Shown here: piece by piece, positions 1-64,000 of the stretch
Layout of the letters: the number at the start of each line of letters is the position of its first letter
Position numbering within the stretch: the stretch's first letter is position 1
Assembly (NCBI RefSeq): GCF_046533115.1
Contig: NZ_JAJQRC010000002.1
Coordinates: forward strand, 43,708 to 107,707
From: Treponema sp. TIM-1
Lineage (GTDB): Bacteria > Spirochaetota > Spirochaetia > Treponematales > Breznakiellaceae
Direction of reading: 5' to 3'
Length of the DNA stretch: 64,000 bases
Notes under the pieces: model-generated
What the model was told of the DNA's origin: nothing
The model's database searches: none
Seen by the model: only the letters and a program-made list of their open reading frames with translations
Position numbers and translations under genes: made by a program

Positions 1-217
1 CGATTATCTCCTGCCCTTCCTGGTGATCGGTAATTCGGATACCAAAACCCTGGTGTTGGAACTCTATTTTGCCCGGATCCTCGCGGGCCAGTTCGGTAAT
101 CCCTGGCAGCTCATCTTCCCCGCGGTTTTGGTATCGATCATACCCATTGTGATTGTGTTCCTCTTTCTCCAAAAATTTATCGTCAAAGGTATAAGCGAAG
201 GGGCGATAAAAGCGTAA
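1..217 (+). CDS. Carbohydrate ABC transporter permease, C-terminal fragment. The gene starts upstream of the window.
   Basis: ORF tail ...LVLELYFARILAGQFGNPWQLIFPAVLVSIIPIVIVFLFLQKFIVKGISEGAIKA is typical of a MalG/UgpE-type permease C-terminus. The in-window ATG at 23 is probably internal. Confidence 0.55.
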   Translation, partial: DYLLPFLVIGNSDTKTLVLELYFARILAGQFGNPWQLIFPAVLVSIIPIVIVFLFLQKFIVKGISEGAIKA

Positions 218-426
218 TTCCGGCCACCCCCGGCAAAAGCCCGGGGATTCCCGGAATATTCCCCCTTGATATATTACCCAGGATGTGGTATTTATTAAAA
301 GGAATCTCTCAAAACTTTAGTTTTGGGAGATTCCTTTATTCATGGAAAAAAACGCATTGCGTATGCAAATGCAAGGTCTATCCATAAAGCAACCGACTTT
401 AGGGATAGACAACTAAATAGCGCCAC

Positions 427-463
427 TTTCAAAATCATGGTCCCCGAACACCGGATTTTGAAA
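427..463. promoter_or_regulatory. Inverted repeat TTTCAAAAT-N19-ATTTTGAAA, 20 nt upstream of the MATE gene start
   Basis: It has the same 9-bp core half-site as the 43507 and 51050 palindromes but a longer spacer. Confidence 0.3.
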
Positions 464-482
464 CAGCCTCAGATAATAAGAA

Positions 483-1847
483 ATGACAAGAAATCTTACC
501 GTAGGAAATCCGGCGCTGCTAATCTTTTCCTTTGCCGTCCCTTTATTGATAGGCAACCTTTTCCAGCAGTTTTACAATATGGCGGACACCTTCATCGTCG
601 GTCGTACTATCGGTGTTTTTGCCTTGGCGGCGGTGGGTTGTACCGGAAGCATCAATTTCCTCATCCTGGGATTTATGATAGGTTTTACCCAGGGCGCGTC
701 TATTATCACCTCCCAGCGTTTCGGCGGGGGGGATAGCCGGGGAATCCGCCGGAGTTTTGCGGCAAATTTACTTTTAGGCGCCGGGATAACCCTGGCCCTT
801 ATGGCGGTGAGTATCACCACGGCCCGTCCCCTGTTAAAGCTCCTCAATACCCCGGAGGAAATTTTTGATTCCGCCTATTCCTATATCATCGTCATATACT
901 GGGGTATCCCCGCCGCGTTTTTGTTTAACCTGTTTTCTAATATAATGCGGGCGGTCGGAGACAGCCGTACCCCCCTGATATTCCTGGTGATCGCCTGTAT
1001 CATCAATATAATTTTGGATTATGTGTTTATCTTGGCCTTTCATACCGGAGTAGAAGGGGCGGCCTATGCCACGGTAATTGCCCAATTATTATCGGGTGTT
1101 TTTTGCATTCCGGTGATCCGCAAAAAACTCCCCATCCTCAGGATAACCCGGGAGGACTGGAAGCTTGATCTTCGGGAACTGATGAAACATCTGCGGATGG
1201 CGGTTCCCATGGGGTTTCAGATGAGTATCATCGCTATCGGGGTGGTAACCGTCACCTTTGCCTTGAACATCCTGGGGACTACCGCTGTGGCGGCTTTTAC
1301 CGCGGCCCAAAAAATAGACATGGTGGCCACCATGCCCCTAGGTTCCTTTGGGGCGGCCATGACCACCTACGCGGCCCAAAATTACGGGGCCCGAAAGATA
1401 GACCGGATTGAAAAAGGGGTACTCCAGTGCTCCCTGATGTCCTGCTCCTTTGGCATCCTTATGGGGATCCTCTTCTTTTTTATCGGGAACCATCTGGCGG
1501 CGATCTTTTTAGGCACCGACTTAGCAGCCATCGCCTTGGCCCATACCTATCTTAAAATAACCGGTTCCTTTTATTTCTTTTTAGCCTGTCTCTTTATCTT
1601 CCGTCAAACCCTACAAGGGCTGGGGGATAGTTTAATCCCTACCATCGCGGGGATCACGGAACTGCTCATGCGTACCTTCGCCGCAATAATCCTTTCCCGG
1701 TATTTTGGGTTTATCGGGATCTGTTTTGCCGGCCCCATGGCCTTTGTCGGGGCCTGTATTCCCCTCACCTCCGCCATTATTTTTACCCTAAAACGGCTCC
1801 TCCGTAAATCCGTTGCCGAAAAAAAGCAGCTTACCTATAACCGGTAG
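483..1847 (+). CDS. MATE family efflux transporter
   Basis: 454 aa with 12 predicted TM segments. The N-terminus NPALLIFSFAVPLLIGNLFQQFYNMADTFIVGR is a classic MATE/NorM start. Confidence 0.8.
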   Translation: MTRNLTVGNPALLIFSFAVPLLIGNLFQQFYNMADTFIVGRTIGVFALAAVGCTGSINFLILGFMIGFTQGASIITSQRFGGGDSRGIRRSFAANLLLGAGITLALMAVSITTARPLLKLLNTPEEIFDSAYSYIIVIYWGIPAAFLFNLFSNIMRAVGDSRTPLIFLVIACIINIILDYVFILAFHTGVEGAAYATVIAQLLSGVFCIPVIRKKLPILRITREDWKLDLRELMKHLRMAVPMGFQMSIIAIGVVTVTFALNILGTTAVAAFTAAQKIDMVATMPLGSFGAAMTTYAAQNYGARKIDRIEKGVLQCSLMSCSFGILMGILFFFIGNHLAAIFLGTDLAAIALAHTYLKITGSFYFFLACLFIFRQTLQGLGDSLIPTIAGITELLMRTFAAIILSRYFGFIGICFAGPMAFVGACIPLTSAIIFTLKRLLRKSVAEKKQLTYNR

Positions 1848-1861
1848 GATCTGATAATCTT

Positions 1862-2785
1862 TTATACTCTTTTCACCGCCCGGATAAGCATCACATCCCC
1901 CCAGCCATATTTTTTAGCCGCCCGGTCTGCCCAGCGTTTGACCGGCGGCGGGGCCGTACCAGCCGCGAGCCCTCCCCAGGTAATAACCCGCTCAACGCCA
2001 AACCCGGTTTGCAGGAGCAATTGGGAAAGGGTTTTAACCGAAAAGAGGTACAGATGGTCAAATATGGCGGAACGCCAGCGGCCTTTAAAGAACCGAGCCT
2101 GAAACCCGGCTATATTGGGGGTGGTAACCAAAAAAAGCCCTCCCGGGGAAAGGATCCGGTACACTTCTCCGACAAAGGCGGCGGGATCATTCAGGTGCTC
2201 GATCAGATGGGAAGCCAGGACCAGGGTAAATTCGTTTTCGGGGAAATTATTTTTTTCCAGGGGAAGCACCCTGACATCAAGGCCCCGTTTGGCCCGGGCA
2301 TATTCCGCCTGGGGGGTACTGATCTCCACCCCCCGGACCTGCCAGCCCCGTCCTCGCAAGAGGGTGAGGAGGGAACCCGTGGCACACCCCACATCCAGCA
2401 CCTTGGGGAACGGTTTCTTAGACAGGTTTAGGCTTTTTTCCCACTCGTAAAAACCGGCATCCTCCAGGGCCAGTTCTTGGAGGCGCAAAAAGGAAACTTC
2501 ATTGGCCAATTCATAGGAAAGATAGGATTCGCCATAATCTTCCCGGTACCGGCTCATCACCGTTTGGTCCAGGGGTTGGGGATTTATTTGGACCAGGCCG
2601 CAGCCCCGGCAGGCGACATAGGAAAAACCTTCACAGGAAAGCCGGGGCCGGAATTGCCGGGAGCCGCATAAAACACAGGGGATAAACTGAGACTCCACGC
2701 CCCGTACCGGCGTGGACCAGGTTTTAATCGTCCTCATACCTGTCCTTATGTAAAAGTCTGGTAATACCCCGAGCCGCGGCGTCAT
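1862..2785 (-). CDS. Class I SAM-dependent methyltransferase with an N-terminal CxxC...CxxC zinc-ribbon
   Basis: SAM-binding motif I is VLDVGCATGSLL. Cys pairs CVLCGS and CRGCG near the N-terminus suggest a zinc ribbon. Post-I and motif II regions are present. 307 aa. Confidence 0.7.
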   Translation of the reverse strand: MTPRLGVLPDFYIRTGMRTIKTWSTPVRGVESQFIPCVLCGSRQFRPRLSCEGFSYVACRGCGLVQINPQPLDQTVMSRYREDYGESYLSYELANEVSFLRLQELALEDAGFYEWEKSLNLSKKPFPKVLDVGCATGSLLTLLRGRGWQVRGVEISTPQAEYARAKRGLDVRVLPLEKNNFPENEFTLVLASHLIEHLNDPAAFVGEVYRILSPGGLFLVTTPNIAGFQARFFKGRWRSAIFDHLYLFSVKTLSQLLLQTGFGVERVITWGGLAAGTAPPPVKRWADRAAKKYGWGDVMLIRAVKRV

Positions 2786-3684
2786 TCCACCAGGAAACGA
2801 TATACATTATTCCGGACATTTCCGGTGATATCCTGGGCGATGACGGTAAGGGTTGCCTGTCCCCGTATAAACTCCACCTCGCCGATCTCAAAGGCCTGTT
2901 CAGAGGAATAAACCTGCTGGACCGGTACCAAACTGTTGCGGTACACCATCAAAACCCCGTCCCGGATGGAAAAGGTTTCAAAGGTCAAAACCCCAATCTC
3001 GATCCCGTTAAGGGAACATACAATCCGGTAGGGTGCCAGGGGTATTTCATTGGGATTGATACGGGTATCCGATGCCGCCACCAAAACCGTATACCGTCCC
3101 TGGCGTATTGTCTTTGCCTGGGAAAGATCGATCCGGCTGTTTCGGTCAGTTTTCAGCAAAACCGATTGAATCTGGGGCGGCATGGTATCCTCAAGGGGGG
3201 CAATAATGGTGGAAGGATTAACCCAACGCCGTTCCCGACGATCAAAGAGGGAAAAATAAAATCCCCCCTGATTTGTCCATCCCGATTGACCCGCCGACGC
3301 GATAACCACATCCTTATCTATTATATCAGGAAGCGCAGGATTCGTCATATCCTCAAAGCGGCTGTATATACCGATGATCCCGTCCCCATGTTCCAGGGCT
3401 ATCCAGGAACCCAGGGGAGAGGGCAGCACCGACGCAGTGTTGGACGGGGTGTGGTAAAAGATCAGTTCTCCCTTATCCGCGGCCCGGATAGGTCCCTCTG
3501 CCAGAAAAATATTACCCAAGGATGGCCGGCCTTCATCGTTCCATCCAAAATTACGGGTAATCCGGGCTTCCTGCGAGGGCCAGTCCATGGGGTAAAGATA
3601 GGTAATCCCCAAAACGGTAATACCTCCCAGGAACGCCAGAAAAAACATCCCGGGAATCCGCCGCTTTTTTATAAACCACCTCAT
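2782..3684 (-). CDS. Membrane-anchored LytM/M23-like domain protein with a degenerate active site
   Basis: It has an N-terminal TM helix. The core IALEHGDGIIGIYSRF and SAGQSGWTNQGGFYFSLFD aligns to the M23 blocks VIDHGNGYxTLYAHL and GSTGRSTGPHLHFEV, but the HxxxD and HxH histidines are missing. This is the EnvC/NlpD-type inactive LytM pattern. Confidence 0.4.
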   Translation of the reverse strand: MRWFIKKRRIPGMFFLAFLGGITVLGITYLYPMDWPSQEARITRNFGWNDEGRPSLGNIFLAEGPIRAADKGELIFYHTPSNTASVLPSPLGSWIALEHGDGIIGIYSRFEDMTNPALPDIIDKDVVIASAGQSGWTNQGGFYFSLFDRRERRWVNPSTIIAPLEDTMPPQIQSVLLKTDRNSRIDLSQAKTIRQGRYTVLVAASDTRINPNEIPLAPYRIVCSLNGIEIGVLTFETFSIRDGVLMVYRNSLVPVQQVYSSEQAFEIGEVEFIRGQATLTVIAQDITGNVRNNVYRFLVE

Positions 3685-4790
3685 TTTTTATCCAACTCAA
3701 AGGAAACCATGGTTGTCCCCCCCCCAATAAAAACCCGGGAATCTTGACGGCCAAGAAATACGGCTTGACTAATAAAGGGCGCTTCAATAATTTTAGTTTC
3801 CGGAAGCCGAATCACCACCAAATTTTTCCGGAATTCAGACTCCGAGGTAATAACAAAGAGAAGACCGTCATCACCACTACCGTCTATGGCATGAATATCC
3901 CCATCCAGGGGTAAAAAAAGACTCTTTCTGGTTTGAATAGTATAGACCCCCAGACCTCCGTTCCGCTCAAACACCACACGGTTGTCGTTATCAATAAAAG
4001 CGATATGTACTTCCCGTCTGAACCCCTGGGGTAAGAATTCATGGTAAATAACCTTATAGGAATCCCCAAACCGTCCTAACAGAAGAAAACGCTGGGGGTC
4101 TATGCCGGAAACCATTGCCAATTTTGAACCGTCCCGGGAGATCCGGCAACCCAGAATCACCGAATACCGGGAACCTCCCGGTTCAAAGGGGGGGAAAACC
4201 AAACGGCCGTTCCCGTCCAAAAGTTCCACCGTGCCGTCCAGGGAACCGGTTACGATAAGACCGGCGGCGGCATCCATATAGGTAAGAGGGGCGGCAAAAT
4301 CATGGGTCCATTGTACGGTCCCGGATTCATCCACCAGAGAGAGGGAAGTCTGTTCATAGTTAATAATGAACACCCGGTTATCCAAAAATTTAGGATAACC
4401 CCGGCTGTTTTTTATGGTTACTATCCGGCTGTTTAGGGGATCCCGGACCTCAATGGATTCAGGCATGGCTTGATATTCCGCCCAGCGGTCTTTTGAGAGG
4501 GATACATATCCCCCCTTAATGCGGTTAAGGGCAAAATTGCCCTGGGAATCAACATAACCAAAACGCCCCCCCAGCTCAAAGGGGATAAGCGGGCCGGTAT
4601 CTTCAAAATCAGGATAATCGGATTCAAGGGATCTTAGCCATTGGGATGTTAAGATAGTTTCTACCGGTATCGGCCGGCCGGCGATAAAAGCATAGAACAT
4701 AAAAAGAAGGAAAACCGCGATAATCCAGTATTTTTGTTTTTTTTTAACCACCCAGGCCCCTTCCGTATGATTTATAAAGGGGTGTTTCAA
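3681..4790 (-). CDS. Hypothetical signal-anchored protein, probably a beta-propeller
   Basis: 369 aa with an N-terminal TM helix. Repetitive beta-rich segments include SLDGTVELLDGNGRLV and ISRDGSKLAMVSG. No recognizable catalytic motif. Translationally coupled to the downstream LytM-like gene. Confidence 0.4.
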   Translation of the reverse strand: MKHPFINHTEGAWVVKKKQKYWIIAVFLLFMFYAFIAGRPIPVETILTSQWLRSLESDYPDFEDTGPLIPFELGGRFGYVDSQGNFALNRIKGGYVSLSKDRWAEYQAMPESIEVRDPLNSRIVTIKNSRGYPKFLDNRVFIINYEQTSLSLVDESGTVQWTHDFAAPLTYMDAAAGLIVTGSLDGTVELLDGNGRLVFPPFEPGGSRYSVILGCRISRDGSKLAMVSGIDPQRFLLLGRFGDSYKVIYHEFLPQGFRREVHIAFIDNDNRVVFERNGGLGVYTIQTRKSLFLPLDGDIHAIDGSGDDGLLFVITSESEFRKNLVVIRLPETKIIEAPFISQAVFLGRQDSRVFIGGGTTMVSFELDKK

Positions 4791-5037
4791 ATTCCAACAT
4801 TTTGAAATACCCCTTTATATATAGTATAGCAGGAGATCCTGTGTCAATCCGCCTCGGCGTATTCCCGCCATTGGGCAGGAGAACTGGAAGGCGAGGTAGT
4901 TTATCAATACCCGCCATGCCGCGGTAGGCTTGGTTAATTGTTCCGATTATCGTTCTGTTTTATGTAATGACTTGACATATTCTGCGGTATAATACAATAC
5001 TTTAACCAGTCTGAAGTTTGCCACAAAAGGAGCGGTA

Positions 5038-5697
5038 ATGATTGATGACGATATATTAACCATAGAAGAGGTGGCCCGGTATTTACGAGTTTCGGAGCGG
5101 ACCGTCTATGATTGGGCACAAAAAGGGGAAATTCCTTCAGGGAAAATAGGGACCGTATGGCGGTTTAAGAAAACGGAGATCGAACAATGGGTAAACGACC
5201 GTTTATCGGCCAATAAATTGAATCCCCAGTTTAATTCTATCCATATCGCCACGGTAATTTCTCCGGATCGGATCATTTTTCTTAATTATTCCACAAAAAA
5301 GGATGCCCTCCTGGCATTGGCGGATAATCTTGCCAATGCCCCCCAGGTAAAAAACCGGCAGGAATTAGCCCAAGAGATCCTAAAGCGGGAAGAACTGATG
5401 AGTACCGCCATGGGCAGGAGTATTGCCATACCCCACGTCCGGTTGTCTTCGGTAACCGATTTGGTTGTTTCCGTGGGGATAAGTCAGACCGATATTATTG
5501 ATTTTCAAACCTTGGATGATGAGCCGGTCCGTCTGATCTTTATGATCGCCGCGGCTTATAACCAGCATGCCTATTATCTCCAGACCCTCTCTTTTTTTAG
5601 TGCCCGCTTGAAAAATCAGGAACTTAGAAATGCCCTGCTGGCGGCAAAAACTCCTGAAGAGGCCTATACCCTTTTGGCGGGGGAGTACAGGACTTAA
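5038..5697 (+). CDS. HTH (excisionase/MerR-like) DNA-binding domain fused to a PTS EIIA (PtsN/fructose-type) domain
   Basis: The N-terminus LTIEEVARYLRVSERTVYDWAQKGEIPSGKIGTVWRFKKTEIEQWV is an HTH_17-type helix-turn-helix. The C-terminus MGRSIAIPHVRL carries the conserved phosphorylatable His of EIIA-Ntr/fructose-type EIIA. Confidence 0.7.
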   Translation: MIDDDILTIEEVARYLRVSERTVYDWAQKGEIPSGKIGTVWRFKKTEIEQWVNDRLSANKLNPQFNSIHIATVISPDRIIFLNYSTKKDALLALADNLANAPQVKNRQELAQEILKREELMSTAMGRSIAIPHVRLSSVTDLVVSVGISQTDIIDFQTLDDEPVRLIFMIAAAYNQHAYYLQTLSFFSARLKNQELRNALLAAKTPEEAYTLLAGEYRT

Positions 5698-5759
5698 CGG
5701 AACCTGGGGAACTTAACCGCGGCTGTTTAAAGGCTGCTATTAGAGGAGTATTAACCACC

Positions 5760-6995
5760 CTATTCAAATCGTATACCCATCCACCGGGAGATTTCGCTTA
5801 CATCTGCCCTGATGCGGCCCAGGGGAACCGGGGCGGTGGTTTCCGCCACCAGCCACTGGATCCCTTCATGGGTAAACCGGGCGCCGGTTCCGGGCAGATC
5901 GACCAGCCCCATGGCATGGTTATAGTCGGCGGAAACCATAATCGCCCCGGGGATATTGGCCTGTTCCAGAATAATAGCCCAGAGCATGGCCCGGCTGTCG
6001 CAGTCACCCCGGCCTTCGAAGGCGGCGCTCACCAGATTTACAAAATCACTGCCCAAAAGATCCCTCTCATAGGTAAAGGATTGTACCCATCCCAGGGCTT
6101 TTTCCGCGAGGACCATACCGGGGGATTCCTCTGCTGCCGGAGCCGCCGGATCTTTCCAGGCCGATACATTCCAGTATCGTTCCAGGACAAAGGCGGCATT
6201 GGCCAGTCGTTCAAAGGAATCCCGGTATATGGCCCGATAAAAACGGGTCCAGGCCTCCCGCCAAAGGGGGGATCGTCCGTAAAGCCTGAGAACGACAAAT
6301 TCCCGGTCTACCAGGGCTTGGGCGCCTTGGGCATCAAATTCCCTGAGAGAGACCTCAAGGCCAAGTCCCGCAAGATTATCAGTGATCCGCTTACCCCGGG
6401 GATAGGTAAATTCCGTAATGGGCCCCGGGACATATCTATCCGCCTCTGAGGGCGCAATGGAATCCAGGGCTGATAAATGGAGGTACTCAAGCTCCCCTGC
6501 CCCGGCCGGGCCGTAAGCTAAGGCCAAAAGCAGGGGGGGTGTCTGGGCGCCTGCATTTTCCCCGCCGCCTTCCAGCTCAACACAGAGCCCCCAGCCCGCA
6601 AAAGCGGAACCTTCCTCTCCCGTCCGCTTATCCCTGGTCCCAAAGGCCAATTCCAGGAGAGCGGCTTTTTTATTTCGATATTCAAAGAAAACCACTTCTC
6701 CCTGGTTTCCCAGGCGTTCTTGAACATCCGCAGTCAGGGCTTCCACCGACGGGTAGGCGGCTCCGGCATAAACAGCCAGATCAAGGGAGGTCTTCCATGA
6801 GGAAAAAAAAGAAAACCGATCCTTCCCGTTTCCGTCTTGATATTCATATCCTTCAGGAACATCAATACGAAATCCCCAGGTAGGAGAATAAAGGGGGGCG
6901 GAAACCATAAAAACCGGGCTTATCCCTCCAAACAAGAGGAGGATAAAAAAAACACTCCGTAAACGGGATATAACCGGATAAATTATTTGTTTCAT
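5760..6995 (-). CDS. Secreted transglutaminase-like (Cys-His-Asp) domain protein
   Basis: The 544-aa open frame is trimmed to start at MKQIIYPVISRL..., which is followed by a signal peptide. The C-terminal GDCDSRAML...NHAMGLVDL fits the transglutaminase-like core motif G-x-C...H...D. Confidence 0.5.
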   Translation of the reverse strand: MKQIIYPVISRLRSVFFILLLFGGISPVFMVSAPLYSPTWGFRIDVPEGYEYQDGNGKDRFSFFSSWKTSLDLAVYAGAAYPSVEALTADVQERLGNQGEVVFFEYRNKKAALLELAFGTRDKRTGEEGSAFAGWGLCVELEGGGENAGAQTPPLLLALAYGPAGAGELEYLHLSALDSIAPSEADRYVPGPITEFTYPRGKRITDNLAGLGLEVSLREFDAQGAQALVDREFVVLRLYGRSPLWREAWTRFYRAIYRDSFERLANAAFVLERYWNVSAWKDPAAPAAEESPGMVLAEKALGWVQSFTYERDLLGSDFVNLVSAAFEGRGDCDSRAMLWAIILEQANIPGAIMVSADYNHAMGLVDLPGTGARFTHEGIQWLVAETTAPVPLGRIRADVSEISRWMGIRFE

Positions 6996-7041
6996 GTTAC
7001 TATAATAATCGGTAGATGCCGCAGGACTTATCTCAACGAAA

Positions 7042-7758
7042 ATGGAAAACCCAGGAGGTTTTTTGAAAAATATTTCCCTTTTATTTGAAAATGACGAATG
7101 TATTATCCTTAATAAGCCGGCCGGGCTTCCGGTACAGGGAGGGGAAAAGGTAGGAGCTTCTCTGGATAGGATCCTGGCCTCGGAACGATCTCCCCGGCCC
7201 CTTTTGGTACACCGTCTTGATAAGGATACCTCCGGGCTTATTCTGGTGGCAAAAAACCGGGAAGCCGCCGCCCGTTTTTCCGTCCTTTTTTCCTCCGGGG
7301 GGACGAACCGGGGTATCACCAAGTTATATCTCGCTATTTGCGCCGGGCAGCCGAATCCCCCCTCGGGGATCATCCGGGAGGAGCTTTCCGGCAAGCGGGG
7401 GATCCAAAAGGCGGTAACCTCCTATCGATTACTGGATGAAAACGGGGGATTTTCCCTCATGGAACTGAAACTGGGCACCGGTCGTACTCATCAGATCCGC
7501 CGCCACCTGTCCCGTTTGGGAAATCCCATCCTGGGGGATGATAAATACGGGAATTTCGCCCTAAATAAAGAACTCCGTAAAACCCTGGGACTCAAGTACC
7601 TCCTCCTCCATTCCGCCCGGCTCATCATCGATGCCTCCCTTTTAGGATATCCCCTGGATGTCAGCACCCCGCCGCCGGATTATTTTCAGATTTTTAACAT
7701 AGGGGAAGGGCCGGGTTATGAACCGGTGCATCTGCCAAAAAGAAAGGAGAGTCTATAA
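7042..7758 (+). CDS. RluA family pseudouridine synthase
   Basis: HRLDKDTSGLILVAK catalytic Asp motif, and RTHQIRRHL. Confidence 0.8.
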   Translation: MENPGGFLKNISLLFENDECIILNKPAGLPVQGGEKVGASLDRILASERSPRPLLVHRLDKDTSGLILVAKNREAAARFSVLFSSGGTNRGITKLYLAICAGQPNPPSGIIREELSGKRGIQKAVTSYRLLDENGGFSLMELKLGTGRTHQIRRHLSRLGNPILGDDKYGNFALNKELRKTLGLKYLLLHSARLIIDASLLGYPLDVSTPPPDYFQIFNIGEGPGYEPVHLPKRKESL

Positions 7759-8780
7759 TGGCACAAATAACTATAGGGAAAACCGGAGTACGGGTGGAAC
7801 AAAACGGCTTCGGCGCATTACCGATCCAGCGAATAACCGCCGATGAGGCGGTGTACCTCTTGAAGAAGGCCTATCACGGCGGTATAAATTTTTTTGATTC
7901 CGCCCGGGGCTATACCGACAGTGAGGAAAAGTTAGGGAAAGCCTTTACGGGTGAGTGGGAGCATATTTTTATTGCCACCAAGACCCCCGCCGGAAAAGCC
8001 GAACAATTTTGGGAGGATTTGGAAACCAGCCTTAGAATGTTAAAAACCGATCATATCGATCTATACCAGTTTCATAATCCCCCTTTCTGTCCAAAACCGG
8101 GAGATCCCAGTAAACTCTACGATGCCATGGTTCAGGCAAAAAAGCAGGGGAAAATCCGGTTTATCGGTATTACAAATCATCGTCTCCATATCGCCTGGGA
8201 AGCTATAGAATCAGGACTCTACGATACCCTCCAGTTTCCCCTGAGCTATCTGAGTTCTGAAAAAGACCTTGCCCTGGTTGCCGCCTGCAAGGAAAAGGGC
8301 ATGGGCTTTATCGCCATGAAAGCCCTTTCAGGGGGACTTATCACCAATGCCGCGGCGGCCTATACATGGATGGCCCGTTTTAAAAATGTTATTCCTATCT
8401 GGGGTATTCAGCGGGAAGGGGAACTGGATGAATTTATTTCCTATATAAAAAATCCGCCGGTTTTAACCGAAGAGAGGATGTCCTTTATCGAAAGGGATCG
8501 AGCGGGCTTACAGGGCGCTTTCTGCCGGGGCTGCGGATACTGTATGCCCTGTCCTCAGGGAATCGTGATCAATATGTGCGCCCGGGCGTCGCTCTTACTC
8601 AGGCGTGCGCCTCTGGAGATGTTGATGTCGGAGCGGGGAAAGGCGATGATGAAAAAGGTGGAGGATTGTATTCACTGCGACCAATGCTCCGCCAAATGTC
8701 CCTATGGCCTGGATCCTCCCACCCTTTTACAAAAGAATTACCAGGATTATCAGGAGATCCTGGCGGGAAAACCGCTATAA
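7758..8780 (+). CDS. Aldo/keto reductase with a C-terminal 4Fe-4S ferredoxin-type domain
   Basis: The AKR core includes the GINFFDSARGY block. The C-terminus has two Cys clusters, CRGCGYCMPCP and CIHCDQCSAKCP. Its ATG overlaps the rluA stop (ATAATGG). Confidence 0.75.
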   Translation: MAQITIGKTGVRVEQNGFGALPIQRITADEAVYLLKKAYHGGINFFDSARGYTDSEEKLGKAFTGEWEHIFIATKTPAGKAEQFWEDLETSLRMLKTDHIDLYQFHNPPFCPKPGDPSKLYDAMVQAKKQGKIRFIGITNHRLHIAWEAIESGLYDTLQFPLSYLSSEKDLALVAACKEKGMGFIAMKALSGGLITNAAAAYTWMARFKNVIPIWGIQREGELDEFISYIKNPPVLTEERMSFIERDRAGLQGAFCRGCGYCMPCPQGIVINMCARASLLLRRAPLEMLMSERGKAMMKKVEDCIHCDQCSAKCPYGLDPPTLLQKNYQDYQEILAGKPL

Positions 8781-8813
8781 CCAGAAGCTTTTTCAGGATC
8801 AAGCGCCGGGACA

Positions 8814-10271
8814 TCACCCTGAATCCGCAGGGGTTTCCCGCCGGATTTCTCCGATAAGCCAAAGATCCTTCCGTAATACCAGGCGTAATTCGTCCCGGTA
8901 GAAAACGCTTTGGGGGAGGGTTTTGAAATCCCCGGAAGCCGGTTCTGTTGCTTCCGGTGTTTCGGAGGATGCGCCGGGTAACCAGAGGGTATAGGATACC
9001 CGGAAGCTTACTTCACCGTCCCCCGGATCGGTATCCAGTTCCGTGAGATCCATACCGGTAATCCCCACCACGGTTTGATCCGTGGGAAGTCCCCCGGCAT
9101 CCAGCCATTCCTGGGCGGATATTACGGGATTGTTCATTTCATAGGCCATCCGGACCCGGCTCATCACAAAGAGATTGCTTATCATGGCAATATCGTTTTT
9201 TCCCGCCTTGTTGGTAACGCAGGCCTCCATCAGGGTATGATCCAGGGTACCAAAGGCTCCGTAATAGGTTTCAACGACTTCCCGAGGATTCATCCCCCGG
9301 GTGTTGGGCATATTGGCCCGTCCCGAAAGGATACTCCTCACGGAAAGAACCAGAACAACTAACGCGATAAGGACCCCGGTGATGATGGCCGTATTCCTCA
9401 CCAGGAAACGTTTGGTTTTTACCGTGAGGTCCTTCTTTTTTTGGAACTGTTCCAATTCTTGGTTGAGCTTCGCCTGCTCTTCCCGGGCAAGTTCCCGAAT
9501 ATAGGAAATACTTTCCCGGGAACCGGGGGGGCCTAAGATCTCCGCAAAGGATTCCAAACTGGGACGTTTTGTTCCTTTCTGGGAAAAATATTTGACCGGG
9601 GCCAGGGTCTCGTCCAAAAGCCGGGCCAGATTCTTGTCCAAGCCCGGGGCCAAAAGCCGGACAGGAACAAAAACCCCCTCCCGCATATCCTGGCGGACCA
9701 CATCAATATCCGGATTTTGAAAAGCCCCGGTTCCGCAGAATATCCGGTACAACATGGTCGCCGCTGCGTAGGCCGCAGCTTCCCCTCCGGTAAGGTCCGG
9801 ATGTACCCAGCTTGCCGCGCCGGCAAGCCAAGCGTCATCCCCCGCCGCCTCCAGAATCCGCCGGAGGATCCGTTCCGGCGGAAAAAGAATAGTTCCATCC
9901 CCGGAGGCGGCCACGAGGGTCCCCGCGGGCCAGGGGAATGGGGGGCTTTTCTGGTTCTCTAAAAGAAGCCGCCCCTTGATCCAAAACCGTACTGCGTCCA
10001 GGGCCGTTTCTTTTTTTGTCGTATCGCAAACTAATTTGTCCAGTCCTTCTCCGTCAAAATCAGGACCCCAGATGACCATGGTCCCTTCCCGCTCAATGAC
10101 CCCCCCGGGTTTCCACGGCTCAACCGTCCCCCTGGGGGTTACGATATAACCCTGCTGGGTAATAAACTGGGCCATCTTCGCCTGGGCAAACGCCTGAACG
10201 TTAAGGCCCGTATCAAAACCTAAAACGCCGGTTCCTTCAACTTCAAGATGTATGATCCCAAGGTCCTTCAC
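8814..10271 (-). CDS. Hypothetical single-pass membrane protein. The N-terminal cytoplasmic region resembles a protein-kinase C-lobe, possibly a pseudokinase.
   Basis: 485 aa with a central TM helix AIITGVLIALVVLVLSV. The N-terminal block AAATMLYRIFCGTGAFQ...VPVRLLAPGLDKNLARLLDETL resembles the kinase subdomain IX-XI pattern. No catalytic motifs recognized. Confidence 0.3.
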   Translation of the reverse strand: MKDLGIIHLEVEGTGVLGFDTGLNVQAFAQAKMAQFITQQGYIVTPRGTVEPWKPGGVIEREGTMVIWGPDFDGEGLDKLVCDTTKKETALDAVRFWIKGRLLLENQKSPPFPWPAGTLVAASGDGTILFPPERILRRILEAAGDDAWLAGAASWVHPDLTGGEAAAYAAATMLYRIFCGTGAFQNPDIDVVRQDMREGVFVPVRLLAPGLDKNLARLLDETLAPVKYFSQKGTKRPSLESFAEILGPPGSRESISYIRELAREEQAKLNQELEQFQKKKDLTVKTKRFLVRNTAIITGVLIALVVLVLSVRSILSGRANMPNTRGMNPREVVETYYGAFGTLDHTLMEACVTNKAGKNDIAMISNLFVMSRVRMAYEMNNPVISAQEWLDAGGLPTDQTVVGITGMDLTELDTDPGDGEVSFRVSYTLWLPGASSETPEATEPASGDFKTLPQSVFYRDELRLVLRKDLWLIGEIRRETPADSG

Positions 10272-10336
10272 TATGATTCTCCTTGAAGTATTTGAAATAG
10301 CATGATCCGGTTAGCGCCAGCTCCTTTATCCGGGAC

Positions 10337-11320
10337 TTACCTCCCCTGGGGTGAATAGAGGTATTTAAAATAATCCATGTCGGTGGAGAGGGTTTTTTCA
10401 AACTTCGGTATGGTAGTACGGTAGGATTCCACTGCCCGCCAGAATTCGAAGAAGTTTCGATCCTGGTTGTAGGCCTCCGCATAGATGCGGGAGGCCTCCG
10501 CGTCCGCCGCTCCCCGGATGGCCTCGGCCTTTTCATAGGCCGCGGAAAGGATGGATCGTCGTTCATTATCCATCCGTCCCTGCCAGCCCGCCTTTTTTCC
10601 CTCCCCTTCGGACCGGAAGGCCTGGGCGATCTGATTCCGCTCCTTGATCATCCGGGCATAAACACTCTGGGTAAGTTCGTCGGAATACCGGATCTGCCGG
10701 ACCACCACGTCGATAAGTTCAATCCCGTATTCGGGAACCATCCGCCGGGACCGGGTCAGGATCTCTTCCGCCAACTGCCGGCGGCCCTTTTGGATGGGTT
10801 CGTAGGTGGTATCGGGCTGGATCGAATCGGTGATAAGCTCCGGATCGAGTTCCACCCCTATCCCCAGGGCATCCGCGGCTCCGCTCTGTTCCATGATGAT
10901 GTTGGAGTTCCGCACCGTTTCCCGAAGGTAGTTTTCCGCCACCACGGTCCGCACTTCGGAGTCGATAATTTCCGCCAGCTTGGAATAGGCCGCCCCCACG
11001 GTGGAGATGGACTCGTAGAATTTTTTTGGATCCGATATCCGCCATCGGGCGGTAATATCCACCCAGATGTACTGTTTTTCCCGGGTAGGCATACTCTTTT
11101 GTTCCCCGTTCCAGGCCATGATCCGTTTGGGATACCGGACAACCTCATCAATAAAGGGCATTTTCAGATGAAACCCGGCGTCGATCACCACATCCACCAG
11201 TTTTCCCATTTGAACAATCACCGCCTGTTCACCTTCATCAATAACATAAAAGGGTCCCACCGCCAGGATGCCGATGATAATTACGATGATAACCACCATT
11301 ACCATGATAAATTTTTTCAT
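10337..11320 (-). CDS. hflC: FtsH protease modulator HflC (SPFH/band-7)
   Basis: The N-terminal TM helix is followed by PFYVIDEGEQAVIVQMGKLVDVVIDAGFHLKMPFIDEVVRYPKRIMAWNGE. It lies immediately downstream of hflK. Confidence 0.8.
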   Translation of the reverse strand: MKKFIMVMVVIIVIIIGILAVGPFYVIDEGEQAVIVQMGKLVDVVIDAGFHLKMPFIDEVVRYPKRIMAWNGEQKSMPTREKQYIWVDITARWRISDPKKFYESISTVGAAYSKLAEIIDSEVRTVVAENYLRETVRNSNIIMEQSGAADALGIGVELDPELITDSIQPDTTYEPIQKGRRQLAEEILTRSRRMVPEYGIELIDVVVRQIRYSDELTQSVYARMIKERNQIAQAFRSEGEGKKAGWQGRMDNERRSILSAAYEKAEAIRGAADAEASRIYAEAYNQDRNFFEFWRAVESYRTTIPKFEKTLSTDMDYFKYLYSPQGR

Positions 11321-12294
11321 TACCGGCCTCCCGTACTTCCGCCGGAGGAATTGAGATTCTTTAACGAAAGAAAACTATCCAGATTCCGATCGATAAGGGT
11401 AGTACCCGTATCTTCCCTAAAGATCTCTTCAATCATTTCATAATAAAGCCGCTGCCGGGTAACCTCCGGCGCCCGGCGGTACTCGTTGTAGACCAAATTG
11501 AACCGTTCCACTTCGCCATTAGCCTGGTTGACCCGTTCCGTGGCATAACCCTGGGCTATCTGAATACGCCGGTCCGCCTCACCCTTGGCTTTAGGGATCT
11601 CCTCGTTATAGACTTGCTGGCCTTCGTTGATCAACCGGTTCATATCCTGGATCGCCTTATTCACATCGTCAAAGGCCTCCTGAACCCCCGCAGGGGGATC
11701 TATATTTTGGAGTTTTACCGCGATAACGTTAATCCCCAACCCGTAGTTGCGAAAAGTTTCATTCATAAAATTCGTCCCCTCTACCTCAATAAAGCTCCGT
11801 TCCGGTCCCATGATATCCATGATTGTCCGGTCCCCCACCAGCATATTGATAACCGAACGGGATACATCCTGGATGGTTTCGCTCCGTTCCATTACGTTAA
11901 ATACCCAGGCCTTGGCATCCACAATACGGTACTGGATGATCCACTCCACCTCAATAATATTAAGATCCCCGGTAAGCATGGTGGATTCATTGGTCTGGTT
12001 CGTATAGGTAGAGGAAACCCCGCTGCTCAGGGTACGGAAGCCGAATTGTTCGGTCTGAACGTTTTTTACGTTCACCACATAGTGGCGATCTATGCCAAAG
12101 GGCAGCTTAAAGTGCAATCCCGGCCCATTAATAGTATAAAACCGGCCGAACCGGGTAACGACCGCTTCTTCCGTCTGATCCACAATATAAAAACTCGTCC
12201 CCAGAAGAATCACGAGTACAATCCCTATAACAACAAGGGTCATAGTTACCGGGGTAAGCCACTTCGATAAAACCGAAGGGGTAACGTTCTGCAT
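11320..12294 (-). CDS. hflK: FtsH protease modulator HflK (SPFH/band-7)
   Basis: TM helix then FYIVDQTEEAVVTRFGRFYTINGPGLHFKLPFGID. The hflK-hflC order and overlap are classic. Confidence 0.8.
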   Translation of the reverse strand: MQNVTPSVLSKWLTPVTMTLVVIGIVLVILLGTSFYIVDQTEEAVVTRFGRFYTINGPGLHFKLPFGIDRHYVVNVKNVQTEQFGFRTLSSGVSSTYTNQTNESTMLTGDLNIIEVEWIIQYRIVDAKAWVFNVMERSETIQDVSRSVINMLVGDRTIMDIMGPERSFIEVEGTNFMNETFRNYGLGINVIAVKLQNIDPPAGVQEAFDDVNKAIQDMNRLINEGQQVYNEEIPKAKGEADRRIQIAQGYATERVNQANGEVERFNLVYNEYRRAPEVTRQRLYYEMIEEIFREDTGTTLIDRNLDSFLSLKNLNSSGGSTGGR

Positions 12295-12428
12295 AGAGAA
12301 CCTCCTTTACGTTTGATTGATTCCGATAATTCTAAAATTAACCGGTATTTGAAACCGGTTTAACGCAAGCCAATCCCCATTGAAACCGGCTGAATACATT
12401 ACTCCTTTCCAGGATTCCTGTCTTCCCA

Positions 12429-13274
12429 TCAGCGGCTTCTATACCACGCCATGGCGGCATATCCCACAAAAGAATCGGGGAAACTCGAACCGTCTTTGTC
12501 CTGTATATCGGCGCTGGTACCGTAAGCGAGGAGCTTCCCCCGGCCTAATCCCCGGGCTTCGGCAAAACCCAGGGCGCCTAAGACCGCCCCGGAGGAACAG
12601 GCGGCCTTTTCCCTTTCTGCCCGTTCCAGTACCAGGCCGGGGTCTCCCGCCTCAACAGCCGCAAGAAACCGGGCGTCATTTACCTTTTTTACCCATTCCA
12701 GCGCCTTTTCCCCTACACCCTGGGGTATAAAACCGTAATTATATCCATAGTGGGTAAGATCCGTGGAAGCGACAAGAACGATTTTCCGCTTCAGGGCCAG
12801 CCCGGTTTGGGCGATCTGTTTTCCCGCCTCAAAGGAGGCCTTTTCTGCGGGGAGCCGCAGCCAGAGGAGCCGGGCCCGGGGCAGAAAATAAGCTGCCATG
12901 GGAAGCTGTATTTCCACGGTATTATCCTGATAAGCATCTCCGGAACCTCCCAACGCTTTTTTAAGAATTTCCCGGAATTCCCAGTCGATCTCTATAGTCC
13001 CCCAAGGGCTTATCACCCCGTCTTCTTCGGCAAAAAGAGGAGGCGCCCCGGCGGGGAGGTGCCCGCCGATGATCACCACCGTATCGGCATCCCGATCCAG
13101 GGTCGATATGGCCCGGGCCGCGATAGCCCCGGAATAAAACCACCCCGCATGGGGGGCCATAACCGCCAGGGCCGATCCTTCCCCTGCCGCTTCATAATCT
13201 TCGAGAAATTGCCTGATCTCCTGGGGGTTTTGGGGGTACCATCCCGGGGAGAGCTGTCTTTTTCTCAATATCAT
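12429..13274 (-). CDS. MEMO1 family protein (AmmeMemoRadiSam system protein B-type)
   Basis: The N-terminus MILRKRQLSPGWYPQNPQEIRQFLEDYE...MAPHAGWFYSGAIAARA is diagnostic of MEMO1/AmmeMemoRadiSam-B. Confidence 0.7.
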   Translation of the reverse strand: MILRKRQLSPGWYPQNPQEIRQFLEDYEAAGEGSALAVMAPHAGWFYSGAIAARAISTLDRDADTVVIIGGHLPAGAPPLFAEEDGVISPWGTIEIDWEFREILKKALGGSGDAYQDNTVEIQLPMAAYFLPRARLLWLRLPAEKASFEAGKQIAQTGLALKRKIVLVASTDLTHYGYNYGFIPQGVGEKALEWVKKVNDARFLAAVEAGDPGLVLERAEREKAACSSGAVLGALGFAEARGLGRGKLLAYGTSADIQDKDGSSFPDSFVGYAAMAWYRSR

Positions 13275-13356
13275 CGTTTATTACACCCTTTGAAAAAGCC
13301 CCAAAATATCTTATTTTATTCTAGCATAATATAAAAAAAACGTATATAATAGGTTC

Positions 13357-14559
13357 ATGCGTCAGAAAGTATCGTCGAGTATAGCACTTATCTGTATAGC
13401 GGTATATGTTTTGGCTCTGGGAATTGCGGCGTATAAAATTATTACCGGTATTAACGAACGTCAAAGATTAGCGGAACGGGAATTTGCCGAATTGGTGGAT
13501 ATCTCTTCGGCGGCAGGGGTTTTGGGGTTTATGAACGAACCCTTTAGAGAGGCTATCCAGGATGCCCTCATGGATTCCCAGACCCTCCAGGCCGTGATCA
13601 TTTCCGGTCCCCTGGGGGTGGATACCTTTGAACGGGAGCGGGGCCGGATCATTACCTGGGTGGGTGAGTCTCCCCGGTTTAAAACCGCCTTTGGCCTTTC
13701 GGCGGAACCTTTTTTTATGCCCCTCAGGCTGGAGGGTATCCGAAATACCACCATCAGCGCGGTCTCCAATTATATCGACCATGACGGTCTTATCGATATA
13801 TTGAAATATACCCTTCTCGCGATTTTAGTAGCCCTGGCCATTGCTTTTTCCACCCTGATCATGGAATTTCTCCAAACAAAGACCGAGGTAGCCGCCAAAT
13901 CTTCCCGGAAACACGAGGCCGGCCCGACATCGGAAGAAGATGAGGCCTTTGAGGAGGAAGCTGTTTTTCACGGGGAGGAGTTTGTTGCCGAAACAGAAGC
14001 AACCCCCAAAGCGGCGGCCGAGGAGGTTCCTCCGGAAGATCCCCGTGGTCTTTATTCGCCCCATGGCAATATAGGATGGGAGGACTATATCAAGGATCGG
14101 CTTTCGTCGGAACTCCACCGTTGCGCCGCCTCTGAACAGGATTTGGTTTTTGCTATTATCGAATTCAAAAATCCCGAGAAAATCAACGAGGAAGTATTTA
14201 TTAAGCTTGCCGATGAAGCAGTGGAATATTTTATCCACCGGGACCTGATTTTTGAAAAAGGAAACCGGGGCATTTCGGTTATTATTCCCAATATAGACGT
14301 GGATCAGGGGCTGACGAAATCCGAAATTTTCCATAATCAGATTCTGCAGCGCCTGTCCCCGGCCTTCCAAAAAACAGATCTTTGCATTGGCCTTAGTTCC
14401 CGTTCGGGAAGGCTTATCGACGGGGAAAGACTCATTTTTGAGGCCGAAAAAGCCCTGGAAAAGGCCATGCAGGAGCCGGTATCTTCCGTGGTGGCCTTTA
14501 AAAGCGATCCGGAAAAATACCGGGCCTTTATTGCGTCACAAAATAAGAAACGTCCCTGA
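13357..14559 (+). CDS. Two-TM membrane protein with a cytoplasmic degenerate GGDEF-like domain
   Basis: The C-terminal region DLVFAIIEFKNPEKINEEVFIKLADEAVEYFIHRDLIFEKGNRGISVIIPN ... LCIGLSSR...ERLIFEAEKALEKAM follows the GGDEF fold pattern D-x-D-x-FK ... RyGGEEF ... tvSiG ... AD-ALY-AK. GGEEF is replaced by KGNRGI. Confidence 0.4.
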   Translation: MRQKVSSSIALICIAVYVLALGIAAYKIITGINERQRLAEREFAELVDISSAAGVLGFMNEPFREAIQDALMDSQTLQAVIISGPLGVDTFERERGRIITWVGESPRFKTAFGLSAEPFFMPLRLEGIRNTTISAVSNYIDHDGLIDILKYTLLAILVALAIAFSTLIMEFLQTKTEVAAKSSRKHEAGPTSEEDEAFEEEAVFHGEEFVAETEATPKAAAEEVPPEDPRGLYSPHGNIGWEDYIKDRLSSELHRCAASEQDLVFAIIEFKNPEKINEEVFIKLADEAVEYFIHRDLIFEKGNRGISVIIPNIDVDQGLTKSEIFHNQILQRLSPAFQKTDLCIGLSSRSGRLIDGERLIFEAEKALEKAMQEPVSSVVAFKSDPEKYRAFIASQNKKRP

Positions 14560-15514
14560 AAATACGGTTCATCGTCCACTCCGCCAGGGAGTACACATAG
14601 TTGGAACCGGATGACCGGGCGGAGCGGTTCCCCGATTCCAAAAGGGGACCGATCTTGATGACCCGGGTGGTATTATCCCCGATTTGCAGGGTAATTTGCC
14701 CTTCGGTAAAGACCGGAGCCGCGGAACTTATGGAAGAAATAAAATCCTCCCCCTCCGCTTCCATCACGGCACGGATATAGGATTCTACTTTACCCGTATC
14801 CAGCACCTCTCCGCCCCCCCCCTCTTGTATCCAGTTTGCTCCGTTCCGGCTGAGGGTAAAACCTGGGGTTGGGGAATTTTCATCCTCCGGATTGGGGGGA
14901 GGAATAAGGATAATCCGCTGAACCATGTCGGCCCCTACCGGGGCGGCTTCGTTTTCAGGAAAAAGCCGAAGATTGTACCAGGAAGAACGGGCGCCGGTAA
15001 TATACGAAGCCAGTTTGTTTTCCCCGGAACGGACCTCGTCCTGGGTGTTTTTGCGGAGGTATACCTCCTTGCCCGAAGCATCCCCCTCGCCGATAAGCAA
15101 ATCCAGCAGGGGATAGCTGGTACCCGGACCGCCCCGGACGATGATGCGGGATGCCTTCTCGGCGGCAAGGCCCAGTTTTTCATGGGAGGCGGCAGAAGAC
15201 GCCCGGATGGGATAGGCGGTGTTGGTTGAAAGGATCCGGAAGAGGTCCTCTACCCGGGATTGTTTGGCGGGATATTCTTCCCCTTCAAAGGAAACAAACC
15301 ATCCGCCGCTGTTCCGTATCAGGGTAACCCCCGTACTTCCCTGGTCATAGATCTCCACCCGGTCCGCCTGGTCCACCTGTTCGGGCTGGAGCCAAACATA
15401 GGATGCATCCCGGGAATTGACCCGTTCAGGATCAAAAACCACGGTAGCGGTATATACCAACCCAAGAACGCCGGTTAAAACCAAAAGAACTAATAATCGC
15501 TTTTTAAACTCCAT
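14528..15514 (-). CDS. DUF4340-like protein (GldG-associated)
   Basis: It has an N-terminal TM helix. Its size and its position just downstream of a GldG-type gene are typical of DUF4340 partners. Confidence 0.45.
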   Translation of the reverse strand: MEFKKRLLVLLVLTGVLGLVYTATVVFDPERVNSRDASYVWLQPEQVDQADRVEIYDQGSTGVTLIRNSGGWFVSFEGEEYPAKQSRVEDLFRILSTNTAYPIRASSAASHEKLGLAAEKASRIIVRGGPGTSYPLLDLLIGEGDASGKEVYLRKNTQDEVRSGENKLASYITGARSSWYNLRLFPENEAAPVGADMVQRIILIPPPNPEDENSPTPGFTLSRNGANWIQEGGGGEVLDTGKVESYIRAVMEAEGEDFISSISSAAPVFTEGQITLQIGDNTTRVIKIGPLLESGNRSARSSGSNYVYSLAEWTMNRIFRDVSYFVTQ

Positions 15515-17120
15515 CGGAAAGCTCCCTTCCTTTAGTTTTTGTCCGTCTTTTAAGATTTCGGACTATGCCCACGACCACGATCCCCAGGGGAATGACCCCC
15601 ACATTAAGAATCTGGCTGAACCTCATGGCCTTGAGCCGTTTTTCAGGATCGATAATCCGGTCAAGCCGTCCTGCCGGGGGCTGCCGGTTTCTGATGCCAA
15701 TAATATCATCATCATTCCCCAGCCAATCCGCGGTTTTGAGCATAAAATCAAGGTTCTGAAACCCCTGTCCCTGGGTCATCTGAATGAGGGTAGTGGCCAG
15801 ATCGCTATCACCAATGACCACTATCCGGGATTCCTTGGCTTCCACAGGAAGATCCGGTAATTCCTCCTCGGAACCTTCCCGGATTGGTTTGGGCTTATCC
15901 CTAAACCAGCCGGGAAATTTTCCCGAAAGGGCCACGGCGAGGACTTTACTTCCCCGGGTAGCTTCTTCTTCCATTTCGAAGAGGTAACTGGTCTCGGGAT
16001 TTGCCGAAAAGTCCTTGGTCATGAGCCACGCATCGGGGGTGGTGGAAAAGAGGATCTCCCCCTCCACCGATTCGGGGGGAGTTAAGTTTATGGGACTTGC
16101 CCAAAAAAGGTCCATCCCTCCGAAACCCACGGTAAGGGGATGTTTCGGATTGCCGTTTTCCGCCAATACCCCTATCCAATGGGGATAACGGATTATCCTA
16201 AATTGTATGGAACCGCTGGGAGTCGCGGTCTGGTATTGGAGGGTCAGGGCGGAACGATCCAACACCATTTCGGGCTGTACCGCGGCGCCATAGGATGCAA
16301 CCATGGCAAGCAAGCCGCCGTCATTTTTTATCCGGGATTCCAGGGTATTTTTGGCATCCACAAAGACCCCTTCCAGGGCGAAAAGAACCTTTCCCCCATT
16401 CTGAATATACCGGTCTATACGGTAGAGGGCCCATTCGTCCAGTTCCTCCACCCCCCCCAATACCAAAAGGACCGGCAGGACATCGCTTATTTCTTCTCCG
16501 GGGCTTAACACCCTGACCCGATACCCTGATTGGGTAAAAACCTGATCCAGGTATCCGTAATCCGATGTCCACTGTTTATCCGCGTCCCCGACTAAAACCC
16601 CCACTTCCCGTTCGGATTCCCGCAGCATGGAACGGATCCGGGAACTTATATCGTACTCCAGGGTATCCAGAGAAAATACCCAGGGCAACACCGCAACTTG
16701 GTCAAGATATTCGATCACAATTCCCGTATATACCGTGGAGAAAGTAGCCTCGTCCCGTTCAACGCTTTGGATCTGCCGGGGCTGGATCCCCATTTGCTCC
16801 ACCGCCTGAACCATCTCTGTTTTTGAGGGGTCCCGCCGGGTAAAGCGGATCTTACCCCGGGAGTAGGCCGCGTATTCCCGGAGCAGATCCTCAATTTCCC
16901 CGGGGATGGGATGAATAGCGGAGAGTTTTTCCGACACATAATAGGTGATCCGTATCTGGTCGGGAATCTCACCGGAAAGATTCCGGGAAACCTGGGAAAT
17001 GGTATAGGCCTTGTTTTTGGTCAAATCCAACCGGAACCAGAGCCGCTGACTTAACAATAAACCCAGGATAAGGGCGATGACGGATATAACCGTTAAAATC
17101 CAGCTTTGTCTTTTGGTCAT
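15504..17120 (-). CDS. GldG-type ABC transporter auxiliary protein
   Basis: 538 aa with an N-terminal TM helix and a C-terminal TM helix followed by a basic tail. The N-terminus RLDLTKNKAYTISQVS matches the GldG family. Confidence 0.6.
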   Translation of the reverse strand: MTKRQSWILTVISVIALILGLLLSQRLWFRLDLTKNKAYTISQVSRNLSGEIPDQIRITYYVSEKLSAIHPIPGEIEDLLREYAAYSRGKIRFTRRDPSKTEMVQAVEQMGIQPRQIQSVERDEATFSTVYTGIVIEYLDQVAVLPWVFSLDTLEYDISSRIRSMLRESEREVGVLVGDADKQWTSDYGYLDQVFTQSGYRVRVLSPGEEISDVLPVLLVLGGVEELDEWALYRIDRYIQNGGKVLFALEGVFVDAKNTLESRIKNDGGLLAMVASYGAAVQPEMVLDRSALTLQYQTATPSGSIQFRIIRYPHWIGVLAENGNPKHPLTVGFGGMDLFWASPINLTPPESVEGEILFSTTPDAWLMTKDFSANPETSYLFEMEEEATRGSKVLAVALSGKFPGWFRDKPKPIREGSEEELPDLPVEAKESRIVVIGDSDLATTLIQMTQGQGFQNLDFMLKTADWLGNDDDIIGIRNRQPPAGRLDRIIDPEKRLKAMRFSQILNVGVIPLGIVVVGIVRNLKRRTKTKGRELSDGV

Positions 17121-17123
17121 CCC

Positions 17124-17858
17124 TTACCTCCATTTCCTGAAAAGCAGTACCCGGGTATTAAAAAACAAAAACAACACCGTGGTAATAATAAAAAATGCCA
17201 AATCCCGGGTATCGATAAGTCCCTTGGAAAAACTTTCAAAATGAAAGGACAGGGAAATAAAATTAATGCCTTCGCTAAGCCACAGGGGAAGGTTAAAGGT
17301 CATGGTGAATTGACTGGCCAGCATCACCAAGAGGAGTACCACCGCACTTCCCAGAAAGGCGCCGGCCTGATTTTTCGACAGGCAAGAGAGGAAAAGCCCC
17401 AGGGCAGTGGCGGATGAACCCAGGAGAAGGGCTCCGGCGTATTCCCCCAGAATGACCCCGGCATCAAAAAAACCAAGTGGTAAAAGGCTTACGGGTACCG
17501 GTATGGTAAGGACAATGATCACCGTTAACACGGCAAAGGATGAAAAGAATTTCCCCAGGACCAGATCCCATTCGGAAAAAGGCATGGTCAGGAGGATTTC
17601 AACACTCCCCAGTTTCCGTTCCTCTGCCCAGCTTTTCATGGTGATCACCGGGATCACCATGATGAATGCCAGGGGGAAGGCCGAAAAAAAAGGCCGCAAG
17701 GTAGCGGTATTTAACGAGAAAAAACGCTGAAAATAAAAAAACCACAGGGTAGTAAAAAGGAGAAAAAATACCCCGACTCCATAAAAAGCCGGAGAAATGC
17801 TGTAAGAATAGAGTTCTTTCCTCGCCAATGCAAGGGCTTTACGCGGCAAATACTTCAT
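17124..17858 (-). CDS. ABC-2 type permease (GldF-like)
   Basis: 244 aa with six TM helices. Placed between the ATPase and GldG genes. Confidence 0.65.
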   Translation of the reverse strand: MKYLPRKALALARKELYSYSISPAFYGVGVFFLLFTTLWFFYFQRFFSLNTATLRPFFSAFPLAFIMVIPVITMKSWAEERKLGSVEILLTMPFSEWDLVLGKFFSSFAVLTVIIVLTIPVPVSLLPLGFFDAGVILGEYAGALLLGSSATALGLFLSCLSKNQAGAFLGSAVVLLLVMLASQFTMTFNLPLWLSEGINFISLSFHFESFSKGLIDTRDLAFFIITTVLFLFFNTRVLLFRKWR

Positions 17859-18820
17859 GGCCGGGACTCCTCTTCGCTGGTTAATTTTACAAAAATATCT
17901 TCCAGGCTGAGCCGCTTCCGGTCCATCCTGAGAATTTTGAAACCCCGGGAAACCGCCCAGTCAAAGATCCGCTCCCCATCGGCCCATTCGGTAGCCGACC
18001 CCCGGATTGGCAGGAAAAAACTTACCTTCACCGTACCGTCGGGACCATCACTGATACTGCCCGGCCGGACATCCCCTTCGGGAAGGCCAAGCCCATCCCG
18101 TAAACCCGCGATATCCGTCCCTTTCAGGATCAATTCCCAGGTATCCCCCCCCTTCATAGTGCCGGCAATTTCTTCGGGTTTACCCTGGGCGGCGATCCTG
18201 CCCTCGTTGAGGATGAGTACCTGAGAACAAACCGCTTCGACTTCCTGCAAAATATGGGTAGAGAGGATAACGGTTTTCCGTTTGCCCAGTTCCGTGATGA
18301 GGCCGCGGATCTCGATGATCTGGTTCGGGTCCAAACCGGAAGTAGGTTCATCCAGGATGAGAATGGGCGGATCATGGATGATTGCCTGGGCAAGCCCCAC
18401 CCGCTGTTTATACCCCTTGGAAAGATCTTCAATCTTTTTGCCCGCCACCTGCTTGAGCCCACAGGCTTCCAGAGCGGATTGGATCTTCCCTTTTTGCTCC
18501 TGCCGGGGGATAAGCCGGGCCTGGGCAATAAAGGTGAGGTATTCCAGGGGGGTTAAATCCCCATAAAGGGGGACGCTTTCGGGAAGGTATCCGATGCGGC
18601 TTTTTACCTCCACCGGATCATCCTGAACGGAAATACCATCCACCAAGGCCGTCCCCTCCGACGGAAAATGATAGCCGGTCAGGATCTTCATGATGGTGGT
18701 TTTTCCCGCCCCATTAGGCCCGAGAAAGCCCAGGACCTGATCCTTACCTACGGAAAAGGACACATCCTTTACCGCTTCTACCGATCCGTATCGTTTTGTA
18801 AGGCTATTTACTTCTATCAT
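17855..18820 (-). CDS. ABC transporter ATP-binding protein (GldA-like)
   Basis: Walker A GPNGAGKTT, signature LSKGYKQRV, Walker B ILILDEPTSGLD. Confidence 0.85.
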   Translation of the reverse strand: MIEVNSLTKRYGSVEAVKDVSFSVGKDQVLGFLGPNGAGKTTIMKILTGYHFPSEGTALVDGISVQDDPVEVKSRIGYLPESVPLYGDLTPLEYLTFIAQARLIPRQEQKGKIQSALEACGLKQVAGKKIEDLSKGYKQRVGLAQAIIHDPPILILDEPTSGLDPNQIIEIRGLITELGKRKTVILSTHILQEVEAVCSQVLILNEGRIAAQGKPEEIAGTMKGGDTWELILKGTDIAGLRDGLGLPEGDVRPGSISDGPDGTVKVSFFLPIRGSATEWADGERIFDWAVSRGFKILRMDRKRLSLEDIFVKLTSEEESRP

Positions 18821-18910
18821 ATCGAGTTATATATAAAAAAAACAAAAAAAAATCAACACACCCCTGCGGTAACGGCTAAACTCGACTTAAAAATTTATGG
18901 GGTCTTCGCT

Positions 18911-19837
18911 TTAATCCACATACTCCAGGGGAAAAACCGACCGATCCCGGGAGAGGACCGTATTGGGAAAAATATCCCGGGCTTCCTGCAGTAGCGTCTT
19001 AAGGTTGTATTCATTGTACCGGGGGCTGTAATGGATCAGGGCGAGCTTTTTTACCCCCGCGGCAGCGGCGATTTGGGCGGCCTGTTCCGCGGTCATGTGT
19101 TTTTTTTCCCGGGCGCTTTCTTCCAGCTCTTTTTCAAACATTCCCTCGCAGACAAAAAAATCCGAACCCGCCACCTCGGCGGCAATCTCAGGAAAAGCCA
19201 GGGTATCGGTCACAAAGGAAAATTTTCTTCCTGAACGGGATTCCCCCAGTACCTGATCAGGGAATACCTCGGAGCCGTCCGCGGCCCGGACAGACTCCCC
19301 GGCCTGAAGCCTGGACCAAAGGGGACCCCGGGGAACCCCCAATGCCATGGCTTTTTCGGGGTGGAATTCCCCGGGGCGGCGGTTTTCTTCAAATACATAA
19401 CCCATACAGGGTTTGGTATGCCTCAAAAGAAAAGCCCGTACCTGAAAGTCCTCCCCGGTATATACTATTCCGGGAGAATTTATTTCCTTAACCACGATTT
19501 CATAGTTGATATACATATCCAGGGTACGGCGATTGGTTTCAATATATTCGGCGATTCCCCGGGGACCGATGATGTATAGGGGATCGTCCCGGTCCACTTG
19601 GGAGGAAAGCATCAGGATTCCCGGAATACCCGTCACATGATCCGCGTGGAGGTGGCTTACAAAGATAACGGAAATTTTCTTCCACCGGAGGTTTAACCGG
19701 CGCAGGGAAACCTGGGTCCCCTCCCCTCCATCAAAGAGGAAAAGCTCCCCTTCCCGCCGGAGTAGGACCGAAGTTAAGTGCCGGTTGGGCAGGGGCATCA
19801 TGCCCCCGCAGCCGAGGATAAAGGCTTCCAGGTTCAT
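18911..19837 (-). CDS. rnz: Ribonuclease Z (MBL fold, short form)
   Basis: HxHxDH motif VSHLHADHVTG. The N-terminus FILGCGGMMPLPNRHLTSVLL is typical of the ElaC family. 308 aa. Confidence 0.75.
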   Translation of the reverse strand: MNLEAFILGCGGMMPLPNRHLTSVLLRREGELFLFDGGEGTQVSLRRLNLRWKKISVIFVSHLHADHVTGIPGILMLSSQVDRDDPLYIIGPRGIAEYIETNRRTLDMYINYEIVVKEINSPGIVYTGEDFQVRAFLLRHTKPCMGYVFEENRRPGEFHPEKAMALGVPRGPLWSRLQAGESVRAADGSEVFPDQVLGESRSGRKFSFVTDTLAFPEIAAEVAGSDFFVCEGMFEKELEESAREKKHMTAEQAAQIAAAAGVKKLALIHYSPRYNEYNLKTLLQEARDIFPNTVLSRDRSVFPLEYVD

Positions 19838-20877
19838 CGTTTTTTTATACTCCGTAAAAATTTCCGCAGGGACTCAGCAACGGTAAAAAGGCTTTTCCTT
19901 GCCCCTCGGTAAGTATAATCCCAGCTTCCACTCCGGTGGATAATCCGGCCCCCAAAACCGGTCTTAAACCGGTATAGTCCCGCCATGGGATGGGTGGGGT
20001 CCTCCCGGGGAGGGATGCCGTAAAGGTCATATTCCATACAGCCGGCGGCCCGGGCATCCTGCATAGCCCGCCATTGCAGGGCGTAGGGAGCCATAAGATT
20101 CCGCTTTTGATTGGAAGAGGCTCCATAGAGGTAGACCGCCTCAGGGCCCCGGAAGAGCACGATGCTACCGGCGATGGGGACCCCTTCGTGGGAGGCCAGA
20201 TAAAGACGGAACTCCTGGGCGGATTTTTCCCGGGAACAGACAAAAAGGGTCTTATAGTATTCCGGACCGTGGATGGCGATACCGTCCCGTTTTGCCGTTT
20301 CCCGGTAGAGGGCATAAAAAACATCCAGATCCTGCTCGTCCCGGCGATCCACCACGACCCCCTTCTTTGCCGCAAGGCCGATGTTGTAACGCCACTTGGG
20401 TTTCATTCCCCCCAGGAGCTCTTCTTCGGAAGCCGCAAGGCCCATAATCACCGTATCCGGCGGCTGGACATCCATTCCCGCCCGGGAAAAGGGGGGATCT
20501 ATCCGGGGAGGAGCGGTTTCGGCCCCTTCGGTATACCAGGGGGGATCAAAGCGGATAAAAGCCGTATTTCCGGGCAAGAGGGACCGTAAAGCCTGGGCTA
20601 GCTCCTTGAGGGCGCCGTTTCGGGCCCCGTCATCGGTAGGAAAGGCCGGGGGCAGTTCCGGCCCCCAGGGAACATAAGCGAAGGAAAGAGCCGGCGCCAG
20701 GGGCCGCCAGAGGATCAGGAGGGACAGAGCTTCCGCCCCGGCCCAATCCGCCAGAAAAGCCCGGGCCGTCCAACCGAACCGGGCCTTGAAGTCCCCCCAA
20801 AAGTCTGACTGGAGGAAAGAGCCTGCTTTCCCACAGCAGGATAGCTCGGCGGGAATGATACCGCGAAGATATCGCAT
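19834..20877 (-). CDS. FemAB family peptidoglycan bridge-forming aminoacyltransferase
   Basis: LFRGPEAVYLYGASSNQKRNLMAPYALQWRAMQDARAAGCMEYDLYGIP is a FemAB family block. The first 30 codons of the six-frame ORF (to 20967) read through two repeat copies. The probable start is the ATG at 20877, giving MRYLRG... Confidence 0.6.
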   Translation of the reverse strand: MRYLRGIIPAELSCCGKAGSFLQSDFWGDFKARFGWTARAFLADWAGAEALSLLILWRPLAPALSFAYVPWGPELPPAFPTDDGARNGALKELAQALRSLLPGNTAFIRFDPPWYTEGAETAPPRIDPPFSRAGMDVQPPDTVIMGLAASEEELLGGMKPKWRYNIGLAAKKGVVVDRRDEQDLDVFYALYRETAKRDGIAIHGPEYYKTLFVCSREKSAQEFRLYLASHEGVPIAGSIVLFRGPEAVYLYGASSNQKRNLMAPYALQWRAMQDARAAGCMEYDLYGIPPREDPTHPMAGLYRFKTGFGGRIIHRSGSWDYTYRGARKSLFTVAESLRKFLRSIKKR

Positions 20878-20890
20878 GGGGACAGAGCTC
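20878..20890 (+). repeat. GGGGACAGAGCTC repeat copy
   Basis: Exact 13-mer. First of two tandem copies, each within about 26 bp of conserved context GCATGGGGACAGAGCTC(A/G)ACTTGG. Confidence 0.8.
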
Positions 20891-20909
20891 AACTTGGAGG
20901 AGGCTGCAT

Positions 20910-20922
20910 GGGGACAGAGCTC
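20910..20922 (+). repeat. GGGGACAGAGCTC repeat copy
   Basis: Exact 13-mer. Second tandem copy, 32 bp after the first. Confidence 0.8.
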
Positions 20923-20966
20923 GACTTGGGAACTCAGATTGGGGATAGATTGTCCATTGGCAATCA

Positions 20967-23240
20967 TTAATGCACCTCGCCGGCGCCGATTACCTTAGTA
21001 TGGATGGGATTTCCCTGAAGGGTGAGAGCTCTGTCCCCAACGGTTACTTCATGGCTTACTACCTTGATAGGAATGGAGAAAAAGATATCGATATCTATCT
21101 CGGCAGGAGGTGTTCCGACGGGCAGACCTTGGATCTGTACCTGGGTACCGGTAGGGGTATCCCCCGCGTCGAGGACCTCCACCCGTTCATTACCCTCGGC
21201 ATCCTTATCGGAAGCTGCCAGGAGCATACCCCGGCTTTCCACTCCCCGGAGTTTTGCGGTTTTCAGGTTATAGGCGAGGATGATATGTTTACCCAAAAGC
21301 TCCTCTTCTTTATAAAAGGGGACAAGACCGGAGACGATAATCCGTTCCTCTCCGGCGATTTCCAAGGTTTCGATGTAAAGCTTGTCCGCCTTGGGATGCC
21401 GTTCGATTTTTACGATCCGGGCAACCCTGAGGTCCAGGGTTTGGATAAAACGATCCGGGGCCGGGAGGGTCTTTTCCGGGGGCGTATTCCCTGACACCGC
21501 CGGGGTATCTTCTGGTTTAGCGGCTTCCCGATCCATCCTATCCTTCTGACTGCCGGAATACCGTTCCCGCAGGTCCCGTACCAGGTCATCCTCTAAGCGG
21601 GGGAAAAGGACCTCACTTTTTTCAACCCTCAATAGTCCACCCTCCTGACCGATATCCTTCCAGGAAAGAATTTTTTCCTGGGCAGAACCCTGAGGCCCAA
21701 TGGCAAGACCAAAAAAGGATGCGATCTTCTCGGCGGCGGTGGGAATATAGGGATGGATCATCACCGCAATATCCCGAACCACATGGCAAAGATCCCGGAT
21801 GAGGACCGCCGCGGCCGGAGGATCCTCCGTCCGTTTCTTCCAGGGTTCACCATCCTGGAAGGTTTTATTAGCAAATGAGGATAATTCAAAGACGGTCCTG
21901 AAGGCATCCCGGAGTTCCGCCCGCTCCAGCTTTGCAGTAATATCGGCCTCGAAATTCCGCACCCGTTCCCAAAATGCCGGATTTCCGGGTTCACTGGGGA
22001 TCATCCCGTCATAATACCGGGTTACAAAGGAAAGGGTACGGTTCACCAGGTTCCCCAGATTACCGATCAACTCGCCGTTTACCTTCTCCTGAAAATCCTT
22101 CCAGGTAAAAAGGGCATCTGCCTTCTCCGGACGGTTATAAAATATATAAAAACGCCAAATATCCGTACCTATACCGGTATCCATGACATCGGTACCAAAA
22201 ACCCCCATTCCCTTGGATTTGGAAAATTTCCCCCCTTCGTAGTTCAGATATTCGGTACTGGACATGTGGTGCAGCATGGTCCAATTTTCCCCGGTTCCCA
22301 GAAGGCTTGAGGGAAAAATAACGGTATGGAAGGGAATATTGTCCTTACCAATGAACTGAAAGAGTTCCACCTGCCCGGGATTTTTCCACCAATCATCAAC
22401 AAAACAACGCCAGTCCCCGGTGGTCTCCGCCCCGTAATTTCCGGTGATGGAAATATATCCGATACAGGCATCGAACCAAACATAAAAAACCTTATTTTCA
22501 TACCCCACTTTGGGAACCGGGATGCCCCATTTCAGATCCCGGGTGATGGCCCGTTCCCGAAGGCCGTTACGGATCCAGGAATGGGTCATCTGCAAAGCGT
22601 TATTTGCCCAAAAGCCCTTGACCGAAGCATCCTTAAGCCATTCCTCAAGGCGATCCTTTAGCTGTGGGAGATCAATATAGAGATGTTTGGTTGATTTGAG
22701 TACCGGCTCAGAACCGCAGCTTGAACACCGGGGGGCCTTCAATTCCGTGGGGTCCAGAAGCTTACCGCAAACCTCGCACTGATCCCCCCGGGCATCCGGG
22801 GATCCGCAGTAGGGACAGATACCTCGGACATAACGATCCGCTAAAAACCTATCACAGTGGGCACAGTGAAGCTGCTCTATGGTACGCTCCACAATGAACC
22901 CATGGGCATCCAACTTTTTGAAGATATCCTGCACAATTTCGGTCTGAATCGGCGTTGTGGTCCGGCCGAATTTATCAAAGTTGATATTGAACCAACGATA
23001 AATGTCCGCATGGATAGCATAATAACGGTCACATAATTCCTGGGGGCTCACCCCTTCTTCGGCGGCCCTGGTTTCCGTGGCGGTACCGTATTCGTCGGTT
23101 CCACATATATAAAGAGTATCGTAGCCCCTGAGTCGGCAAAACCGGGCAAAGGCATCGGCAGACAGAACCTGGATAAGGTTCCCTAGATGGGGTACATTGT
23201 TTACATAGGGTAACGCAGAGGTTATTAATCTTCGTTTCAT
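20967..23240 (-). CDS. metG: Methionine--tRNA ligase with a C-terminal EMAP/Trbp111-like tRNA-binding domain
   Basis: HIGH-type motif PYVNNVPHLGNL, zinc knuckles and KMSKS. The C-terminus LRVARIVKIERHPKADKLYIETL is an OB-fold tRNA-binding domain. Confidence 0.9.
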   Translation of the reverse strand: MKRRLITSALPYVNNVPHLGNLIQVLSADAFARFCRLRGYDTLYICGTDEYGTATETRAAEEGVSPQELCDRYYAIHADIYRWFNINFDKFGRTTTPIQTEIVQDIFKKLDAHGFIVERTIEQLHCAHCDRFLADRYVRGICPYCGSPDARGDQCEVCGKLLDPTELKAPRCSSCGSEPVLKSTKHLYIDLPQLKDRLEEWLKDASVKGFWANNALQMTHSWIRNGLRERAITRDLKWGIPVPKVGYENKVFYVWFDACIGYISITGNYGAETTGDWRCFVDDWWKNPGQVELFQFIGKDNIPFHTVIFPSSLLGTGENWTMLHHMSSTEYLNYEGGKFSKSKGMGVFGTDVMDTGIGTDIWRFYIFYNRPEKADALFTWKDFQEKVNGELIGNLGNLVNRTLSFVTRYYDGMIPSEPGNPAFWERVRNFEADITAKLERAELRDAFRTVFELSSFANKTFQDGEPWKKRTEDPPAAAVLIRDLCHVVRDIAVMIHPYIPTAAEKIASFFGLAIGPQGSAQEKILSWKDIGQEGGLLRVEKSEVLFPRLEDDLVRDLRERYSGSQKDRMDREAAKPEDTPAVSGNTPPEKTLPAPDRFIQTLDLRVARIVKIERHPKADKLYIETLEIAGEERIIVSGLVPFYKEEELLGKHIILAYNLKTAKLRGVESRGMLLAASDKDAEGNERVEVLDAGDTPTGTQVQIQGLPVGTPPAEIDIDIFFSIPIKVVSHEVTVGDRALTLQGNPIHTKVIGAGEVH
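21025..21037 (-). repeat. GGGGACAGAGCTC repeat copy, inverted
   Basis: The plus strand reads GAGCTCTGTCCCC. It lies inside the last 25 codons of metG, encoding ...VGDRAL..., and is inverted relative to the two copies at 20878 and 20910. Confidence 0.8.
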
Positions 23241-23269
23241 ATTAGATCACTATAAAAAGGCGATACCGC

Positions 23270-23863
23270 TTAGTCAAGGTAAGGAAAAGGACCGGGCTTA
23301 GCTTTCTCCCGGAGCATTTCTGTGTAATACCGGGGTTCGATCCGGTCTTTTTTGATGCCGATTTTGTGGAGCAGCTCCAAAAGACGGAACCTGGCGGCTG
23401 TTACGGCTTCATTCGTATCATTATCGGTGATGATTTCCAGCTCTACAAACCAGCCGAGGCCTTCTACCTCGGTTAGCTCCGTGGTAATGCCCTCGCAGAT
23501 CCAGGCCCAGCCCCGTTTGTTTTTTTCTATACCCTTCTCAAGCCCCAGCCGGCGGAGTAACTCTTCAAAAGCAGTGTCATCGGATACTGAAAATTCCCGC
23601 TCATCGTTTATTTCTATACCCTCCCGGATCTCCTTGACCTTATAGGTTACCCACAAAGCGTGAGAAACCCTTCCGTCAGGATCGGTTTTGGTTTCCCGGC
23701 GGATCCGTACCCCTGATAGGGGGACAGAGCTGCCGGTCCCGGTAATAAACCAATAGGAATCCGCTTTCTCAAAGGATGTTTCAAGTCCGGCAAAGGAAAA
23801 AAGTCGGGCCCGTAAACCATCCGGATCATCCACCCAGGCTTTTAATTCTATTTCGATGGACAT
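23270..23863 (-). CDS. CYTH domain protein (class IV adenylate cyclase/triphosphatase-like)
   Basis: The N-terminus MSIEIELKAW...RIRRE carries the CYTH ExExK motif. 197 aa. Confidence 0.6.
   Translation of the reverse strand: MSIEIELKAWVDDPDGLRARLFSFAGLETSFEKADSYWFITGTGSSVPLSGVRIRRETKTDPDGRVSHALWVTYKVKEIREGIEINDEREFSVSDDTAFEELLRRLGLEKGIEKNKRGWAWICEGITTELTEVEGLGWFVELEIITDNDTNEAVTAARFRLLELLHKIGIKKDRIEPRYYTEMLREKAKPGPFPYLD
23720..23732 (+). repeat. GGGGACAGAGCTG repeat copy
   Basis: 12/13 match. It lies inside the CYTH gene on the opposite strand. Confidence 0.7.
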
Positions 23864-23917
23864 ATATACTCCCTTAGCGAAAATATTGAGTAAAAGTGGT
23901 TTGGAAACTGAAGTTCC

Positions 23918-24988
23918 CTATTGATTTTGCAGGGAAATTTCCTTGAAAACATCCTGAATTTCAATTACCGCATCGGTAAGGAAGGGATCGAACTGGGTTC
24001 CCCTGCCGTCACTGATTATTTTGATGGCTTCACTATAGGGGAAGGCTGCTTTATACACCCTGGAACAGACCAAAGCGTCATACACATCCACCAGGGAGAC
24101 GATCCGGGCGGAGAGGGGAATATCATACCCCTTAAGTCCCCGGGGATAACCTTTTCCATCAAACCGTTCATGGTGGCAATAACAAATATCCCGGCAATGT
24201 TTTAAATAAGGAGTATCGCTATGGGTCAAAATAGACTCGATAATGTTTTTCCCGATGGTGGTATGGGTTTTCATAATTTCAAATTCTTCCGGATCTAATT
24301 TTCCAGGCTTAAGGAGGATCTTATCGGGGATGCCTATCTTGCCCACATCGTGGAGGGCCACGGATTTGACAATAATATCCGGTTCAAGGCTGCGGAGTTC
24401 ATCCGCATAGGGAGATAATGATCCCATCACATGATCGATAAGGGCCTTTGAAAAAAACTGGGTTCTTTTAACATGGCTTCCGGACTCTAAATTACGGTAT
24501 TCTATGATATTTGCCATGGCCTGGAGCATGTTGTCCAAGGTTGAGGTTATTTCCGCAGCCTTTTCCGCAACCATCTCTTCCAAGCTGTCACTGTAATTCT
24601 TTAATTCAATCTGATTCATTACCCGGAGTTTTACAATTTCAGGCTGGAAGGGCTTAGAAATAAAATCCACCGCCCCGGCGGATAGGGCTTCGCTCTCCGA
24701 ATCCGAGGTGGTGATGAAGATTACTGGAATACGCTTGAGGGAATCATTGGTTTTCATCACATTGAGCATTTCATACCCATTCATCTCGGGCATAAAGACA
24801 TCAAGTAAAATGATTTTAGGTAAAACCTCAGCATGATACAGAATTTCCAGGGCTTCTTTCCCATTTTCCGCGGTAATAATATGATAACTATCCTTGAGGA
24901 TCTCCTCCAGGATGAGGAGATTCATTTCAACATCATCAACTACCAGAACCGTAGGAATTTTAGTACCGATCTTATCCATATTGCTCAA
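23918..24988 (-). CDS. Response regulator with an HD-GYP c-di-GMP phosphodiesterase domain
   Basis: REC domain with VLVVDD and LLDVFMPEMNGYEM. The HD-GYP core has HDVGKI and HHERFDGKGYPRGL. Confidence 0.85.
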   Translation of the reverse strand: MSNMDKIGTKIPTVLVVDDVEMNLLILEEILKDSYHIITAENGKEALEILYHAEVLPKIILLDVFMPEMNGYEMLNVMKTNDSLKRIPVIFITTSDSESEALSAGAVDFISKPFQPEIVKLRVMNQIELKNYSDSLEEMVAEKAAEITSTLDNMLQAMANIIEYRNLESGSHVKRTQFFSKALIDHVMGSLSPYADELRSLEPDIIVKSVALHDVGKIGIPDKILLKPGKLDPEEFEIMKTHTTIGKNIIESILTHSDTPYLKHCRDICYCHHERFDGKGYPRGLKGYDIPLSARIVSLVDVYDALVCSRVYKAAFPYSEAIKIISDGRGTQFDPFLTDAVIEIQDVFKEISLQNQ

Positions 24989-25343
24989 TTACCTTATCAA
25001 CATTTTTTATCGTCTCCTCAAAGCAGGTTTTAAAAGATTCCGGGACGCCGGATTTTACCTCTTTGTTTTTTATCTGGACTTCAAAATCAACAGACTGTTT
25101 GTAGAGCTCTGTTAAAGACAAATTAGCGGCAATCCCCTTAATAGTATGGACTAAGCCCTGGGCTTTTTCATAATCCGCCCCTTCTACCGCGGCGAGAAGG
25201 GCTTCCAGGCTGGGATCCGCCTTAAATTTGTTTAATAATTTTACATAGAGTTTGGTATTTCCCATCACCCGTTTGATGCCTTCCGTTAACTCAATATAAA
25301 CAACATCGTTATCAGCCATGCTCTTCTCCTCCTCGAAAAACAT
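24972..25343 (-). CDS. Hpt phosphotransfer domain protein
   Basis: 123 aa with the HxxKG motif VHTIKGIAANLSL. It overlaps and precedes the response-regulator gene. Confidence 0.6.
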   Translation of the reverse strand: MFFEEEKSMADNDVVYIELTEGIKRVMGNTKLYVKLLNKFKADPSLEALLAAVEGADYEKAQGLVHTIKGIAANLSLTELYKQSVDFEVQIKNKEVKSGVPESFKTCFEETIKNVDKVIEQYG

Positions 25344-25624
25344 TTTTACGATACGTATACTGAAAGTTTACCGGTTTTACACGATAATTGTCCATCCCGA
25401 CTGATAGTATTCTGTCAACATACCCTAAGCAAGGCCACAGAATATGCTCCCTTAATACAAATCAACAAATTCCACCCCCCAAACCTTGAAATTTAAAGAA
25501 ATAATTGAATAAAGTATACACAAAAAAATTCGTTTTAGCAATTAAAATAAGTTGAAATGTCATATTTTGAACCGGTAACGGTATTCCCGAAACTTCAATT
25601 TTGGGGGTGGCTAGGCGGTCCCCG

Positions 25625-26809
25625 TTAAAACCGTAGTCTGACCTTGGCGGTAACCAAACCGTTGGTTCCACTTATTTGTGGACCCAGTTCCCCCCGAAGG
25701 CCGTTTCCGGTAAAGGCATCCCGATCCAAAGGAACCCGACCGGTTAAACTGAGGGTTATCCCTTGAAAAAGGTCATGATCCAGGGTAAGGGATGGAGAAA
25801 AAGATATATCGTCCAGACTGCAAAGGACCGTAAGGTTTATCTGGGTATAATCACTAAAATGATAGAGGAAGGTACCGCAAAGGTAGTTCCGGTTTGAGAA
25901 TCCGGTTTGATTTTCAGTACTTTGCGCGGTGGACGACGCGGCCCCATTGTAAAGGTATTCAGTCAAAACATAGAAATTTCCGTTAAAAAAAGAATAGTCA
26001 AACCCGCTACTTATAGAAAGTCCGTCTATGCCGGTACGGACTTCATGGTTATATCTATAAAGCAGATCGACGATAAAGCCTAATTCCATATCCGCCTTAA
26101 GAGACAAACCGGTACGGTGGATTCCATATTCAGAAGTATCCTGAGGAGATTCAAAGCTATATAAGACCTGGATACTTGCCCGATCCCAATGTTTATCTCC
26201 GGATATTCCCATGAGAAACCCCTTGCCATGGGCGTTAAAAGGATTTTTAGGAGTAGTGGTAAAGGTGAGCAGCTTAATGGTATCTTCAGGGTAGACGGAA
26301 AGGGCTGCCCCCAGTACGGCCCGGGGGCGGGCATCAGGAAAGAGGGGATTTCGGGGATTAAGAAAATCAGACGGACTAAAAACCTGGCCAAATCCAAAAC
26401 CCAGACGCATGAGTCCCGTATCCACATCAAGATATTCGCCTTTTATCCGCATATAGAGCCGTTCTAGTTCCATGGCCGCCGCATAATTATCCCCCGTAAC
26501 AAAAGCGGAGGCAGAGAAGGGGTTTAAAGTTGCACCGGCAAAACCGGCTAGGGCGGAACTACCGGCGGCGGCAATAAGATTGAAAGCCCCATAAAAATCA
26601 GCTCTGTCCCCAATTTTTGTCTGAAACCGCAGATTTGCATACTCTTCCCAGCCGAATAAAAAGGGGGATATGTCCCCGGTACCACCCTGAAAACTCACCT
26701 TACTGTCCAAAAAGCCCGAAAGGGTAAATCCCTCTGCAAGCAGCTCTGTCCCCAAAGAGAGTAGAATCATCCCTAAAAACAAGCCGAAAATCCGGATCTT
26801 TCTTTTCAT
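25625..26809 (-). CDS. Putative outer-membrane beta-barrel protein
   Basis: Signal peptide MKRKIRIFGLFLGMILLSLGTELLA. The sequence has alternating beta-strand character and a C-terminal ...RLRF aromatic residue. It is the last gene of the ABC/LolA-like operon. Confidence 0.5.
   Translation of the reverse strand: MKRKIRIFGLFLGMILLSLGTELLAEGFTLSGFLDSKVSFQGGTGDISPFLFGWEEYANLRFQTKIGDRADFYGAFNLIAAAGSSALAGFAGATLNPFSASAFVTGDNYAAAMELERLYMRIKGEYLDVDTGLMRLGFGFGQVFSPSDFLNPRNPLFPDARPRAVLGAALSVYPEDTIKLLTFTTTPKNPFNAHGKGFLMGISGDKHWDRASIQVLYSFESPQDTSEYGIHRTGLSLKADMELGFIVDLLYRYNHEVRTGIDGLSISSGFDYSFFNGNFYVLTEYLYNGAASSTAQSTENQTGFSNRNYLCGTFLYHFSDYTQINLTVLCSLDDISFSPSLTLDHDLFQGITLSLTGRVPLDRDAFTGNGLRGELGPQISGTNGLVTAKVRLRF
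26599..26611 (-). repeat. GGGGACAGAGCTG repeat copy
   Basis: The plus strand reads CAGCTCTGTCCCC. It lies inside the OMP gene, encoding IGDRAD in frame 0. Confidence 0.7.
26741..26753 (-). repeat. GGGGACAGAGCTG repeat copy
   Basis: It lies inside the same OMP gene but in a different reading frame (LGTEL). Confidence 0.7.
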
Positions 26810-26832
26810 ACTATCATCCCTCCTTACTTTCC

Positions 26833-27579
26833 TTACCGTTCCAAATTTCTAGTGCTGAAGATCGAATTGGGGATGGGCTGATCCAGAATGATACTTTTCA
26901 GTACCAAGGTCGTTTTGCTGCCCCGGCGTAGGAGATCCCGAATCTCCGTTTCTACCGGGAAACGGCGGCCTTCGATTGTTTCGATCCTTTTCAGGTTGTA
27001 TTCTTTAAGCTTTATCCCGGACAGGGCAAAAAGTTCATAATGGATACAGTCTCCATTCTCTTTATCTATCCAAAGTTTCTGTTTCGGGTAACTTTCGGTC
27101 TTCTTTTTCGCACTTAAATCCAGGACCCAACAATCCCGGTTGTTCCAGATTTCGGACCCCGCAAGAACCGGATTATACCGGGCCGATAGTTTTTCATTCT
27201 CAATGGTATCCTCATAGGAAAGATCCGACCCCATCATACTCTCCTTAAGCATATGTCCCGAAACAAGCATCACCTCCTCGGTATCCGGGGAATACACATA
27301 GAGTCGTCCTCCCCTTTTGAGGTACTTGGTTCCCCGATCCTCAGGATTGGTAAACTCAGTAAAATTGTCGGTATTCTCCCGGGCCCAGGCCTTCATAGTC
27401 TTAACATAGCGCCGATTTTGATACTCAATGATCATCTCCCCTTCGTATTCAATGGTGGTATAAATCTCATTATCATCCACCCGCCGTAATAATTCCGCCG
27501 CAGACGGCGTCTGAGCGGACACAATGGCCGCCGCCATTAAAACAAACAAAACCGCAAATACCCTTACTTTCGTTTTCAT
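26833..27579 (-). CDS. LolA-like outer-membrane lipoprotein-sorting protein (COG2834)
   Basis: Start trimmed to MKTKVRVFAVLFVLMAAAIVSAQ with a GGAGG RBS. The conserved block FTNPEDRGTKYLKRGGRLYVYSPDTEEVMLVSGHMLKESMMGSDLSYED matches the family. Confidence 0.7.
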   Translation of the reverse strand: MKTKVRVFAVLFVLMAAAIVSAQTPSAAELLRRVDDNEIYTTIEYEGEMIIEYQNRRYVKTMKAWARENTDNFTEFTNPEDRGTKYLKRGGRLYVYSPDTEEVMLVSGHMLKESMMGSDLSYEDTIENEKLSARYNPVLAGSEIWNNRDCWVLDLSAKKKTESYPKQKLWIDKENGDCIHYELFALSGIKLKEYNLKRIETIEGRRFPVETEIRDLLRRGSKTTLVLKSIILDQPIPNSIFSTRNLER

Positions 27580-27597
27580 CGTAAACCTCCTAATAGT

Positions 27598-27676
27598 AAC
27601 TACGAACCACACTAACAAACACAAAAAGGAAAACATGCCGAACAAAAAGTTCGTGTTTTTCGTGTGGTTCGTAGTT
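27598..27676. repeat. Intergenic element with a 15-bp perfect inverted repeat (AACTACGAACCACAC / GTGTGGTTCGTAGTT) enclosing three 9-bp-spaced GTTCGTG-like units
   Basis: Units lie at 27649-55 (GTTCGTG), 27658-64 (TTTCGTG) and 27667-73 (GTTCGTA). The element sits between the FtsX permease stop and the LolA-like gene start. Confidence 0.6.
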
Positions 27677-27684
27677 GAAATTCT

Positions 27685-28974
27685 TCATCTCCGCAGCGCT
27701 TCCACCGGTTCCACGAAGGCACTTTTCAGGCTGGGGAACAGGGTGAAGAGGGACGCCACCAGTACGCCCATGAGCCAGCTTTTCAGCAGGTTGACGAAAC
27801 TGAAGGCGAAAAATATCGCGTTGGCCGCGGGCATTTCGGCGAAGGTGCTTTCCCCGGCAAGGGCGGTCCAGCGCAGGGGAAAGAACTGGCCCACGCCGGT
27901 AAAGACGCCCCCCAGGATCACCCCCGCAGTGGCCCCGGCTATAGCGAGGAACAGGGACTCGAAGAAGAAGACCCGGACGATTTCCCCACGGGTCATGCCA
28001 AGGCTCCCCATCATGCCGATTTCTTTGATCCGCTCGTGGATGATCATGGTAATCGTATTGACGATGAGGAGGCAGGCCACGATGAGGAAAACCAGGTAGA
28101 TCAGGAAATACATGGGTTCGTACATATTCATCATCACGATCCAGTACTGATCCCGCCATTCGGTGACCACGTCTTCCGGGCCGAGGATTTTTTCCATCTC
28201 CGCGGCAATGCGCCCGCTCTGTTCCGGGGAGTCCCCGTAGACGATGATCTGCTGGGAAGCGTCGTCCAGCACGAGGAGGCGCTGGAGGCGGCCAAAGTCC
28301 ACGATGATGGTCTCCCCGTCGGCCTTGGCGTAATCGAAGCGGAAGATCCCGCTGACCACCGGGGCCCACATCTTGTCGGAGAACTGGGCCGACACGGTTT
28401 TGAGGGGAATACGGTCGCCTATCCTGAGCCCCGCCTTTTCCGCAAGCCGCAGACCTATGGCGCACTCGTTACTGCCCCGCTCGGGCCAGCGGCCCTCCAC
28501 CAGACCGTCATTCCGGTTCGTCAGGTTGAAGTGATTTACCGCCGTCTCCTCCCCCATGTTCATCCCCCAGAGGGTGGCGTGTTTCACCAGACTTTCCTGC
28601 AACGTGGCGTAGGCGGAGATCCGGGGAAACACCGCCCGCACGCCGGGAATGGCCCGGATCCGTTCCGTCACCGCCGCCAAACTCTGGCCCTCCGCCACGG
28701 GGTACTGGACAGGACTGTACTCGCTTTCCGCCTCGTATTGGGCCGACACCGCCCGGACATGACCCAACTCAAAAACCTGCACCACCTCGTGCATACTCTT
28801 CAACATCCCCTCGATGAGGGACGAATAAAACACGACGAAGAACACCGCTATCCCCACCGCCGCCACGCAGAACATGGTCCGCCTGAGATTGCGAAAAATG
28901 TTCCTGAACGCGATGGTGATAAGGGCCCCCGTTCCCCCCTGCCGATAATTACCGCTCATATAAACCTCCTTCAT
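27685..28974 (-). CDS. ABC transporter permease, FtsX/LolC/MacB-like
   Basis: 429 aa. An N-terminal TM helix, a periplasmic domain and three C-terminal TM helices make up the FtsX fold. Confidence 0.7.
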   Translation of the reverse strand: MKEVYMSGNYRQGGTGALITIAFRNIFRNLRRTMFCVAAVGIAVFFVVFYSSLIEGMLKSMHEVVQVFELGHVRAVSAQYEAESEYSPVQYPVAEGQSLAAVTERIRAIPGVRAVFPRISAYATLQESLVKHATLWGMNMGEETAVNHFNLTNRNDGLVEGRWPERGSNECAIGLRLAEKAGLRIGDRIPLKTVSAQFSDKMWAPVVSGIFRFDYAKADGETIIVDFGRLQRLLVLDDASQQIIVYGDSPEQSGRIAAEMEKILGPEDVVTEWRDQYWIVMMNMYEPMYFLIYLVFLIVACLLIVNTITMIIHERIKEIGMMGSLGMTRGEIVRVFFFESLFLAIAGATAGVILGGVFTGVGQFFPLRWTALAGESTFAEMPAANAIFFAFSFVNLLKSWLMGVLVASLFTLFPSLKSAFVEPVEALRR

Positions 28975-30722
28975 TCAAACCGCAGGCTTTGCGTAATCTC
29001 CATCTTCACCGCCCGGCGGGCGGGGAGCAGGGCCATGAGAGCCGAGAGGAGCGTGGCCACGATGCCGCTGCCTATGATGGTGTCCAACTTCCAGGTACCC
29101 CGGAAGTTGCCCGCCACCCGGTAGCCCATGCTGCCCCCCATCTGTTCCATCATTTCCGAAAAGTCTATGCCGTACTTGACCATAGGGATGTTGAGGAGGC
29201 AGCCGAGGATGATGCCCAGGACGGAACCGATGAGGCCCAGAAGGGCCGCCTCTACCATGTAGGTGAAAATGAGCTGGCCGCCCGTCATGCCCAGGGCCCG
29301 CATCATGCCGATTTCCCGGGTCCGTTCCAGGATCGCCAGGAGCATGGTGTTGGAAATGCCGATGAAGGCCAGGAGGAAAAGGAGGATGGAAAATATTTTG
29401 CTTGCTCCCGATTCCATGTTCTCGTAGCCCAGGTAGTCTTTCACATAGTCCGTCCAGAAAAACACGTCCAAATCATCGGGGAGGGCGAGGCCCCGTTCCG
29501 CAAGACCTGAGTCCAGGGCGGCGCGGATGGCTGCTTTGGTTTCGATACCGCTGGTCATGTCCGCCGCGCCCAGGGTCTTGTCCCGGATCAACAGTTCGGT
29601 GATCCGGCCTTCCAGCATCATTCCCGCCTCGTCCTGCAGCACGTCCAGGGGCATATAGCCGGTGTTGTAGTTGTTGACGGGGTCCGGGGAATTTACCAGG
29701 CCCACCACTTTGGCGTCGATCACCTGGTTCACATGCCGGACCGCGCCGGAAAAATCAACCCGGAGCATGGCCGCCAGAGCCGCGTCCCGTTTTGCCGGGT
29801 CTTCCTCGATTAAAAGGTACGCGCCGGTAAGTTCGTCGTATTCGTAGGCCCCGCCCACCAGCCGCTGTTCCTCCGCGTTCAAAAGGGGCCAGAGGTCCGC
29901 GTCCCACTTGTCCGCCCGAATCGAGTCCGGGGCCATCTTGTAGTCGATGACCGTGGAGATCCGCACGTCGTTGCGGCCCGTGGTATCAACCAGATTCCAG
30001 AGCCGGTCCAGGTCCGGCCGGGGCAGGTCCCGCCTGAGAACCAGCCGGCCCCTGGCCCGCTCCGCCGCGTATTCCTCGCTTTCCCCAAACTGGACTTTTA
30101 CTTCCATAGGCGCGTAGCAGTTTCGGATAAAAGTTTCGTCCGCGGGAACAAAGCCGTCACCGACGGCGGCCCTCACCGCTTCGATCAAATCTTCCAGTTC
30201 CGCCGGTTCCGGCCGGGTAGGAACCCCCACCCGGAGTTTGTCCGCGGTCATCAGCCCCAGGGCGACGCCGAACTCGCCGTTTCGGATATACCGGCCCAAT
30301 TCAATGTAGTCCGTGTAGGCCAGGGTCCGCGCTTCCGCCGCAGGGTCCACGGCGTATACCACCAGCGGCGCGGAGCCGGTGAGGGAATAGAGGGTTCCCG
30401 AAAAGGTGTACCGGGGGGCCGCGTCGTAGCCCGCCTTGTCCAGCGCGGCGGCGCAGGCCTCCCAGCCGCCGAAGGTCTCGTAGCCGGGCAGCTCGTCCTT
30501 CTTGTCGAAGTACCCTTTGGTTTGCAGCTTCGCCGCCCCGATCTCGTAGTTGATAATGTTCCGCCGGGACTCGTTGTTCATGCCGGCGAGCCAGCTATCC
30601 ATAAAGATATAGACCGTCACGCTCACCATGATCGCCGCGCAGGTGAGGATCGTCTTCACCTTGTGCCGCGCCAGGTTCCGCAGCGCCAGCCGCTTTAATT
30701 CTATCACGCTTGAAATTGTCAT
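28971..30722 (-). CDS. ABC transporter permease, FtsX/MacB-like with a large periplasmic domain
   Basis: 583 aa with the FtsX-like topology. Translationally coupled to its neighbours. Confidence 0.7.
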   Translation of the reverse strand: MTISSVIELKRLALRNLARHKVKTILTCAAIMVSVTVYIFMDSWLAGMNNESRRNIINYEIGAAKLQTKGYFDKKDELPGYETFGGWEACAAALDKAGYDAAPRYTFSGTLYSLTGSAPLVVYAVDPAAEARTLAYTDYIELGRYIRNGEFGVALGLMTADKLRVGVPTRPEPAELEDLIEAVRAAVGDGFVPADETFIRNCYAPMEVKVQFGESEEYAAERARGRLVLRRDLPRPDLDRLWNLVDTTGRNDVRISTVIDYKMAPDSIRADKWDADLWPLLNAEEQRLVGGAYEYDELTGAYLLIEEDPAKRDAALAAMLRVDFSGAVRHVNQVIDAKVVGLVNSPDPVNNYNTGYMPLDVLQDEAGMMLEGRITELLIRDKTLGAADMTSGIETKAAIRAALDSGLAERGLALPDDLDVFFWTDYVKDYLGYENMESGASKIFSILLFLLAFIGISNTMLLAILERTREIGMMRALGMTGGQLIFTYMVEAALLGLIGSVLGIILGCLLNIPMVKYGIDFSEMMEQMGGSMGYRVAGNFRGTWKLDTIIGSGIVATLLSALMALLPARRAVKMEITQSLRFE

Positions 30723-31405
30723 TACTTCACCTCGTCGGATTCAACCTGGCCGTCCCGGATCCGGATGAGCCGGCGGGCGTGGTCCATCACCATAAGGTCA
30801 TGGGTGGAGAAGATGAAGGTGGTCCCTTCGAGTTGGTTGAGCCGCACCATGAGTTCCAGAATCTCCCGACCTATGGTGGAATCCAGGTTCGCCGTGGGTT
30901 CGTCGGCGAGGATCAGGGCGGGCCGTTTTACCAGGGCCCGGGCGATTGCCACCCGTTGCTGCTGGCCGCCGGACATCTCCTTGGGCCGCCGCCTCTCCAT
31001 ACCCTCAAGCCCCACCTGGGCCAGAACCTGCCGGACCCGGTCCCGGACTTCCCCCTTGTCCACCCCCAAAAGGGTCAGGGGAAAGCCGATATTTTCCTCC
31101 ACCGACAGAACGGGAATAAGGTTATAGGCCTGAAAGATAAAGCCGATGCTATGCCGCCTGAGCAGGGCGAGCCGCTTCTTTGAAAGCCCCGCAATATCGG
31201 TCCCGCCAACACTCATAGTCCCGCCGGTCAGGGTGTCCAGGCAGCCCGCCAGGTGGAGGAAGGTGGACTTGCCGCTCCCGGAAGGCCCGGCAATGGCGGC
31301 AAAGTCCCCGCCCTGAAATTCCAGATTCAACCCCCGCAGGGCGTGGACCGTCTGCCCGTTCAAGCCGTAATCCTTCACCAAATTTTCCGCTTTTACCACT
31401 GTCAT
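30722..31405 (-). CDS. ABC transporter ATP-binding protein (LolD/MacB family)
   Basis: Walker A GPSGSGKST, signature MSGGQQQRVAIARAL, Walker B LILADEPTANLD. Confidence 0.85.
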   Translation of the reverse strand: MTVVKAENLVKDYGLNGQTVHALRGLNLEFQGGDFAAIAGPSGSGKSTFLHLAGCLDTLTGGTMSVGGTDIAGLSKKRLALLRRHSIGFIFQAYNLIPVLSVEENIGFPLTLLGVDKGEVRDRVRQVLAQVGLEGMERRRPKEMSGGQQQRVAIARALVKRPALILADEPTANLDSTIGREILELMVRLNQLEGTTFIFSTHDLMVMDHARRLIRIRDGQVESDEVK

Positions 31406-31441
31406 AGTATGCTCCTCAAAGTTACCTGATAACCAACCATG

Positions 31442-32560
31442 TCATTGCTCCCCCTCATTTCTATCTCCTCTCTCCTCCCGCCGTAGTTCCGTCAAAGCCT
31501 CAAGGCCGAAGATGTCCTTTGCCTTGAGTTCCTCGGTAATTGAACTGGGAACCAACATCATGGAATTCCCCGCTTTGAGCCCTTCATTCAAAATCGAAAG
31601 GATCTTGAGCTTCATCGCCGGTTCGGTTTTCGCGTAAATCCGAACCGCCTCTTCCAGCTTTCTGGCAATCTCTATCTCCGCTTCCGCCAGAAGGATCCTC
31701 CCCTTCTTTTCCCGTTCCGCCTGGGCAAGCCTTGAAAGGGAATCCTGGAGATGTTCCGGAATCTGTATATCCGTAATTTCGATATGTTGTACGGTGATTC
31801 CCCATTCGGTGGTTTTTTTATCCACTTCTTCCTGAATCTGCTTTTTAATGATATCCCCTCTTTCCAGGAACGTAGTCAAATCATGGCTGCTCACCGCGTT
31901 TCTCAGGGCTGTCTTTGAGGAGAGGATCACCGCATCCTCGTAGTTCTGAACCTCCAGGACCGCTTTTTCCGGGTCCCAGACCAGCCAGAAACACAGGGCA
32001 TCCACGGTCACCGTCACCGAATCCAGGGTGAGGGTTTCTTGGGCGGAAAAATCAGTCACCCGGATTCTAAGATCCACCCGTTGGGCTATCCTATCCGCAA
32101 TGGGAATAAGTACAAAAAGCCCCGGTCCCCGGATTCGGTAAAACCTACCGAAACGCAGCACAATGGCCCGTTCCCATTCTTCCAGCCGTTGTATTGCCGG
32201 GACAAAAAGCACCGCTAGGGCCATAAAAATGAGGGACAGAGCTAACCGGGGAAAACCTATAATTCCAAAAACACCGACCAGCAGGATGTATATTTTTATC
32301 CCCGCCCCCCATCGAGGGAAGAAAATCAATAATATAAGGGTTACACAGGGCATTCCCAGAAGTATTCCTAATTCCGGTAACGAAGGCGGAGAACCGGTAA
32401 CCAATGAGCCTCCCAGGATAAAAAGCACCCCAATTCCTAAAAAGCCTATTCCCAGCGCGTTCAGGGAGAAATCCCGAAGTTTCTGCCGGGGCTGAATATT
32501 TTTAATAAGCTGTTTAACCGCAGGATTTTTATTTTTCTGGGTAGATCCATTAAACTTCAT
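31442..32560 (-). CDS. SPFH/band-7 (stomatin-like) protein with an N-terminal multi-TM region
   Basis: Start trimmed to MKFNGSTQKN, preceded by a GGAGGAG RBS. The SPFH core is VLRFGRFYRIRGPGLFVLIPIADRIAQRVDLRIRV. Confidence 0.65.
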   Translation of the reverse strand: MKFNGSTQKNKNPAVKQLIKNIQPRQKLRDFSLNALGIGFLGIGVLFILGGSLVTGSPPSLPELGILLGMPCVTLILLIFFPRWGAGIKIYILLVGVFGIIGFPRLALSLIFMALAVLFVPAIQRLEEWERAIVLRFGRFYRIRGPGLFVLIPIADRIAQRVDLRIRVTDFSAQETLTLDSVTVTVDALCFWLVWDPEKAVLEVQNYEDAVILSSKTALRNAVSSHDLTTFLERGDIIKKQIQEEVDKKTTEWGITVQHIEITDIQIPEHLQDSLSRLAQAEREKKGRILLAEAEIEIARKLEEAVRIYAKTEPAMKLKILSILNEGLKAGNSMMLVPSSITEELKAKDIFGLEALTELRREERGDRNEGEQ

Positions 32561-32579
32561 GTTACTCCTCCTATAATTC

Positions 32580-32975
32580 CTAAACAAAATAATTTTCAAT
32601 AAGCTGTTTAAGTTCCTCTTCTCCGACTCCCAAATTCTGCATCTCCTGAACAAACCGGCCGATAACTTCCTGGATCTTTCGATTCCGTTCATCCCGTTCC
32701 TGAATCGGTTTTTTATCGGAAACATAGGTCCCGCTTCCCACCTGGGTAATCAGGATCCCCCGGATCTCCAGTTCCCCATAGGCCTTTGCAATCGTGTTCG
32801 GGTTGATCCGCAATTCTATCGCCAGGGAACGAATGGTAGGTAATTTATCCCCCGGTTTTATCCGCTCCGACAGAATCGCGTATTCTATCTGCTGGATTAT
32901 CTGCCGATACACCGGTACACCCTTATCCGTGTCCAGAGAAAAATATAATTTCCTCTCTGCATTTGTACTATTCAT
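32580..32975 (-). CDS. GntR family transcriptional regulator, short YtrA-like subfamily
   Basis: 131 aa. The winged HTH is PGDKLPTIRSLAIELRINPNTIAKAYGELEIRGIL, followed by a short C-terminal tail. It is the first gene of the operon. Confidence 0.75.
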   Translation of the reverse strand: MNSTNAERKLYFSLDTDKGVPVYRQIIQQIEYAILSERIKPGDKLPTIRSLAIELRINPNTIAKAYGELEIRGILITQVGSGTYVSDKKPIQERDERNRKIQEVIGRFVQEMQNLGVGEEELKQLIENYFV

Positions 32976-33051
32976 CTAGTACAATCGTAAATGAACTAGT
33001 ACAATATGTCAATTACTTTTTTTATTTTTTATGCTATTTAGGGACAATTTA

Positions 33052-33063
33052 GGGGACAGAGCT
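33052..33063 (+). repeat. GGGGACAGAGCT repeat copy flanking the transposase (upstream side)
   Basis: Intergenic, about 90 bp upstream of the Y1 transposase ATG. It is preceded by a partial duplicate GGGACA. Confidence 0.75.
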
Positions 33064-33153
33064 TATTAGCTGGAAAAGAAGTCTAAAGTCCGCTTTTTTA
33101 AAAATTTACGATTTCCCGAAGCAATATGAATATGAGATCCATAATAAAGAGTT

Positions 33154-33654
33154 ATGAGACATCCAAGAAAACTTAAGGATAACGCCACTTATCATGTGAC
33201 GGTCCGGGCAAACCGGAGGGAGATGGTTCTTTTTTGTACGGCTATGCGGATTTTGTTCCTCAATGTGGTAAAACGGGCAAAAAAGAAATATAAATTCCAA
33301 ATAGACAATTTTTCTATCATGGGAAATCATGTTCACCTTATTATTCGGCCGGGAAAGGATGAATCCTTATCCCGTATCATGCAATGGATATTAAGTGTCT
33401 TTGCTATGGCATGGAACCGAGCCCACTTTCAGACCGGTCATGTATGGGGAGAACGATTTTTTTCCAAGATCATCAATGATTGTATCGAATTTATCAAAAC
33501 ATTTCATTACATTTCGCAAAATCCGGTAAAGGCCCAATTAGTCAAAAGTCCTGAAGAATGGGAATTTGGAGGACTCTGGCATTTTATTTCAGGGAAAAAA
33601 GAAATAATTGGGGAACCCGCATCATGGATCCAAGAGATATATCGGAATTATTGA
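33154..33654 (+). mobile_element. IS200-like Y1 (HuH) tyrosine transposase, probably a REP-associated RAYT
   Basis: 166 aa with the HuH motif GNHVHLIIRP. The downstream HFQTGHVWGERFF block fits the IS200/RAYT family. The gene is low in GC and is flanked by inverted copies of GGGGACAGAGCT at 33052 and 33681. Confidence 0.6.
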
Positions 33655-33680
33655 GAATATTCTATCCCTGGGATCGTAAA

Positions 33681-33692
33681 CAGCTCTGTCCC
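33681..33692 (-). repeat. GGGACAGAGCTG repeat copy flanking the transposase (downstream side, inverted)
   Basis: 11/12 match, 27 bp after the transposase stop. Confidence 0.65.
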
Positions 33693-33700
33693 TCTAGATA

Positions 33701-35062
33701 CTAATTTTTGAAGCTATGGAGAGGGGCAGGTATCCTGCCGCCCCGGGCGATAAAGGAGTCGCTTTTCGCCCTGTTTACCGCCATAATGGGAGTACCCCCT
33801 AAAAGGCCGCCGAATTCCGCCCATTCCCCGGCTTTTTTACCCGGCACCGGAATGACCCGTACCGCGGTGGTCTTATTGTTCACCATCCCGATGGCCATTT
33901 CATCGGCAATGATCGCCGAAATCGTTGCGGTGGAGGTATCCCCCGGAAGGGCAATCATATCCAGTCCCACCGAGCAGACCGAGGTCATAGCTTCTAATTT
34001 ATCCATGCTTATAGAACCGGCTCTCACCGCCGCGACCATACCTTCATCCTCCGAAACCGGTATGAACGCCCCGGAAAATCCTCCCACATGGGTCGAGGCC
34101 ATAACCCCCCCCTTTTTTACCATATCCGTCAGCATGGCCAGGGCCGCGGTAGTTCCGTGGGTTCCCGCCGACTCAAGGCCCATCTCTTCCAGGATCCGGG
34201 CTACCGAATCCCCTACCGCGGGGGTAGGGGCCAGGGAAAGATCCAATATTCCGAAGGGAACCCCTAACCGTTTGGCCGCTTCCATCCCTACCAGTTGACC
34301 CATACGGGTAATCTTGAAGGCCGTTTTTTTGATAATATCCGCCAGTTCATCAAAATTTGCGTCCCGATGCCTTTCCAGGGCGGCCTTCACCACCCCGGGA
34401 CCGGAAACACCCACATTAAGGCATGCCTCCCCTTCCCCGACCCCATGAAAGGCCCCGGCCATAAAGGGATTATCCTCCGGCGCGTTACAGAAAACCACTA
34501 ACTTCGCACAGGCGATCCCATCCGTGCCGGCGGTTTTTTCCGCGGCGGCCTTGATCACCTCTCCCATGCGGCGGACCGCGTCCATGTTGATACCGCTTTT
34601 CGTACTAGCCACATTTACCGACGCGCAAACCCGTTCCGTAAGGGACAGAGCTTCAGGAATCGAATCAATAAGCCGTCTGTCCCCCTGGCAAAAGCCCTTT
34701 TGTACTAGGGCAGAGAACCCCCCGACAAAGTCAATACCCAGTTCCTTGGCGACCTCATCCAGGACCACCGCATAGGGGGTATAATCTTCGTCCCCGGAAG
34801 AACCGGCAATAAGGGCCATGGGGGTAACCGAAAGACGCTTATTGATAATGGGGATACCGTATTCGACCTCTATCTGCCGGCCCGTCTGAACCAGGGATCC
34901 CGCCGTCTTAAGGAGTTTTTCCCGGATTCTCCTCCGGGTCTCCCCGCCGGACGCGGAAGCGCAATCCAGTAGGGATACCCCCAGGGTAATGGCCCGGATA
35001 TCCAGTTTGTACCGCAGGAACATATCCACGGTCTCTTTTATTTCAAATGGGGTAAATAACAT
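33701..35062 (-). CDS. UPF0210 (DUF711, PFL-like) family protein
   Basis: The N-terminus [34 protein letters not shown] is the hallmark start of UPF0210. 453 aa. Paired with the upstream ACT protein. Confidence 0.7.
34642..34652 (+). repeat. GGGACAGAGCT(T) repeat copy
   Basis: 11-mer core inside the UPF0210 gene, encoding ...EALSL... on the opposite strand. Confidence 0.55.
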
Positions 35063-35067
35063 AAGTT

Positions 35068-35337
35068 TTATATACGGTGCATGGCGCTAAAAACCTGTTC
35101 ATGCATGATGCTGATGGATACCTTCATGGTTTTTCCAATTTCATCAAGTTCTTCTTTGATCTTTTCCAGGGAAACACTGCCTTGGGAGAGGTCAACCATC
35201 ATAACCATGACAAAGTTACCCTTTAAAATGGTTTGGCTTATATCTTCTATATTGATATTCCGTTCCGCCAAAAAAGCGCTTACCCGGGCAATTATACCAA
35301 CATGATCGGTACCTACCACGGTGATAATCGCGTTCAT
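35068..35337 (-). CDS. ACT domain protein (UPF0237)
   Basis: 89 aa with [33 protein letters not shown]. Classic partner of UPF0210. Confidence 0.7.
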
Positions 35338-35347
35338 CCTATTCCCC

Positions 35348-36430
35348 CTAATCCGGTTTTATCATGTGTTCGGTAAGAAACAAATCCAGTACCGTTAAGA
35401 AAAGAATCACCACCATCGGACCCACTATAATACCATTAAACCCATAAACGCTCACCCCCCCCAGGATAGCAAAAAAAATGATCAGGGGATGCAGCTGGAT
35501 CCGGTTCTGCAAGAATATAGGACGCAGAAAATTATCCAGGGTAGAAATAAAAAATCCCGAAATAATAAGAAACAGGATTCCTTTAAGGATTTCGCCATTG
35601 AGAATACGGATAACCCCTATGGGCAGCCATACGAGACCCGCTCCAAACATGGGAATAAAAGCGCAGATCAAGGTCAAGCCGGCAAAAACCAGCGCCCCCT
35701 TGACCTGGAAAATTACAAAAACAATATAGGCCATAATAGCCTGAACCAGCGAAACCATGATGTATCCGAAGAAAAGATTCCTCGTGATATCCTTAAATTT
35801 CCCCACCAGAGCGGTAATATGCTCTTTTCTAATAGGGATAGCGTGGAGAACGAGCCGGGAGAGATAGGCGCCATCCATATAAAAGAAAAAGAGGCTAAAT
35901 ATCATCAGTACCAGCCCAAAAAGAAAGGAACCCACATCCCGGGCTAGGCTGCTGCTCATTTGTATAAGATTCTGGAGGCTTGAACTCAAATAGGCGACTA
36001 TTCTCCGCTGAATCTCATCGGCGCTGATGATGATTTGATCCGAGGTAATATCCCGGATAAATTCGGATATTTTTTCCAGCATATCCCGGATGATTCCGGG
36101 ATTATGGTTAAAGGTATCCCGTGCCAAACGGATAAGTTCCGTGATCTGTCTAAAAAACTGGGAGGCCACAAAAAAAAGCGGGATCAGGATAAGTATCACC
36201 GTTCCTAAAGAAAATATCCCCGCCCAGATGTTTTTGCATATCATCCCCTTTATGCCTGAAGTTTTAATTTTTTTTACCACCCGTTGGTGCAGGGGGCTTA
36301 AAAGTATATAGAGTAAGGTGGACCATAGAAGAACGGTAAAAAAGGGGGCAAAAAGCCGGAACACTATCACCAGTAGTATAATGAGGATCGCAACAAATAC
36401 GGAGTTTTGTACAGCCTTTGACCAACTCAT
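35348..36430 (-). CDS. AI-2E family transporter (PerM/UPF0118)
   Basis: 360 aa with 7-8 TM helices and the AI-2E-like topology. Confidence 0.6.
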   Translation of the reverse strand: MSWSKAVQNSVFVAILIILLVIVFRLFAPFFTVLLWSTLLYILLSPLHQRVVKKIKTSGIKGMICKNIWAGIFSLGTVILILIPLFFVASQFFRQITELIRLARDTFNHNPGIIRDMLEKISEFIRDITSDQIIISADEIQRRIVAYLSSSLQNLIQMSSSLARDVGSFLFGLVLMIFSLFFFYMDGAYLSRLVLHAIPIRKEHITALVGKFKDITRNLFFGYIMVSLVQAIMAYIVFVIFQVKGALVFAGLTLICAFIPMFGAGLVWLPIGVIRILNGEILKGILFLIISGFFISTLDNFLRPIFLQNRIQLHPLIIFFAILGGVSVYGFNGIIVGPMVVILFLTVLDLFLTEHMIKPD

Positions 36431-38421
36431 AATTCTAACAATATCCTTTCCGCTTCAGCCCGCCGGGAATAACCGGGGTTACGGGTCAGAAGATCCTGAA
36501 TATACCGTTTGGCTGAATCGGCGTCTCCAAGGCTAACATAGGTATTACCCAGGGCCAAGATAGCATCCCAGTTATTGGGAACCAGCCTAACCAAATCCTG
36601 GTAAATATCCCGGGCCTTGGTTAGGTCCCCGGCGCCTATATAGGCCAGGGCTAAATTTTCCCGCACCGTGGTATTATTAGGTTGAATGGTCAAGGCCCGC
36701 TCGTAGTGTTCCACACTTTGGACCCATTTTTCCTGTTTGGCGTACGCCTGCCCCATGTTGTTATTAACCTCAAAATTATTCGGTTCCACCCGATAGGCTT
36801 CACCAAGAACTTCCAATGCCTGATCCGGAAAACCTCGGGCGGTATAAAATTTTCCCAAGTTTATCCGGGGCAAGAGATACCGGGGATCCAAAGAAGCGGC
36901 TTTGGTATAGGACATAACCATATCGTCCGAATTCCCCGCCGCCTCATGGGCAAGTCCCAGGGTATAATTATATTCTTTGTTGTTCGGGCCCCTATCCGCG
37001 GCTTTTTTTGCGAATCCCACCGCTTCGGTGCTTTTGTTAAGGGCAAGCTTAACCACCGCCATGTTGTAATTGGTCCGGTCGTCGTTGGGCGCCGACTCCA
37101 GGGCTTTACCAAAGGAAATCTCTGCGGCGGCATAATCCCCGGCGGCACTCTGGACCACCCCCAATTCCCGCAGGGCGGCGAGATCCTGGGGCTCGTAACG
37201 CAGGATCTGGGTGAATGCGTCAATCGCCCCCCGGGTATCACCCTTGGCGGAAAGAATCCGGCCTATTCCCCGGTAAGCCGCGGTATAATCGGGCCGTATC
37301 GCCACTGCCTGCCGGAAAGCGGCCAGGGCATCGTCCCGCTGCCGCAGCTCATAAAGGGCAATCCCCAGGTTATACCAGGCGGGTTCAAACCGGCTATTAA
37401 GACGGGTAACCGTTTCAAAGGCCTGTCGAGCCTCGGCAATTTTGCGGGAACTGAAATAGGCCCGTCCCAGTTCATAGGAGTACACAAAATTATTGGGCTC
37501 CAATCGGACCGCTTCCCGGAATTCTTCCGCGGCGTTATCCCATTGGCTGAGATCCCGGTAAATCTTTCCCAGGGTATTGTGGGGCATAGCCTGGGAAGGG
37601 TCCTTTTCCAGGGCCTCTCGGGCATGGGATTGGGCGGCTCGAAGAGCTTCCTGCCCTTCGGGATTGTTTTTATTTCGGGAATATCCATCATAGTAGGCAT
37701 CCGCTACCTCCGCGAGCTTTTGCGCTTCAAAACGGGGCTGTCCCGGAGGTATATTGTCCAAAGCGGTATCAAAGGCTTTGATAGCGCTGTTGAAATTATT
37801 CCCCGTAACGGCGGCCTTTCCCTGAGAGATATAGTCGTTTACGAGGCGCATTCGGGCTTGTAATTCCCGGGACTGCCGGGCAAGTTCTTCCTCCTCCGCT
37901 TTGCGCCGGGCCGCTTCCGCCTCCTCATTGGCCCGTTGTTCCGCCTCCGCCACAAGCCGGGCGGCGGCTTCGGCTTCTTCCCGGGCCCGTTCCTCCCCGG
38001 CATTCCGTCGGCGTTCCGCCTCCAGCCGTTCCATGGCGGCAATTTCTTCCAGAGAAGGTCTGCCTTGGTTGGCCGCATGCTCCCGGGTCAGGGCTTCCCG
38101 CTGGGCGACCAGAATCGCATCCCGCATATTACGGGCCTCCTCGTCGAAAACGTTCTCAATCAGGAGACGGTCCAAAAGGTCCAGGGCTCGCTGATAAGCC
38201 TCCTGCTCCATATATTCCCGGGCAAGTCTGATGATGTTGTTACGAGGAACGTCGGTCCCGGTATTATTATCATCGTCCAGGGTGATATTTTTTCCTCCGT
38301 TATCTTCCCCTTCCGCCTGCCCGTTATCGTTATTAAAGAGAAAAATTGCCCCTATGGTAAGTAATATAATAACTACAACCCCCAGGGCTATCCCACCAAT
38401 GACTATGACTCTTTTATTCAT
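36427..38421 (-). CDS. Membrane-anchored TPR-repeat protein with a coiled-coil region
   Basis: TM helix, an EA-rich coiled coil, and at least 8 TPR units with W-LG-Y / A-F-A-P patterns. Confidence 0.7.
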   Translation of the reverse strand: MNKRVIVIGGIALGVVVIILLTIGAIFLFNNDNGQAEGEDNGGKNITLDDDNNTGTDVPRNNIIRLAREYMEQEAYQRALDLLDRLLIENVFDEEARNMRDAILVAQREALTREHAANQGRPSLEEIAAMERLEAERRRNAGEERAREEAEAAARLVAEAEQRANEEAEAARRKAEEEELARQSRELQARMRLVNDYISQGKAAVTGNNFNSAIKAFDTALDNIPPGQPRFEAQKLAEVADAYYDGYSRNKNNPEGQEALRAAQSHAREALEKDPSQAMPHNTLGKIYRDLSQWDNAAEEFREAVRLEPNNFVYSYELGRAYFSSRKIAEARQAFETVTRLNSRFEPAWYNLGIALYELRQRDDALAAFRQAVAIRPDYTAAYRGIGRILSAKGDTRGAIDAFTQILRYEPQDLAALRELGVVQSAAGDYAAAEISFGKALESAPNDDRTNYNMAVVKLALNKSTEAVGFAKKAADRGPNNKEYNYTLGLAHEAAGNSDDMVMSYTKAASLDPRYLLPRINLGKFYTARGFPDQALEVLGEAYRVEPNNFEVNNNMGQAYAKQEKWVQSVEHYERALTIQPNNTTVRENLALAYIGAGDLTKARDIYQDLVRLVPNNWDAILALGNTYVSLGDADSAKRYIQDLLTRNPGYSRRAEAERILLEL

Positions 38422-38430
38422 TTCGCATTC

Positions 38431-39147
38431 CTATTCCAGCTCAAACGCGTCATCATACCCCAGGACTTCCTCAGTACCGGCGGAAAGACCGGTACTTTCT
38501 TCCGTCGCTGCTTGAAGGGAAGCGGATATCTCATCCAAAAGCCGCTGTTTCCGTTCTGCCTCAGCCCGGGCCGCGGCTTCCGCCTCGATCCGGCGCCGTT
38601 CTTCGGCGGCAAATTCTTCTTTGATGGAGGCTACCAGCTGCTCAATCCGGGGCCGTTTCGCTGATCGGGGCTCCAGAGACAAGTAAAGCTCATAATCGGA
38701 GATAGCATCCTTAAGGGAACCGGCCTGAACCAGGGCATTCGCCCGGTTTAAATAGGCTGAAGCATAGGCGGGATCCGCCTCAATGGCTTGGGTATAGTAC
38801 TGTCCCGCATAATTCAGGTTACCCTTACTATAATAGAGATTACCTAGGTTAAAGGCAATCCGGGCGGTTTCATCCCCGCCCCGGGGAAGTATTTTTCGAA
38901 ATACCGCAATAGCGTCGTCCAACCGGTTAAGCTGCTGGTAACTTATACCCAGATAAAGACCGGCCCGGATATTTGCCGGATCCTCCGTCAGGGAAGTTTC
39001 CAGAAAAGGAAGGGCTTCCTGAGGCCTGTTCAGGAGAAAATATTCTTCTCCCTGGGTAAAGGCATCTTGGGCAAATCCCCGGGACAAAAACAAGCCCCAT
39101 AAAATCATACCCAGACCGAATGTTTTCTTCATCCTTATTCCCGCCAT
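38431..39147 (-). CDS. Secreted TPR-repeat protein
   Basis: Signal peptide, TPR units, and a C-terminal acidic coiled tail. Confidence 0.65.
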   Translation of the reverse strand: MAGIRMKKTFGLGMILWGLFLSRGFAQDAFTQGEEYFLLNRPQEALPFLETSLTEDPANIRAGLYLGISYQQLNRLDDAIAVFRKILPRGGDETARIAFNLGNLYYSKGNLNYAGQYYTQAIEADPAYASAYLNRANALVQAGSLKDAISDYELYLSLEPRSAKRPRIEQLVASIKEEFAAEERRRIEAEAAARAEAERKQRLLDEISASLQAATEESTGLSAGTEEVLGYDDAFELE

Positions 39148-39464
39148 GCTATTTCCACCCTGCTTTCAAGGTTTGACATGAAGGATTAAAACAATTAATC
39201 TTCATAATAATAAAGATACCATAAAAAAGCGAAAAAAGTCATGACCATGATACAAACGGTCCTCAAAAAAGTAAAATCGATAAAGCCCCCAGTGATACGG
39301 GATTATCGGGTTTTATTGGTAAATTTTCGGCAGAATTTACGACAATTTTTTCCCTTTTTTTATAAAATCAAAGGAAAAAGGTGGCTTTTTTCCATGAATT
39401 TGGGGATTTTTAAATCGAAGGCGGCTTTTTTAAAATTTAATCTTTTGAAAAGGCCTTAAAGATT

Positions 39465-40130
39465 ATGAAAATATTATGTATATCCGATCATATCGATCCC
39501 CTTGTATATTCAAACTCGATTAAAGAACGTTTTAAGGACATTGATATGGTCCTCAGTGCCGGGGATCTTCCCATGGAATATTTGGAATTTATCGTTTCAA
39601 GCCTCAACAAATCCCTGTTTTTTGTGTTTGGAAATCATAACCTTAACGAATTGTACCGGTATAAAACCTCCGGTATGATCGGTTATCGTAATTGGATAAG
39701 TGAGGATGCGACTTATGGGTCGGGGGCCGTTCATATCGGTTCCAAAGCAAGAATGGAGGAAGGACTTATTATAGCCGGACTGGGAGGTTCCCGGCGGTAT
39801 AACCGGGGGGAAAATCAGTATACCGAATTCCAGATGAACTTCGAAATTATAAAACTCATTCCTATCCTGATCATCAACCGGATCTTCCGGGGAAGATTTC
39901 TGGATATACTCCTGACCCATGCCGCTCCCCGGGGTATCCATGATAAGGAGGATCCCTGTCATCGGGGCTTCAAAGCTTTTTTATGGTTCATGCGGGTCTT
40001 TAAACCTAAATATCTCATCCATGGTCATATTCATCTCTATGATTTATCGGATCTCAGAACCACCCGGTATAAGGATACCCTGGTGGTAAATGCCTTTAGT
40101 CATTACATAATCGAAATCGGGGAAAAATAA
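39465..40130 (+). CDS. Metallophosphoesterase (calcineurin-like)
   Basis: Motifs ISDHID, GDLP, GNHN and HAAPRG...GHIH. Confidence 0.7.
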   Translation: MKILCISDHIDPLVYSNSIKERFKDIDMVLSAGDLPMEYLEFIVSSLNKSLFFVFGNHNLNELYRYKTSGMIGYRNWISEDATYGSGAVHIGSKARMEEGLIIAGLGGSRRYNRGENQYTEFQMNFEIIKLIPILIINRIFRGRFLDILLTHAAPRGIHDKEDPCHRGFKAFLWFMRVFKPKYLIHGHIHLYDLSDLRTTRYKDTLVVNAFSHYIIEIGEK

Positions 40131-40131
40131 T

Positions 40132-41055
40132 ATGAAAAATATGTTTACCATACAAGCTACGGAAGATTTTTCAAAGGCCCGGGGTCGGGCCATACTCTCC
40201 CGGATTCAGCATTTTATGAATACCGATAAGGATAAACTCCTCTCTTTTAATGATGTAAAGGAAATCCTCAAACCCAAAAACCAAACCTATAAGGGGATGC
40301 AGACGGTCCCCATTAACCTTATCGTGGGCAGCGAAGGCCGGTATCGGGACTTTAATAAATATTTTCTGCCAAAATCGGATCACCTCAAATCCCGCTGGGT
40401 CCGGGTTGATGAAGCCCATATCAGAAGTATTGTCTTGCCCCCCATTCAACTTTATGAAATTGGGGGAGTCTATTTTGTCCGGGACGGGAATCACCGGGTT
40501 TCGGTGGCCAGAAGTCAGGGAGTTGAGATGATCGATGCGGAAGTAATCAGCCTTTCCAGTGAAATAGCCATCGATCCATCCATGACCACCGACGATCTCC
40601 GGGATCTGATCATCGGCCTTGAAAAAAAGGCGTTTTATGAAAAAACCGAATTTGGAAAATATACCAATTGCTATGATTTGGATTTCAGTATGCCCGGGCG
40701 TTACGATGTGATATATAACCATATTTTGGTCCATAAATATTATCTTAACCAGGGGATTCCCAAGGAAATCCCCTTTTCCGATGCCCTGATCTCCTGGTAT
40801 AACCATGTATACGAGCCTATTATCAAAATAATCAAGGATGAACGGCTTTATCTTAATTTTCCTGGCAGAACCCCGGGGGATCTTTATGTCTGGATCGTCA
40901 AACATTGGGATTTTTTGAAAAAAAAATACGGTATCTATTATTCCATTCCCGATGCGGCCAGGGATTTTTCTCAAAAGTACGGAAAAAACAGGGTCAAATT
41001 CCTCCAATTTATGACCGCCCTGTTCCACAAGCTGATATACCGGTCGCCGTCATAA
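40132..41055 (+). CDS. ParB/Srx-like nuclease-domain protein
   Basis: The ParB-type motif is YFVRDGNHRVSVAR. No HTH recognized. The C-terminal domain is unassigned. Translationally coupled to the upstream phosphoesterase. Confidence 0.45.
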   Translation: MKNMFTIQATEDFSKARGRAILSRIQHFMNTDKDKLLSFNDVKEILKPKNQTYKGMQTVPINLIVGSEGRYRDFNKYFLPKSDHLKSRWVRVDEAHIRSIVLPPIQLYEIGGVYFVRDGNHRVSVARSQGVEMIDAEVISLSSEIAIDPSMTTDDLRDLIIGLEKKAFYEKTEFGKYTNCYDLDFSMPGRYDVIYNHILVHKYYLNQGIPKEIPFSDALISWYNHVYEPIIKIIKDERLYLNFPGRTPGDLYVWIVKHWDFLKKKYGIYYSIPDAARDFSQKYGKNRVKFLQFMTALFHKLIYRSPS

Positions 41056-41108
41056 GGGCGCCCGGTATACCTGCGGGTGGTTTTAAAACAGAACAAGGAA
41101 GATAAGCG

Positions 41109-41972
41109 GTGGCTATTTTATCAATACAATCCCATGTATGTTATGGCTATGCGGGAAACAGTGCCGCGGTGTTTCCCCTCCAGCGTATGGGGCATACGGT
41201 CTGGGCAATTAATACCGTGGAATTTTCCAACCATACCGGATACGGCACCTGGCGGGGGACAGAGCTGGGGGCGGAAATGACCACCGCCTTGGTCCAGGGC
41301 TTGGACGAGCAGGGAGTTCTTACGGATTGCGAGGCGGTCCTTTCAGGCTATATGGGGAATGCCGCGGTGGGCCGGTCGATTATGGATACGGTCCGACTGG
41401 TACGGACCAAGGCACCGGGCGCCCTTTACTGCTGCGATCCCGTAATGGGGGATATAGATCGGGGCCTTTATGTCAAGCCTGATATTCCGGATATTTTTAA
41501 AAATGAAATCATCGTCCTGGCGGATCTCTTAACCCCCAACCAATTTGAACTTGAAGTTTTAACCGGAATGGATACCGGGGATATCACCGCCGCCCGTAAA
41601 GCCATAGATCTGCTCCATGCCCGGGGCCCCAGGATTGTACTGGTGACCAGTTACCGGGAAGGGAAAAATACCACCGGTCCCCGGGACCATATTGATCTGT
41701 TGGTTTCCGCCGGAAGCGAAACCTACCGGATCCATACCCCGGAACTTCCTTTTGATATGGCCATATCCGGGTCCGGGGACCTGACCACCGCGGTTTTTCT
41801 GTCCCGATACCTTGAGACCGGGGACATTCGGAGCGCCCTGGAGCTTACCACGGCGTCAATCTACGGAATCATGGAAGCCACCTTTAACGCCCATAGCCGG
41901 GAACTCTGTATCATAGCGGCTCAAAATGAATTGAACCATCCTTCCCGGTCCTTTAATGCGGTACGGCTCTAG
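41109..41972 (+). CDS. pdxK: Pyridoxal kinase
   Basis: The N-terminus ILSIQSHVCYGYAGNSAAVFPLQRMGHTVWAINTVEFSNHTGYG is the PdxY/PdxK family start. Ribokinase fold. Confidence 0.8.
   Translation: MAILSIQSHVCYGYAGNSAAVFPLQRMGHTVWAINTVEFSNHTGYGTWRGTELGAEMTTALVQGLDEQGVLTDCEAVLSGYMGNAAVGRSIMDTVRLVRTKAPGALYCCDPVMGDIDRGLYVKPDIPDIFKNEIIVLADLLTPNQFELEVLTGMDTGDITAARKAIDLLHARGPRIVLVTSYREGKNTTGPRDHIDLLVSAGSETYRIHTPELPFDMAISGSGDLTTAVFLSRYLETGDIRSALELTTASIYGIMEATFNAHSRELCIIAAQNELNHPSRSFNAVRL
41255..41267 (+). repeat. GGGGACAGAGCTG repeat copy
   Basis: It lies inside pdxK, encoding WRGTELG. Confidence 0.7.
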
Positions 41973-42907
41973 TGTCTAAAATAACGAAGACTCCCCTATC
42001 CGAAGTCCCCTACCGCTACTTTAAAGAATTTATTGCCCCGGAAACGGATAGGTTTGCCTTTCTGAGCGCCCTGCTGGATAAATTGGGCCTACGGCGATCG
42101 ACCCTTACCATTGCAGGAAACCGGCATTTTATGGTTTTCCCACCTCACGAGGGACAGAGCTCGCCGAAAGGTCAGAAAGGCCAGGCCTTCCAAGCGAGCT
42201 CTGTCCCCATTGTGCTGGTTGCCCATTATGACCGGGCAGCGGACAGCCCCGGTGCGAACGATAACAGCGCCGCGGTATTTCTTCTTATAGAAACAGCCAT
42301 GAAACTATGGCAAAAAAAAGGTAAGAACTGGCTTATTATCTTTACCGACAAAGAGGAATTAACCCAAGACGAGGGAATCAAAAGTCAGGGATCCTATACG
42401 CTGGCCATGGGATTACGGCAAGCCGGTCTTGGAAGGGGACGATTTTTCATATTCGATGCCTGCGGTACCGGGGATACCCTTATTATTTCCACCACCGCCG
42501 ATCACCTGATGAAAAACGAAAAAGGGCTGGGGATAATAAAAACAAGGCAGGCGGTACAGCAGCTGAGAAACTTGGCCCTGGAAACAACCCGGGAACTTCA
42601 GATGGATAAGGTGCTGCTCTTGCCAACCCCCTTTTCCGATGACGCGGGTTTTTTACGGGCGGGAATACCCGCCCAGACCATCACGGTACTCCCCGGTAAG
42701 GAAGCGAGCCCCTTTATTTCCCTCCTGCGGAACAACTCCGGCCTTGACCAGGCTCTGGTAAACCGGGAGATACAGAAAAATTATGACCGACGTTTAATCC
42801 CCGAAACATGGCGCTGCCTTAACGGCCCCGGGGATAGTTACCCCCGGCTTACCCCGGAACATTTTTCCCAGGTGGTACGTTTTGCCTGTGCTTTGAGTAA
42901 AAAATGA
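41972..42907 (+). CDS. M28-like peptidase family protein carrying an in-frame palindromic insertion
   Basis: LVAHYDRAADSPGANDNSAAVFLLIE and DDAGFLRAGIP resemble the M28 zinc-ligand blocks. Codons about 59 to 79 (HEGQSSPKGQKGQAFQASSVP) are encoded by a 62-bp perfect inverted repeat containing the GGGACAGAGCTCG motif. Confidence 0.5.
   Translation: MSKITKTPLSEVPYRYFKEFIAPETDRFAFLSALLDKLGLRRSTLTIAGNRHFMVFPPHEGQSSPKGQKGQAFQASSVPIVLVAHYDRAADSPGANDNSAAVFLLIETAMKLWQKKGKNWLIIFTDKEELTQDEGIKSQGSYTLAMGLRQAGLGRGRFFIFDACGTGDTLIISTTADHLMKNEKGLGIIKTRQAVQQLRNLALETTRELQMDKVLLLPTPFSDDAGFLRAGIPAQTITVLPGKEASPFISLLRNNSGLDQALVNREIQKNYDRRLIPETWRCLNGPGDSYPRLTPEHFSQVVRFACALSKK
42151..42208. repeat. Perfect inverted pair GGGACAGAGCTCG ... 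CGAGCTCTGTCCC (13-bp arms, 31-bp loop) inside the M28-like gene
   Basis: Arms lie at 42151-42163 and 42195-42207. The loop ccgaaaggtcagaAAGGCCaGGCCTTccaag contains a nested palindrome. The whole element is in frame with the host ORF. Confidence 0.8.
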
Positions 42908-42919
42908 AAATCGGCGGGG

Positions 42920-43486
42920 TCACACTCCCTGGTATACCTTTAAAGTCAAAACCTCCCCGATGAACATCCGGTGGTAATCCTTCTCCGGGTAATTTTTTTC
43001 GATGGAGGGATCTAAAAAACCGGTAGGATCAAAATCATGGGTATACAATTTACGGCAGACGATAACTTCCGACGCTTCCTTAAAACCGATACCACCGGCG
43101 GCTTTACCTTCTTCAAACACCAGGGGAGTAAGGCCGGTTTCTGCGGCCTTATCCGTATCCCGGCCTGTACGGGACCCGCAGAACTCTAGAGCCTTCCGGT
43201 AGCTTGTGTCGAAAAAACTGAGGCTAAAGAGGGAAGCGGCATTGGCAAAATCAAAGGTATACCGGGTGGGCCGGATAAACATAAAAGCCACATTCCTGCC
43301 CCAAAGCACCCCAAGCCCTCCCCAAGAGGCGGTCATGGTATTCCAGTTATCCTTCCCCTCCTTGAGGTTTCCGGTGGTAATGAGCATCCACCCATCCCCA
43401 ATCCGGGCCGCAGGAGAACCGGGAAATTCCCGAATATCCTTTTCTATCCAGCCCTTATCCGCAGGAATCACCGCTTTCTGGTTCAT
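42920..43486 (-). CDS. Flavin reductase-like (FMN-binding split barrel) protein
   Basis: ITTGNLKEGKDNWNTMTASWGGLG matches the flavin-reductase-like domain. 188 aa. Confidence 0.55.
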   Translation of the reverse strand: MNQKAVIPADKGWIEKDIREFPGSPAARIGDGWMLITTGNLKEGKDNWNTMTASWGGLGVLWGRNVAFMFIRPTRYTFDFANAASLFSLSFFDTSYRKALEFCGSRTGRDTDKAAETGLTPLVFEEGKAAGGIGFKEASEVIVCRKLYTHDFDPTGFLDPSIEKNYPEKDYHRMFIGEVLTLKVYQGV

Positions 43487-43506
43487 ATATCCCCCTTCCC
43501 GTTAGG

Positions 43507-43536
43507 CGGTTTCAAAATGTCAAAATTTTGAAACCG
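43507..43536. promoter_or_regulatory. Perfect palindrome CGGTTTCAAAAT-gtcaaa-ATTTTGAAACCG, 21 nt upstream of the flavin-reductase start
   Basis: 12-bp perfect arms with a 6-nt spacer. A near-identical palindrome sits at 51050-51080. Confidence 0.5.
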
Positions 43537-43542
43537 ATTCCA

Positions 43543-45135
43543 TTATATCCCTAAAATCTCGCTATAGGCATCCAGGGCGGAATCCCCGGAATTTCCCCCG
43601 GCCTTAGCAGCCAGGACCTTTTTGGTGAGGACCTTTCCCAACTGTACCCCTTCCTGATCAAAACTGTTGATATTCCAGACAAAACCCTGGAACATAACCT
43701 TATTTTCAAAATGGGCAAGGAGGGCTCCCAATGCCTGGGGGGTAAGACGTTTACCGTAGATAAGACTGGAGGGACGCCCCCCAAGGAATTCCTTGTTCCG
43801 GTTCGAGTCGGTCTTACCCTTGGCAAAGGCAACTATCTGAGCCGCCAGGTTCGCCTTAAGTTTAGTCTGACTCACGGATCCATCCACTTCCACATCATCC
43901 CCCCGCTGACTTTCGATAAAACCCACAAACTGCAGAGGCACAACATCCGTCCCCTGATGGAGAAGCTGATAAAAAGAATGTTGACCGTTGGTACCGGGTT
44001 CTCCAAAAACCACGGGGCCGGTGGAATAGGCCAGAGGAAGGCCCTCCCGGTTAACCCCCTTGCCGTTGGACTCCATATCAAGCTGCTGGAGATGGGCGGG
44101 GAACCGGGAAAGGGCCTGGCTATAGGGGAGGACGGCCGTATAGGGGTACCCCAGAAAATTCCGCTCCCACACTCCGATAAGGGCATCCAACAGGGCGGCA
44201 TTGGCAAGGACCTTCGGTTCCAAGGCGTTTTTATCCGCCTTATGGGCGCCGGCGAGGAGTTCCTTAAACACTTTCGGCCCAAAGGCCAAGGAAAGGATGA
44301 CCCCTCCCACCGCGGAGGTAGAAGAATACCGGCCGCCGATAAAATCGTCGATGTAAAATGAATCCAGGTATGCGGGGTTATGGGCCAGCGGACTGGTTTC
44401 ACTGGTTACCGCCACCATATGTTTACTGGGATCCAGCCCCGCTTTGGTGAGTTTATCCTTGACGAAAAGCTCGTTTGCCAGAGTCTCCTGGGTGGTACCG
44501 CTTTTAGAAACCAGAACAAAGATGGTCTCTTCCAGGGTACAGCGGGCAACTATCTGGGAGGCGTCATCGGGATCCACATTGGAGATGAACTTCGCCTGTA
44601 AATGTCCCTTCCCCTCTGCGGCGGCCCAGTTTTCCAGGGCAAGGTACAGAGCCCGGGGACCCAAATCCGATCCGCCTATACCGATCTGCACCGCCGTGGT
44701 AAAGGCCTTTCCCGTGGAACCCCGGATTTTACCGGCATGGACCGCGTCGGCAAAGGCGGAAAACCGGTCAAGTTCATGGGCGTAAAATTCCCCCAGGTTC
44801 TTCCCTTCATGTAAAACCGGTTTTCCCAATTGCCCCCGAAGCAGATGGTGGAGGACCTTCCGGTTTTCTCCGGTATTCATCGTTTCCCCGTCAATCAACG
44901 CCTGGTACTTCTCTATAAGCTCCTGCTCATCCGCCAGGGCCTGGAGAGCCTCTATCACGGGATCGTCCACCGCTTTTGCGGCCCAGGAATAGGTGAACCC
45001 CGCGGCCAGGGGAACCACCGCCTTTCTTACCCGTTCCGCGGTAAGTTGGGATACAAAATCAAACCCCTTCCCCCGGGGCACAAGATCCAAAAGTCGCTTA
45101 TAAGCGGTAAGCTTATCAAAATTGTTATATTTCAT
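43543..45135 (-). CDS. pgi: Glucose-6-phosphate isomerase
   Basis: 530 aa. The N-terminus MKYNNFDKLTAYKRL...  and the SIS domain blocks match the PGI family throughout. Confidence 0.9.
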   Translation of the reverse strand: MKYNNFDKLTAYKRLLDLVPRGKGFDFVSQLTAERVRKAVVPLAAGFTYSWAAKAVDDPVIEALQALADEQELIEKYQALIDGETMNTGENRKVLHHLLRGQLGKPVLHEGKNLGEFYAHELDRFSAFADAVHAGKIRGSTGKAFTTAVQIGIGGSDLGPRALYLALENWAAAEGKGHLQAKFISNVDPDDASQIVARCTLEETIFVLVSKSGTTQETLANELFVKDKLTKAGLDPSKHMVAVTSETSPLAHNPAYLDSFYIDDFIGGRYSSTSAVGGVILSLAFGPKVFKELLAGAHKADKNALEPKVLANAALLDALIGVWERNFLGYPYTAVLPYSQALSRFPAHLQQLDMESNGKGVNREGLPLAYSTGPVVFGEPGTNGQHSFYQLLHQGTDVVPLQFVGFIESQRGDDVEVDGSVSQTKLKANLAAQIVAFAKGKTDSNRNKEFLGGRPSSLIYGKRLTPQALGALLAHFENKVMFQGFVWNINSFDQEGVQLGKVLTKKVLAAKAGGNSGDSALDAYSEILGI

Positions 45136-45150
45136 AATCCATTCTCTCCA

Positions 45151-45624
45151 TTAATCTTCCAGTTCAGGAATACTTTCCTTCATCCGGCGTATAAAATCCT
45201 CTCCGGTTATACCTTCCCGGAGGCATACAAAAACCGTATTGTCCCTTCCCGCGATGGTTCCCAGCACATCGTCCAGGCTTAAGTTATCCACCGCCAGTGC
45301 AACCGAATCGGAATGACCCGAATAGGTTTTGATCACCACCATATTTCCGGACCATTCGATAGAAACATACCCCCGAAGAAAATCATGGATATAGGTCCGT
45401 TCGGTCTCTTGCCGCTCATCTTCTCCGGGCAGGGAATACACATACCCGTTATGACCATCGGAGATCTTACCTACCTTGAGGAGTTTTAAATCCCGGGAAA
45501 GGGTTGCCTGGGTAACAATAAATCCTTCTTTTTGCAAATGTCCCAAAAGTGTTTCTTGAGACTCAATTCGATAGGTCTTTATCAATTTACGGACAGTTTT
45601 TAAACGAGCCAACCGTTCCTTCAC
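45151..45624 (-). CDS. argR: Arginine repressor
   Basis: The winged HTH is [28 protein letters not shown]. The C-terminal oligomerization domain has GTIAGDD. 157 aa. Confidence 0.85.
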   Translation of the reverse strand: [157 protein letters not shown]

Positions 45625-45715
45625 AATTACTCCATATTACTCGGGGGCTAATTAAACCGTTTTCAAAATTGGCTGTTTGTCACCGGCCCAATTACGAATA
45701 ATTATCCTCCATCCT

Positions 45716-45729
45716 TGCATAAATATACA
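45716..45729. promoter_or_regulatory. Candidate ARG box (ArgR operator) upstream of argR
   Basis: TGCATAAATATACA is a near-palindrome resembling the TGCATAAATATGCA / TGAATwwwwATTCA-type ARG box. It lies about 92 bp upstream of the argR start. A second weaker half-site-like TGCAAGTAT sits at 45745. Confidence 0.35.
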
Positions 45730-45893
45730 ATGGCAAGATACTTTTTGCAAGTATTTTTTTAACACGCTTAATCCCCGCATATCCACGATCTAAACTCCCT
45801 TAATCCTGGGTAAAATATCCTGCCATATCCTATAATTATAACTATAGAAGATCTTGCCGATATTATGGTAGGAATATTCGGAGCATAAAACTA

Positions 45894-47339
45894 ATGGAGA
45901 AATTCAACTCTAATAAAAATAGAGATCAAGCCGGAAAAGTACCGGAAAGTAAAAATCCACAAAATCGTGCAACCGTTTTAAGGGAAAATAAAAATGACGG
46001 AAATATATCCGTAACTTTTTCTGAAGATGACCTGGAAGCCCGGGCGGACTTTATACCCGCCGTCGGAAATGGAGAACCCATCACCCTCGCCTATGTTTCT
46101 TCGGTCCTGGAACGGCTTAATATAGTCTACGGAATACAGGAAAAAACTATTCAGGAGGCAATCCTCCGGTGCAATCATGATAGAAAACCCATAAAAGATG
46201 TCCTCATCGCCCGGGGGGATCCCCCAAAAGATGAGGTACTTGAGTATTTTGAACTTGCCCCCAATCCGGCTTCGTCCCCGTCCGAGGCAAACAACCGTAT
46301 TGATTACCGCTCCCAGTCTCCCTTTGTCATCGTAAAAAAAGATCAGATCCTGGCGTATAAACGGCCCCGGGAAAAAGGGCAGGACGGTAAAAACATCCAT
46401 GGGGTGCTTATTCCCCGGGGCGTACTGCGGCCTGAAGGAGTTTCCGGAGGACAAAATACCAGAACCGACGAAAACCATATCATCGCGAAAATCGCGGGTC
46501 AATTGATAGAAAATAAAAAAGTCATCAGCGTCCAGGAATCGCTGGTGATAAAAGGCGGTGTAGGGTATGCCACGGGGAATATTATTTTTCCCGGGGATGT
46601 GATCATCGAAGGGCCGGTATCGGATGGATTTAAGATCTATTCCGGCGGCTCGGTGACCATAAAACAGACCTTTGACGTGACCGATGTGATCACCAAAAAT
46701 GATCTTACCGTAGCCGGTGGGATCATCGGCAGGGGCCGAGCCCTGGTTAAAGTTGGCGGAACCCTTAAGGCTAAATTCATAGAAAACTGCCGGGTGGCTT
46801 GTCGAAAAACCTTAATGGTGGAAACGGAGATCATCAATTCCAGTATATATGCCATGGAAAATATCGAGCTGGGGGATAAGGGAGTAATTGTCGGGGGGGA
46901 TATTACCGCCATCCATGGGATCCGGGCAGGGGCAATAGGTAAAAAATCCGGGAAACCTACCCATATCCATTGTGGAATTGATTTTACGGTCCAGCAGGAA
47001 AAAGAAAAAAACAATTATCAACTCCGGATCATCTCCGCCAAACTGGCAAAACTCAGGGAACTGATGGCTGTTCCGGAGCAAAACCCGGAAAAAAAAGCCA
47101 AAATGGAAGAACTTTTGCACCGTCTTGAGCAGGAGCAAAAGAAAACCGGGCAGCGGATCTCCGATCTGTTAGGCCGCTTGGAAGCGGATGATAAGGCCCT
47201 GGTGGAAGTAACCGGGGAAATTGCCCCGGGTACCCTGATCGAAATTTGTCAGATCGCCCTTTTTGTCGAAGAACCCTTACGGAAGGTACGGATAAGCTTG
47301 GATAAAACCAAGGGAAAACTCGTCTCCGAACCCTTGTAA
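45894..47339 (+). CDS. FapA (DUF342) family protein
   Basis: 481 aa. The beta-helical repeat region with G-x-I-x-G patterns and a C-terminal coiled coil are typical of FapA/DUF342. Confidence 0.65.
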   Translation: MEKFNSNKNRDQAGKVPESKNPQNRATVLRENKNDGNISVTFSEDDLEARADFIPAVGNGEPITLAYVSSVLERLNIVYGIQEKTIQEAILRCNHDRKPIKDVLIARGDPPKDEVLEYFELAPNPASSPSEANNRIDYRSQSPFVIVKKDQILAYKRPREKGQDGKNIHGVLIPRGVLRPEGVSGGQNTRTDENHIIAKIAGQLIENKKVISVQESLVIKGGVGYATGNIIFPGDVIIEGPVSDGFKIYSGGSVTIKQTFDVTDVITKNDLTVAGGIIGRGRALVKVGGTLKAKFIENCRVACRKTLMVETEIINSSIYAMENIELGDKGVIVGGDITAIHGIRAGAIGKKSGKPTHIHCGIDFTVQQEKEKNNYQLRIISAKLAKLRELMAVPEQNPEKKAKMEELLHRLEQEQKKTGQRISDLLGRLEADDKALVEVTGEIAPGTLIEICQIALFVEEPLRKVRISLDKTKGKLVSEPL

Positions 47340-47436
47340 AATACCTTTTAAACAGCCACCCCTGGTCCACGTTGTTGCCCGGTCTTGTGGGTCCCATCAT
47401 CTTCCCGCAAGAAGAAAAAATCGGTATGCTACTGTT

Positions 47437-48039
47437 ATGAGAAAGGAATTCCTCCCCTATGATGTAGTTCGGAATAATGCCCTCAAGCTGGCCCATCGTA
47501 TTTATCATGATGGATTTATACCCGATGTCATTTATGTTTCCCTCCGGGGCGGTGCGTATCTGGGGAATGTGATCAGTGAGTATTTTAAGATAGTTCGTGC
47601 CGGCGGCCGGCCGGTGTATTATGCGGCGGTGGTGGCCCGTTCCTACACCGATGTCCGTAAGGCGGGCAAGATCAAGGTTGAGGGCTGGACCTATGCGCCG
47701 GAACACCTCCGGGTAGGGGATAAAATCCTCTTGGTGGATGATATTTTTGATTCCGGCCAAACCATTAATTATCTGGGACAGATCATCCTGGAAAAGGGCA
47801 TACCCCGGGACGATTTAAAAGTGGCGGTCCACGACTATAAATATTTTTATGATAAACCGGACCAGCTTCCCATTCAGCCCGATTATTGGTGCAGAAAACA
47901 TGAACTATCCATCCACGAAGAGGACCGCTGGATCCATTATATGAGCCATGAGCTGGTGGGTCTAAGCAGGGAAGAACTGGAGGAGTATTATTATGCTCCG
48001 GATCCCCAACTGCGGAATGTCCTGGACGTGATTCCCTGA
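47437..48039 (+). CDS. Phosphoribosyltransferase domain protein
   Basis: The PRPP-binding motif is KILLVDDIFDSGQT. Confidence 0.65.
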   Translation: MRKEFLPYDVVRNNALKLAHRIYHDGFIPDVIYVSLRGGAYLGNVISEYFKIVRAGGRPVYYAAVVARSYTDVRKAGKIKVEGWTYAPEHLRVGDKILLVDDIFDSGQTINYLGQIILEKGIPRDDLKVAVHDYKYFYDKPDQLPIQPDYWCRKHELSIHEEDRWIHYMSHELVGLSREELEEYYYAPDPQLRNVLDVIP

Positions 48040-48044
48040 CCCCG

Positions 48045-48665
48045 ATGATATGCGGTATTGATGAAGCGGGCCGGGGGCCCTTGGCCGGCCCGGTCTGCGC
48101 CGCCGCGGTGATCCTCCCCGAAGATTTTCCCCGGGATGTCCTGGGGGATTCAAAAAAACTTAGCCCCCGGCAGCGGGAAGAGGCCATGAAAATCATCTAT
48201 CGGGGGGCCTTCGCCTGGGGCATCGGCTGGGCATCGGCTTTTGAGATCGACCGCATTAATATCCTTAAGGCGAGCCTCCTGGCCATGAAGCGGGCCTTTG
48301 AGGAGTTGGCCGCCGCTTCCCTGGCCGCACTCCCCCCCGGGCTCAGCGCCATTGTAGACGGCCTTTACGTACCGGATATCCCCCTCCCCTGCCGGGCCTT
48401 GGTCAAAGCCGACGCCCAAGTCCCCGAGGTTATGGCCGCCTCGATCCTCGCCAAAACCGCCCGGGATCGGATGATGGAACGGTATTCCTGGCTTTATCCC
48501 GACTACGGTTATGACCGGCATAAAGGCTATCCCACTCAGGACCACCTAAAAAGAATCGCCATCCATGGGCCGTCCCCTATCCAGCGCCGGAGTTTCAGGG
48601 TTAAACCGATCCAGCTACCCCTCTTTAATCATCCCGATCAGGATGGGGGCCCTCAGGACGGATAG
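48045..48665 (+). CDS. rnhB: Ribonuclease HII
   Basis: MICGIDEAGRGPLAGPV with the DEAGRG catalytic motif, and DSKKLS. Confidence 0.9.
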   Translation: MICGIDEAGRGPLAGPVCAAAVILPEDFPRDVLGDSKKLSPRQREEAMKIIYRGAFAWGIGWASAFEIDRINILKASLLAMKRAFEELAAASLAALPPGLSAIVDGLYVPDIPLPCRALVKADAQVPEVMAASILAKTARDRMMERYSWLYPDYGYDRHKGYPTQDHLKRIAIHGPSPIQRRSFRVKPIQLPLFNHPDQDGGPQDG

Positions 48666-49092
48666 CCCTAACGGAGCGGGGCTTCCGGGGGCCCGGTTTG
48701 GCGGCGCCGGTCTTGTTTTTTGCCTTCCCGGTTTTAAGCAGTACCCGTTTTCCCTTTTCCTGCGGGGCCTTCCCTCCCCGCTCAGGCCGCAGGAAGCGGG
48801 GATCCCCTTTTTCCCGGTCCCGATTCTCCTGAGGTTTTCGGTGTTCCCCCCGGTTCTTTTCCCGAAAGGCCTTTTCCAATACCTTGAGGGCTTCGTCAAA
48901 ACCCTGGAGAAATTCGGGAAGGTCTTCGGCAAAAAAGATCACCGATTGGCGTTCAAAGCCTCCGGAGTCCCGGTTTTTGCTTTCCACGATGTTGAGGTAG
49001 AGATCCCCCAGGCGGTTTTCTTTTACATTAAAAAAGTAGGTTCTATTTTGTAAAGAAACCTTGGTTGAAAACAATTCTCCCCGTATCCCCAT
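48625..49092 (-). CDS. DUF3276 (bacterial Pur-alpha-like) nucleic-acid-binding protein with a Lys/Arg-rich tail
   Basis: FSTKVSLQNRTYFFNVKENRLGDLYLNIVESK...QSVIFFAEDLPEFLQGFDEAL matches the DUF3276/PUR repeat. The C-terminal 60 aa are K/R/P-rich. The 3' end overlaps the rnhB 3' end by 41 bp. Confidence 0.6.
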   Translation of the reverse strand: MGIRGELFSTKVSLQNRTYFFNVKENRLGDLYLNIVESKNRDSGGFERQSVIFFAEDLPEFLQGFDEALKVLEKAFREKNRGEHRKPQENRDREKGDPRFLRPERGGKAPQEKGKRVLLKTGKAKNKTGAAKPGPRKPRSVRAIRPEGPHPDRDD

Positions 49093-49104
49093 ATTCCGCT
49101 CCTG

Positions 49105-51024
49105 TTAATTTCCGGCTTGATCCGCCCGGGTAACCAGGTGCCGCTGCCATTCGATAAGGTCCCGTTCCATCCGTTTATCCGAGCCTTCCACATCCGCCAT
49201 GATTCGGAAAACCGGTTCCGTACCGGAACCCCGCATCCAGATACAGGCCGGGACATGGCCGGTTTTGGTGGAAAAAAGGATCTTTAAGCCCCCCCGGCCG
49301 GCATCGCCGAAGCGGGAAAGTCCCCGTTTTTCCTCCATTCCTACAAAGGCGGTGGCGCTCCACCCGGTGATACCGTAACGGGCGTTAAAGTAATCCTTTC
49401 GTTCCTCCCATTCCTGGAGAAAAAATTCCTGGTACCGGTTTTTGAGGAGCCCGTGATCGACGGTTTTGATCCGCAGTAACGCCTCCGGGGTATAGGAACC
49501 GGTGGTGATAAAGGGAGGGAGGGCGGCGATAATATCCGCCAGGGTAAAATCAGGATGGTATACCTCGGCTTGATCCGACAGATCACACCAGAGTTCAAAA
49601 AAGCCCTTCCGTTCCCCTTCGCTCCGGATGGTAAGGAGTTTTACCAGGGCCAACACCGTATTAATGGGATCCCGTACCGCCGAAGGATGGGTAATATTAC
49701 CCCCGGCGGATCCTTCCCCCAGGATCCGTACCAGATATCCCTGTTCCCGGAGCTTCCGGGCCAGGCCAACCACATTAGCCTCCCCCACTTCGGCCCGGAA
49801 AACCGACACGTCAAAGGCCTTGGCAATCCGATCCACCCGCATGGAGGTAGGGCCGTTCACCGCAATAGCCGCTTTTCGCAGGGCGTTTCCCTTATTATCA
49901 AACTGAAGTTCGCCGGTCCAAACCAGGTGGGCCAATTCGGAAACACAGGCCAGGGCGAAAACTTCCTGGGCTTCCAGGGCCCGGGCCCGTCCCTGGGTTT
50001 CGTCCCAGAAAACCAGATTTCCCCGGTCCCCGTCACAATCCGGCACATAGCCGATAACCACCCCGGGATTCTCCCGGTGGAGTTGCTCCACAAACTGCCG
50101 GCAGGGTTCCAGGGATTCCCCCTCGGGGACGATACGGTGGGCGATTTCCCGGGGTTTTTGAAACATTCCGTAAAAACCCAGCCCCAGGGAAGTAAGAAAT
50201 TCCCGGTCTATAGATAAGGTCCGGGCGGATCCGTTAAAATCCGCCGCCACCCCCAGGAAATGGTTCCGTAAACTTCGGGTCATAACCTCAAAAAGGGAGC
50301 TTTCCCCGGCATTTTCGGTTCCTCCGGTAAGTTCCCGGGTAAAGGAGAGATACGCCCCATAGGCTTCGGCTTTGATCTCCTGAAGGCCTAAATACACCTG
50401 GGTGAGTTCCGGAATATTCCCATACCCCACCCAGGAAACCGCCTGGGGTATAACCTGGGGATCCGCCATCCGGGCCCGGAACGCTTCAATCAGGAGCAGC
50501 GCCTCCGGTGCGGGGAGAACCCCCCCATCGGTAAGACCGAATTTAAGACCGTTATGCCCTATGGGGTTATGGCTGGCGGAGATATATACAAACCCCTGGG
50601 CTTTGCCGGTCCGGGCATAGGCCATGATCTCCGGGGCAGCGATGATAAAGGCGAACCGTACCCCGCAGCCCTGTGCCAAAAAGGTCCGGATCATCGGATC
50701 CGCTATGGCCGGTCCCGTGGGTCTTGAGTCCATTCCGACTATTACCTGGGGATGTTCCAGGCCCGTTTTTTGTTTAAGATATTCCGCAAAGATCCCGGCC
50801 GCAATACTGGCTATAACCCCATGGACCGGACTTATTTCTTCTCCGGGGCTCTCCTCATCGCCGTTTTTCGCGAAGATCCCCCGCCACCCCGATGCCGAAA
50901 GGATCATTTTATCCAGCACTTCATCCAAACGGGTCTTGGTCAAAGCCGGATCATCCCCTTTGAAGGGAAGTACCGCAGGATCGGCAATAAAAAGTCCCGA
51001 ATCAGGATGCCGTATTAACGCCAT
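49105..51024 (-). CDS. Phosphoglucomutase/phosphomannomutase family protein (long form)
   Basis: The active-site Ser motif is SASHNPIGHNGLKF, with Mg-binding DCDGDR. 639 aa. Confidence 0.85.
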   Translation of the reverse strand: MALIRHPDSGLFIADPAVLPFKGDDPALTKTRLDEVLDKMILSASGWRGIFAKNGDEESPGEEISPVHGVIASIAAGIFAEYLKQKTGLEHPQVIVGMDSRPTGPAIADPMIRTFLAQGCGVRFAFIIAAPEIMAYARTGKAQGFVYISASHNPIGHNGLKFGLTDGGVLPAPEALLLIEAFRARMADPQVIPQAVSWVGYGNIPELTQVYLGLQEIKAEAYGAYLSFTRELTGGTENAGESSLFEVMTRSLRNHFLGVAADFNGSARTLSIDREFLTSLGLGFYGMFQKPREIAHRIVPEGESLEPCRQFVEQLHRENPGVVIGYVPDCDGDRGNLVFWDETQGRARALEAQEVFALACVSELAHLVWTGELQFDNKGNALRKAAIAVNGPTSMRVDRIAKAFDVSVFRAEVGEANVVGLARKLREQGYLVRILGEGSAGGNITHPSAVRDPINTVLALVKLLTIRSEGERKGFFELWCDLSDQAEVYHPDFTLADIIAALPPFITTGSYTPEALLRIKTVDHGLLKNRYQEFFLQEWEERKDYFNARYGITGWSATAFVGMEEKRGLSRFGDAGRGGLKILFSTKTGHVPACIWMRGSGTEPVFRIMADVEGSDKRMERDLIEWQRHLVTRADQAGN

Positions 51025-51049
51025 AGGGCAAACTCCTTGTTACCAGAGG

Positions 51050-51080
51050 CGGTTTCAAAAAAATCTAATTTTTGAAACCG
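51050..51080. promoter_or_regulatory. Perfect palindrome CGGTTTCAAAAA-aatctaa-TTTTTGAAACCG, 25 nt upstream of the phosphoglucomutase start
   Basis: 12-bp perfect arms. It differs from the 43507 copy only at the innermost position and in spacer length (7 nt). Confidence 0.5.
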
Positions 51081-51178
51081 GTTCAATATAAAAACCCATA
51101 AGGGGGAAAATAGTATACTGGTTTTTGAATTCTATTGCTATAGCCAACGGCAGCTCCGGACGAGGGGGGATATATTAC

Positions 51179-51207
51179 TTGACAGGGATTTCTCCCCTGT
51201 TTATACT
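51179..51207 (+). promoter_or_regulatory. Candidate sigma70 promoter TTGACA-N17-TATACT for the aroF leader
   Basis: TTGACA at 51179-51184, a 17-nt spacer, and TATACT at 51202-51207. It lies in the divergent intergenic region between the phosphoglucomutase gene and aroF. Confidence 0.5.
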
Positions 51208-51228
51208 CCCCTATCATAAGGAAACAAG

Positions 51229-51363
51229 GTGTTTAATTCCGCGGCTTACAAGATATTCTTTATCACCGGTTGCAAGGCCGGTTTTTCTCTTTCCTCCTAT
51301 TACTATTATTATTACCGGTCTTTATGTCCCGCGGAGCCGATAGGTTTTAGGTTAAAAACCTAA
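51229..51363 (+). CDS. Candidate leader peptide (44 aa) with six consecutive Tyr codons
   Basis: AAGGA RBS at 51218-22, 6 nt, then GTG at 51229. Translation is MFNSAAYKIFFITGCKAGFSLSSYYYYYYRSLCPAEPIGFRLKT* with TAT TAC TAT TAT TAT TAC at 51298-51315. The stop codon lies inside a hairpin. It sits upstream of DAHP synthase and prephenate dehydrogenase. Confidence 0.35.
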   Translation: MFNSAAYKIFFITGCKAGFSLSSYYYYYYRSLCPAEPIGFRLKT

Positions 51364-51387
51364 AAACAGGCAAAACCTGATAATTCA

Positions 51388-51428
51388 GGGAGATCCCGGG
51401 ATAAATTAACCGGGGTCTCCCTTTTTTT
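51388..51428 (+). terminator. Intrinsic terminator/attenuator hairpin in the aroF 5' leader
   Basis: GGGAGATCCCGG-gataaattaa-CCGGGGTCTCCC is a 12-bp stem with one G.U pair. It is followed by TTTTTTT and ends about 48 nt before the aroF ATG. Confidence 0.55.
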
Positions 51429-51475
51429 ATGTCCGGCGGGATTTTAAATCCCGGAAAAACAACCAGGAGGTTATC

Positions 51476-52501
51476 ATGATTATCGCCTTAAAACCGGAAG
51501 CGGAAAAAGGGGAAGTAGAGAAATTTACGGTTTTTCTTGAACAGCAGGGGGTAACGGTCCACTATTCCCAGGGAGCATCCCGGATCGTATTGGGCCTGGT
51601 GGGGGATACCCAGGGGATCAACGCCGAAGCCCTCAGGGCTCACCATGTGGTAGAAAAGGTTATTCGGGTACAGGAGCCCTATAAGCGGGCGAATCGGCTT
51701 TTTCACCCCGAGGATACCCGGATTGAGGTACCCGGGCCGGATGGTATTATTCGGAGCATCGGCGGGGTTTCCCTGGGTATTATCGCCGGCCCCTGTTCGG
51801 TAGAAAACCGGGATCAGATCCTCCAGGTGGCCAGGGAAGTAAAAAAAGCCGGGGCGGGATTTCTCCGGGGCGGGGCTTTTAAACCCCGGACCAGTCCCTA
51901 TAGTTTTCAGGGTCTGGGATGTGAAGGGCTTGACCTGCTTCTGGAGGCAAAAAAAGAAACGGGCCTGCCCATTGTAACCGAACTTATGGGAAATCACCAG
52001 CTTGAGGTTTTTGAGGATGTGGACATCATCCAGGTGGGGGCCCGGAACATGCAGAATTTTACCCTCCTTAAAGAACTGGGGAGAAGCCGTAAGCCCATAC
52101 TCCTCAAGCGGGGTTACGCCTGTACCTTAACGGAACTCCTCATGGCTGCGGAGTACATCATGGCCGGCGGGAACGACCGGATCATCCTCTGTGAACGAGG
52201 GATCCGTACCTTCGGCAGTTTCACCCGGAATACCTTAGATCTGTCGGCAATCCCGGCCCTGAAAAAGCAAAGCCACCTTCCGGTAATCGTGGATCCCAGC
52301 CATGCCACGGGTCTTGCCTGGATGGTCCCCTCCATGGCCAAGGCCGCCCTGGCAGCGGGGGCCGACGGTGTCATCATCGAAGTCCACAACGATCCGGAAA
52401 ACGCCCTCTGCGATGGGGAACAGTCCCTCACTCCGGAAGAATTCGCCCGGCTCATGGACTCCTTAAAAAAATACGCCGCCCTGGAAGGCCGGGTCCTCTA
52501 G
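51476..52501 (+). CDS. aroF: 3-deoxy-7-phosphoheptulonate (DAHP) synthase, type I-beta with an N-terminal ferredoxin-like regulatory domain
   Basis: The KDO8PS/DAHPS I-beta core has GPCSVEN and KPRTSPYSFQGLG. An N-terminal extension of about 80 aa resembles the Thermotoga-type regulatory domain. Confidence 0.85.
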   Translation: MIIALKPEAEKGEVEKFTVFLEQQGVTVHYSQGASRIVLGLVGDTQGINAEALRAHHVVEKVIRVQEPYKRANRLFHPEDTRIEVPGPDGIIRSIGGVSLGIIAGPCSVENRDQILQVAREVKKAGAGFLRGGAFKPRTSPYSFQGLGCEGLDLLLEAKKETGLPIVTELMGNHQLEVFEDVDIIQVGARNMQNFTLLKELGRSRKPILLKRGYACTLTELLMAAEYIMAGGNDRIILCERGIRTFGSFTRNTLDLSAIPALKKQSHLPVIVDPSHATGLAWMVPSMAKAALAAGADGVIIEVHNDPENALCDGEQSLTPEEFARLMDSLKKYAALEGRVL

Positions 52502-52504
52502 CCT

Positions 52505-53374
52505 ATGAAACCAATCGAAAACAACGTGGTGGGGATCATCGGGCTGGGGCTTATGGGCGGCGCCATAGCCATGGCCTTGCGATCCGGGGGGCTTATCCCC
52601 CCGGGAGGCCGGGGACGGATCCTGGGCTGCGACATCGACGGGGATACCCTGGCGGCGGCCCGGGTGGACGGGGTTATCGACGAGGGTTTCACCTCCCCGG
52701 AACCCCTGCTGGGACGCTGCGATATGATCTTTCTCTGCCTCAACCCCGCCACCCTGCTGGAATTTATGGAAAAACAGATGAGGGCCTTCCGTCCCGGGAC
52801 CCTGATCACCGATATTGCCGGTATTAAGGGACATATTGCCGCGGCCATGGAAACCACCCTCCGGGAGGATCTGGACTTTATACCGGGACATCCCATGGCG
52901 GGGAGCGAAGGGGGAGGCTATGGGAACGCGAAAAAATGTGATTTTCACGGAAAAAATTATATCCTCACCCCCCTGAAACGGAACAAGGGCGAAAATTTGG
53001 AATACCTTAAAGCCCTGCTATACCGGATGGGTTTCGGCAGGATCACCTGTACCACGGCGGAAGAACACGACCGGAAGATCGCCTTTACCAGCCAGCTCTG
53101 TCACGTTATTGCCGCGGCCCTCATCAACTGCGAGGCTGACCGGGAGATTACCCGCTTTGGAGGGGGGAGTTTTGAGGACCTTACCCGGATAGCCATACTC
53201 AACGTTCCCCTGTGGACTGAACTCTTTTTGGAAAACCGGGATGCCCTCCTCCACCGGATCACCCAATTTGAGGAAAGTCTGGAGAAAATCAAAGGGCTTA
53301 TCGCCGAGGAACAAAAAGAGGAATTACAGGAGACCCTCAGGACCGTGCGGAACCGGCGGGCTGCTATGGGATAA
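52505..53374 (+). CDS. tyrA: Prephenate (arogenate) dehydrogenase
   Basis: Rossmann motif VGIIGLGLMGGAIAMAL, and the TyrA core with HPMAGSE. Confidence 0.8.
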   Translation: MKPIENNVVGIIGLGLMGGAIAMALRSGGLIPPGGRGRILGCDIDGDTLAAARVDGVIDEGFTSPEPLLGRCDMIFLCLNPATLLEFMEKQMRAFRPGTLITDIAGIKGHIAAAMETTLREDLDFIPGHPMAGSEGGGYGNAKKCDFHGKNYILTPLKRNKGENLEYLKALLYRMGFGRITCTTAEEHDRKIAFTSQLCHVIAAALINCEADREITRFGGGSFEDLTRIAILNVPLWTELFLENRDALLHRITQFEESLEKIKGLIAEEQKEELQETLRTVRNRRAAMG

Positions 53375-53395
53375 GACGCATACCAGTAGCAGGCC

Positions 53396-55879
53396 CTATG
53401 GTTTTACCACCAGGTTGACCAGTTTATCCGGTACGGTGATCACCTTGACCAGCGTTTGTCCCTCGGTCCATTTGCGAAGTCCCGGCAGGGCCCGGGCGGT
53501 CCGCTCCAACTCCTCCCGGGGGGTTCCTGCCGCGGCCACAAACTTGTCCCGGATCTTGCCGTTGATCTGGACCACAATGGTAAGTTCCTCCTCCCGGGTG
53601 AGGGCATCATCATAGTTGGGCCAGGGGGCTTTGGATGCCGATTCGGGATGGCCCAGTTTTTCCCATAATTCTTCCCCAAGATGGGGAGCATAGGCGCCGA
53701 CCATCAGTACCAGGGGTTCCCAGAGGTCCCGGGGGACCTCCTTTAATTTGGCCAGTTCATTGGAATAAACCATCATGGCGCTGATGGCGGTGTTGAAGTT
53801 CAGGGTTTCGGTATCGGCGCTCACCTTCTTGATGGTCTTGTGGAGGAGTCTGACCAATCCGGCCCAGGGGGGGGGGATTTCCCCGGATCCGGCGGGGAGG
53901 CCTTCAGTCACGGGTTTTTCACTGATGGCCCAAAGCCGTTCCAGGAAGCGGGAGACCCCCACGAGCCCCGCGGTGATCCAAGGCTTGGTGACTTCCAGGG
54001 GACCCATGAACATCTCGTAGACCCGCATGGCGTCGGCGCCGTATTCCCGGATAATGTCGTCGGGGTTGATGACGTTCCCCCGGCTTTTGCTCATCTTTTG
54101 GTTGTCCTCCCCCAGGATCATCCCCTGATTCACCAGCCGCTGAAAGGGCTCCGGGGTGTTGACCAGGCCCAGGTCGTAGAGGACCTTGTGCCAGAACCGG
54201 GCGTAGAGGAGGTGGAGGACCGCGTGTTCCGTGCCCCCCACATAGAGGTCCACCGGGGCCCAGTAGTCCACGGCGGCGCGGTCCGCGAAGGTTTTTTTGT
54301 TGTGGGGGTCCAGGTAGCGGAGGTAGTACCAGCAGGAGCCTGCCCATTGGGGCATGGTGTTGGTTTCCCGCTTGGCGGGGCCCCCGCAACGGGGGCAGGT
54401 GGTATTTACCCAATGGTCGATCAGGGCCAGGGGGGATTCCCCGGTACCGGTGGGTTTGTAGGACTCCACCTCGGGCAGGATCAGGGGCAACTCCGTCTCC
54501 GGTAGGGGAATGATGGGGGAGCCGTGGACCTTCCCGCAGTGTTCGCAGTGGACCACAGGGATAGGCTCCCCCCAGTACCGCTGGCGGCTGAAGATCCAAT
54601 CCCGGAGCTTGTAGTTTACCGCCTTTTTCCCGATACCCTTTTCCTCAAGCCATGCGGTGATCCTTTTGATAGCCTCCGCCGTAGGGAGCCCGCTAAATTG
54701 ACCGGAATTCACCGACCAGCCATCGGCAACGGTACATTCCGCCGGTTCCCCGGAATAATCCTTTCCCGCTTCTACCTTCTCGCTGCTCACCACTAGGCGT
54801 ATGGGCAGTTTGAAGGCCTTGGCAAATTCCCAGTCCCGTTCGTCATGGGCGGGGACCGCCATGATAGCCCCGGTTCCGTAGGAAATGAGGACATAATCGG
54901 CAATCCAGATGGGGATCCGCTCCCCGTTTACCGGGTTCACCGCGTAGGCCCCGGAAAAAACCCCGGTTTTGACCTTGGCCAGGTCGGTCCGTTCCAGGTC
55001 GCTTTTCTTGGCCGCCGCATCCAAATAGGCGGTAACCGCCGCTTTTTGTTCCGGCGTGGTGATTTTGTCCACCAGGGGATGCTCCGGGGCCAAAACCATA
55101 TAGGTTACCCCAAAAAGGGTATCCGGCCGGGTGGTGTATATTTCGAGTTTATCGGGATGCCTCTCCAGGGCAAAAAAAACATTGGCCCCCTCGGAACGGC
55201 CTATCCAGTTCCGCTGCATGAGTTTCACCGGCTCGGGCCAGTCCAGGCCGTCCAGATCCGCCAGGAGCCGTTCCGCATAGGCGGTGATCCGGAGTATCCA
55301 CTGGCGGATCCGCTTCCGGCTTACCTTGGTGCCGCAGCGTTCACAGAGGCCGTCCTTGACCTCCTCGTTGGCCAGACCGGTCATACAGGAGGGGCACCAG
55401 TTGATGGGGCTTTCCGCCTCGTAGGCCAGGCCCTTTTCAAAAAGTTTGAGGAAGATCCACTGGGTCCAGGTATAATATTCCGGGCTTGAGGTATCCACCT
55501 CCCGGTCCCAGTCGTATGAGAAGCCCAGGGTCTTTATCTGGGATCGGAATTTGTTGATGTTCGCCGCGGTAGTCACCGCCGGGTGGGTTCCGGTTTTGAT
55601 GGCGTAGTTTTCCGCAGGAAGGCCAAAGGCGTCAAACCCCATGGGATGAAGCACATTGTACCCCTTCATCCTGAGGTAACGGCAATAGATATCCGTCGCG
55701 GTATACCCCTCGGGATGGCCCACATGGAGTCCCTGGGAGGAGGGATAGGGGAACATATCCAGCACATAGCGGCGCTTTTCCTTGGGAAAGGCGGGATCCT
55801 CTATCGCCTTAAAAGTTTTATGTTCCTCCCAGTATTTTTGCCATTTTTCCTCAATCGTAATAAAAGGGTATTTTGCCAT
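53396..55879 (-). CDS. leuS: Leucine--tRNA ligase
   Basis: 827 aa with HIGH-type motif [17 protein letters not shown], and CP1 editing and zinc motifs. Confidence 0.95.
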
Positions 55880-55946
55880 TCCTCGTTGGACTCCTTTTTC
55901 AGTTGGGTTCCGTTAACGCCCCAGGATCAGGACGATCCCCGCTAGT

Positions 55947-55975
55947 ATAATACCCGCTCACAGGGGGTGTATCAA
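55947..55975 (-). promoter_or_regulatory. Candidate sigma70 promoter for leuS (TTGATA-N17-TATTAT on the minus strand)
   Basis: On the plus strand this reads TATCAA at 55970-75 and ATAATA at 55947-52. It sits in the cimA-leuS intergenic region. No T-box-like leader is evident. Confidence 0.4.
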
Positions 55976-55990
55976 GCGTTTGCCGGCCCC

Positions 55991-57646
55991 TTATAGATAC
56001 GCCCGGAACTTCCGCTCAATATCGCCAATCAGCTTGTATTCGATGGAATCCACCAGGGCGGCACGGCTGGCATCGATGATGTCCTCGGAAACCCCCAGGG
56101 TACTCCAGGTTTTCACCCCGTCGGTGGATTCGATGAGGACCCGGACCTTGGCGGCGGTGGCGGCGTTGCCGTCGATAACCCGGACCTTGTAGTCCGAAAG
56201 CCGGACCTGCTCCAACTCCGGGTAGAACCGGGTAAGGGCCCGGCGGAGGGCGCCGTCCAGGGCGTTCACCGGACCATCCCCCTCGGCGGCGGCGATCTCG
56301 TCCTTGCCCTCCACCCAAACCTTGACCCATGCGTGGGAACAGGCAATGGTCTCCCCGGTAGGGTGTTCACTGACCACCCGATAGGCGAGAATTTTGAAGA
56401 GGGACCGCCGGGACTCTTCGGAACGGCCCGTATGCCGGCTTAGTTCCCGGCGGACCAGGATCTCGAAACTGGCGTCGGCCCCCTCAAAGGCCCAGCCCTC
56501 AGCCTCCAGAGTCTTGAGCTTTTCCGCAATGGCCGCGATTACCGGGTGGTCCTTCGTAAAAGAAGGATCGATCTTTTTCGCCCGCTCGGCCACGGCGGAA
56601 CGCCCCCCCACTTCGCTCATCAAGAGGTGCCGGTTGTTCCCCACCAGGGCGGGATCGATGTGTTCAAAGGAACGGCGTACCTTGAGGACCCCGTCGGTGT
56701 GCATCCCCCCCTTATGGGAAAAGGCGCTGGACCCCACATAGGGCATGGCACCGGGGACCGGGATATTGGCAATCTCCGCCACCCGCCGGGTCGTTTCGGC
56801 GATCAGGGGCAGCTTGCCCCGGGGAAGGCAGCGAAGCCCCCATTTGAGTTCCAGGCTGGGGATGAGGGCCGCAAGGCTCGTATTGCCGCAGCGTTCTCCA
56901 AAGCCCACCAGGGTCCCCTGCACATGCCGGCACCCCCCCTTAACCGCCGCCAGGGCATTGGCTATGGCCAGCCCCATATCATTATGGGCATGAATCCCAA
57001 CGTCCACCCCCGACTTTTCATACTTTTGAAGAACCGCCCCCACTCCGGCGGTCATATCGTCGGGAAAACTGCCGCCGTTGGTATCGCAGAGAACCATGGT
57101 CTTTGCCCCGGCTTTCAAAGCGGTTTCCAGGGTGGAGAGGGCATAGCCGGGATTGGCCTTCCAGCCGTCAAAAAAATGTTCCGCATCGAAAAAAACTTTA
57201 CGGCCCTGGGCCGTAAGAAAGGCCGTGGTTTCAAAAATCATGGCAAGATTTTCCTCAAGGGATACCCGGAGTACCTCGGTTACATGGAGATCCCAGCTCT
57301 TCCCAAAGATCACCACCCCTTCGGTATTCGCCTCAAGCAAACGGCGGATTTGGGGATCATCGGCGGCTTTTATCCCCGGTTTTCGGGTTGGCCCAAAGGC
57401 GCAGAGCCGGCTATGTCCCAGACTGAGCCCCCGGACCAGGCTGAAAAATTCCGCGTCCTTGGGATTACTTCCCGGGTTCCCCGCCTCAATCCAGGCCACC
57501 CCCAGATCATCCAGGGCCCGGACTACGGCGAGTTTATCCTGTACCGAAAAGCTGATCCCTTCGCCCTGAGCCCCGTCCCTGAGGGTGGTATCGAGAATTT
57601 CAAGGTCCGTTCCCCCGGATACGCCGGTTTCTGTTTCGCTGCTCAC
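55991..57646 (-). CDS. cimA: Citramalate synthase / 2-isopropylmalate synthase family (long form with C-terminal regulatory domain)
   Basis: The N-terminus ILDTTLRDGAQGEGISFSVQDKLAVVRALDDLGVAWIEAG is the HMGL-like/LeuA start. The 551-aa length and the C-terminal LeuA-dimer domain are typical of CimA/LeuA. CimA is not distinguished from LeuA by sequence alone. Confidence 0.7.
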   Translation of the reverse strand: MSSETETGVSGGTDLEILDTTLRDGAQGEGISFSVQDKLAVVRALDDLGVAWIEAGNPGSNPKDAEFFSLVRGLSLGHSRLCAFGPTRKPGIKAADDPQIRRLLEANTEGVVIFGKSWDLHVTEVLRVSLEENLAMIFETTAFLTAQGRKVFFDAEHFFDGWKANPGYALSTLETALKAGAKTMVLCDTNGGSFPDDMTAGVGAVLQKYEKSGVDVGIHAHNDMGLAIANALAAVKGGCRHVQGTLVGFGERCGNTSLAALIPSLELKWGLRCLPRGKLPLIAETTRRVAEIANIPVPGAMPYVGSSAFSHKGGMHTDGVLKVRRSFEHIDPALVGNNRHLLMSEVGGRSAVAERAKKIDPSFTKDHPVIAAIAEKLKTLEAEGWAFEGADASFEILVRRELSRHTGRSEESRRSLFKILAYRVVSEHPTGETIACSHAWVKVWVEGKDEIAAAEGDGPVNALDGALRRALTRFYPELEQVRLSDYKVRVIDGNAATAAKVRVLIESTDGVKTWSTLGVSEDIIDASRAALVDSIEYKLIGDIERKFRAYL

Positions 57647-57719
57647 CTTTCCTGCTCCTACCGGAGTTTACCCGATTTTAACGCATATTAAAAGTACATC
57701 ATTGCAGTTTGAAACCGCC

Positions 57720-60251
57720 TCAGGAAAACAAAAAGCTTTCGGTGTCCCGTAAAACCGAGGAAAATTCCCCAAAGCTGGTCCGGGTCTTGGGCAGGGAACG
57801 GATGAAAAATTCCCCGTACCGCTTGCGGAGGATCCGTCCGTCCAAAACAGCTACGATACCCCGATCCCCACTGCGGCGCATGAGCCGGCCAAAGCCCTGT
57901 TTGAATTTCATCACCGCTTCGGGAAGGGAAAGCTCCATAAAGGGATTTCGCCCCTGTTTTTCCAGCGCTTCCCGGCGGGCTTCGAAAACCGGGTCCCGGG
58001 GGGTCCTGAAGGGGAGGCGGCAGAGGATCACCATCCGCAGGGTATCCCCCGGGGCGTCCACCCCTTCCCAGAACGAATCGGTTCCAAAAAGAACGCTGGA
58101 CTCGTCCGCCAGGAAAGCGCCGAGGAGGCGGCTCCGGTCGTCGTCTCCCTGTTTCAGGCAGCGGATCCCCTGTTTTTCCAGGACCGGAACCGCGGCGGCA
58201 TAGGCGCTTTTAAGGGCTTCGTAGGAGGTAAAGAGGACCAGGGTAGACCCTCCGGCGAGCTCCGTCAGTTTCAAAACCGCCTGATCCACAAAGGCCTGGT
58301 ATCGATCTTCGTCGGGAAGGGGGGCATCCGCCGGGGCGGCGAGCAGCACCGACCGGGCATAGGGAAAGGGAGAGGGGAATTGTCCCGTAAGGGGTTCCCG
58401 GTCCGCCACCAGGGTGATTCCGGAACGGCGGTTCCAATAGGCAAAAGCTCCGGGGTTCTGGGAGCCGGAACCAGAACCGGCTACGGTGAGGGTGGCGGAG
58501 AGGCACACCACGGTCTTATGGGGCTCAAAAAGGGCGGTCCCCAGGACAGGGGCCACCTCCAGGGGAGTAACGGTAAAAACCGCCCAGGAACCCCGATCGT
58601 CACCGGATACCGCGCTTCTATGGGTCTCCAGCCACATAACCTCCTGGGGGCGTTCACCGTATTCCACAAAGGCCCCGCAGACAGCGGCCACCGTCTCAAG
58701 CCGCCGCAGGACGGCCTTTACCTCCCAGGCCACGGCGTTACGGTCCGAATCGGCTGCCGTGGTGGTTGCCGGGTCCTTTTCGTCTTCGGCAAACTCCACC
58801 AGGGACCGGAGTACCCCCGCCAGGGAAGCTATGCGCTTCCGCAGGGTTATCAAGGCGGGTATCAGGACCGGAAGGAACCGGTCCTCCCGGGAGGGACAGA
58901 GCCGGAAAACTCCCTCTTCAGCGCAAAGGTCCAGTCCCGCCTCGTCCAAGGCGTCAGCGGCGTCCCGGGTTTTTTGAATGGCCTCCGCCGCATCGTCAAG
59001 CTCTTGGGGGGTTATGGTGGGAAGCCTGAAAAGGAGCCCCATTTGACGGCCCCGGCGCCGGTGGTAGAGCCGCCCCAACTGGCGGTAGAGCCCCAGGCGG
59101 CTGAATCCTTTGGAAAAAAAAGAGGTGGCCGCATCCTCCACCTTGTGGGCCTCATCGATGACGATCCGCCGGTAGGGGGGCAGTACCACGGTACTGTCAT
59201 ACCCCGCCCCCTCCCGCCGGGCGGCAATATCCGCGAAAAGCAGGTGGTGGTTCACCACCAGGACCCGGGCATCGGCGGCTTCTTTTCGTAAGGCCAGGAC
59301 AAAACACCGCTCCCGTTCGGGGCAGCGCATTCCCATGCAGAGATCGACCTCCGAACAGATCCGGGACCAGAGATCGTCCGGGGGCATAAAGGAAAGATCC
59401 GACCGGCTCCCGGTTTTGGTGATTTCCGACCAGGCGAGGATGGCCCGGATGTCGTTGTCGTCTTCCTCGAAAAGGCTCTGTTCCCGGAGAGCATCGTACA
59501 GGCGGCGGCGGCACAGGTAGTTTCCCCTTCCCTTGATGAGGACCACCTTGATTTTTTTGTTTAGGGCCGCCGTTACCAGGGGTATGTCCTTGTCAAAAAG
59601 CTGCTGCTGCAATGGAATGGTAGCGGTGGAAAGGACGATCCGTTCATTGTTTTCCAGGGCAAACACCAGGCTGGGGAGGAGGTAGGCAAAGGACTTCCCC
59701 ACCCCGGTACCCGCCTCGGCGGCCACCAGGGCGTCTTCATTAAACCCCCGGATGATGAGCCGCATCAGATCCAATTGGGATTCCCGGATCTCGTAGGAGG
59801 GGAGCCGCCGGCTTATGGCCCCCCCCGCTTCCAGGGCGGCGCAGAGGCGTTCCGGGTCCAGTTCCTTCCGCTTTTGTCTGAGGGTGGGTTCGGCAATAAC
59901 GTAGACCTTTTCCACCTGGTTATCGACGATGAAGGAGCCCATCCCCCCCTCGGCGGCCCGGGAGGCGATGACCAAATCGTTGTCACTGGGGACAAGAAAA
60001 GCCGAAGAGTGGTTGTGGATGAGCACATCCGGGGGCCGGGAGGGATCTTGAAACCGGTCCAGGGCAAGGACGGAACTTTCGTTGCCCCGGGCCGCTATCT
60101 CCAGGGAAGCCACGAGCCCCGCCTCGTTACAATAGCCCAGGGCAAACACCTCATTACCCCCGGCGTCCTCGATTTCCGCCCGGAGCCGGGCCCTGGACTT
60201 TTCCGTAAACCGTTTCGCCGCCTGCACCGGATATCCCCCCGCCGGGAGCAT
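57720..60251 (-). CDS. DinG/Rad3-family ATP-dependent helicase with an N-terminal RadC-like JAB/MPN domain
   Basis: The helicase has Walker A AEAGTGVGKS and DEAH box VIDEAHKVED, with a C-terminal helicase domain. The N-terminal 125 aa contain VLIHNHSSAFLVPSDNDL, which matches the JAMM motif HxHx7Sx2D of RadC (HNHPSGDPTPSQED). Confidence 0.7.
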   Translation of the reverse strand: MLPAGGYPVQAAKRFTEKSRARLRAEIEDAGGNEVFALGYCNEAGLVASLEIAARGNESSVLALDRFQDPSRPPDVLIHNHSSAFLVPSDNDLVIASRAAEGGMGSFIVDNQVEKVYVIAEPTLRQKRKELDPERLCAALEAGGAISRRLPSYEIRESQLDLMRLIIRGFNEDALVAAEAGTGVGKSFAYLLPSLVFALENNERIVLSTATIPLQQQLFDKDIPLVTAALNKKIKVVLIKGRGNYLCRRRLYDALREQSLFEEDDNDIRAILAWSEITKTGSRSDLSFMPPDDLWSRICSEVDLCMGMRCPERERCFVLALRKEAADARVLVVNHHLLFADIAARREGAGYDSTVVLPPYRRIVIDEAHKVEDAATSFFSKGFSRLGLYRQLGRLYHRRRGRQMGLLFRLPTITPQELDDAAEAIQKTRDAADALDEAGLDLCAEEGVFRLCPSREDRFLPVLIPALITLRKRIASLAGVLRSLVEFAEDEKDPATTTAADSDRNAVAWEVKAVLRRLETVAAVCGAFVEYGERPQEVMWLETHRSAVSGDDRGSWAVFTVTPLEVAPVLGTALFEPHKTVVCLSATLTVAGSGSGSQNPGAFAYWNRRSGITLVADREPLTGQFPSPFPYARSVLLAAPADAPLPDEDRYQAFVDQAVLKLTELAGGSTLVLFTSYEALKSAYAAAVPVLEKQGIRCLKQGDDDRSRLLGAFLADESSVLFGTDSFWEGVDAPGDTLRMVILCRLPFRTPRDPVFEARREALEKQGRNPFMELSLPEAVMKFKQGFGRLMRRSGDRGIVAVLDGRILRKRYGEFFIRSLPKTRTSFGEFSSVLRDTESFLFS

Positions 60252-60260
60252 ACAACGGAG

Positions 60261-60298
60261 GCCGCCTGATACGCAAGTCGTATCAGGCGGCTTTTTTT
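60261..60298 (+). terminator. Strong plus-strand intrinsic terminator-like hairpin with no annotated upstream plus-strand gene
   Basis: GCCGCCTGATAC-gcaagtc-GTATCAGGCGGC is a perfect 12-bp stem followed by TTTTTTT. It begins 10 nt from the helicase start codon on the opposite strand. Confidence 0.55.
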
Positions 60299-60664
60299 CG
60301 GTGTTTTTTTTGAAATTTTTTAATTATTTTTCAAAAAAAACGAGATTTTTTTTGAAAGGTATGATACAGTCTTTAGTATACCCTTTAAAGGGAATGATAC
60401 GGGCTGCCGGGCATGTTACAAAGCAAACTACCTGCGGCCGTCAAGTATATCGGGGCTCTGAAAAGAGGGACCCCGGGGTAGCGCCCATACCTAGCAAGTA
60501 AAACGCTGCCGCCGGGGCTGCACTAACGCACTGTTGATTATAGCCGAGCCCGGCAATAATAACAATGCGCCAGTCCTCTTTTTATCCCCCGGCGTGGGGT
60601 TACTCCTGCGCCGGGGACACCCGGGATTTGTCCCGGGTGTATATATTTTATGAAGGAGGACTCT

Positions 60665-62440
60665 ATGAAAAACAAGAGTCGTTTTATAGGGAGCATGGTC
60701 TTGCTCCTCATGGCATTGCTGGTCCTGGGGGGCTGCCCCACCGGGACTTCGGGAACGGAGACCCAGAATCCGGGGAATCCCCCTTCCAATCCTTCCGGTC
60801 CTTCCGGTCCCTCCATCCCCACTAAAACGCCGGTGCAGTTGGCAAGTGAACTGGTGAGCACACTGAATAGGGGCCTTGCTGCTGGCGCTGAGATTGTAGA
60901 GCGTGTCGGCTCAACCGTCACGGTTAAAAATAATTTTACCGTTGGTACTGGTCCAGGAGAGATTGCGGCCGTTACCATCCCTGGCGGGGTTACCTTTTCC
61001 GTGCCGGATGGTAAGACGGTAACCATTGCCGGAGGAACAACTACGGTCAGCGCCGGCGGTAAGGTTGAAGTAGCAGGTAACGGTACCTTAACCAAAACAG
61101 GGGGAACCTTCAACTTCTCTCCCGGTGCGGTTGTCTTTAAAGTGGATTTGGAAACGACTGATATCGGTAGCGGTTCAAAGGGGTTAAACGACCGAATAAC
61201 GGGGGCAAAGAAATTGGGCCCCGGCACGGTCATGGAGTTGACCCCGGACTTCTATGAAGATGTAGAGAATAACGTCACGACGGCTATCGTCACCGACGCC
61301 GGCCCTGACCGCAACACTATCCCCTACACCATCAAGGGCCAGGGAACGGCAGACGACGACCCCTCCCTTCCCGTGGGTATACTCCTGGCCAACGACAAGG
61401 TGACGCTGGACGAGATGAAGGTCGAGATTACCATCCCAACCCAGGCGGCGATAACGACGAGTAATACAAGGTATACGGCTGGTATATCCATCAGCAGATA
61501 TGATGGAACCAGCATACTTACCGGTGATAATCTGGCCAATAATGATGTAACGGTAAAGAATTGCAAGGTAACCTATGCCATTGACCCATTGGACACAAAC
61601 ACCAGCTATACCCATAACGCCGGTATCTATGTATCAGGTGCCTCAGGCCCCAGTGTTACTCCGCGAAAGATTATTATTGAGGGTAATACGGTTGAGACTT
61701 CGGGAAGGGGGACAGCGGCGGCCCAGGGAGTGGTTGTCCAGTATTACGATCCGTCTATAGTCATTAAAAACAATACCCTGTCATCGGGTACGGGTGGCGC
61801 CGAAACCGTAAACGCTCCGGCCGCCGCCCTCTTTTTGAACATTAACCCCGCTACGATAACGGACCCCACGGTTTCGCCGCAAATCACCGGAAATACGCTT
61901 GACGGCCATAACATCGACTTTTACGTCAACATCTTCAGCACGGGGGATTATAAAGGTGTAGAGGACCTGTTTAACAGCAAATTCGGCACCTACTATTCCA
62001 CCTGGGCGACAGACACTACGGACAATTTCTACCGGAAACTCTACACCGCGCTTATCGGCCAGTCCAAGGCTACCGGGTATGCCGGATTGTTCTTCATGGT
62101 GCTTGGTGGAACCGCGGGTTCATACGACGGCTATTGTTTCGTCTACGAAGCCTGGGAGAAAAGCAGCGGCGTGGTTACCGCAGTTGACTATTGGGGCGCA
62201 ACGATTCTTTCTTCTGGAACGGCCCTTGCTTATAATGCCGGTTCAGGTTCGAATATGTATGATACCGATGCGGCCGCAGGCACATCGGGAAACGGCCATT
62301 TCAACACCCAGAAAGCCGGGTATCGCGGACGGATAAATCTTACGACCGATCCAAAATCATATGATAACTTCAAGTTCCACCCGACTGATGGTAATTCGCA
62401 AGGTTCTTATAGCTGGGCAGACGGAGTTACCTCCCTATAA
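60665..62440 (+). CDS. Lipoprotein with Gly/Thr-rich beta-solenoid-like repeats
   Basis: Probable start at the ATG at 60665, 7 nt after AGGAGG. Signal peptide with a lipobox LLVLGGC. There is a Pro-rich linker NPGNPPSNPSGPSGPS. Repeated G-T/G-N-T motifs suggest a parallel beta-helix. GC is lower than in the flanking genes. Confidence 0.5.
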   Translation: MKNKSRFIGSMVLLLMALLVLGGCPTGTSGTETQNPGNPPSNPSGPSGPSIPTKTPVQLASELVSTLNRGLAAGAEIVERVGSTVTVKNNFTVGTGPGEIAAVTIPGGVTFSVPDGKTVTIAGGTTTVSAGGKVEVAGNGTLTKTGGTFNFSPGAVVFKVDLETTDIGSGSKGLNDRITGAKKLGPGTVMELTPDFYEDVENNVTTAIVTDAGPDRNTIPYTIKGQGTADDDPSLPVGILLANDKVTLDEMKVEITIPTQAAITTSNTRYTAGISISRYDGTSILTGDNLANNDVTVKNCKVTYAIDPLDTNTSYTHNAGIYVSGASGPSVTPRKIIIEGNTVETSGRGTAAAQGVVVQYYDPSIVIKNNTLSSGTGGAETVNAPAAALFLNINPATITDPTVSPQITGNTLDGHNIDFYVNIFSTGDYKGVEDLFNSKFGTYYSTWATDTTDNFYRKLYTALIGQSKATGYAGLFFMVLGGTAGSYDGYCFVYEAWEKSSGVVTAVDYWGATILSSGTALAYNAGSGSNMYDTDAAAGTSGNGHFNTQKAGYRGRINLTTDPKSYDNFKFHPTDGNSQGSYSWADGVTSL

Positions 62441-62497
62441 ACTCTCCCACCGAACCTCCTGGTTTGGGAAAGGTCCCCTCGCGGCTAGTCCGTGAAC

Positions 62498-62532
62498 AGC
62501 CCCGGCAGGCTTTCCCTGCCGGGGCTTTTTTA
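62498..62532 (+). terminator. Intrinsic terminator downstream of the lipoprotein gene
   Basis: AGCCCCGGCAGG-ctttc-CCTGCCGGGGCT is a perfect 12-bp stem followed by TTTTTTAT. Confidence 0.65.
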
Positions 62533-62958
62533 TGTCTTGCGGAACGATGGACACTGACAAAGGACAGTGCACTTTTTTGCATATATTTCAAGGGGTATAT
62601 ACTTTGCCATTGCCATAAAATGTTTGTCTTTGGTGACGATCTTTAATTTATTTTGCATACAATTCTGGGCGATTAGTATATCCGATATTCCTACATTATT
62701 GTTCCCATACTTTAAATTTAATAGTTGTATACCTTGTATTTCCCGCCAATCAATTACCAAAACTTTTTTCCGTAAACTATTCAATAAGTCCGCTAATTTA
62801 TTTTCTCTTTGGTGAATTACCAATGGCAAGAGTTCTGTTAAAATAATATCGTTTGTACATACCAAATTAGTATATATCAATTCCTTGATAAAAGAATATT
62901 TTTCATTTCCCTTAAAAAATTCAATCCATGCGGACGAATCTATAATAGTATCGCTCAT
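62530..62958 (-). CDS. vapC: PIN-domain ribonuclease toxin (VapC-like)
   Basis: 142 aa with the N-terminus IIDSSAWIEFF and conserved acidic residues. It overlaps the antitoxin stop. GC is about 30%. Confidence 0.7.
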   Translation of the reverse strand: MSDTIIDSSAWIEFFKGNEKYSFIKELIYTNLVCTNDIILTELLPLVIHQRENKLADLLNSLRKKVLVIDWREIQGIQLLNLKYGNNNVGISDILIAQNCMQNKLKIVTKDKHFMAMAKYIPLEIYAKKCTVLCQCPSFRKT

Positions 62959-63146
62959 CGTTTCCTCAATTTATCCAAATCAATATCCAGGGTTATTTTT
63001 CCAAAATAATTAGTCAATTCTCTGACCTTTTCTCGTTGGATGACATGCTCTAACGCGTATTTTATCAAGGCGGTTTTGGTTGAAATTTTGGTTAATGTCA
63101 TGGCTTCATTAACCAATGCGTCGGGCAATTCCAGAGTGGTTCTCAT
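62955..63146 (-). CDS. vapB: Type II antitoxin (VapB-like)
   Basis: 63 aa with MRTTLELPDALVNEAMTLT. It lies upstream of, and overlaps, the PIN gene. Confidence 0.55.
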   Translation of the reverse strand: MRTTLELPDALVNEAMTLTKISTKTALIKYALEHVIQREKVRELTNYFGKITLDIDLDKLRKR

Positions 63147-63255
63147 ATAAAATACCTCTATGCATATAATAACATCTTTTCGTATGTATTGTCCAATGAT
63201 TTTTTACATAAACCGCGATGAAATTTAACCATATAACCATATTATCGAAGCAAAA

Positions 63256-63280
63256 GTTCGTGATGTTCGTGTCGTTCGTG
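63256..63280. repeat. Three exact direct repeats of GTTCGTG at 9-bp spacing. Related to the 27649 element.
   Basis: GTTCGTGatGTTCGTGtcGTTCGTGgtt. The flanks AAAAGTTCGTG and GTTaa..ATTCTTC are also shared with the 27640-27690 copy. It sits in the divergent region between vapB and the cysteine desulfurase gene. Confidence 0.6.
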
Positions 63281-63356
63281 GTTAATCCTATTCTTCCTGC
63301 GTAACATGGGCTGATAATCTTTACAAGGCCCGGCTTTTTTTTTATGATCCTACCCT

Positions 63357-64000
63357 ATGGATACCTGCCGTAACCGGCTGCGGAAACGCCGTTACTTTGA
63401 CTGGGCCGCCACCGCCCCGCCGGATATTCCTGTCCCCGGGGACGTCCCCTTGGGGAACCCCTCCTCCCGTCATGGTGAGGGCCGGGAGGCCCGGGACGCC
63501 CTGGAGGAGGCCCGGAACCGGTGTGCCGCCGCCCTGGGGGTACGGGCCAAGCACCTCTTCTTTACTTCCGGGGGAACCGAATCCAACGCCCTGGTCCTCT
63601 TTTCCACCCTCTTCCGAAACCGGGGGGATATCCTCTACTCCGCGGTGGAACATCCCTCGGTAAGTGAGAACTGCCGGGTCCTGGAGCGGCTGGGAAAAGG
63701 GGTTGCCCCCATCGCCGTAGGTGAGGATGGCCGGGTAACTACGGAAACCCTGGAAGCGGCGCTGAAGAAAAATACCGGGGCCCGTTTGGCGGCGATTATG
63801 GGGGTGAATAATGAAACCGGGGCCGTCATGGACCTTTCCGGCCTGATAGACCGAATCAGAAACCGGGGGGGAGCCCCCGTCCATGTTCACGGCGACATGG
63901 TCCAGTCCCTGGGGAAGATCCCCCTGGACCTTACGGCCCTGGATCTGGATTCCGCCTCCGTAAGCGCCCATAAACTCGGGGGCCCCCGGGGGATAGGCCT
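63357..64000 (+). CDS. Cysteine desulfurase / class V aminotransferase. Partial, continuing beyond the window.
   Basis: MDTCRNRLRKRRYFDWAATAP...TSGGTESNAL...SVSAHKLGGPRGIG carries the PLP-Lys motif SxHK. It is not in the ORF track because it has no stop in the window. The listed minus-strand ORF 63342..63971 is its shadow. Confidence 0.8.
   Translation, partial: MDTCRNRLRKRRYFDWAATAPPDIPVPGDVPLGNPSSRHGEGREARDALEEARNRCAAALGVRAKHLFFTSGGTESNALVLFSTLFRNRGDILYSAVEHPSVSENCRVLERLGKGVAPIAVGEDGRVTTETLEAALKKNTGARLAAIMGVNNETGAVMDLSGLIDRIRNRGGAPVHVHGDMVQSLGKIPLDLTALDLDSASVSAHKLGGPRGIG

Follow-up and report, generated by a model that had tools for sequence, protein, structure and literature searches.

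A short, largely hairpin-less word around a RAYT gene of Treponema sp. TIM-1 as a probable spirochaete form of the REP/RAYT system

Introduction

How REP sequences spread and what role RAYTs play in their hosts are long-standing questions. A 64-kb stretch of DNA from the termite-gut spirochaete Treponema sp. TIM-1, referred to here as the window, carries a short word in both orientations, mostly inside genes and around a Y1 transposase gene, raising the question of what this word is and which agent maintains it. The original prediction saw in it a REP/RAYT arrangement, along with a resemblance to DNA uptake signals and to Rickettsia palindromic elements. Its statement that no such element is described for spirochaetes agrees with the open-access literature, in which no description of REP/RAYT in spirochaetes was found, nor the 11-mer core of the word in a bacterial context, nor RAYTs linked to Treponema.

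Biochemically characterised TnpA-REPs all need a folded single-stranded DNA hairpin, usually with a GTAG tag (Corneloup 2021, PMC8266576). GTAG REPs are defined by a GTTG or GTAG tag, an 8-10-bp stem, a short loop and extragenic arrays, with some intragenic REPs recorded (Di Nocera et al. 2013, PMC3733652).

Distribution of the motif in the window

The 11-mer core GGGACAGAGCT occurs 14 times in the window, on both strands, with none expected, and the exact 12-mer GGGGACAGAGCT nine times, with 0.00 expected from 100 dinucleotide shuffles. At least 12 copies had been claimed; the 12 listed positions are right to within 1-2 bases, and two more exact copies lie at 20721 (FemAB) and 32233 (Band7). 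The sequences flanking the copies are unrelated to one another, which limits the repeat itself to about 12 nt, R-GGGACAGAGCT. Segmental duplication as the source of the copies, previously judged unlikely, is rejected on the same ground. A phage element is likewise rejected, the viral collection giving only two motif matches, and no known RNA families were found in the window.

All 14 copies lie between 20721 and 42208, the probability of all landing inside a span of that size being 6.6e-6. TIM-1 counts cover the 64-kb window, in which the copies are confined to 21.5 kb; the other 42.5 kb holds none (P = 9e-13 at the cluster density). This non-uniformity was not stressed earlier.

Twelve of the 14 copies are genic, in genes backed by Pfam domains or conserved homologues, using both strands and all three reading frames as originally described. 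Three lie antisense in a FemAB-family gene, one near amino acid 79 (20720..20731, plus strand; the orthologous site in comparison locus L128 is 7/11 identical) and two in its N-terminus (20878..20889, plus strand, with a one-mismatch relic in L128; 20910..20921, plus strand, single-stranded DNA fold z = -1.9). The latter two form a direct pair with 32-nt spacing, and the 20910 copy has a 13-nt inverted partner at 21026-21038, spanning the MetG stop and the FemAB start. This partner coincides with the sense copy in the MetG C-terminal tail (21027..21038, minus strand), which encodes G-D-R-A at amino acid 735 of 757; the tail lies past the region aligned with solved homologues. The CYTH-domain gene carries an antisense copy (23720..23731, plus strand; 9/11 in L128), the alignment of this gene stopping short of the motif site.

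The porin-like OMP gene holds two sense copies on the minus strand. One encodes a family-conserved G-D-R-A at amino acid 67 (26600..26611), for which L128 has the synonymous variant GGGATAGAGCT; the other lies in the signal peptide (26742..26753) and encodes G-T-E-L at amino acid 19, a peptide common to relatives of 79-89% identity and replaced by GVKL in L128. An antisense copy in a Band7/SPFH gene (32232..32243, plus strand) and a sense copy in a PdxK/PdxY-like kinase (41255..41266, plus strand, G-T-E-L) both have orthologous copies in locus L125. The antisense copy in DUF711/UPF0210 (34641..34652, plus strand, A-L-S-L) has an 8-nt partner arm, TCTGTCCC, at 34676-34683 and a fold z of -3.1. 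Lastly, an M28 peptidase gene, without a match in the PDB search, contains a sense copy (42150..42161, plus strand, G-Q-S) and an antisense copy (42197..42208, minus strand, S-S-V-P) as the left and right arms of one 13-bp stem, predicted to form a single-stranded DNA hairpin of -19.9 kcal/mol (z = -5.7); its arms are kept in L125 and L123, while its loop varies, including a 30-nt indel.

Across 67 loci, 278 of 389 copies (about 70%) fall in ORFs of at least 100 aa, the ORF calls being crude, and copies occur in all six frames. Copies that encode a peptide conserved in its family, as GDRA is in the porin and AspS, could suggest that the word merely follows from coding or composition, whether through a favoured peptide, codon usage or chance. 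This is extremely unlikely: shuffled sequence is expected to contain no copies, neither frame nor strand is restricted, some copies and arrays are intergenic, and orthologues that share the peptide but have no RAYT nearby encode it with other codons. The frame distribution and the synonymous-codon comparison refute a peptide- or codon-driven origin.

The RAYT gene and its flanks

The two intergenic copies both flank the Y1 gene, as an inverted pair. This gene (33154..33654, plus strand, 166 aa) encodes a REP-associated tyrosine transposase (RAYT), an HUH/Y1 nuclease matching Pfam Y1_Tnp at 5e-15. The profile search proposed for it gave 92.9 bits on NCBIfam NF047646, the REP-associated tyrosine transposase model (cutoff 80), and 32.4 bits on the IS200 model NF033573, below the cutoff of 55. 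Membership of IS200/IS605 is rejected on this score and on the lack of hairpin ends. In the PDB its sole relative is 4er8 (E. coli TnpA-REP), and alignment with this protein shows an intact HUH motif and catalytic Tyr (nHvHli and hYisqNPvk). The encoded protein matches that of Treponema sp. TIM-1 at 100% identity.

The upstream copy, GGGGACAGAGCT, lies in gene sense 101 nt before the RAYT start (33052..33063, plus strand, an exact 12-mer match), beside a partial copy, AGGGACAA, at 33040-33047. The downstream copy, AGGGACAGAGCT, is inverted relative to it, 28 nt past the stop (33682..33693, minus strand), with an orthologous copy in L125. The inverted pair spans 16 nt on each side (33053-33068 and 33677-33692) and is 88% complementary.

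Association of the word with RAYT genes in other spirochaetes

Wherever a RAYT gene was compared among spirochaete species, the word accompanied it, in T. primitia, in Breznakiella and in many metagenome-derived spirochaete genomes. All 17 RAYT loci carry sense copies, or variants with at most two mismatches, 45-220 nt upstream of the start, with one to three such copies per gene. These upstream copies are the conserved feature; the two-sided inverted flanking that was originally predicted holds in TIM-1 and L125 only, the downstream inverted copy being absent at the other RAYT loci. The REP/RAYT arrangement itself is supported, since the motif accompanies orthologous RAYTs in 17/17 loci and serves as a REP hairpin arm elsewhere.

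Surrounding copies vary in number. Treponema primitia ZAS-2 (RAYT 67% identical) has 17 exact 11-mers from -7.6 to +1.6 kb of its RAYT, metagenome contig L002 (RAYT 71%) has 31 copies in 17 kb, and L131 (RAYT 55%) has 15 exact and 10 one-mismatch copies in 20 kb; the Breznakiella RAYT locus has seven copies or variants, and L132 has a RAYT with upstream variant copies and no surrounding cloud. The copy cloud thins over about 15 kb either side of the RAYT, with a pooled density of 1.6/kb within 1 kb and 0.03/kb beyond 15 kb. A 21-kb Breznakiella locus, 2.4 Mb from the RAYT and orthologous to the motif-rich TIM-1 block, has zero copies, and L123, which has no RAYT at the syntenic spot, keeps only two; in general, hardly any copies occur at loci remote from a RAYT. 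Tandem arrays of 8-13 units, some intergenic, have periods of 12-39 nt, arrays of about 21 nt among them.

A scan of the genome collection yielded at least 120 loci, with counts that are lower bounds and with T. primitia and TIM-1 not among the matches listed. Among the matches listed, a RAYT homologue is present in 10 of the 64 spirochaete loci found purely by the motif-pair pattern (P = 1e-14, with the expectation set generously). Related MAGs carry motif pairs on many contigs, and some have no RAYT in view, which, like the cloudless L132 locus, counts against the word being that of the RAYT.

Such clustering bears on the reading of the word as an uptake signal of the DUS/USS type, in which a competence receptor would read it, biased uptake and recombination would accumulate copies, and the RAYT would be a bystander. 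This explanation fits a short word that occurs in either orientation, lies mostly within genes whatever the frame, is kept in the same form by many related species, and shows a few inverted pairs as well as substitution-born copies lacking indels in conserved genes. It is nevertheless very unlikely, considering that 42.5 kb of the window and the 21-kb Breznakiella locus hold no copies against dense clouds at RAYTs, and considering the upstream copies at 17/17 RAYT genes, the tandem arrays of 8-13 units, and the identity of the 11-mer with a REP hairpin arm in unrelated phyla. The resemblance to uptake sequences raised earlier proved superficial, because the word is clustered around the RAYT and not uniform. 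No competence genes were noticed among those annotated in the window.

Gene neighbourhood addresses another rival, in which the copies are an array of binding sites for some host DNA-binding protein, nucleoid-organising or regulatory, that is distinct from the RAYT and has the RAYT promoter as one target. The RAYT gene is syntenic, with one per locus examined. An aspS-RAYT synteny is common to T. primitia, L002 and Breznakiella, the TIM-1 neighbours are GntR and DUF711, and in TIM-1 and L125 the RAYT occupies the same site with all motif copies orthologous. The RAYT is the only gene consistently linked to the word, most copies sit in ORFs with no fixed relation to promoters, and the identity with REP hairpin arms elsewhere would have to be coincidence. 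These observations make a host-protein array improbable, even though the constant placement of copies ahead of the RAYT promoter region, a strongly conserved site sequence, array periods of about 21 nt, and a linear site without hairpins, as expected of a double-strand binding site, would all suit it. The idea of a GntR operator is rejected because RAYT neighbours differ between species.

Hairpins and related repeats in other phyla

At the level of sequence, Burkholderiales and a Planctomycete have canonical tagged REP hairpins in which the identical 11-mer makes up the 5' arm and the first bases of the loop. Of the Burkholderiales copies, 85/89 have the 3' arm, as against 16/389 spirochaete copies, and 64/88 bear a GTTG tag; the Planctomycete form is GTAG-GGACAGAGCT-cc-AGCTCTGTCC. 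Chthoniobacterales and spirochaete forms retain the 5' arm and adjacent loop bases only. Spirochaete copies show no GTAG-like 5' tag beyond a purine at -1, the only constrained tag position (G 63%, A 36%), with positions -4 to -2 near background.

Hidden hairpins are rejected by a complementary-run statistic and by folding, only about 5% of copies qualifying: complementary runs of at least 8 nt accompany 5.4% of isolated copies versus 0.4% of controls, isolated copies fold no better than shuffles as single-stranded DNA, and three sites fold in the window. The hairpin requirement of characterised TnpA-REPs counts against reading the motif as the word of the RAYT, as about 95% of isolated spirochaete copies lack a complementary arm.

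One way to account for this is that the copies are eroded hairpin REPs or REPINs whose 3' arms have decayed in a system no longer active. Decay should hit both arms equally, but hundreds of copies combine a perfect 5' word with no 3' arm; the RAYT ORFs are undamaged and encode the catalytic motifs; the copies are fully conserved against diverged flanks (see below); and at the substitution-type sites in DUF711 and PdxK a complete hairpin could never have fitted in. With this evidence, erosion is very unlikely, although the roughly 5% of copies still paired with an arm against 0.4% of controls, the three folding sites in the window, and the fact that many singletons are remnants of dimers (Di Nocera 2013) speak for it.

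Conservation and origin of the copies

In lineages where the word is linked to a RAYT, the copies stay intact to a much greater degree than the DNA beside them. Between TIM-1 and L125, motif positions are identical at 77/77, with flanks at 456/560 (81%; P = 4e-7), whereas in another comparison at equal overall divergence copies were rapidly lost (59/77). The proposed comparison of orthologous genes found copies shared with L125, two kept in L123, and relics or variants in L128.

Alignments with homologues suggest two origins for the copies, one through short insertions that keep the frame and the other through substitutions, mostly synonymous, in conserved genes. Insertion-type copies are represented by AspS of L002, with in-frame inserts of 22 aa and about 9 aa; substitution-type copies occur in DUF711, PdxK and the OMP GDRA site. 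The DUF711 copy shows no indel against PDB 2ha9 and involves mostly synonymous codon choices relative to L123, and the PdxK copy is likewise free of indels when aligned with PDB PdxY. Transposition does not predict copies of the substitution type within conserved coding sequence; they resemble the outcome of a selective or biased-conversion process and count against the RAYT reading. The synonymous codons, together with motif identity far above that of the flanks, support the claim that selection acts on the DNA. The analogy with Rickettsia palindromic elements stands for the minority of insertion-type copies and fails for the rest.

Proposed mechanism and implications

Taken together, the evidence points to a REP/RAYT system of unusual, undescribed form, in which RGGGACAGAGCT is probably the cognate word of the apparently single-copy RAYT at 33154-33654 and a spirochaete version of the REP sequence family. 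The RAYT would bind RGGGACAGAGCT and probably nick single-stranded DNA at it, and spirochaete recognition may have become hairpin-independent, such that a 12-nt linear site suffices. Being short and stop-free in all six frames, the site could live inside genes. New copies may form when DNA is duplicated locally or a short segment with copies at its ends is inserted in frame, a route that could also build the tandem arrays, or by conversion of near-matching sites through a few, mostly synonymous substitutions. Concentration near the gene could reflect an enzyme that acts preferentially on DNA close to the gene encoding it, or re-insertion over short distances within one replication fork, and copies would decay quickly once the link to the RAYT is lost. 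A bolder version, offered tentatively and considered rather unlikely, holds that the spirochaete RAYT lineage dropped hairpins and that largely synonymous multi-nucleotide conversion of near-matching sites actively writes the linear 12-nt site into DNA close by, even where this is conserved and coding, preferentially within about 15 kb in cis, as a DNA-level drive by a domesticated HUH nuclease with nothing inserted.

A REP pared down to a 12-nt hairpin-less word would challenge the view, derived from three characterised enzymes, that RAYT recognition needs folded DNA. Lineages with and without a RAYT at the syntenic locus serve as natural experiments that make the dynamics measurable, as do the copies frozen in one comparison and lost in the other and the copy gradient around the gene. 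Screens with k-mers of at least 16 nt limited to extragenic DNA would miss such families, and RAYT groups classed as REP-poor may need re-examination; if the linear-site reading is true, groups thought REP-less from 16-mer screens could have short cognate words. For annotation of termite-gut and other spirochaetes, the word may explain recurrent short in-frame indels, odd codons and intergenic tandem arrays.

Comparison with known systems

REP/RAYT systems (REPtrons), such as E. coli TnpA-REP with its REPs and the REPIN-RAYT system of Pseudomonas fluorescens SBW25, likewise comprise a RAYT-family HUH/Y1 nuclease whose gene is flanked by a short repeat. Further features in common with these systems are tandem and inverted arrangements of the repeat and inverted copies bracketing the gene (in TIM-1 and L125); a single RAYT copy, over-representation of the repeat elsewhere in the genome, and vertical inheritance of repeat and gene with a repeat population size that varies between lineages may be shared too. 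The spirochaete system differs in its host phylum, Spirochaetota, and in a repeat of 12 nt, about 95% without a palindrome and lacking the GTAG tag; about 70-85% of its copies lie inside ORFs, whereas REPs are predominantly extragenic, and many appear to arise from substitution instead of insertion; the copies are concentrated in the roughly 15 kb on either side of the RAYT. Repeats of the Burkholderiales and the Planctomycete fit the definition of the GTAG-tagged REP superfamily (Di Nocera et al. 2013, PMC3733652), in which intragenic copies are the exception, while in the spirochaete form they are the majority.

IS200/IS605 elements have the enzyme superfamily and presumed single-strand chemistry in common with the spirochaete RAYT, but here the gene is syntenic across species, with no tnpB and no subterminal hairpin ends. 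Rickettsia palindromic elements are similar in that some copies are short in-frame insertions in housekeeping genes, as in AspS of L002; they are 100-150 bp, palindromic and always insertions, in contrast to a 12-nt unit that in several cases appears without an indel. The Neisseria DUS and Pasteurellaceae USS are also 10-12-nt words in both orientations, mostly in coding DNA and in all frames, formed where substitutions complete the word at compatible sites and conserved among related species; they are spread roughly evenly genome-wide at about one per kb, whereas the spirochaete word clusters round one gene, forms tandem arrays and is linked to a RAYT.

Over-representation and distribution of the word

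The repeat studied here, written RGGGACAGAGCT, is present in its 12-mer form GGGGACAGAGCT as 9 exact copies in the 64-kb window, against 0.00 expected from dinucleotide shuffles. Protein matches of 100% identity place the window in Treponema sp. TIM-1, of which the analysis covered these 64 kb. The invariant core of the repeat, the 11-mer GGGACAGAGCT, is matched exactly at 14 sites, distributed over both strands and all lying within 20721-42208, and no other 9-12-nt word in the window comes close to its over-representation, which upholds the original prediction of a word abundant in 22 kb far above chance. All 14 copies fall inside 21.5 kb (scan statistic P = 6.6e-6), and the other 42.5 kb hold none (P = 9e-13 at cluster density). 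The flanks of the copies are unrelated to one another, so that GGGACAGAGCT is a short word, neither a longer repeat nor a duplication; a single segmental duplication, which the prediction had itself raised and thought improbable, is thereby ruled out. Pooling many copies revealed one extra constrained position, a purine directly 5' of the core, giving the unit R-GGGACAGAGCT.

Twelve of the 14 copies are intragenic, in genes backed by Pfam domains or conserved homologues: three in a FemAB-family gene, two each in genes for a porin-like outer-membrane protein and an M28 peptidase, and one each in MetG, CYTH, Band7, DUF711/UPF0210 and PdxK. They occupy all three frames and both strands, as had been predicted, and none of the 11-mer's six frames has a stop codon.

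A second over-represented 12-mer, CTGCCGGGGCTG, has five exact copies (2601, 8522, 16773, 32483, 62497) and two with one mismatch (60509, 62516), with about 0.5 expected at up to one mismatch. These copies have unrelated flanks and are scattered across the whole window, the pair at 62497/62516 forming a terminator-like hairpin followed by a T-run; CTGCCGGGGCTG was not found in the Treponema primitia ZAS-2 locus L001, the metagenome contig L002 or the TIM-1 relative L123. No Rfam family reached its gathering score in window 1-64000, indicating no tRNAs, riboswitches or other known RNAs.

The RAYT gene and its flanking copies

The gene at 33154-33654 (+) scored 92.9 bits, against a cutoff of 80, on the NCBI equivalog model for REP-associated tyrosine transposases (RAYTs), in line with the assignment originally proposed for it; the IS200 transposase model was not passed. 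Its sole relative of solved structure is E. coli TnpA-REP bound to REP (4er8), and the alignment of the two matches both the HUH motif and the catalytic tyrosine. Copies of the word stand on either side of the gene as an inverted pair, at 33053-33068 and 33677-33692. The predicted flanking by an inverted pair holds for TIM-1 and its close relative L125, the only two of 17 RAYT loci with an inverted downstream copy, and fails elsewhere, where that downstream copy is absent. All 17 loci carry one to three upstream copies, or variants with at most two mismatches, in gene orientation 45-220 nt before the start codon.

In T. primitia (L001:10001-10531), the metagenome contig (L002:6616-7143) and Breznakiella (L130:10001-10504), the RAYT adjoins aspS and chromate-transporter genes, apparently at the ancestral site; in TIM-1 and L125 (1041-1571) it is found between GntR and DUF711. 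Synteny with L123 (1-2400) ends exactly at the position of the RAYT, where PPC and FlaA genes are found instead. The differing neighbourhoods and this exact break suggest that the RAYT, though 'domesticated', has relocated at least once.

Linkage of the word to RAYT in other genomes

The RAYT of T. primitia ZAS-2, 67% identical and with other neighbours than in TIM-1 (aspS, chromate-transporter genes, OmpA), is surrounded by 17 copies of GGGACAGAGCT from -7.6 to +1.6 kb, with none in the 9 kb that follow. L002, with a RAYT 71% identical, holds 31 exact copies in 17 kb, and in 20 kb of L131 (RAYT 55% identical, 65% G+C) the exact copies number 15 and those with one mismatch 10. A collection scan, in which each species was represented by a single genome, for pairs of copies separated by 9-39 nt (about 2 chance matches expected) returned at least 120 loci, at least 64 of them from Spirochaetota and often on many contigs per genome; because these loci were selected through motif pairs, their densities are biased upward. 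Among the Spirochaetota loci listed, none longer than 8 kb, 10 of 64 have a homologue of the RAYT; against an expectation set generously, P = 1e-14. By crude ORF calls over 67 loci, 278 of 389 copies lie in ORFs of at least 100 aa.

With five long-flanked loci taken together, the 10-mer core occurs at 1.6 copies per kb within 1 kb of RAYT, 0.4-0.9 at 1-10 kb, 0.29 at 10-15 kb and 0.03 beyond 15 kb, the last value coming from the TIM-1 window alone since no other locus reaches so far. Breznakiella homolactica provides a clean control for this proximity: its RAYT locus, which shares the aspS-RAYT arrangement of T. primitia, contains seven copies, variants included, from -4.7 to +6.9 kb, and its ortholog of the motif-rich TIM-1 GntR-Band7-ABC-FtsX-LolA-porin block, 2.4 Mb from RAYT, has none, even with one mismatch. 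In L123, syntenic with TIM-1 from DUF711 to M28 and without RAYT there, the M28 pair are the sole remaining copies. Not every RAYT lineage has a surrounding cloud, as L132 carries upstream variants only.

Tandem arrays of units that begin with the motif lie in intergenic DNA of T. primitia (L001:2410-2570; period 21 nt, 8 units), L002:13749-14227 (about 39 nt, 13 units), L013:3355-3570 (21/27 nt), L069:5610-5810 (13 nt), L059:249-345 (12 nt) and L004:2487-2527 (15 nt). L059 is the end of an Akkermansia MAG contig, and its array adjoins a weak Y1-like fragment (E = 1e-6). Variants of the word are GGGACAGAGCA in Breznakiella (L130: 5303, 8662, 12874, 16047), GGGACAGAGAT and GGGACAGACAT in L132 (L132:9916), and GGGGACAGACC upstream of the RAYT in L064; these lineage-specific forms hint at co-variation of the word with its own RAYT.

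Gain, maintenance and loss of copies

Copies appear to have arisen by insertion and by substitution. The first type is seen in L002, whose AspS, compared with that of T. primitia, has an in-frame insert of 22 aa and another of about 9 aa at the C-terminus; both contain one copy of the word, read as G-D-R-A. A third AspS copy lies at the same position in both species and is a variant in Breznakiella. The second type includes the DUF711 and PdxK copies, whose surroundings are conserved and align with solved homologues without indels. The DUF711 protein is essentially unchanged at the site among TIM-1, L125 and L123, where the codons GGG GAC AGA ... GCT CTG TCC C of TIM-1 and L125 form the word and an 8-nt partner arm, and L123 has GGA GAT CGG ... 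GCG CTG TCC C. The porin copy at 26600 encodes a family-conserved GDRA in exactly the motif codons, with a synonymous variant in L128. Template switching between quasi-palindromic arms could generate the inverted pairs but not the isolated copies; for substitution-type copies, a selective benefit of sites near RAYT or biased conversion is possible.

Between TIM-1 and L125 (89.5% identical overall), all seven shared copies are identical at 77/77 positions against 81% in the ±40-nt flanks (P = 4e-7), whereas between TIM-1 and L128 (89.6% identical overall) seven left-hand sites are identical at 59/77 (P = 8e-4). Motif positions are thus either frozen or faster-changing than the background, never neutral. 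Together with the synonymous codons spelling the DUF711 word, the conservation above that of the flanks supports the original claim that selection acts on the DNA. According to the porin protein series, at least one copy, that in the signal peptide (GTEL), was ancestral and then lost in L128. The two 13-nt arms in M28 are kept in three genomes, while the loop between them, which lies in a hypervariable protein segment, varies freely, including a 30-nt indel.

At its C-terminus (20967-21140), MetG has a tail that extends about 40-60 aa past the part of its tRNA-binding/EMAPII-like domain alignable to solved structures. MetG stops and FemAB starts at the same position, 20967, and a 13-nt inverted motif pair (20910, 21026) spans the junction, so the two ORFs may each have extended into what was once an intergenic element. 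At L123:9777-9989 only a 70-aa ORF corresponds to the 287-aa pdxK/pdxY-like kinase gene of TIM-1 (41109-41972) and L125, which suggests that this close relative has lost the gene or retains a pseudogene.

Interpretation and relation to REP systems

In at least 37 loci of Burkholderiales (Rhodoferax, Limnohabitans, Ramlibacter and others), textbook REPs in extragenic tandem arrays, of the form GTTG-GGGACAGA-gctgaaga-TCTGTCCC, have the 11-mer as their 5' arm; the form in one Planctomycete is GTAG-GGACAGAGCT-cc-AGCTCTGTCC. In the loci listed, the 3' arm accompanies 85 of 89 Burkholderiales copies, against 16 of 389 spirochaete and 0 of 19 Chthoniobacterales copies. Around isolated spirochaete copies (n=147), a complementary run of at least 8 nt lies within 50 nt downstream in 5.4%, against 0.4% for shuffled-word controls. 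Folding was good for the M28 pair (z = -5.7), less so for the DUF711 site (z = -3.1), weak for the MetG/FemAB pair (z = -1.9) and no better than shuffles for five isolated copies (z -0.7 to +0.9). No GTAG-like tag was found at spirochaete copies. That the copies are eroded ordinary hairpin REPs is highly improbable, since it is just one of the two arms that is perfectly conserved. The Chthoniobacterales MAG CAKUMP01 carries a longer hairpin-less unit, ATTA-GGGACAGAGCT-GTAAAC, on at least six contigs (L042, L047, L056, L109, L114, L120), which extends the arm-less form beyond spirochaetes.

Beside the observed linkage, upstream copies, gradient, conservation and identity to REP arms, the best-supported reading is that the word would be the cognate site of the RAYT, and thus a REP family of reduced and unusual form. 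The RAYT would bind or nick the word, recognizing it without need for a hairpin; the gradient would reflect cis-preferential action, or short-range re-insertion at the replication fork, and loss of RAYT would lead to loss of copies. Recognition by a different host DNA-binding protein is unlikely, with no evidence pointing in its direction. A DNA uptake signal, to which the original prediction had likened the word, would suit copies that are intragenic, in all frames and substitution-born, but is very unlikely given the clustering, tandem arrays, RAYT linkage and REP homology, which do not fit it. Returning to the RAYT-cognate reading, all TnpA-REP enzymes characterised to date require a folded hairpin, with variable GTAG dependence (Corneloup 2021, PMC8266576).

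Open-access papers yielded neither the word in a bacterial context nor a link between RAYTs and Treponema or spirochaetes, agreeing with the original statement that no such element is described for spirochaetes, and the word is not among the repeats given in the major REP/RAYT surveys. Intragenic REPs have been noted earlier as a minority (Di Nocera 2013, PMC3733652). Bertels et al. 2017 judged REP association by the abundance of flanking extragenic 16-mers, a screen that a 12-nt, mostly intragenic word with variable flanks would escape; this may account for the apparent scarcity of REPs in some RAYT groups.

Judged by its sequence, the spirochaete word is homologous to a REP arm, but it lacks the palindrome, the tag and the extragenic location, three defining features of classical REPs. 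Given its absence from the REP/RAYT literature and surveys, and the minority status of known intragenic REPs, the finding is best read as a REP/RAYT system of new form, in a phylum new to such systems: it is hairpin-less, invades genes and clusters about its own nuclease gene.

Follow-up and report, generated by a model that had tools for sequence, protein, structure and literature searches.

The closest described counterparts of the repeats reported here are the REP and REPIN sequences associated with RAYT genes (REP-associated tyrosine transposases), exemplified by the E. coli REP/BIME elements with TnpArep (structure 4ER8) and by the Pseudomonas REPINs. REPs of the classical kind are palindromic, lie outside genes and spread by insertion, and in E. 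coli operons REP hairpins, as at malE-malF, stabilise the upstream mRNA and alter relative expression. For many REPs, Di Nocera et al. have argued for a role as RNA elements (PMC3733652). The GTAG and CGTC tags of REPs are defined in that work, in which intragenic REPs and Rickettsia palindromic elements are also described as lying in frame in functional genes, often in N-termini or linkers and including tRNA synthetase genes (PMC3733652). Earlier RAYT work used counts of 16-mers in extragenic DNA (PMC5581495), and a RAYT family with a 12-nt half-site would escape such counts. The relation between RAYTs and their repeats, and why hosts keep RAYTs, have been studied almost wholly on extragenic palindromes in Proteobacteria; the RAYT literature that we searched does not cover Spirochaetota, and searches for spirochaete RAYT repeats and for the word described below both returned no match.

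The locus considered here lies in a 64-kb stretch of DNA from Treponema sp. TIM-1, referred to throughout as the window, and all coordinates are positions within it.

The metG-femX junction and its repeats

The junction joins the 3' end of metG to the 5' end of a femX-like gene, and its features are as follows.

20967..23240, minus strand: metG, methionyl-tRNA synthetase with a C-terminal tRNA-binding domain, 757 aa
19834..20967, minus strand: femX-like gene (FemAB family), 377 aa from ATG 20967; PF02388 and PF13480 on homologues
20965..20978, minus strand: translational-coupling junction, with Shine-Dalgarno GAGGTG at 20978-20973, a 5-nt spacer and TAATG
21026..21039, minus strand: metG motif copy, TGGGGACAGAGCTC on the minus (sense) strand, codons G-D-R-A-L, 19-24 codons ahead of the stop; 5' arm of a predicted hairpin
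20939..20949, plus strand: degenerate third tandem unit TTGGGGATAGA, overlapping the conserved G-Q-S-I-P codons
20906..20929, plus strand: tandem unit B, 24 nt, holding the motif copy 20909-20922; its mRNA is CCAAGTCGAGCTCTGTCCCCATGC, encoding ..QVELCPHA.., part of the femX N-terminal linker
20874..20897, plus strand: tandem unit C, 24 nt, holding the motif copy 20877-20890 and ATG 20877-20875; encodes ..KLSSVPMR.. and is the 3' arm in the minimum-free-energy fold
20721..20731, plus strand: fourth core copy, GGGACAGAGCT, 11 nt, inside femX (..AEALSLL..)

Orthologues of metG are assigned PF09334, PF19303 and PF01588 in their gene calls. The metG stop codon (20969-20967) overlaps the femX ATG (20967-20965), and the same overlap, as TAATG, TAGTG or TGATG, is present in seven genomes, with an invariant GAGGT located 5 nt before the femX start. 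The intergenic leader that the preliminary description had placed between the two genes therefore does not exist. The femX N-terminus, M-x-x-(P/N/R)-G-Q, is common even to distant orthologues, and in each of the four close relatives the linker that follows it, of roughly 22-24 codons, is an uninterrupted in-frame stretch (96, 96, 102 and 87 nt). The ATG at 20877 occurs only in the TIM-1 genome and has no ribosome-binding site. Judged from these sequence comparisons, femX starts at 20967 and not at 20877, which reverses the earlier view that the longer frame probably over-extends the gene and that 20877 is the better start. The concern that the cluster makes the start ambiguous was nonetheless well placed, as the NCBI call also falls on ATG 20877 (P0001, 347 aa); the annotated femX-like gene probably lacks about 30 codons at its start, both here and in the public calls for L002 and L050. 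In the comparison that the preliminary description had named as its own refutation, orthologues share the existence of the N-terminal extension, its start, its first nine residues and its reading frame, which contradicts that description on these points, and do not share the residues encoded by the repeats.

A repeat search finds TGGGGACAGAGCTC exactly at 20877-20890 (+), 20909-20922 (+) and 21026-21039 (-). The first two are direct repeats with a 32-nt period and lie in a 24-nt unit (20874-20897 and 20906-20929) that is repeated with one mismatch. When up to two mismatches are allowed, the window contains 10 matches to the 14-mer where 0.36 would be expected, and none of 100 shuffles reaches 10. 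The cluster of two tandem copies and one inverted copy is thus real and far above chance, and the inverted copy does lie at the metG 3' end, inside its last 24 codons; the dimensions given previously need correction, as the conserved unit is 24 nt rather than 26 bp, the arms are 14 nt rather than 13, and they are separated by 103 or 135 nt rather than about 90. The degenerate unit at 20939-20949 forms a further inverted pair with 21030-21040 (91% complementary). This unit, the core copy at 20721-20731 and the non-local nature of the word had escaped the preliminary description.

The codons of the metG copy are rare ones (AGA accounts for 6% of arginine codons, GCT for 9% of alanine codons). 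Orthologues have GGGGACCGCCCGC (L001) and GGGGATAAAGCGC (L002) at this site with no insertion or deletion, and in the four clade members over which parsimony was considered the site codon is AGA, CGC, AAA and AAG.

A dispersed word around a RAYT gene

The junction copies belong to a larger family. The window has 14 exact copies of the core word R-GGGACAGAGCT, where R is a purine, when about 0.03 would be expected, and GGGACAGAGCT is the window's most repeated 11-mer, the commonest unrelated 11-mer occurring six times. Copies are found in both orientations and in all three reading frames, and 12 of the 14 lie in open reading frames. Spirochaete loci totalling 222 kb contain 122 exact copies and only 36 that have one mismatch; position -1 is a purine in 119 of the 122, and the remaining flanking positions are random. 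The conserved unit is 12 nt long with sharp edges, and it has no internal dyad. The window copies outside the junction, and the RAYT gene near which they lie, are listed below.

33154..33654, plus strand: RAYT gene, 166 aa (NCBIfam NF047646)
33053..33063, plus strand: sense-oriented motif copy, 101 nt before the RAYT gene
33682..33692, minus strand: motif copy in inverted orientation, 28 nt beyond the RAYT stop codon
23721..23731, plus strand: motif copy in a CYTH-domain gene
42151..42207: inverted doublet (11 + 35 + 11 nt) inside an M28-peptidase-like gene
26600 (-), 26742 (-), 32233 (+), 34642 (+) and 41256 (+): other single copies

The RAYT gene, a domesticated transposase gene, sits 12 kb from the metG-femX cluster and between two inverted copies of the word. 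It scores 92.9 bits against NF047646 (cut-off 80) and 5e-15 against Pfam Y1_Tnp, and is likewise named a RAYT by NCBI. Its sole PDB match is TnpArep, 4ER8, in an alignment that spans HxH and Y-I-x-x-N-P-V, and both the HUH motif (HVH) and the catalytic tyrosine (HYISQNPV) are intact. The GC content of the gene is 39%, against 52% for the window.

Most window copies are non-palindromic singletons. Inverted mates within about 105 nt are limited to 42151/42197, the long-spaced 20911/21027, and 34642, which has a degenerate partner; in the word family as a whole, inverted doublets with spacers of 8-38 nt occur. Both copies of the doublet at 42151..42207 are kept in the orthologous locus L010. At three orthologous coding sites (metG, femX 20721 and CYTH 23721) there is no insertion or deletion relative to relatives, for which plain transposition does not account. 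A sequencing adaptor or assembly artefact was considered and rejected, since the copies keep the reading frame in conserved genes and recur at orthologous loci.

The association with RAYT genes extends to other genomes. RAYT homologues with 45-59% identity are present in six loci that were retrieved by a motif-pair search alone, and these, L029 excepted, have a sense-oriented copy about 60-190 nt upstream of the RAYT gene (near-copies, 10/11 nt, in L048). Among ten loci examined, an exact copy lies upstream of the RAYT gene in seven (the window, L003, L042, L014, L012, L053 and L056) and a variant or 10/11 copy in two more (L048 and L054); no upstream copy was seen at the L029 RAYT locus. The downstream copy is not always inverted, being direct in L003. 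Loci retrieved by the RAYT protein alone are also rich in the word, with 17 copies in 20.5 kb at the Treponema primitia RAYT locus, 17 copies of GGGACAGAG, chiefly as the variants GGGACAGAGTA and GGGACAGAGCA, at that of Breznakiella homolactica, and 21 copies at the RAYT locus of a contig with 65% GC. The word variant thus changes with the RAYT orthologue between lineages. At the T. primitia and Breznakiella RAYT loci about half of the copies are in called genes, and a T. primitia OmpA-family gene has an in-frame 30-nt tandem duplication that carries the motif. As the RAYT gene is syntenic between these two genomes, it has probably been inherited vertically.

We also considered a cross-phylum element, as the motif pair is found in Acidobacteriota, Omnitrophota, Bacillota, Desulfofustis and others. 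These matches contain only the seed pair and no RAYT homologue; in a search space of 596 Gb, long hairpins with no relation to the family are the probable explanation.

Predicted RNA pairing and alternative readings

The minus-strand mRNA is indeed predicted to form the long-range hairpin that was first proposed. Its minimum free energy is -71.4 kcal/mol (z = -4.4, with none of 200 shuffles as stable), and the arm-to-target duplex has an energy of -35.1 kcal/mol (z = -6.0). In the minimum-free-energy fold the metG arm pairs with the distal copy, and the pairing extends over AUG 20877. One reading of the cluster is accordingly that the metG arm pairs with a downstream copy so that the helix acts as a decay barrier, a stabiliser, an RNase III site or an attenuator that sets the femX:metG ratio, and that the choice of arm might expose or bury AUG 20877. 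The strength of the fold and the precedent of the REP hairpins in E. coli operons both favour such a role, and the predicted helix is very stable and may affect the mRNA. However, in six relatives the equivalent pairing never reaches significance (z between -1.7 and +1.4, with -1.4, -0.7, +1.4, -1.7 and 0.0 among the values), and RNAalifold on seven junctions gives -1.1 kcal/mol with no compensatory pairs, so that no junction structure is conserved. Neither 3' arm is followed by a U-tract, the tails being AUGCAGCC and AUGCGAUA, and neither a terminator-like tail nor a promoter was found at the junction. An intrinsic terminator or attenuator is further disfavoured by the long loop and the overlapping genes. 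Nor does a known RNA family match: Rfam gave no hit in an E-value scan of 19500-23600 or in a gathering-threshold scan of the whole window and nine loci. The arms lie within translated, coupled genes, where ribosomes would unwind them, the arm sequence is a dispersed, RAYT-linked word found in every frame and orientation, and AUG 20877 is neither conserved nor provided with a ribosome-binding site. The repeats are therefore probably not a regulatory hairpin between genes, because they are inside the translated sequence of two overlapping genes, and we regard this explanation as unlikely; the terminator or attenuator role suggested at the outset is not supported.

Two other structural candidates were rejected. 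A local hairpin over the femX ribosome-binding site and AUG is seen in a single-sequence fold, and has no covariation in the same RNAalifold result. An apparent compensatory change in L002 (GCTC/GAGC to GCGC/GCGC) belongs to a duplex that is no better than its shuffles (z = -0.7). Two weak terminator-like matches inside femX are at chance level.

A second reading takes the word to be a DNA-uptake-type sequence (DUS/USS), or another genome-wide DNA signal, accumulated through biased uptake and recombination, with the junction as a dense patch. Several properties resemble this: a sharp 12-mer of which exact copies far outnumber near-exact ones, intragenic copies in all frames and both orientations, inverted pairs downstream of genes that look like terminators, and copies that arise by substitution from near-cognate sequence. 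The distribution argues against it. An uptake sequence would have a roughly even density across the genome, independent of any mobile-element gene, whereas all 14 window copies lie between -12.4 and +8.5 kb of the RAYT gene, with none in the other 42 kb; RAYT loci have 17-21 copies per 20 kb, and the FemX-retrieved loci L052 (B. homolactica, 9 kb) and L055 (T. primitia, 13.5 kb) have none. This proximity to RAYT genes is seen over one 64-kb window, three 20-kb RAYT loci and two distant loci. The word also consistently flanks the RAYT gene, its variant follows the RAYT orthologue, and our literature search found no description of uptake sequences in spirochaetes. Because the distribution is local and the copies flank the RAYT gene, we consider the uptake reading improbable.

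An ordinary local 32-nt tandem duplication with a chance inverted match, devoid of wider meaning, can be set aside almost completely: the tandem units do share 24 nt, more than the 12-nt word, which implies that local duplication or gene conversion occurred, but chance is excluded by the number of exact copies, 14 of which are in the window and 122 in other spirochaete loci.

Interpretation and comparison with known systems

The explanation that we favour, and think likely, is that the junction copies are RAYT-cognate repeats tolerated at permissive coding positions, with the hairpin as a by-product. The many non-palindromic singletons and the indel-free coding sites weigh against it. From the co-location of word and gene, and by analogy with E. 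coli TnpArep, we infer that the RAYT recognises the word and drives or maintains its copies locally. The three junction copies and that at 20721 are members of the dispersed 12-mer, which would be the cognate repeat of a putative HUH/Y1 single-strand DNA nuclease encoded 12 kb away. In these spirochaete genomes the word appears to form a cloud around the RAYT gene, with roughly 0.7-1 copy per kb over about 10 kb to either side, made up of inverted doublets of REP size, short tandem arrays and lone half-sites, some of them intragenic; the metG-femX junction lies at its edge. Presumably the metG C-terminus accommodated one copy by means of rare synonymous or conservative codons, and two copies arose as a 32-nt tandem duplication in the poorly constrained N-terminal linker of femX. 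Because the two genes overlap and femX has a coupled start at 20967, all junction copies are in translated sequence. If metG and femX are translated as an overlapping coupled pair, ribosomes on metG would hold the helix melted; the 14-bp complementarity across the junction would have arisen incidentally as motif copies accumulated, and consequences for mRNA decay or femX expression, if any, would be secondary.

A more far-reaching and tentative possibility, less likely than not, is that spirochaete RAYTs represent an undescribed REP mode. The repeat in this mode would be a non-palindromic half-site of 12 nt, made up of R-GGGACAGAG and a dinucleotide that differs between lineages. Short tandem duplications and indel-free, conversion-like replacement of near-cognate sequence would introduce it within about 10 kb of the RAYT gene on each side, essential genes included, and it would be maintained there. 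Copies would persist at orthologous codons across genera, and the metG-femX cluster would be a footprint of cis-acting RAYT-dependent editing or conversion. The interest of the family is that it populates coding sequence, is clustered around RAYT genes, has lineage variants and is kept at orthologous codons between genera. As T. primitia and B. homolactica are cultured, they offer tractable systems for studying RAYT action in cis and for distinguishing spread by conversion from spread by insertion.

Among known systems, the stop-start overlap is the least remarkable. Coupling of this kind is familiar from UGAUG at trpB-trpA, and the TAATG overlap with a Shine-Dalgarno sequence inside metG, conserved in seven genomes, does not differ from it; it is ordinary, and belongs to the metG-femX pair rather than to the repeats. 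The Neisseria DUS and Pasteurellaceae USS are likewise 10-12-nt words in all frames and orientations, with exact copies dominating, inverted pairs at gene ends and lineage variants, but the word described here is RAYT-linked and local, and nothing points to an uptake machinery. The femX linker and the 30-nt duplication in T. primitia OmpA fit the pattern of intragenic REPs and Rickettsia palindromic elements. In those cases, however, intragenic copies make up the lesser part and consist of complete palindromes of 20-150 nt that were inserted, whereas the present family is mainly one of half-sites, and its metG copy amounts to a substitution at the codon level.

The closest likeness is to the REP/REPIN-RAYT systems. 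The window has a single-copy, intact Y1/HUH gene of the RAYT equivalog family, flanked in inverted orientation by the most over-represented short repeat, the doublets with 8-38-nt spacers form REP-sized hairpins, and the repeat sequence co-varies with the RAYT orthologue. The differences are equally clear. A REP unit is an imperfect palindrome of 20-40 nt in an extragenic location with a GTAG or CGTC tag at one end, whereas the unit here is 12 nt, is largely intragenic and has only the purine at -1 in its flank. Unlike classical REPs, the copies are mostly non-palindromic intragenic singletons, several coding copies have no insertion or deletion relative to their orthologues, and they appear to be gathered within about 10 kb of the RAYT gene, whereas REPs number hundreds and are found genome-wide. 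The repeat family is therefore unusual, consisting of non-palindromic, largely intragenic half-sites concentrated near a RAYT gene.

The repeat cluster at the metG-femX junction and the dispersed word

The cluster of three repeat copies, two direct and one inverted, noted in the preliminary description is present exactly at the junction between metG and the femX-like (FemAB-family) gene downstream of it on the minus strand. The components are as follows.

20877-20890 and 20909-20922 (+): exact copies of the 14-mer TGGGGACAGAGCTC (repeat search)
21026-21039: reverse complement of TGGGGACAGAGCTC (repeat search)
20721: a fourth copy of the 11-nt core
20939-20949: a degenerate third tandem unit

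Long-range inverted arms are present as described, although they are 14 nt long with a gap of 103 or 135 nt, rather than 13 bp and about 90 nt, and the direct copies do share a larger unit, which is 24 nt with one mismatch and a 32-nt period, not 26 bp. With up to two mismatches allowed, TGGGGACAGAGCTC has 10 matches in the window compared with 0.36 expected. The segment at 21020-21037 (GGGTGAGAGCTCTGTCCC) is a near-palindrome, where a motif copy meets a degenerate inverted copy of itself at a common AGCT; its perfect form, GGGACAGAGCTCTGTCCC, is found in loci L016 and L020.

The word is dispersed rather than local to the junction. Its core, GGGACAGAGCT, is the most repeated 11-mer of the 64-kb window with 14 exact copies (the top unrelated 11-mer has 6), and these occur in every reading frame and on either strand, with unrelated flanking sequences and, for most, no inverted partner nearby. 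Twelve of the 14 lie within long ORFs, the host genes including metG, the femX-like gene, and those for a CYTH protein, a Band-7 protein, a DUF711 protein, a kinase and an M28 peptidase. The metG copy encodes G-D-R-A-L as GGG-GAC-AGA-GCT-CTC, and because AGA supplies just 6% of the Arg codons in the window and GCT 9% of the Ala codons, this choice indicates a DNA-level cause for the sequence. Since orthologue alignments contain no indel at the copies in metG, at femX 20721 and in the CYTH gene, substitution either made these copies or eroded them in the relatives (four taxa were compared at the metG site). The two tandem femX copies are in the gene's least constrained stretch, inside the 32-nt tandem duplication.

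An M28-peptidase-like gene carries an inverted doublet (11 + 35 + 11 nt, or 19 codons), also found in its Ncb351_bin73 orthologue (L010).

42151-42207 (window) and 4730-4786 (L010): inverted doublet inside the M28-peptidase-like gene

The orthologue matches both arms exactly, and the 35-nt spacer is approximately 71% identical compared with approximately 93% over the full aligned segment; the doublet may be an in-frame REPIN-like insertion.

The RAYT gene and its association with the word

The gene central to this finding is 12 kb away from the region in the preliminary description: an ORF that by sequence is a REP-associated tyrosine transposase (RAYT) gene.

33154-33654 (+): RAYT ORF, 166 aa (NCBIfam, Pfam, PDB, NCBI name)
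33053-33063 (+) and 33682-33692 (-): flanking word copies in inverted orientation

The ORF matches NCBIfam NF047646 (92.9 bits, cut-off 80) and Pfam Y1_Tnp (5e-15), a PDB search gives a single relative, E. coli TnpArep (4ER8), the HUH and Tyr motifs of the two being aligned, and the NCBI protein name agrees. Both motifs are intact, and the gene has a GC content of 39% compared with 52% for the window. All 14 window copies are located from -12.4 to +8.5 kb of RAYT (20721-42207), with none in the other 42 kb (1-20700 and 42208-64000). The junction cluster is at the edge of the word cloud, 12 kb from RAYT. This concentration, seen in a few stretches of sequence, suggests local (cis) spread or maintenance.

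An inverted-pair query (GGGACAGAGCT-N8-38-AGCTCTGTCCC) scanned in 185,579 species genomes (596 Gb) gave 47 stretches, 27 of them from about 19 Spirochaetota genomes ranging from 30% to 68% GC. Additional dispersed copies accompany the pair in spirochaete loci (13 in 8 kb of L042, for example), whereas non-spirochaete loci contain the seed pair alone. Across 222 kb of spirochaete sequence, chosen by motif such that densities are biased upward, there are 122 exact copies and just 36 with one mismatch; 119 of the 122 have a purine at position -1, and the remaining flank positions are random. Tandem units bearing the word in other genomes have periods of 21 to about 48 nt. RAYT homologues (45-59% identity) occur in six loci for which the motif was the sole search criterion, and all six but L029 have a sense-oriented copy upstream, mostly 60-110 nt from the start, with near-copies (10 of 11 nt matching) in place of an exact copy in L048.

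As a test free of motif selection, loci fetched by RAYT protein alone were compared with loci fetched by FemX protein. Across 20.5 kb, the T. primitia ZAS-2 RAYT locus (L053) carries 17 exact copies, including one 72 nt upstream of RAYT and an intergenic tandem array between divergent genes (2411-2568, 21-nt period, six exact copies and two with one mismatch). In a RAYT-fetched metagenomic contig of 65% GC, GGGACAGAG occurs 21 times, 15 of these with a CT ending, and the B. homolactica RAYT locus (L054; CP067089 2473342-2493845) has 17 copies of GGGACAGAG, with an inverted pair immediately upstream of RAYT. Most of the L054 copies are the variants GGGACAGAGTA(A), with 10 copies, mostly intergenic, and GGGACAGAGCA, with four, mostly in genes; the Treponema form is GGGACAGAGCT. 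RAYT is syntenic between T. primitia and Breznakiella, adjoining aspS and chromate-transporter genes, and motif copies occupy orthologous codons of the two genera in aspS (L053 8694, L054 8664) and an OmpA-family gene (L053 10924, L054 13625), genes that are just 71-74% identical. The T. primitia OmpA-family gene also contains an in-frame 30-nt tandem duplication with the motif. No copies were present in the FemX-fetched loci. Among these were 9 kb of Breznakiella, at a distance of 1.8 Mb from its RAYT, and 13.5 kb of a T. primitia assembly; in that species, too, femX is remote from RAYT. We infer that RAYT recognises the word.

Loci of three Acidobacteriota MAGs (L004, L009, L015, L022, L026, L032, L033, L041) share a family of perfect palindromes of about 80 nt, with DnaA-box-like outer arms (CTTTTCCACAG...CTGTGGAAAAG) and the 11-mer in the inner stem; these loci have no additional word copies and no RAYT homologue. 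Long hairpins with GGGACAGAGCT in the stem also occur in other phyla, in Omnitrophota (L005, L037, L046), Desulfofustis (L017, L023, L039) and L019, L031, L011 and L024, with stem extensions that are variable yet complementary; in a scan of 596 Gb these hairpins probably matched by chance.

Translation start of femX and pairing across the junction

The femX-like protein has a 100% identical match in Treponema sp. TIM-1; its nearest relatives are metagenomic (P0002-P0004, 76-79% identity), and orthologues further off include those of Breznakiella homolactica and T. primitia. TIM-1 and six fetched orthologous junctions were compared. In each of the seven genomes the metG stop shares its final base with the femX start codon (TAATG, TAGTG or TGATG), which lies 5 nt after an invariant GAGGT belonging to the codons of the conserved G-E-V-H/G at the metG C-terminus. 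Comparison with orthologues shows a common start position and N-terminus, M-x-x-(P/N/R)-G-Q, from TIM-1 (MIANGQSIP) through Breznakiella (MAGPGQ), but a poorly conserved sequence in the extra Pro/Ser/Ala-rich linker of 22-24 codons that the TIM-1 clade has before the conserved Y-L-R-G. In four genomes the linker is 96, 96, 102 and 87 nt, every length being divisible by three, and frame 0 is without stops in all four, whereas the other frames have 8 stops in 8 readings. The ATG at 20877, preferred in the preliminary description, is unique to TIM-1 among the compared genomes, lies within the repeat unit CCCCATGC, and is not preceded by a Shine-Dalgarno sequence. Together, these features support a start at 20967, and both the NCBI call (347 aa) and the choice of 20877 are probably wrong. 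There is no intergenic leader to contain the repeats, and both tandem copies encode part of the linker. Public calls begin at three different internal codons, ATG (window 20875-20877), TTG (5001 in the orthologous locus L002) and GTG (3097 in L050), all downstream of the conserved start, and the gene is probably annotated too short systematically in the TIM-1 clade.

The 32-nt tandem period (20874-20929) is not a multiple of 3, so slippage gain or loss of one unit would frameshift the long femX form, while ATG 20877 would remain in frame with the enzyme core. An on/off or long/short femX switch by such slippage is purely speculative.

Long-range pairing on the minus-strand mRNA, as proposed, is strongly predicted in TIM-1, with the metG arm pairing with the distal copy (MFE -71.4 kcal/mol, z = -4.4) in an arm-to-target duplex of -35.1 kcal/mol (z = -6.0). 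The identical test in six relatives gave z = -1.4, -0.7, +1.4, -1.7 and 0.0, and RNAalifold found no conserved structure in the seven junctions. The metG site corresponds to GGGGACCGCCCGC in L001 and to GGGGATAAAGCGC in L002. The suggested terminator or attenuator is disfavoured by this lack of conservation and by the absence of a U-tract after either 3' arm; no promoter-like site was found at the junction, and Rfam gave no match. The pairing is specific to TIM-1 and a consequence of three close copies of one word, although so stable a predicted helix may act at the mRNA level.

Relation to known REP-RAYT systems

The junction cluster is best classed as an instance of the RAYT-word system rather than as a dedicated regulatory element. 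Departing from the classical REP definition (PMC3733652), the spirochaete repeat is non-palindromic, is not extragenic, and is without a GTAG or CGTC tag. Intragenic REPs are known, as a minority and as whole-palindrome insertions (PMC3733652), and RAYT surveys considered extragenic 16-mers, with abundant repeats for RAYT groups 2 and 3 only (PMC5581495). A literature search found no earlier description of a spirochaete RAYT-repeat case. As in REP-RAYT systems, there is a RAYT gene flanked by inverted repeats, the repeat is strongly over-represented, doublets of REP size occur, RAYT is probably inherited vertically, and repeat and RAYT co-vary; the spirochaete word with its RAYT belongs among these systems, departing from the classical repeat.

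Follow-up and report, generated by a model that had tools for sequence, protein, structure and literature searches.

MITEs of the Correia/NEMIS, RUP and Nezha kind are small, non-coding inverted-repeat elements, which lie between genes and are co-transcribed with their neighbours. MITEs carry target-site duplications and originate from DDE insertion sequences. In the REP/REPIN-RAYT system, a small gene is flanked by its own repeats, most copies are gene-less, and there is no target-site duplication (PMC3116915, PMC3733652). The stems of the surveyed REP families are 5-13 bp long (PMC3733652). The selfish intervening sequences (IVS) of 23S rRNA occupy helices 25 and 45, from which RNase III excises them. 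They code for an S23p or four-helix-bundle ORF, which is often decaying, and three heptamers (GACAGAT) immediately precede it in the stem region (PMC4990558). The tandem-box operators of ribbon-helix-helix proteins (MetJ metboxes, omega heptads) are direct or inverted arrays of short boxes at a phase of 7-9 bp, bound by co-operative multimers.

The window analysed here is the whole 64-kb stretch of DNA from Treponema sp. TIM-1. Two sites in it, at 27.6 kb and at 63.2 kb, are homologous copies of one dispersed palindromic repeat family (Table 1). With a probability of about three in four, both are non-autonomous copies of a selfish hairpin element, and not a common gene switch. An earlier note on this DNA had described three 9-bp-phased units at 63256-63280 and the same phased arrangement at 27649-27673. 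Both descriptions hold, as the first site reads GTTCGTG AT GTTCGTG TC GTTCGTG and the second, on the plus strand, GTTCGTG TT TTTCGTG TG GTTCGTA. With up to three mismatches allowed, the phased triple was found at these two sites only across the 64-kb window, and in none of 100 dinucleotide-preserving shuffles; a looser phased scan of the window gave no site beyond these two. The gene context had also been read correctly, with an FtsX/MacB permease and then a LolA-like gene at 27.6 kb and VapB/PIN facing a class-V aminotransferase at 63.2 kb. The common flanks that had been pointed out, AAAAG before the repeat and GTT.AA..ATTCTTC after it, are present at both sites because they are conserved parts of the repeat family, and not by coincidence. 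The 27.6-kb repeat had further been described as nested in a 15-bp inverted repeat. This inverted repeat is perfect (27598-27612 and 27662-27676) and grows to 21 nt at 90% complementarity, but it is not a separate one. Units 2-3 of the triple form its right arm, and on the left side (27598-27626) the whole triple recurs as an inverted, partly degenerate copy. The locus is a 3+3-unit palindrome with a 22-nt loop between.

Table 1. Features of the two repeat copies and of the genes next to the 27.6-kb copy (positions of the 64-kb window).
Copy	Feature	Position	Strand	Sequence or remark
27.6 kb	LolA-like / TP_0789-like gene (context)	26833-27579	-	start at 27579
27.6 kb	left arm of hairpin	27598-27626		AAC TACGAAC CA CACTAAC AA ACACAAA; inverted, partly degenerate three 9-nt units
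27.6 kb	loop of hairpin	27627-27648		22 nt; arm-adjacent AAAAA run common to family members
27.6 kb	right arm	27649-27676	+	GTTCGTGTT TTTCGTGTG GTTCGTAGTT; three 9-nt units and terminal GTT
27.6 kb	outer conserved flank	27677-27686	+	GAAATTCTTC; family feature, mirrors AAGAATTT at the other end of complete copies
27.6 kb	FtsX/MacB-type permease gene (context)	27685-28974	-	stop codon touches the element
63.2 kb	possible decayed left arm (low confidence)	63200-63232		TTTTTTACATAAACCGCGATGAAATTTAACCAT; placed by MAFFT under the left arms
63.2 kb	loop-proximal segment	63243-63255	+	TATCGAAGCAAAA; like the ..GAAGTAAAA / ..GGAGTAAAA loop ends of complete members
63.2 kb	right arm	63256-63283	+	GTTCGTGAT GTTCGTGTC GTTCGTGGTT; exact match to the family consensus
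63.2 kb	outer conserved flank	63284-63297	+	AATCCTATTCTTCC

The repeat family spans many bacterial phyla. One genome per bacterial and archaeal species was scanned with the pattern TTCGTG N3 TTCGTG N3 TTCGTR, and at least 120 loci in many phyla were recognized, with about 35 chance matches estimated. Among the matches listed are Methylococcales, Verrucomicrobia, Acidobacteria, Planctomycetes, Desulfobacterota, Bacteroidota, Chloroflexi (including the complete genome of Herpetosiphon aurantiacus), Lentisphaerae, Gemmatimonadota, Spirochaetaceae, and others. A few matches in GC-rich Actinobacteria are coding tandem repeats and were set aside as unrelated to the family. In metagenomes, a stricter GTTCGTG-type pattern with 25 specified positions gave at least 120 matches. 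The general pattern also gave at least 120 matches in IMG/VR (viral), with up to eight arms in 14 kb. Bases outside the search pattern are conserved as well: of 151 arms of the matches listed, 139 have a G after unit 3; a T and an A-rich stretch come next. This G-T-A-rich 3' consensus is seen in both window copies.

An arm consists of three 9-nt units, each a 7-mer xTTCGTG with two variable bases, and is 27 nt long; its outward end is GTGGT(T) or GTAGTT and is followed by an A-rich/TTCTT flank. Both window copies have the three units and the outer flank. The complete unit of the family is about 80 bp long, with two inverted 27-nt arms and a short loop between them. An inverted partner with at least 14 of 18 core bases was found on the inner side of 81 of the 154 arms of the matches listed, at loops of 11-390 nt (mostly 11-130), and beyond the outer GG end of only nine of the 154. 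As inner-side partners are far commoner, the canonical element is CCACGAAx... - loop - ...xTTCGTGG, with its GG ends outward. The inner partner that forms the hairpin is present at 27.6 kb; the 63.2-kb copy is a solo arm. Partner arms are complementary at 87-98% of the 7-mer core positions, where retrieval by exact pattern inflates the apparent conservation, including the core pairing values of the query arm, versus 38-58% at the two variable positions. The core being far more complementary, it is the motif that is kept, and not merely the stem.

Arms are mostly found between genes, with the GG end usually 5-35 nt away from a stop or 6-60 nt away from a start codon, on either strand across the family, and with more room on the inner side. 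This position is what an element filling short spacers would give. In locus L026, arms are found between ferritin, rhomboid, fatty-acid oxidation, ribH, nusB, and cheA genes. Nested copies were seen in L065, and the variant units CGCGAAG and CACGGAA in L065 and L074. Gene callers often translate the arm. A coding role (FVx or HEx peptides) as the primary constraint was rejected, as conservation extends to the wobble positions and neither frame nor start is consistent. In Rfam, no family was recognized at gathering thresholds for the window and 18 related loci, and permissive scans gave only generic hairpin (miRNA) noise.

At 27.6 kb, the copy is a complete hairpin of about 80 bp with no gene in it. 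It fills the spacer between the permease and LolA-like genes of an operon on the minus strand, in the order SPFH - ABC ATPase - permease - permease - LolA-like. Its outer flank runs into the permease stop codon (27685-27687), and its other end is about 5 nt from the AGGAGG ribosome-binding site of the LolA-like gene (27587-27592). A promoter-like site was looked for at this locus and none was found. The copy aligns end to end with hairpins of about 80 bp from metagenomes (L124, L142, L132, L159, L137, L207, and others), which are presumably of termite-gut origin, and the alignment takes in the outer AAGAATTT / AAATTCTT extension. The ATTCTTC flank of the earlier note is explained by this extension, which belongs to the family. 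The left arm aligns with the left arms of these metagenome hairpins and with the degenerate arm of hairpin 1 of locus L181. The right arm is identical in 27 of 28 positions, variable positions included, to positions 2204-2231 of L181, where the arm directly adjoins a gene for a GxxExxY protein. As the degenerate arm is common to the L181 hairpin, the asymmetry of the arms at 27.6 kb is inherited and not due to local decay.

The orthologous spacer was compared in relatives with LolA-like proteins 81-91% identical. It is without an insert in L001 (22 bp) and L003 (4 bp), and holds unrelated heptamer-type hairpins in L386 (68 bp, degenerate), L002 (134 bp), and L387 (144 bp). In L388 the spacer is 211 bp long and holds a hairpin of the type CCACAAAGG/CGCCGAAGG/CGAAGAAGG...GCGCCTTTGTGGTT. 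The spacer is a hot spot of independent insertions. Since it is just 22 bp long in L001 and 4 bp in L003, the TIM-1 element is read as a lineage-specific insertion. When the transcript of this copy was folded, as the earlier note had suggested, a stable hairpin was predicted on the mRNA strand (-35.8 kcal/mol, z -4.7). The other strand is also predicted to be stable (-34.2 kcal/mol, z -6.0). In the predicted base helix, 2 nt past the permease stop codon, GAAUUUC pairs with GAGGUUU of the ribosome-binding-site region, which includes part of AGGAGG.

The 63.2-kb copy is a half element, with the right arm and part of the loop preserved and the left arm decayed. No significant fold with the right arm was obtained (z-score 0.21), the best inverted-partner score was only at background level, and no partner arm could be recognized at this copy. 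It sits between vapB, with a PIN-domain vapC behind, and the class-V aminotransferase gene. Of the two divergent promoter-like sites on its sides, the minus-strand one is TGGACA-18-TATTAT (63195 to 63166) and the plus-strand one TTTACA-17-TATGAT (63320-63348), and the repeat overlaps neither a -35 nor a -10 hexamer of either. Both window copies are themselves ordinary repeat relics.

Full-length members of the family carry a PD-(D/E)XK nuclease gene of about 125 aa (GxxExxY, PF13366/TIGR04256), either between the arms or between two hairpins. Genes were searched for between arms 0.25-3.5 kb apart. In L116, L165, and L204, a loop of about 390 bp holds an ORF of 122-126 aa, which matches PF13366 PDDEXK_3 (E about 1e-40) and TIGR04256 'GxxExxY protein'. 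All eight GxxExxY ORFs in the motif-selected loci have arms within about 50 bp. Reciprocally, when loci were fetched by protein similarity alone, nine of nine distinct cassettes were flanked by 3x9-nt inverted arms (L364/L385, L365/L379, L366, the L367-L376 group, L377/L378, L380, L381/L382, L383, and L384). Two layouts occur, Larm-ORF-Rarm and Larm-loop-Rarm-ORF-Rarm. In two protein searches, thousands of GxxExxY homologues were scored in each. Among the best 120 homologues of the L165 protein (Caulobacteraceae), which served as the query, 74 reach into the upstream DNA with long enough N-termini, and 64 of these 74 have an HExHE motif, typically in the form M[DN]HEPHEPHE. A CACGAAC-CN-CACGAAC arm gives this peptide when translated in frame, and these N-termini of database proteins are independent support for the link between arm and nuclease gene. 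Other small ORFs between arms are heterogeneous and come mostly from genomes where arms fill many spacers.

Unit sequences vary by cassette, with TTCGTG, TTCGCG, TTCTGTG, TTCTGCG, TTCTGTT, GTTCATC, TTCATTT, and TTCCGTT found. Nucleases 70-76% identical have entirely different units, which argues against the nuclease recognizing the 7-mer simply by its sequence, and all six units of one cassette agree with each other. This agreement suggests a concerted evolution of the units, or else a modular exchange of genes and arms. A sequence search gave no PDB relative, and no GxxExxY gene is present within the 64-kb window. A survey of PD-(D/E)XK proteins lists PF13366 as of unknown function and with multiple horizontal transfers. 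In the literature searches, no paper was found that describes GxxExxY genes with 3x9-nt hairpins or the repeat family, and searches by sequence string gave only primers or unrelated uses. Database curators place GxxExxY and four-helix-bundle genes in similar, IVS-like contexts, and for this reason the claim of novelty is kept cautious.

The earlier note had proposed a binding site for a multimeric regulator common to both loci, i.e., three phased 7-mers by which one transcription factor would co-regulate the ABC/LolA operon and the vapB/aminotransferase divergon. Conserved 7-mers in direct repeat with free 2-nt spacers do resemble protein-binding sites, and the 63.2-kb copy is between two divergent promoter-like sites, but off the hexamers of both. 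The 27.6-kb copy is inside an operon spacer with no promoter-like site found, and the element is missing from the orthologous spacer of relatives. The repeat has no fixed position to promoters and marks no coherent regulon. It is dispersed in many phyla, where the arm adjoins unrelated genes, housekeeping ones included. In an all-against-all BLAST of 546 neighbouring ORFs, the largest common family was present in only five of about 120 listed loci, and neither a recurrent gene or transposase nor a regulon emerged across the loci matching the general arm pattern. To our knowledge, none of the DnaA box, LexA/Cheo box, LytTR/AlgR 9-mer, parS, Chi, uptake sequences, and ECF promoters fits the unit or explains the scatter. 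The tandem boxes of ribbon-helix-helix proteins suggest one way in which the 7-mers may be read, but those operators are at specific regulon promoters, whereas the arms here occur dispersed at gene boundaries throughout genomes and in many phyla. An operator array common to both loci is therefore improbable; phased protein binding to the 7-mers is plausible as part of the element's own biology. Somewhat less improbable, although still unlikely, is that the 27.6-kb hairpin is kept by the host as an RNase III site, a barrier to 3'-exonucleases, or a device for translational coupling of the LolA-like gene, which would be compatible with a selfish origin. The stable fold on the mRNA strand, the pairing of part of the ribosome-binding site at its base, and the RNase III excision of the similarly laid-out IVS (PMC4990558) speak in its favour. 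The 63.2-kb copy is however without a fold, relatives have the two short spacers without an insert or unrelated hairpins, and the variable positions are less complementary than the 7-mers, unlike under selection on the stem alone. Some copies may have a host function in mRNA processing or stabilisation.

The alternative offered in the earlier note, a small mobile element, fits the many scattered copies with terminal inverted repeats. The same note had taken such a pattern as the sign of a MITE, and here only the pattern stands. A classical MITE, derived from a DDE-transposase insertion sequence, would agree with the small size, the copy number, and the terminal inverted repeats built of repeated subterminal units. 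Family members also resemble MITEs as small, non-coding, intergenic inverted-repeat elements co-transcribed with their neighbours, but neither of the features that define MITEs, target-site duplication and DDE origin, was seen. In 107 complete pairs, at offsets of 0-5 and lengths of 2-9, target-site duplications were in no excess over shuffled partners, and no transposase gene lies between arms 0.25-3.5 kb apart. Of all the explanations weighed, this one has the least to commend it. An element of the REP/REPIN type, mobilised by a RAYT (IS200-like Y1 transposase), is only slightly less improbable. In form, REP/REPIN-RAYT systems and the 23S rRNA IVS are the closest analogues of the family. The family is likewise a many-copy, short extragenic palindrome, with inverted doublets between co-directional or convergent genes, a terminal GTGG/GTAG tetranucleotide, a small gene flanked by its own repeats, mostly gene-less copies, and no target-site duplication. 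In a REP element this tetranucleotide is a conserved, unpaired head 5' of the hairpin, but here it is paired and at the outer 3' end of the arm. With 27 nt in 3x9 units, the arms are longer than the REP stems cited above. The gene between the arms codes for a PD-(D/E)XK nuclease (PF13366) and not a Y1 (HUH) transposase, no transposase recurs among the neighbours, and the TTCGTG unit is common across phyla, whereas REP sequences are usually lineage-specific. The full-length relatives share with the IVS an inverted-repeat stem around a small, often decaying ORF and tandem short repeats in the stem. The window copies are without an ORF, and copies of the family are between protein-coding genes and not in rRNA helices, with 9-nt units and a GxxExxY nuclease in place of the S23p ORF. 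Integron attC sites (RYYYAAC ... GTTRRRY as R''/R' core sites, in a cassette array near an integron integrase) were rejected, as the outer AAC...GTT is present only in some copies and the neighbours are housekeeping or operon genes rather than cassette arrays. The idea of integron cassettes in L026, with arms between every gene, was dropped since the genes there are housekeeping genes.

Presence or absence, copy number, and the nested copies in L065 suggest that the hairpin elements are mobile, and probably selfish. The nuclease or another (host) factor would read the phased 7-mers or the hairpin/cruciform, and this recognition would drive the spread by homing or by excision and reinsertion. 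Gene-less hairpins could arise by mobilisation in trans or, by an obvious route, through deletion between the duplicated right arms of the Larm-loop-Rarm-ORF-Rarm layout. The transcribed 27.6-kb hairpin may act incidentally as an RNA processing or stability element, and its base pairing with the ribosome-binding site could couple translation of the LolA-like gene to termination on the permease gene. A wider proposal is put forward only tentatively and is more doubtful than the reading of the two window sites as selfish copies. According to it, 3x9-nt hairpins with the GxxExxY nuclease would be a pan-bacterial, undescribed selfish class, in which a periodic hairpin/cruciform and not a fixed sequence is recognized by the nuclease. 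The nuclease would copy itself or its gene-less derivatives into stop-codon-adjacent spacers, the six units would be kept alike by a templated concerted process, and the TIM-1 sites would be non-autonomous members.

For the window, the finding removes the tempting but wrong inference of one regulator for two operons. It also flags a co-transcribed hairpin inside the ABC/LolA-like operon, which may affect mRNA processing or translational coupling. The interesting part is the repeat family and its link to an uncharacterised nuclease family. This cross-phyla repeat family, present also on viral contigs, is ignored or mistranslated by annotation, e.g., as the HEPHEPHE N-terminus of database proteins. 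The GxxExxY/PDDEXK_3 proteins, which form a very large family of unknown function, gain a defined DNA partner that is periodic and simple in structure, and the link between arm and nuclease makes the function of GxxExxY proteins directly testable.

The spacer between the permease gene and the LolA-like gene has different lengths in the relatives of TIM-1, namely 4 bp (locus L003), 22 bp (L001), 68 bp (L386), 134 bp (L002), 144 bp (L387), and 211 bp (L388). Palindromic inserts of differing kinds occupy the longer spacers. The inserts of L002 and L387 are hairpins of the heptamer GTGAGGA type, and the insert of L388 is a hairpin of three 9-nt units per arm of the CCACAAAGG type. The spacer looks like an insertion hot spot directly past the stop codon. 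A 394-aa ORF is conserved in relatives in its position downstream of the LolA-like gene and has no Pfam match. The G+C content of the window averages about 0.52 and reaches 0.58–0.60 in the ABC operon, with two low-G+C segments (0.43–0.45). ARAGORN called a 92-nt tRNA-Ile (GAT) within a long ORF, but this is probably a false positive, as Rfam at gathering score has no tRNA at this position.

In the divergent region of vapB and the aminotransferase gene, an 8-bp direct repeat in tandem is located about 30 bp upstream of the -35-like hexamer of vapB. It could represent a VapB operator or else belong to the left arm, now decayed, of the repeat element. The promoter-like -10 hexamer of the aminotransferase gene, TATGAT, is preceded by a T9 run and ends 8 nt before the ATG. 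No ribosome-binding site is visible, and the mRNA may be leaderless.

Coordinates of features in the window and in loci with repeat elements
Sequence	Position	Strand	Feature
Window	18911-19837		long ORF
Window	19676-19767	minus	tRNA-Ile (GAT) call
Window	24001-26000		low G+C content
Window	25625-26809		394-aa ORF
Window	32001-34000		low G+C content
Window	63226-63241		tandem repeat TAACCATA TAACCATA
Window	63320-63359		region with aminotransferase TATGAT
Window	63336-63344		T9 run
Window	63357		aminotransferase ATG
L026	2342-2422, 3444-3521		reversed arm pairs
L065	1909-2064		nested element
L092	1692-1811		compound element
L366	1334-1870		GxxExxY pseudogene with arms

Two loci carry nested or compound elements. 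A hairpin of CACGAA units encloses a hairpin of CACGGAA units in its loop in L065, and a complete GTAGGC-ended hairpin adjoins a solo arm in L092. Reversed arm pairs, with GG(ATC) ends facing inward across about 33 nt, come from Pyrinomonadaceae and one Akkermansia MAG (L026, L008, and L066), whereas the GG ends point outward in the majority of the family.

In about half of the database homologues from Caulobacteraceae (P0241–P0360) of the GxxExxY nuclease, whose gene accompanies the arms in full-length cassettes, the annotation adds 11 aa, M[DN]HEPHEPHE[RQ], at the N-terminus. This extension is an in-frame reading of the hairpin arm; either the start codon is systematically over-called or the arm is truly translated. 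In L366 and L343, frameshifting has reduced the GxxExxY gene to a pseudogene and a tandem duplication covers the left arm and the ORF start, while the arms on both sides are intact, which shows that the arms outlast the decaying gene. The cassettes L367–L384, from Bacteroidales-like or viral contigs, apparently share one locus, with a 5' gene ending in ...DINI* and a 3' lipoprotein gene. Their GxxExxY proteins are 70–76% identical. The 9-nt units all match within any single cassette but are entirely unlike between cassettes, suggesting that either the units evolve in concert or cassettes have been replaced.
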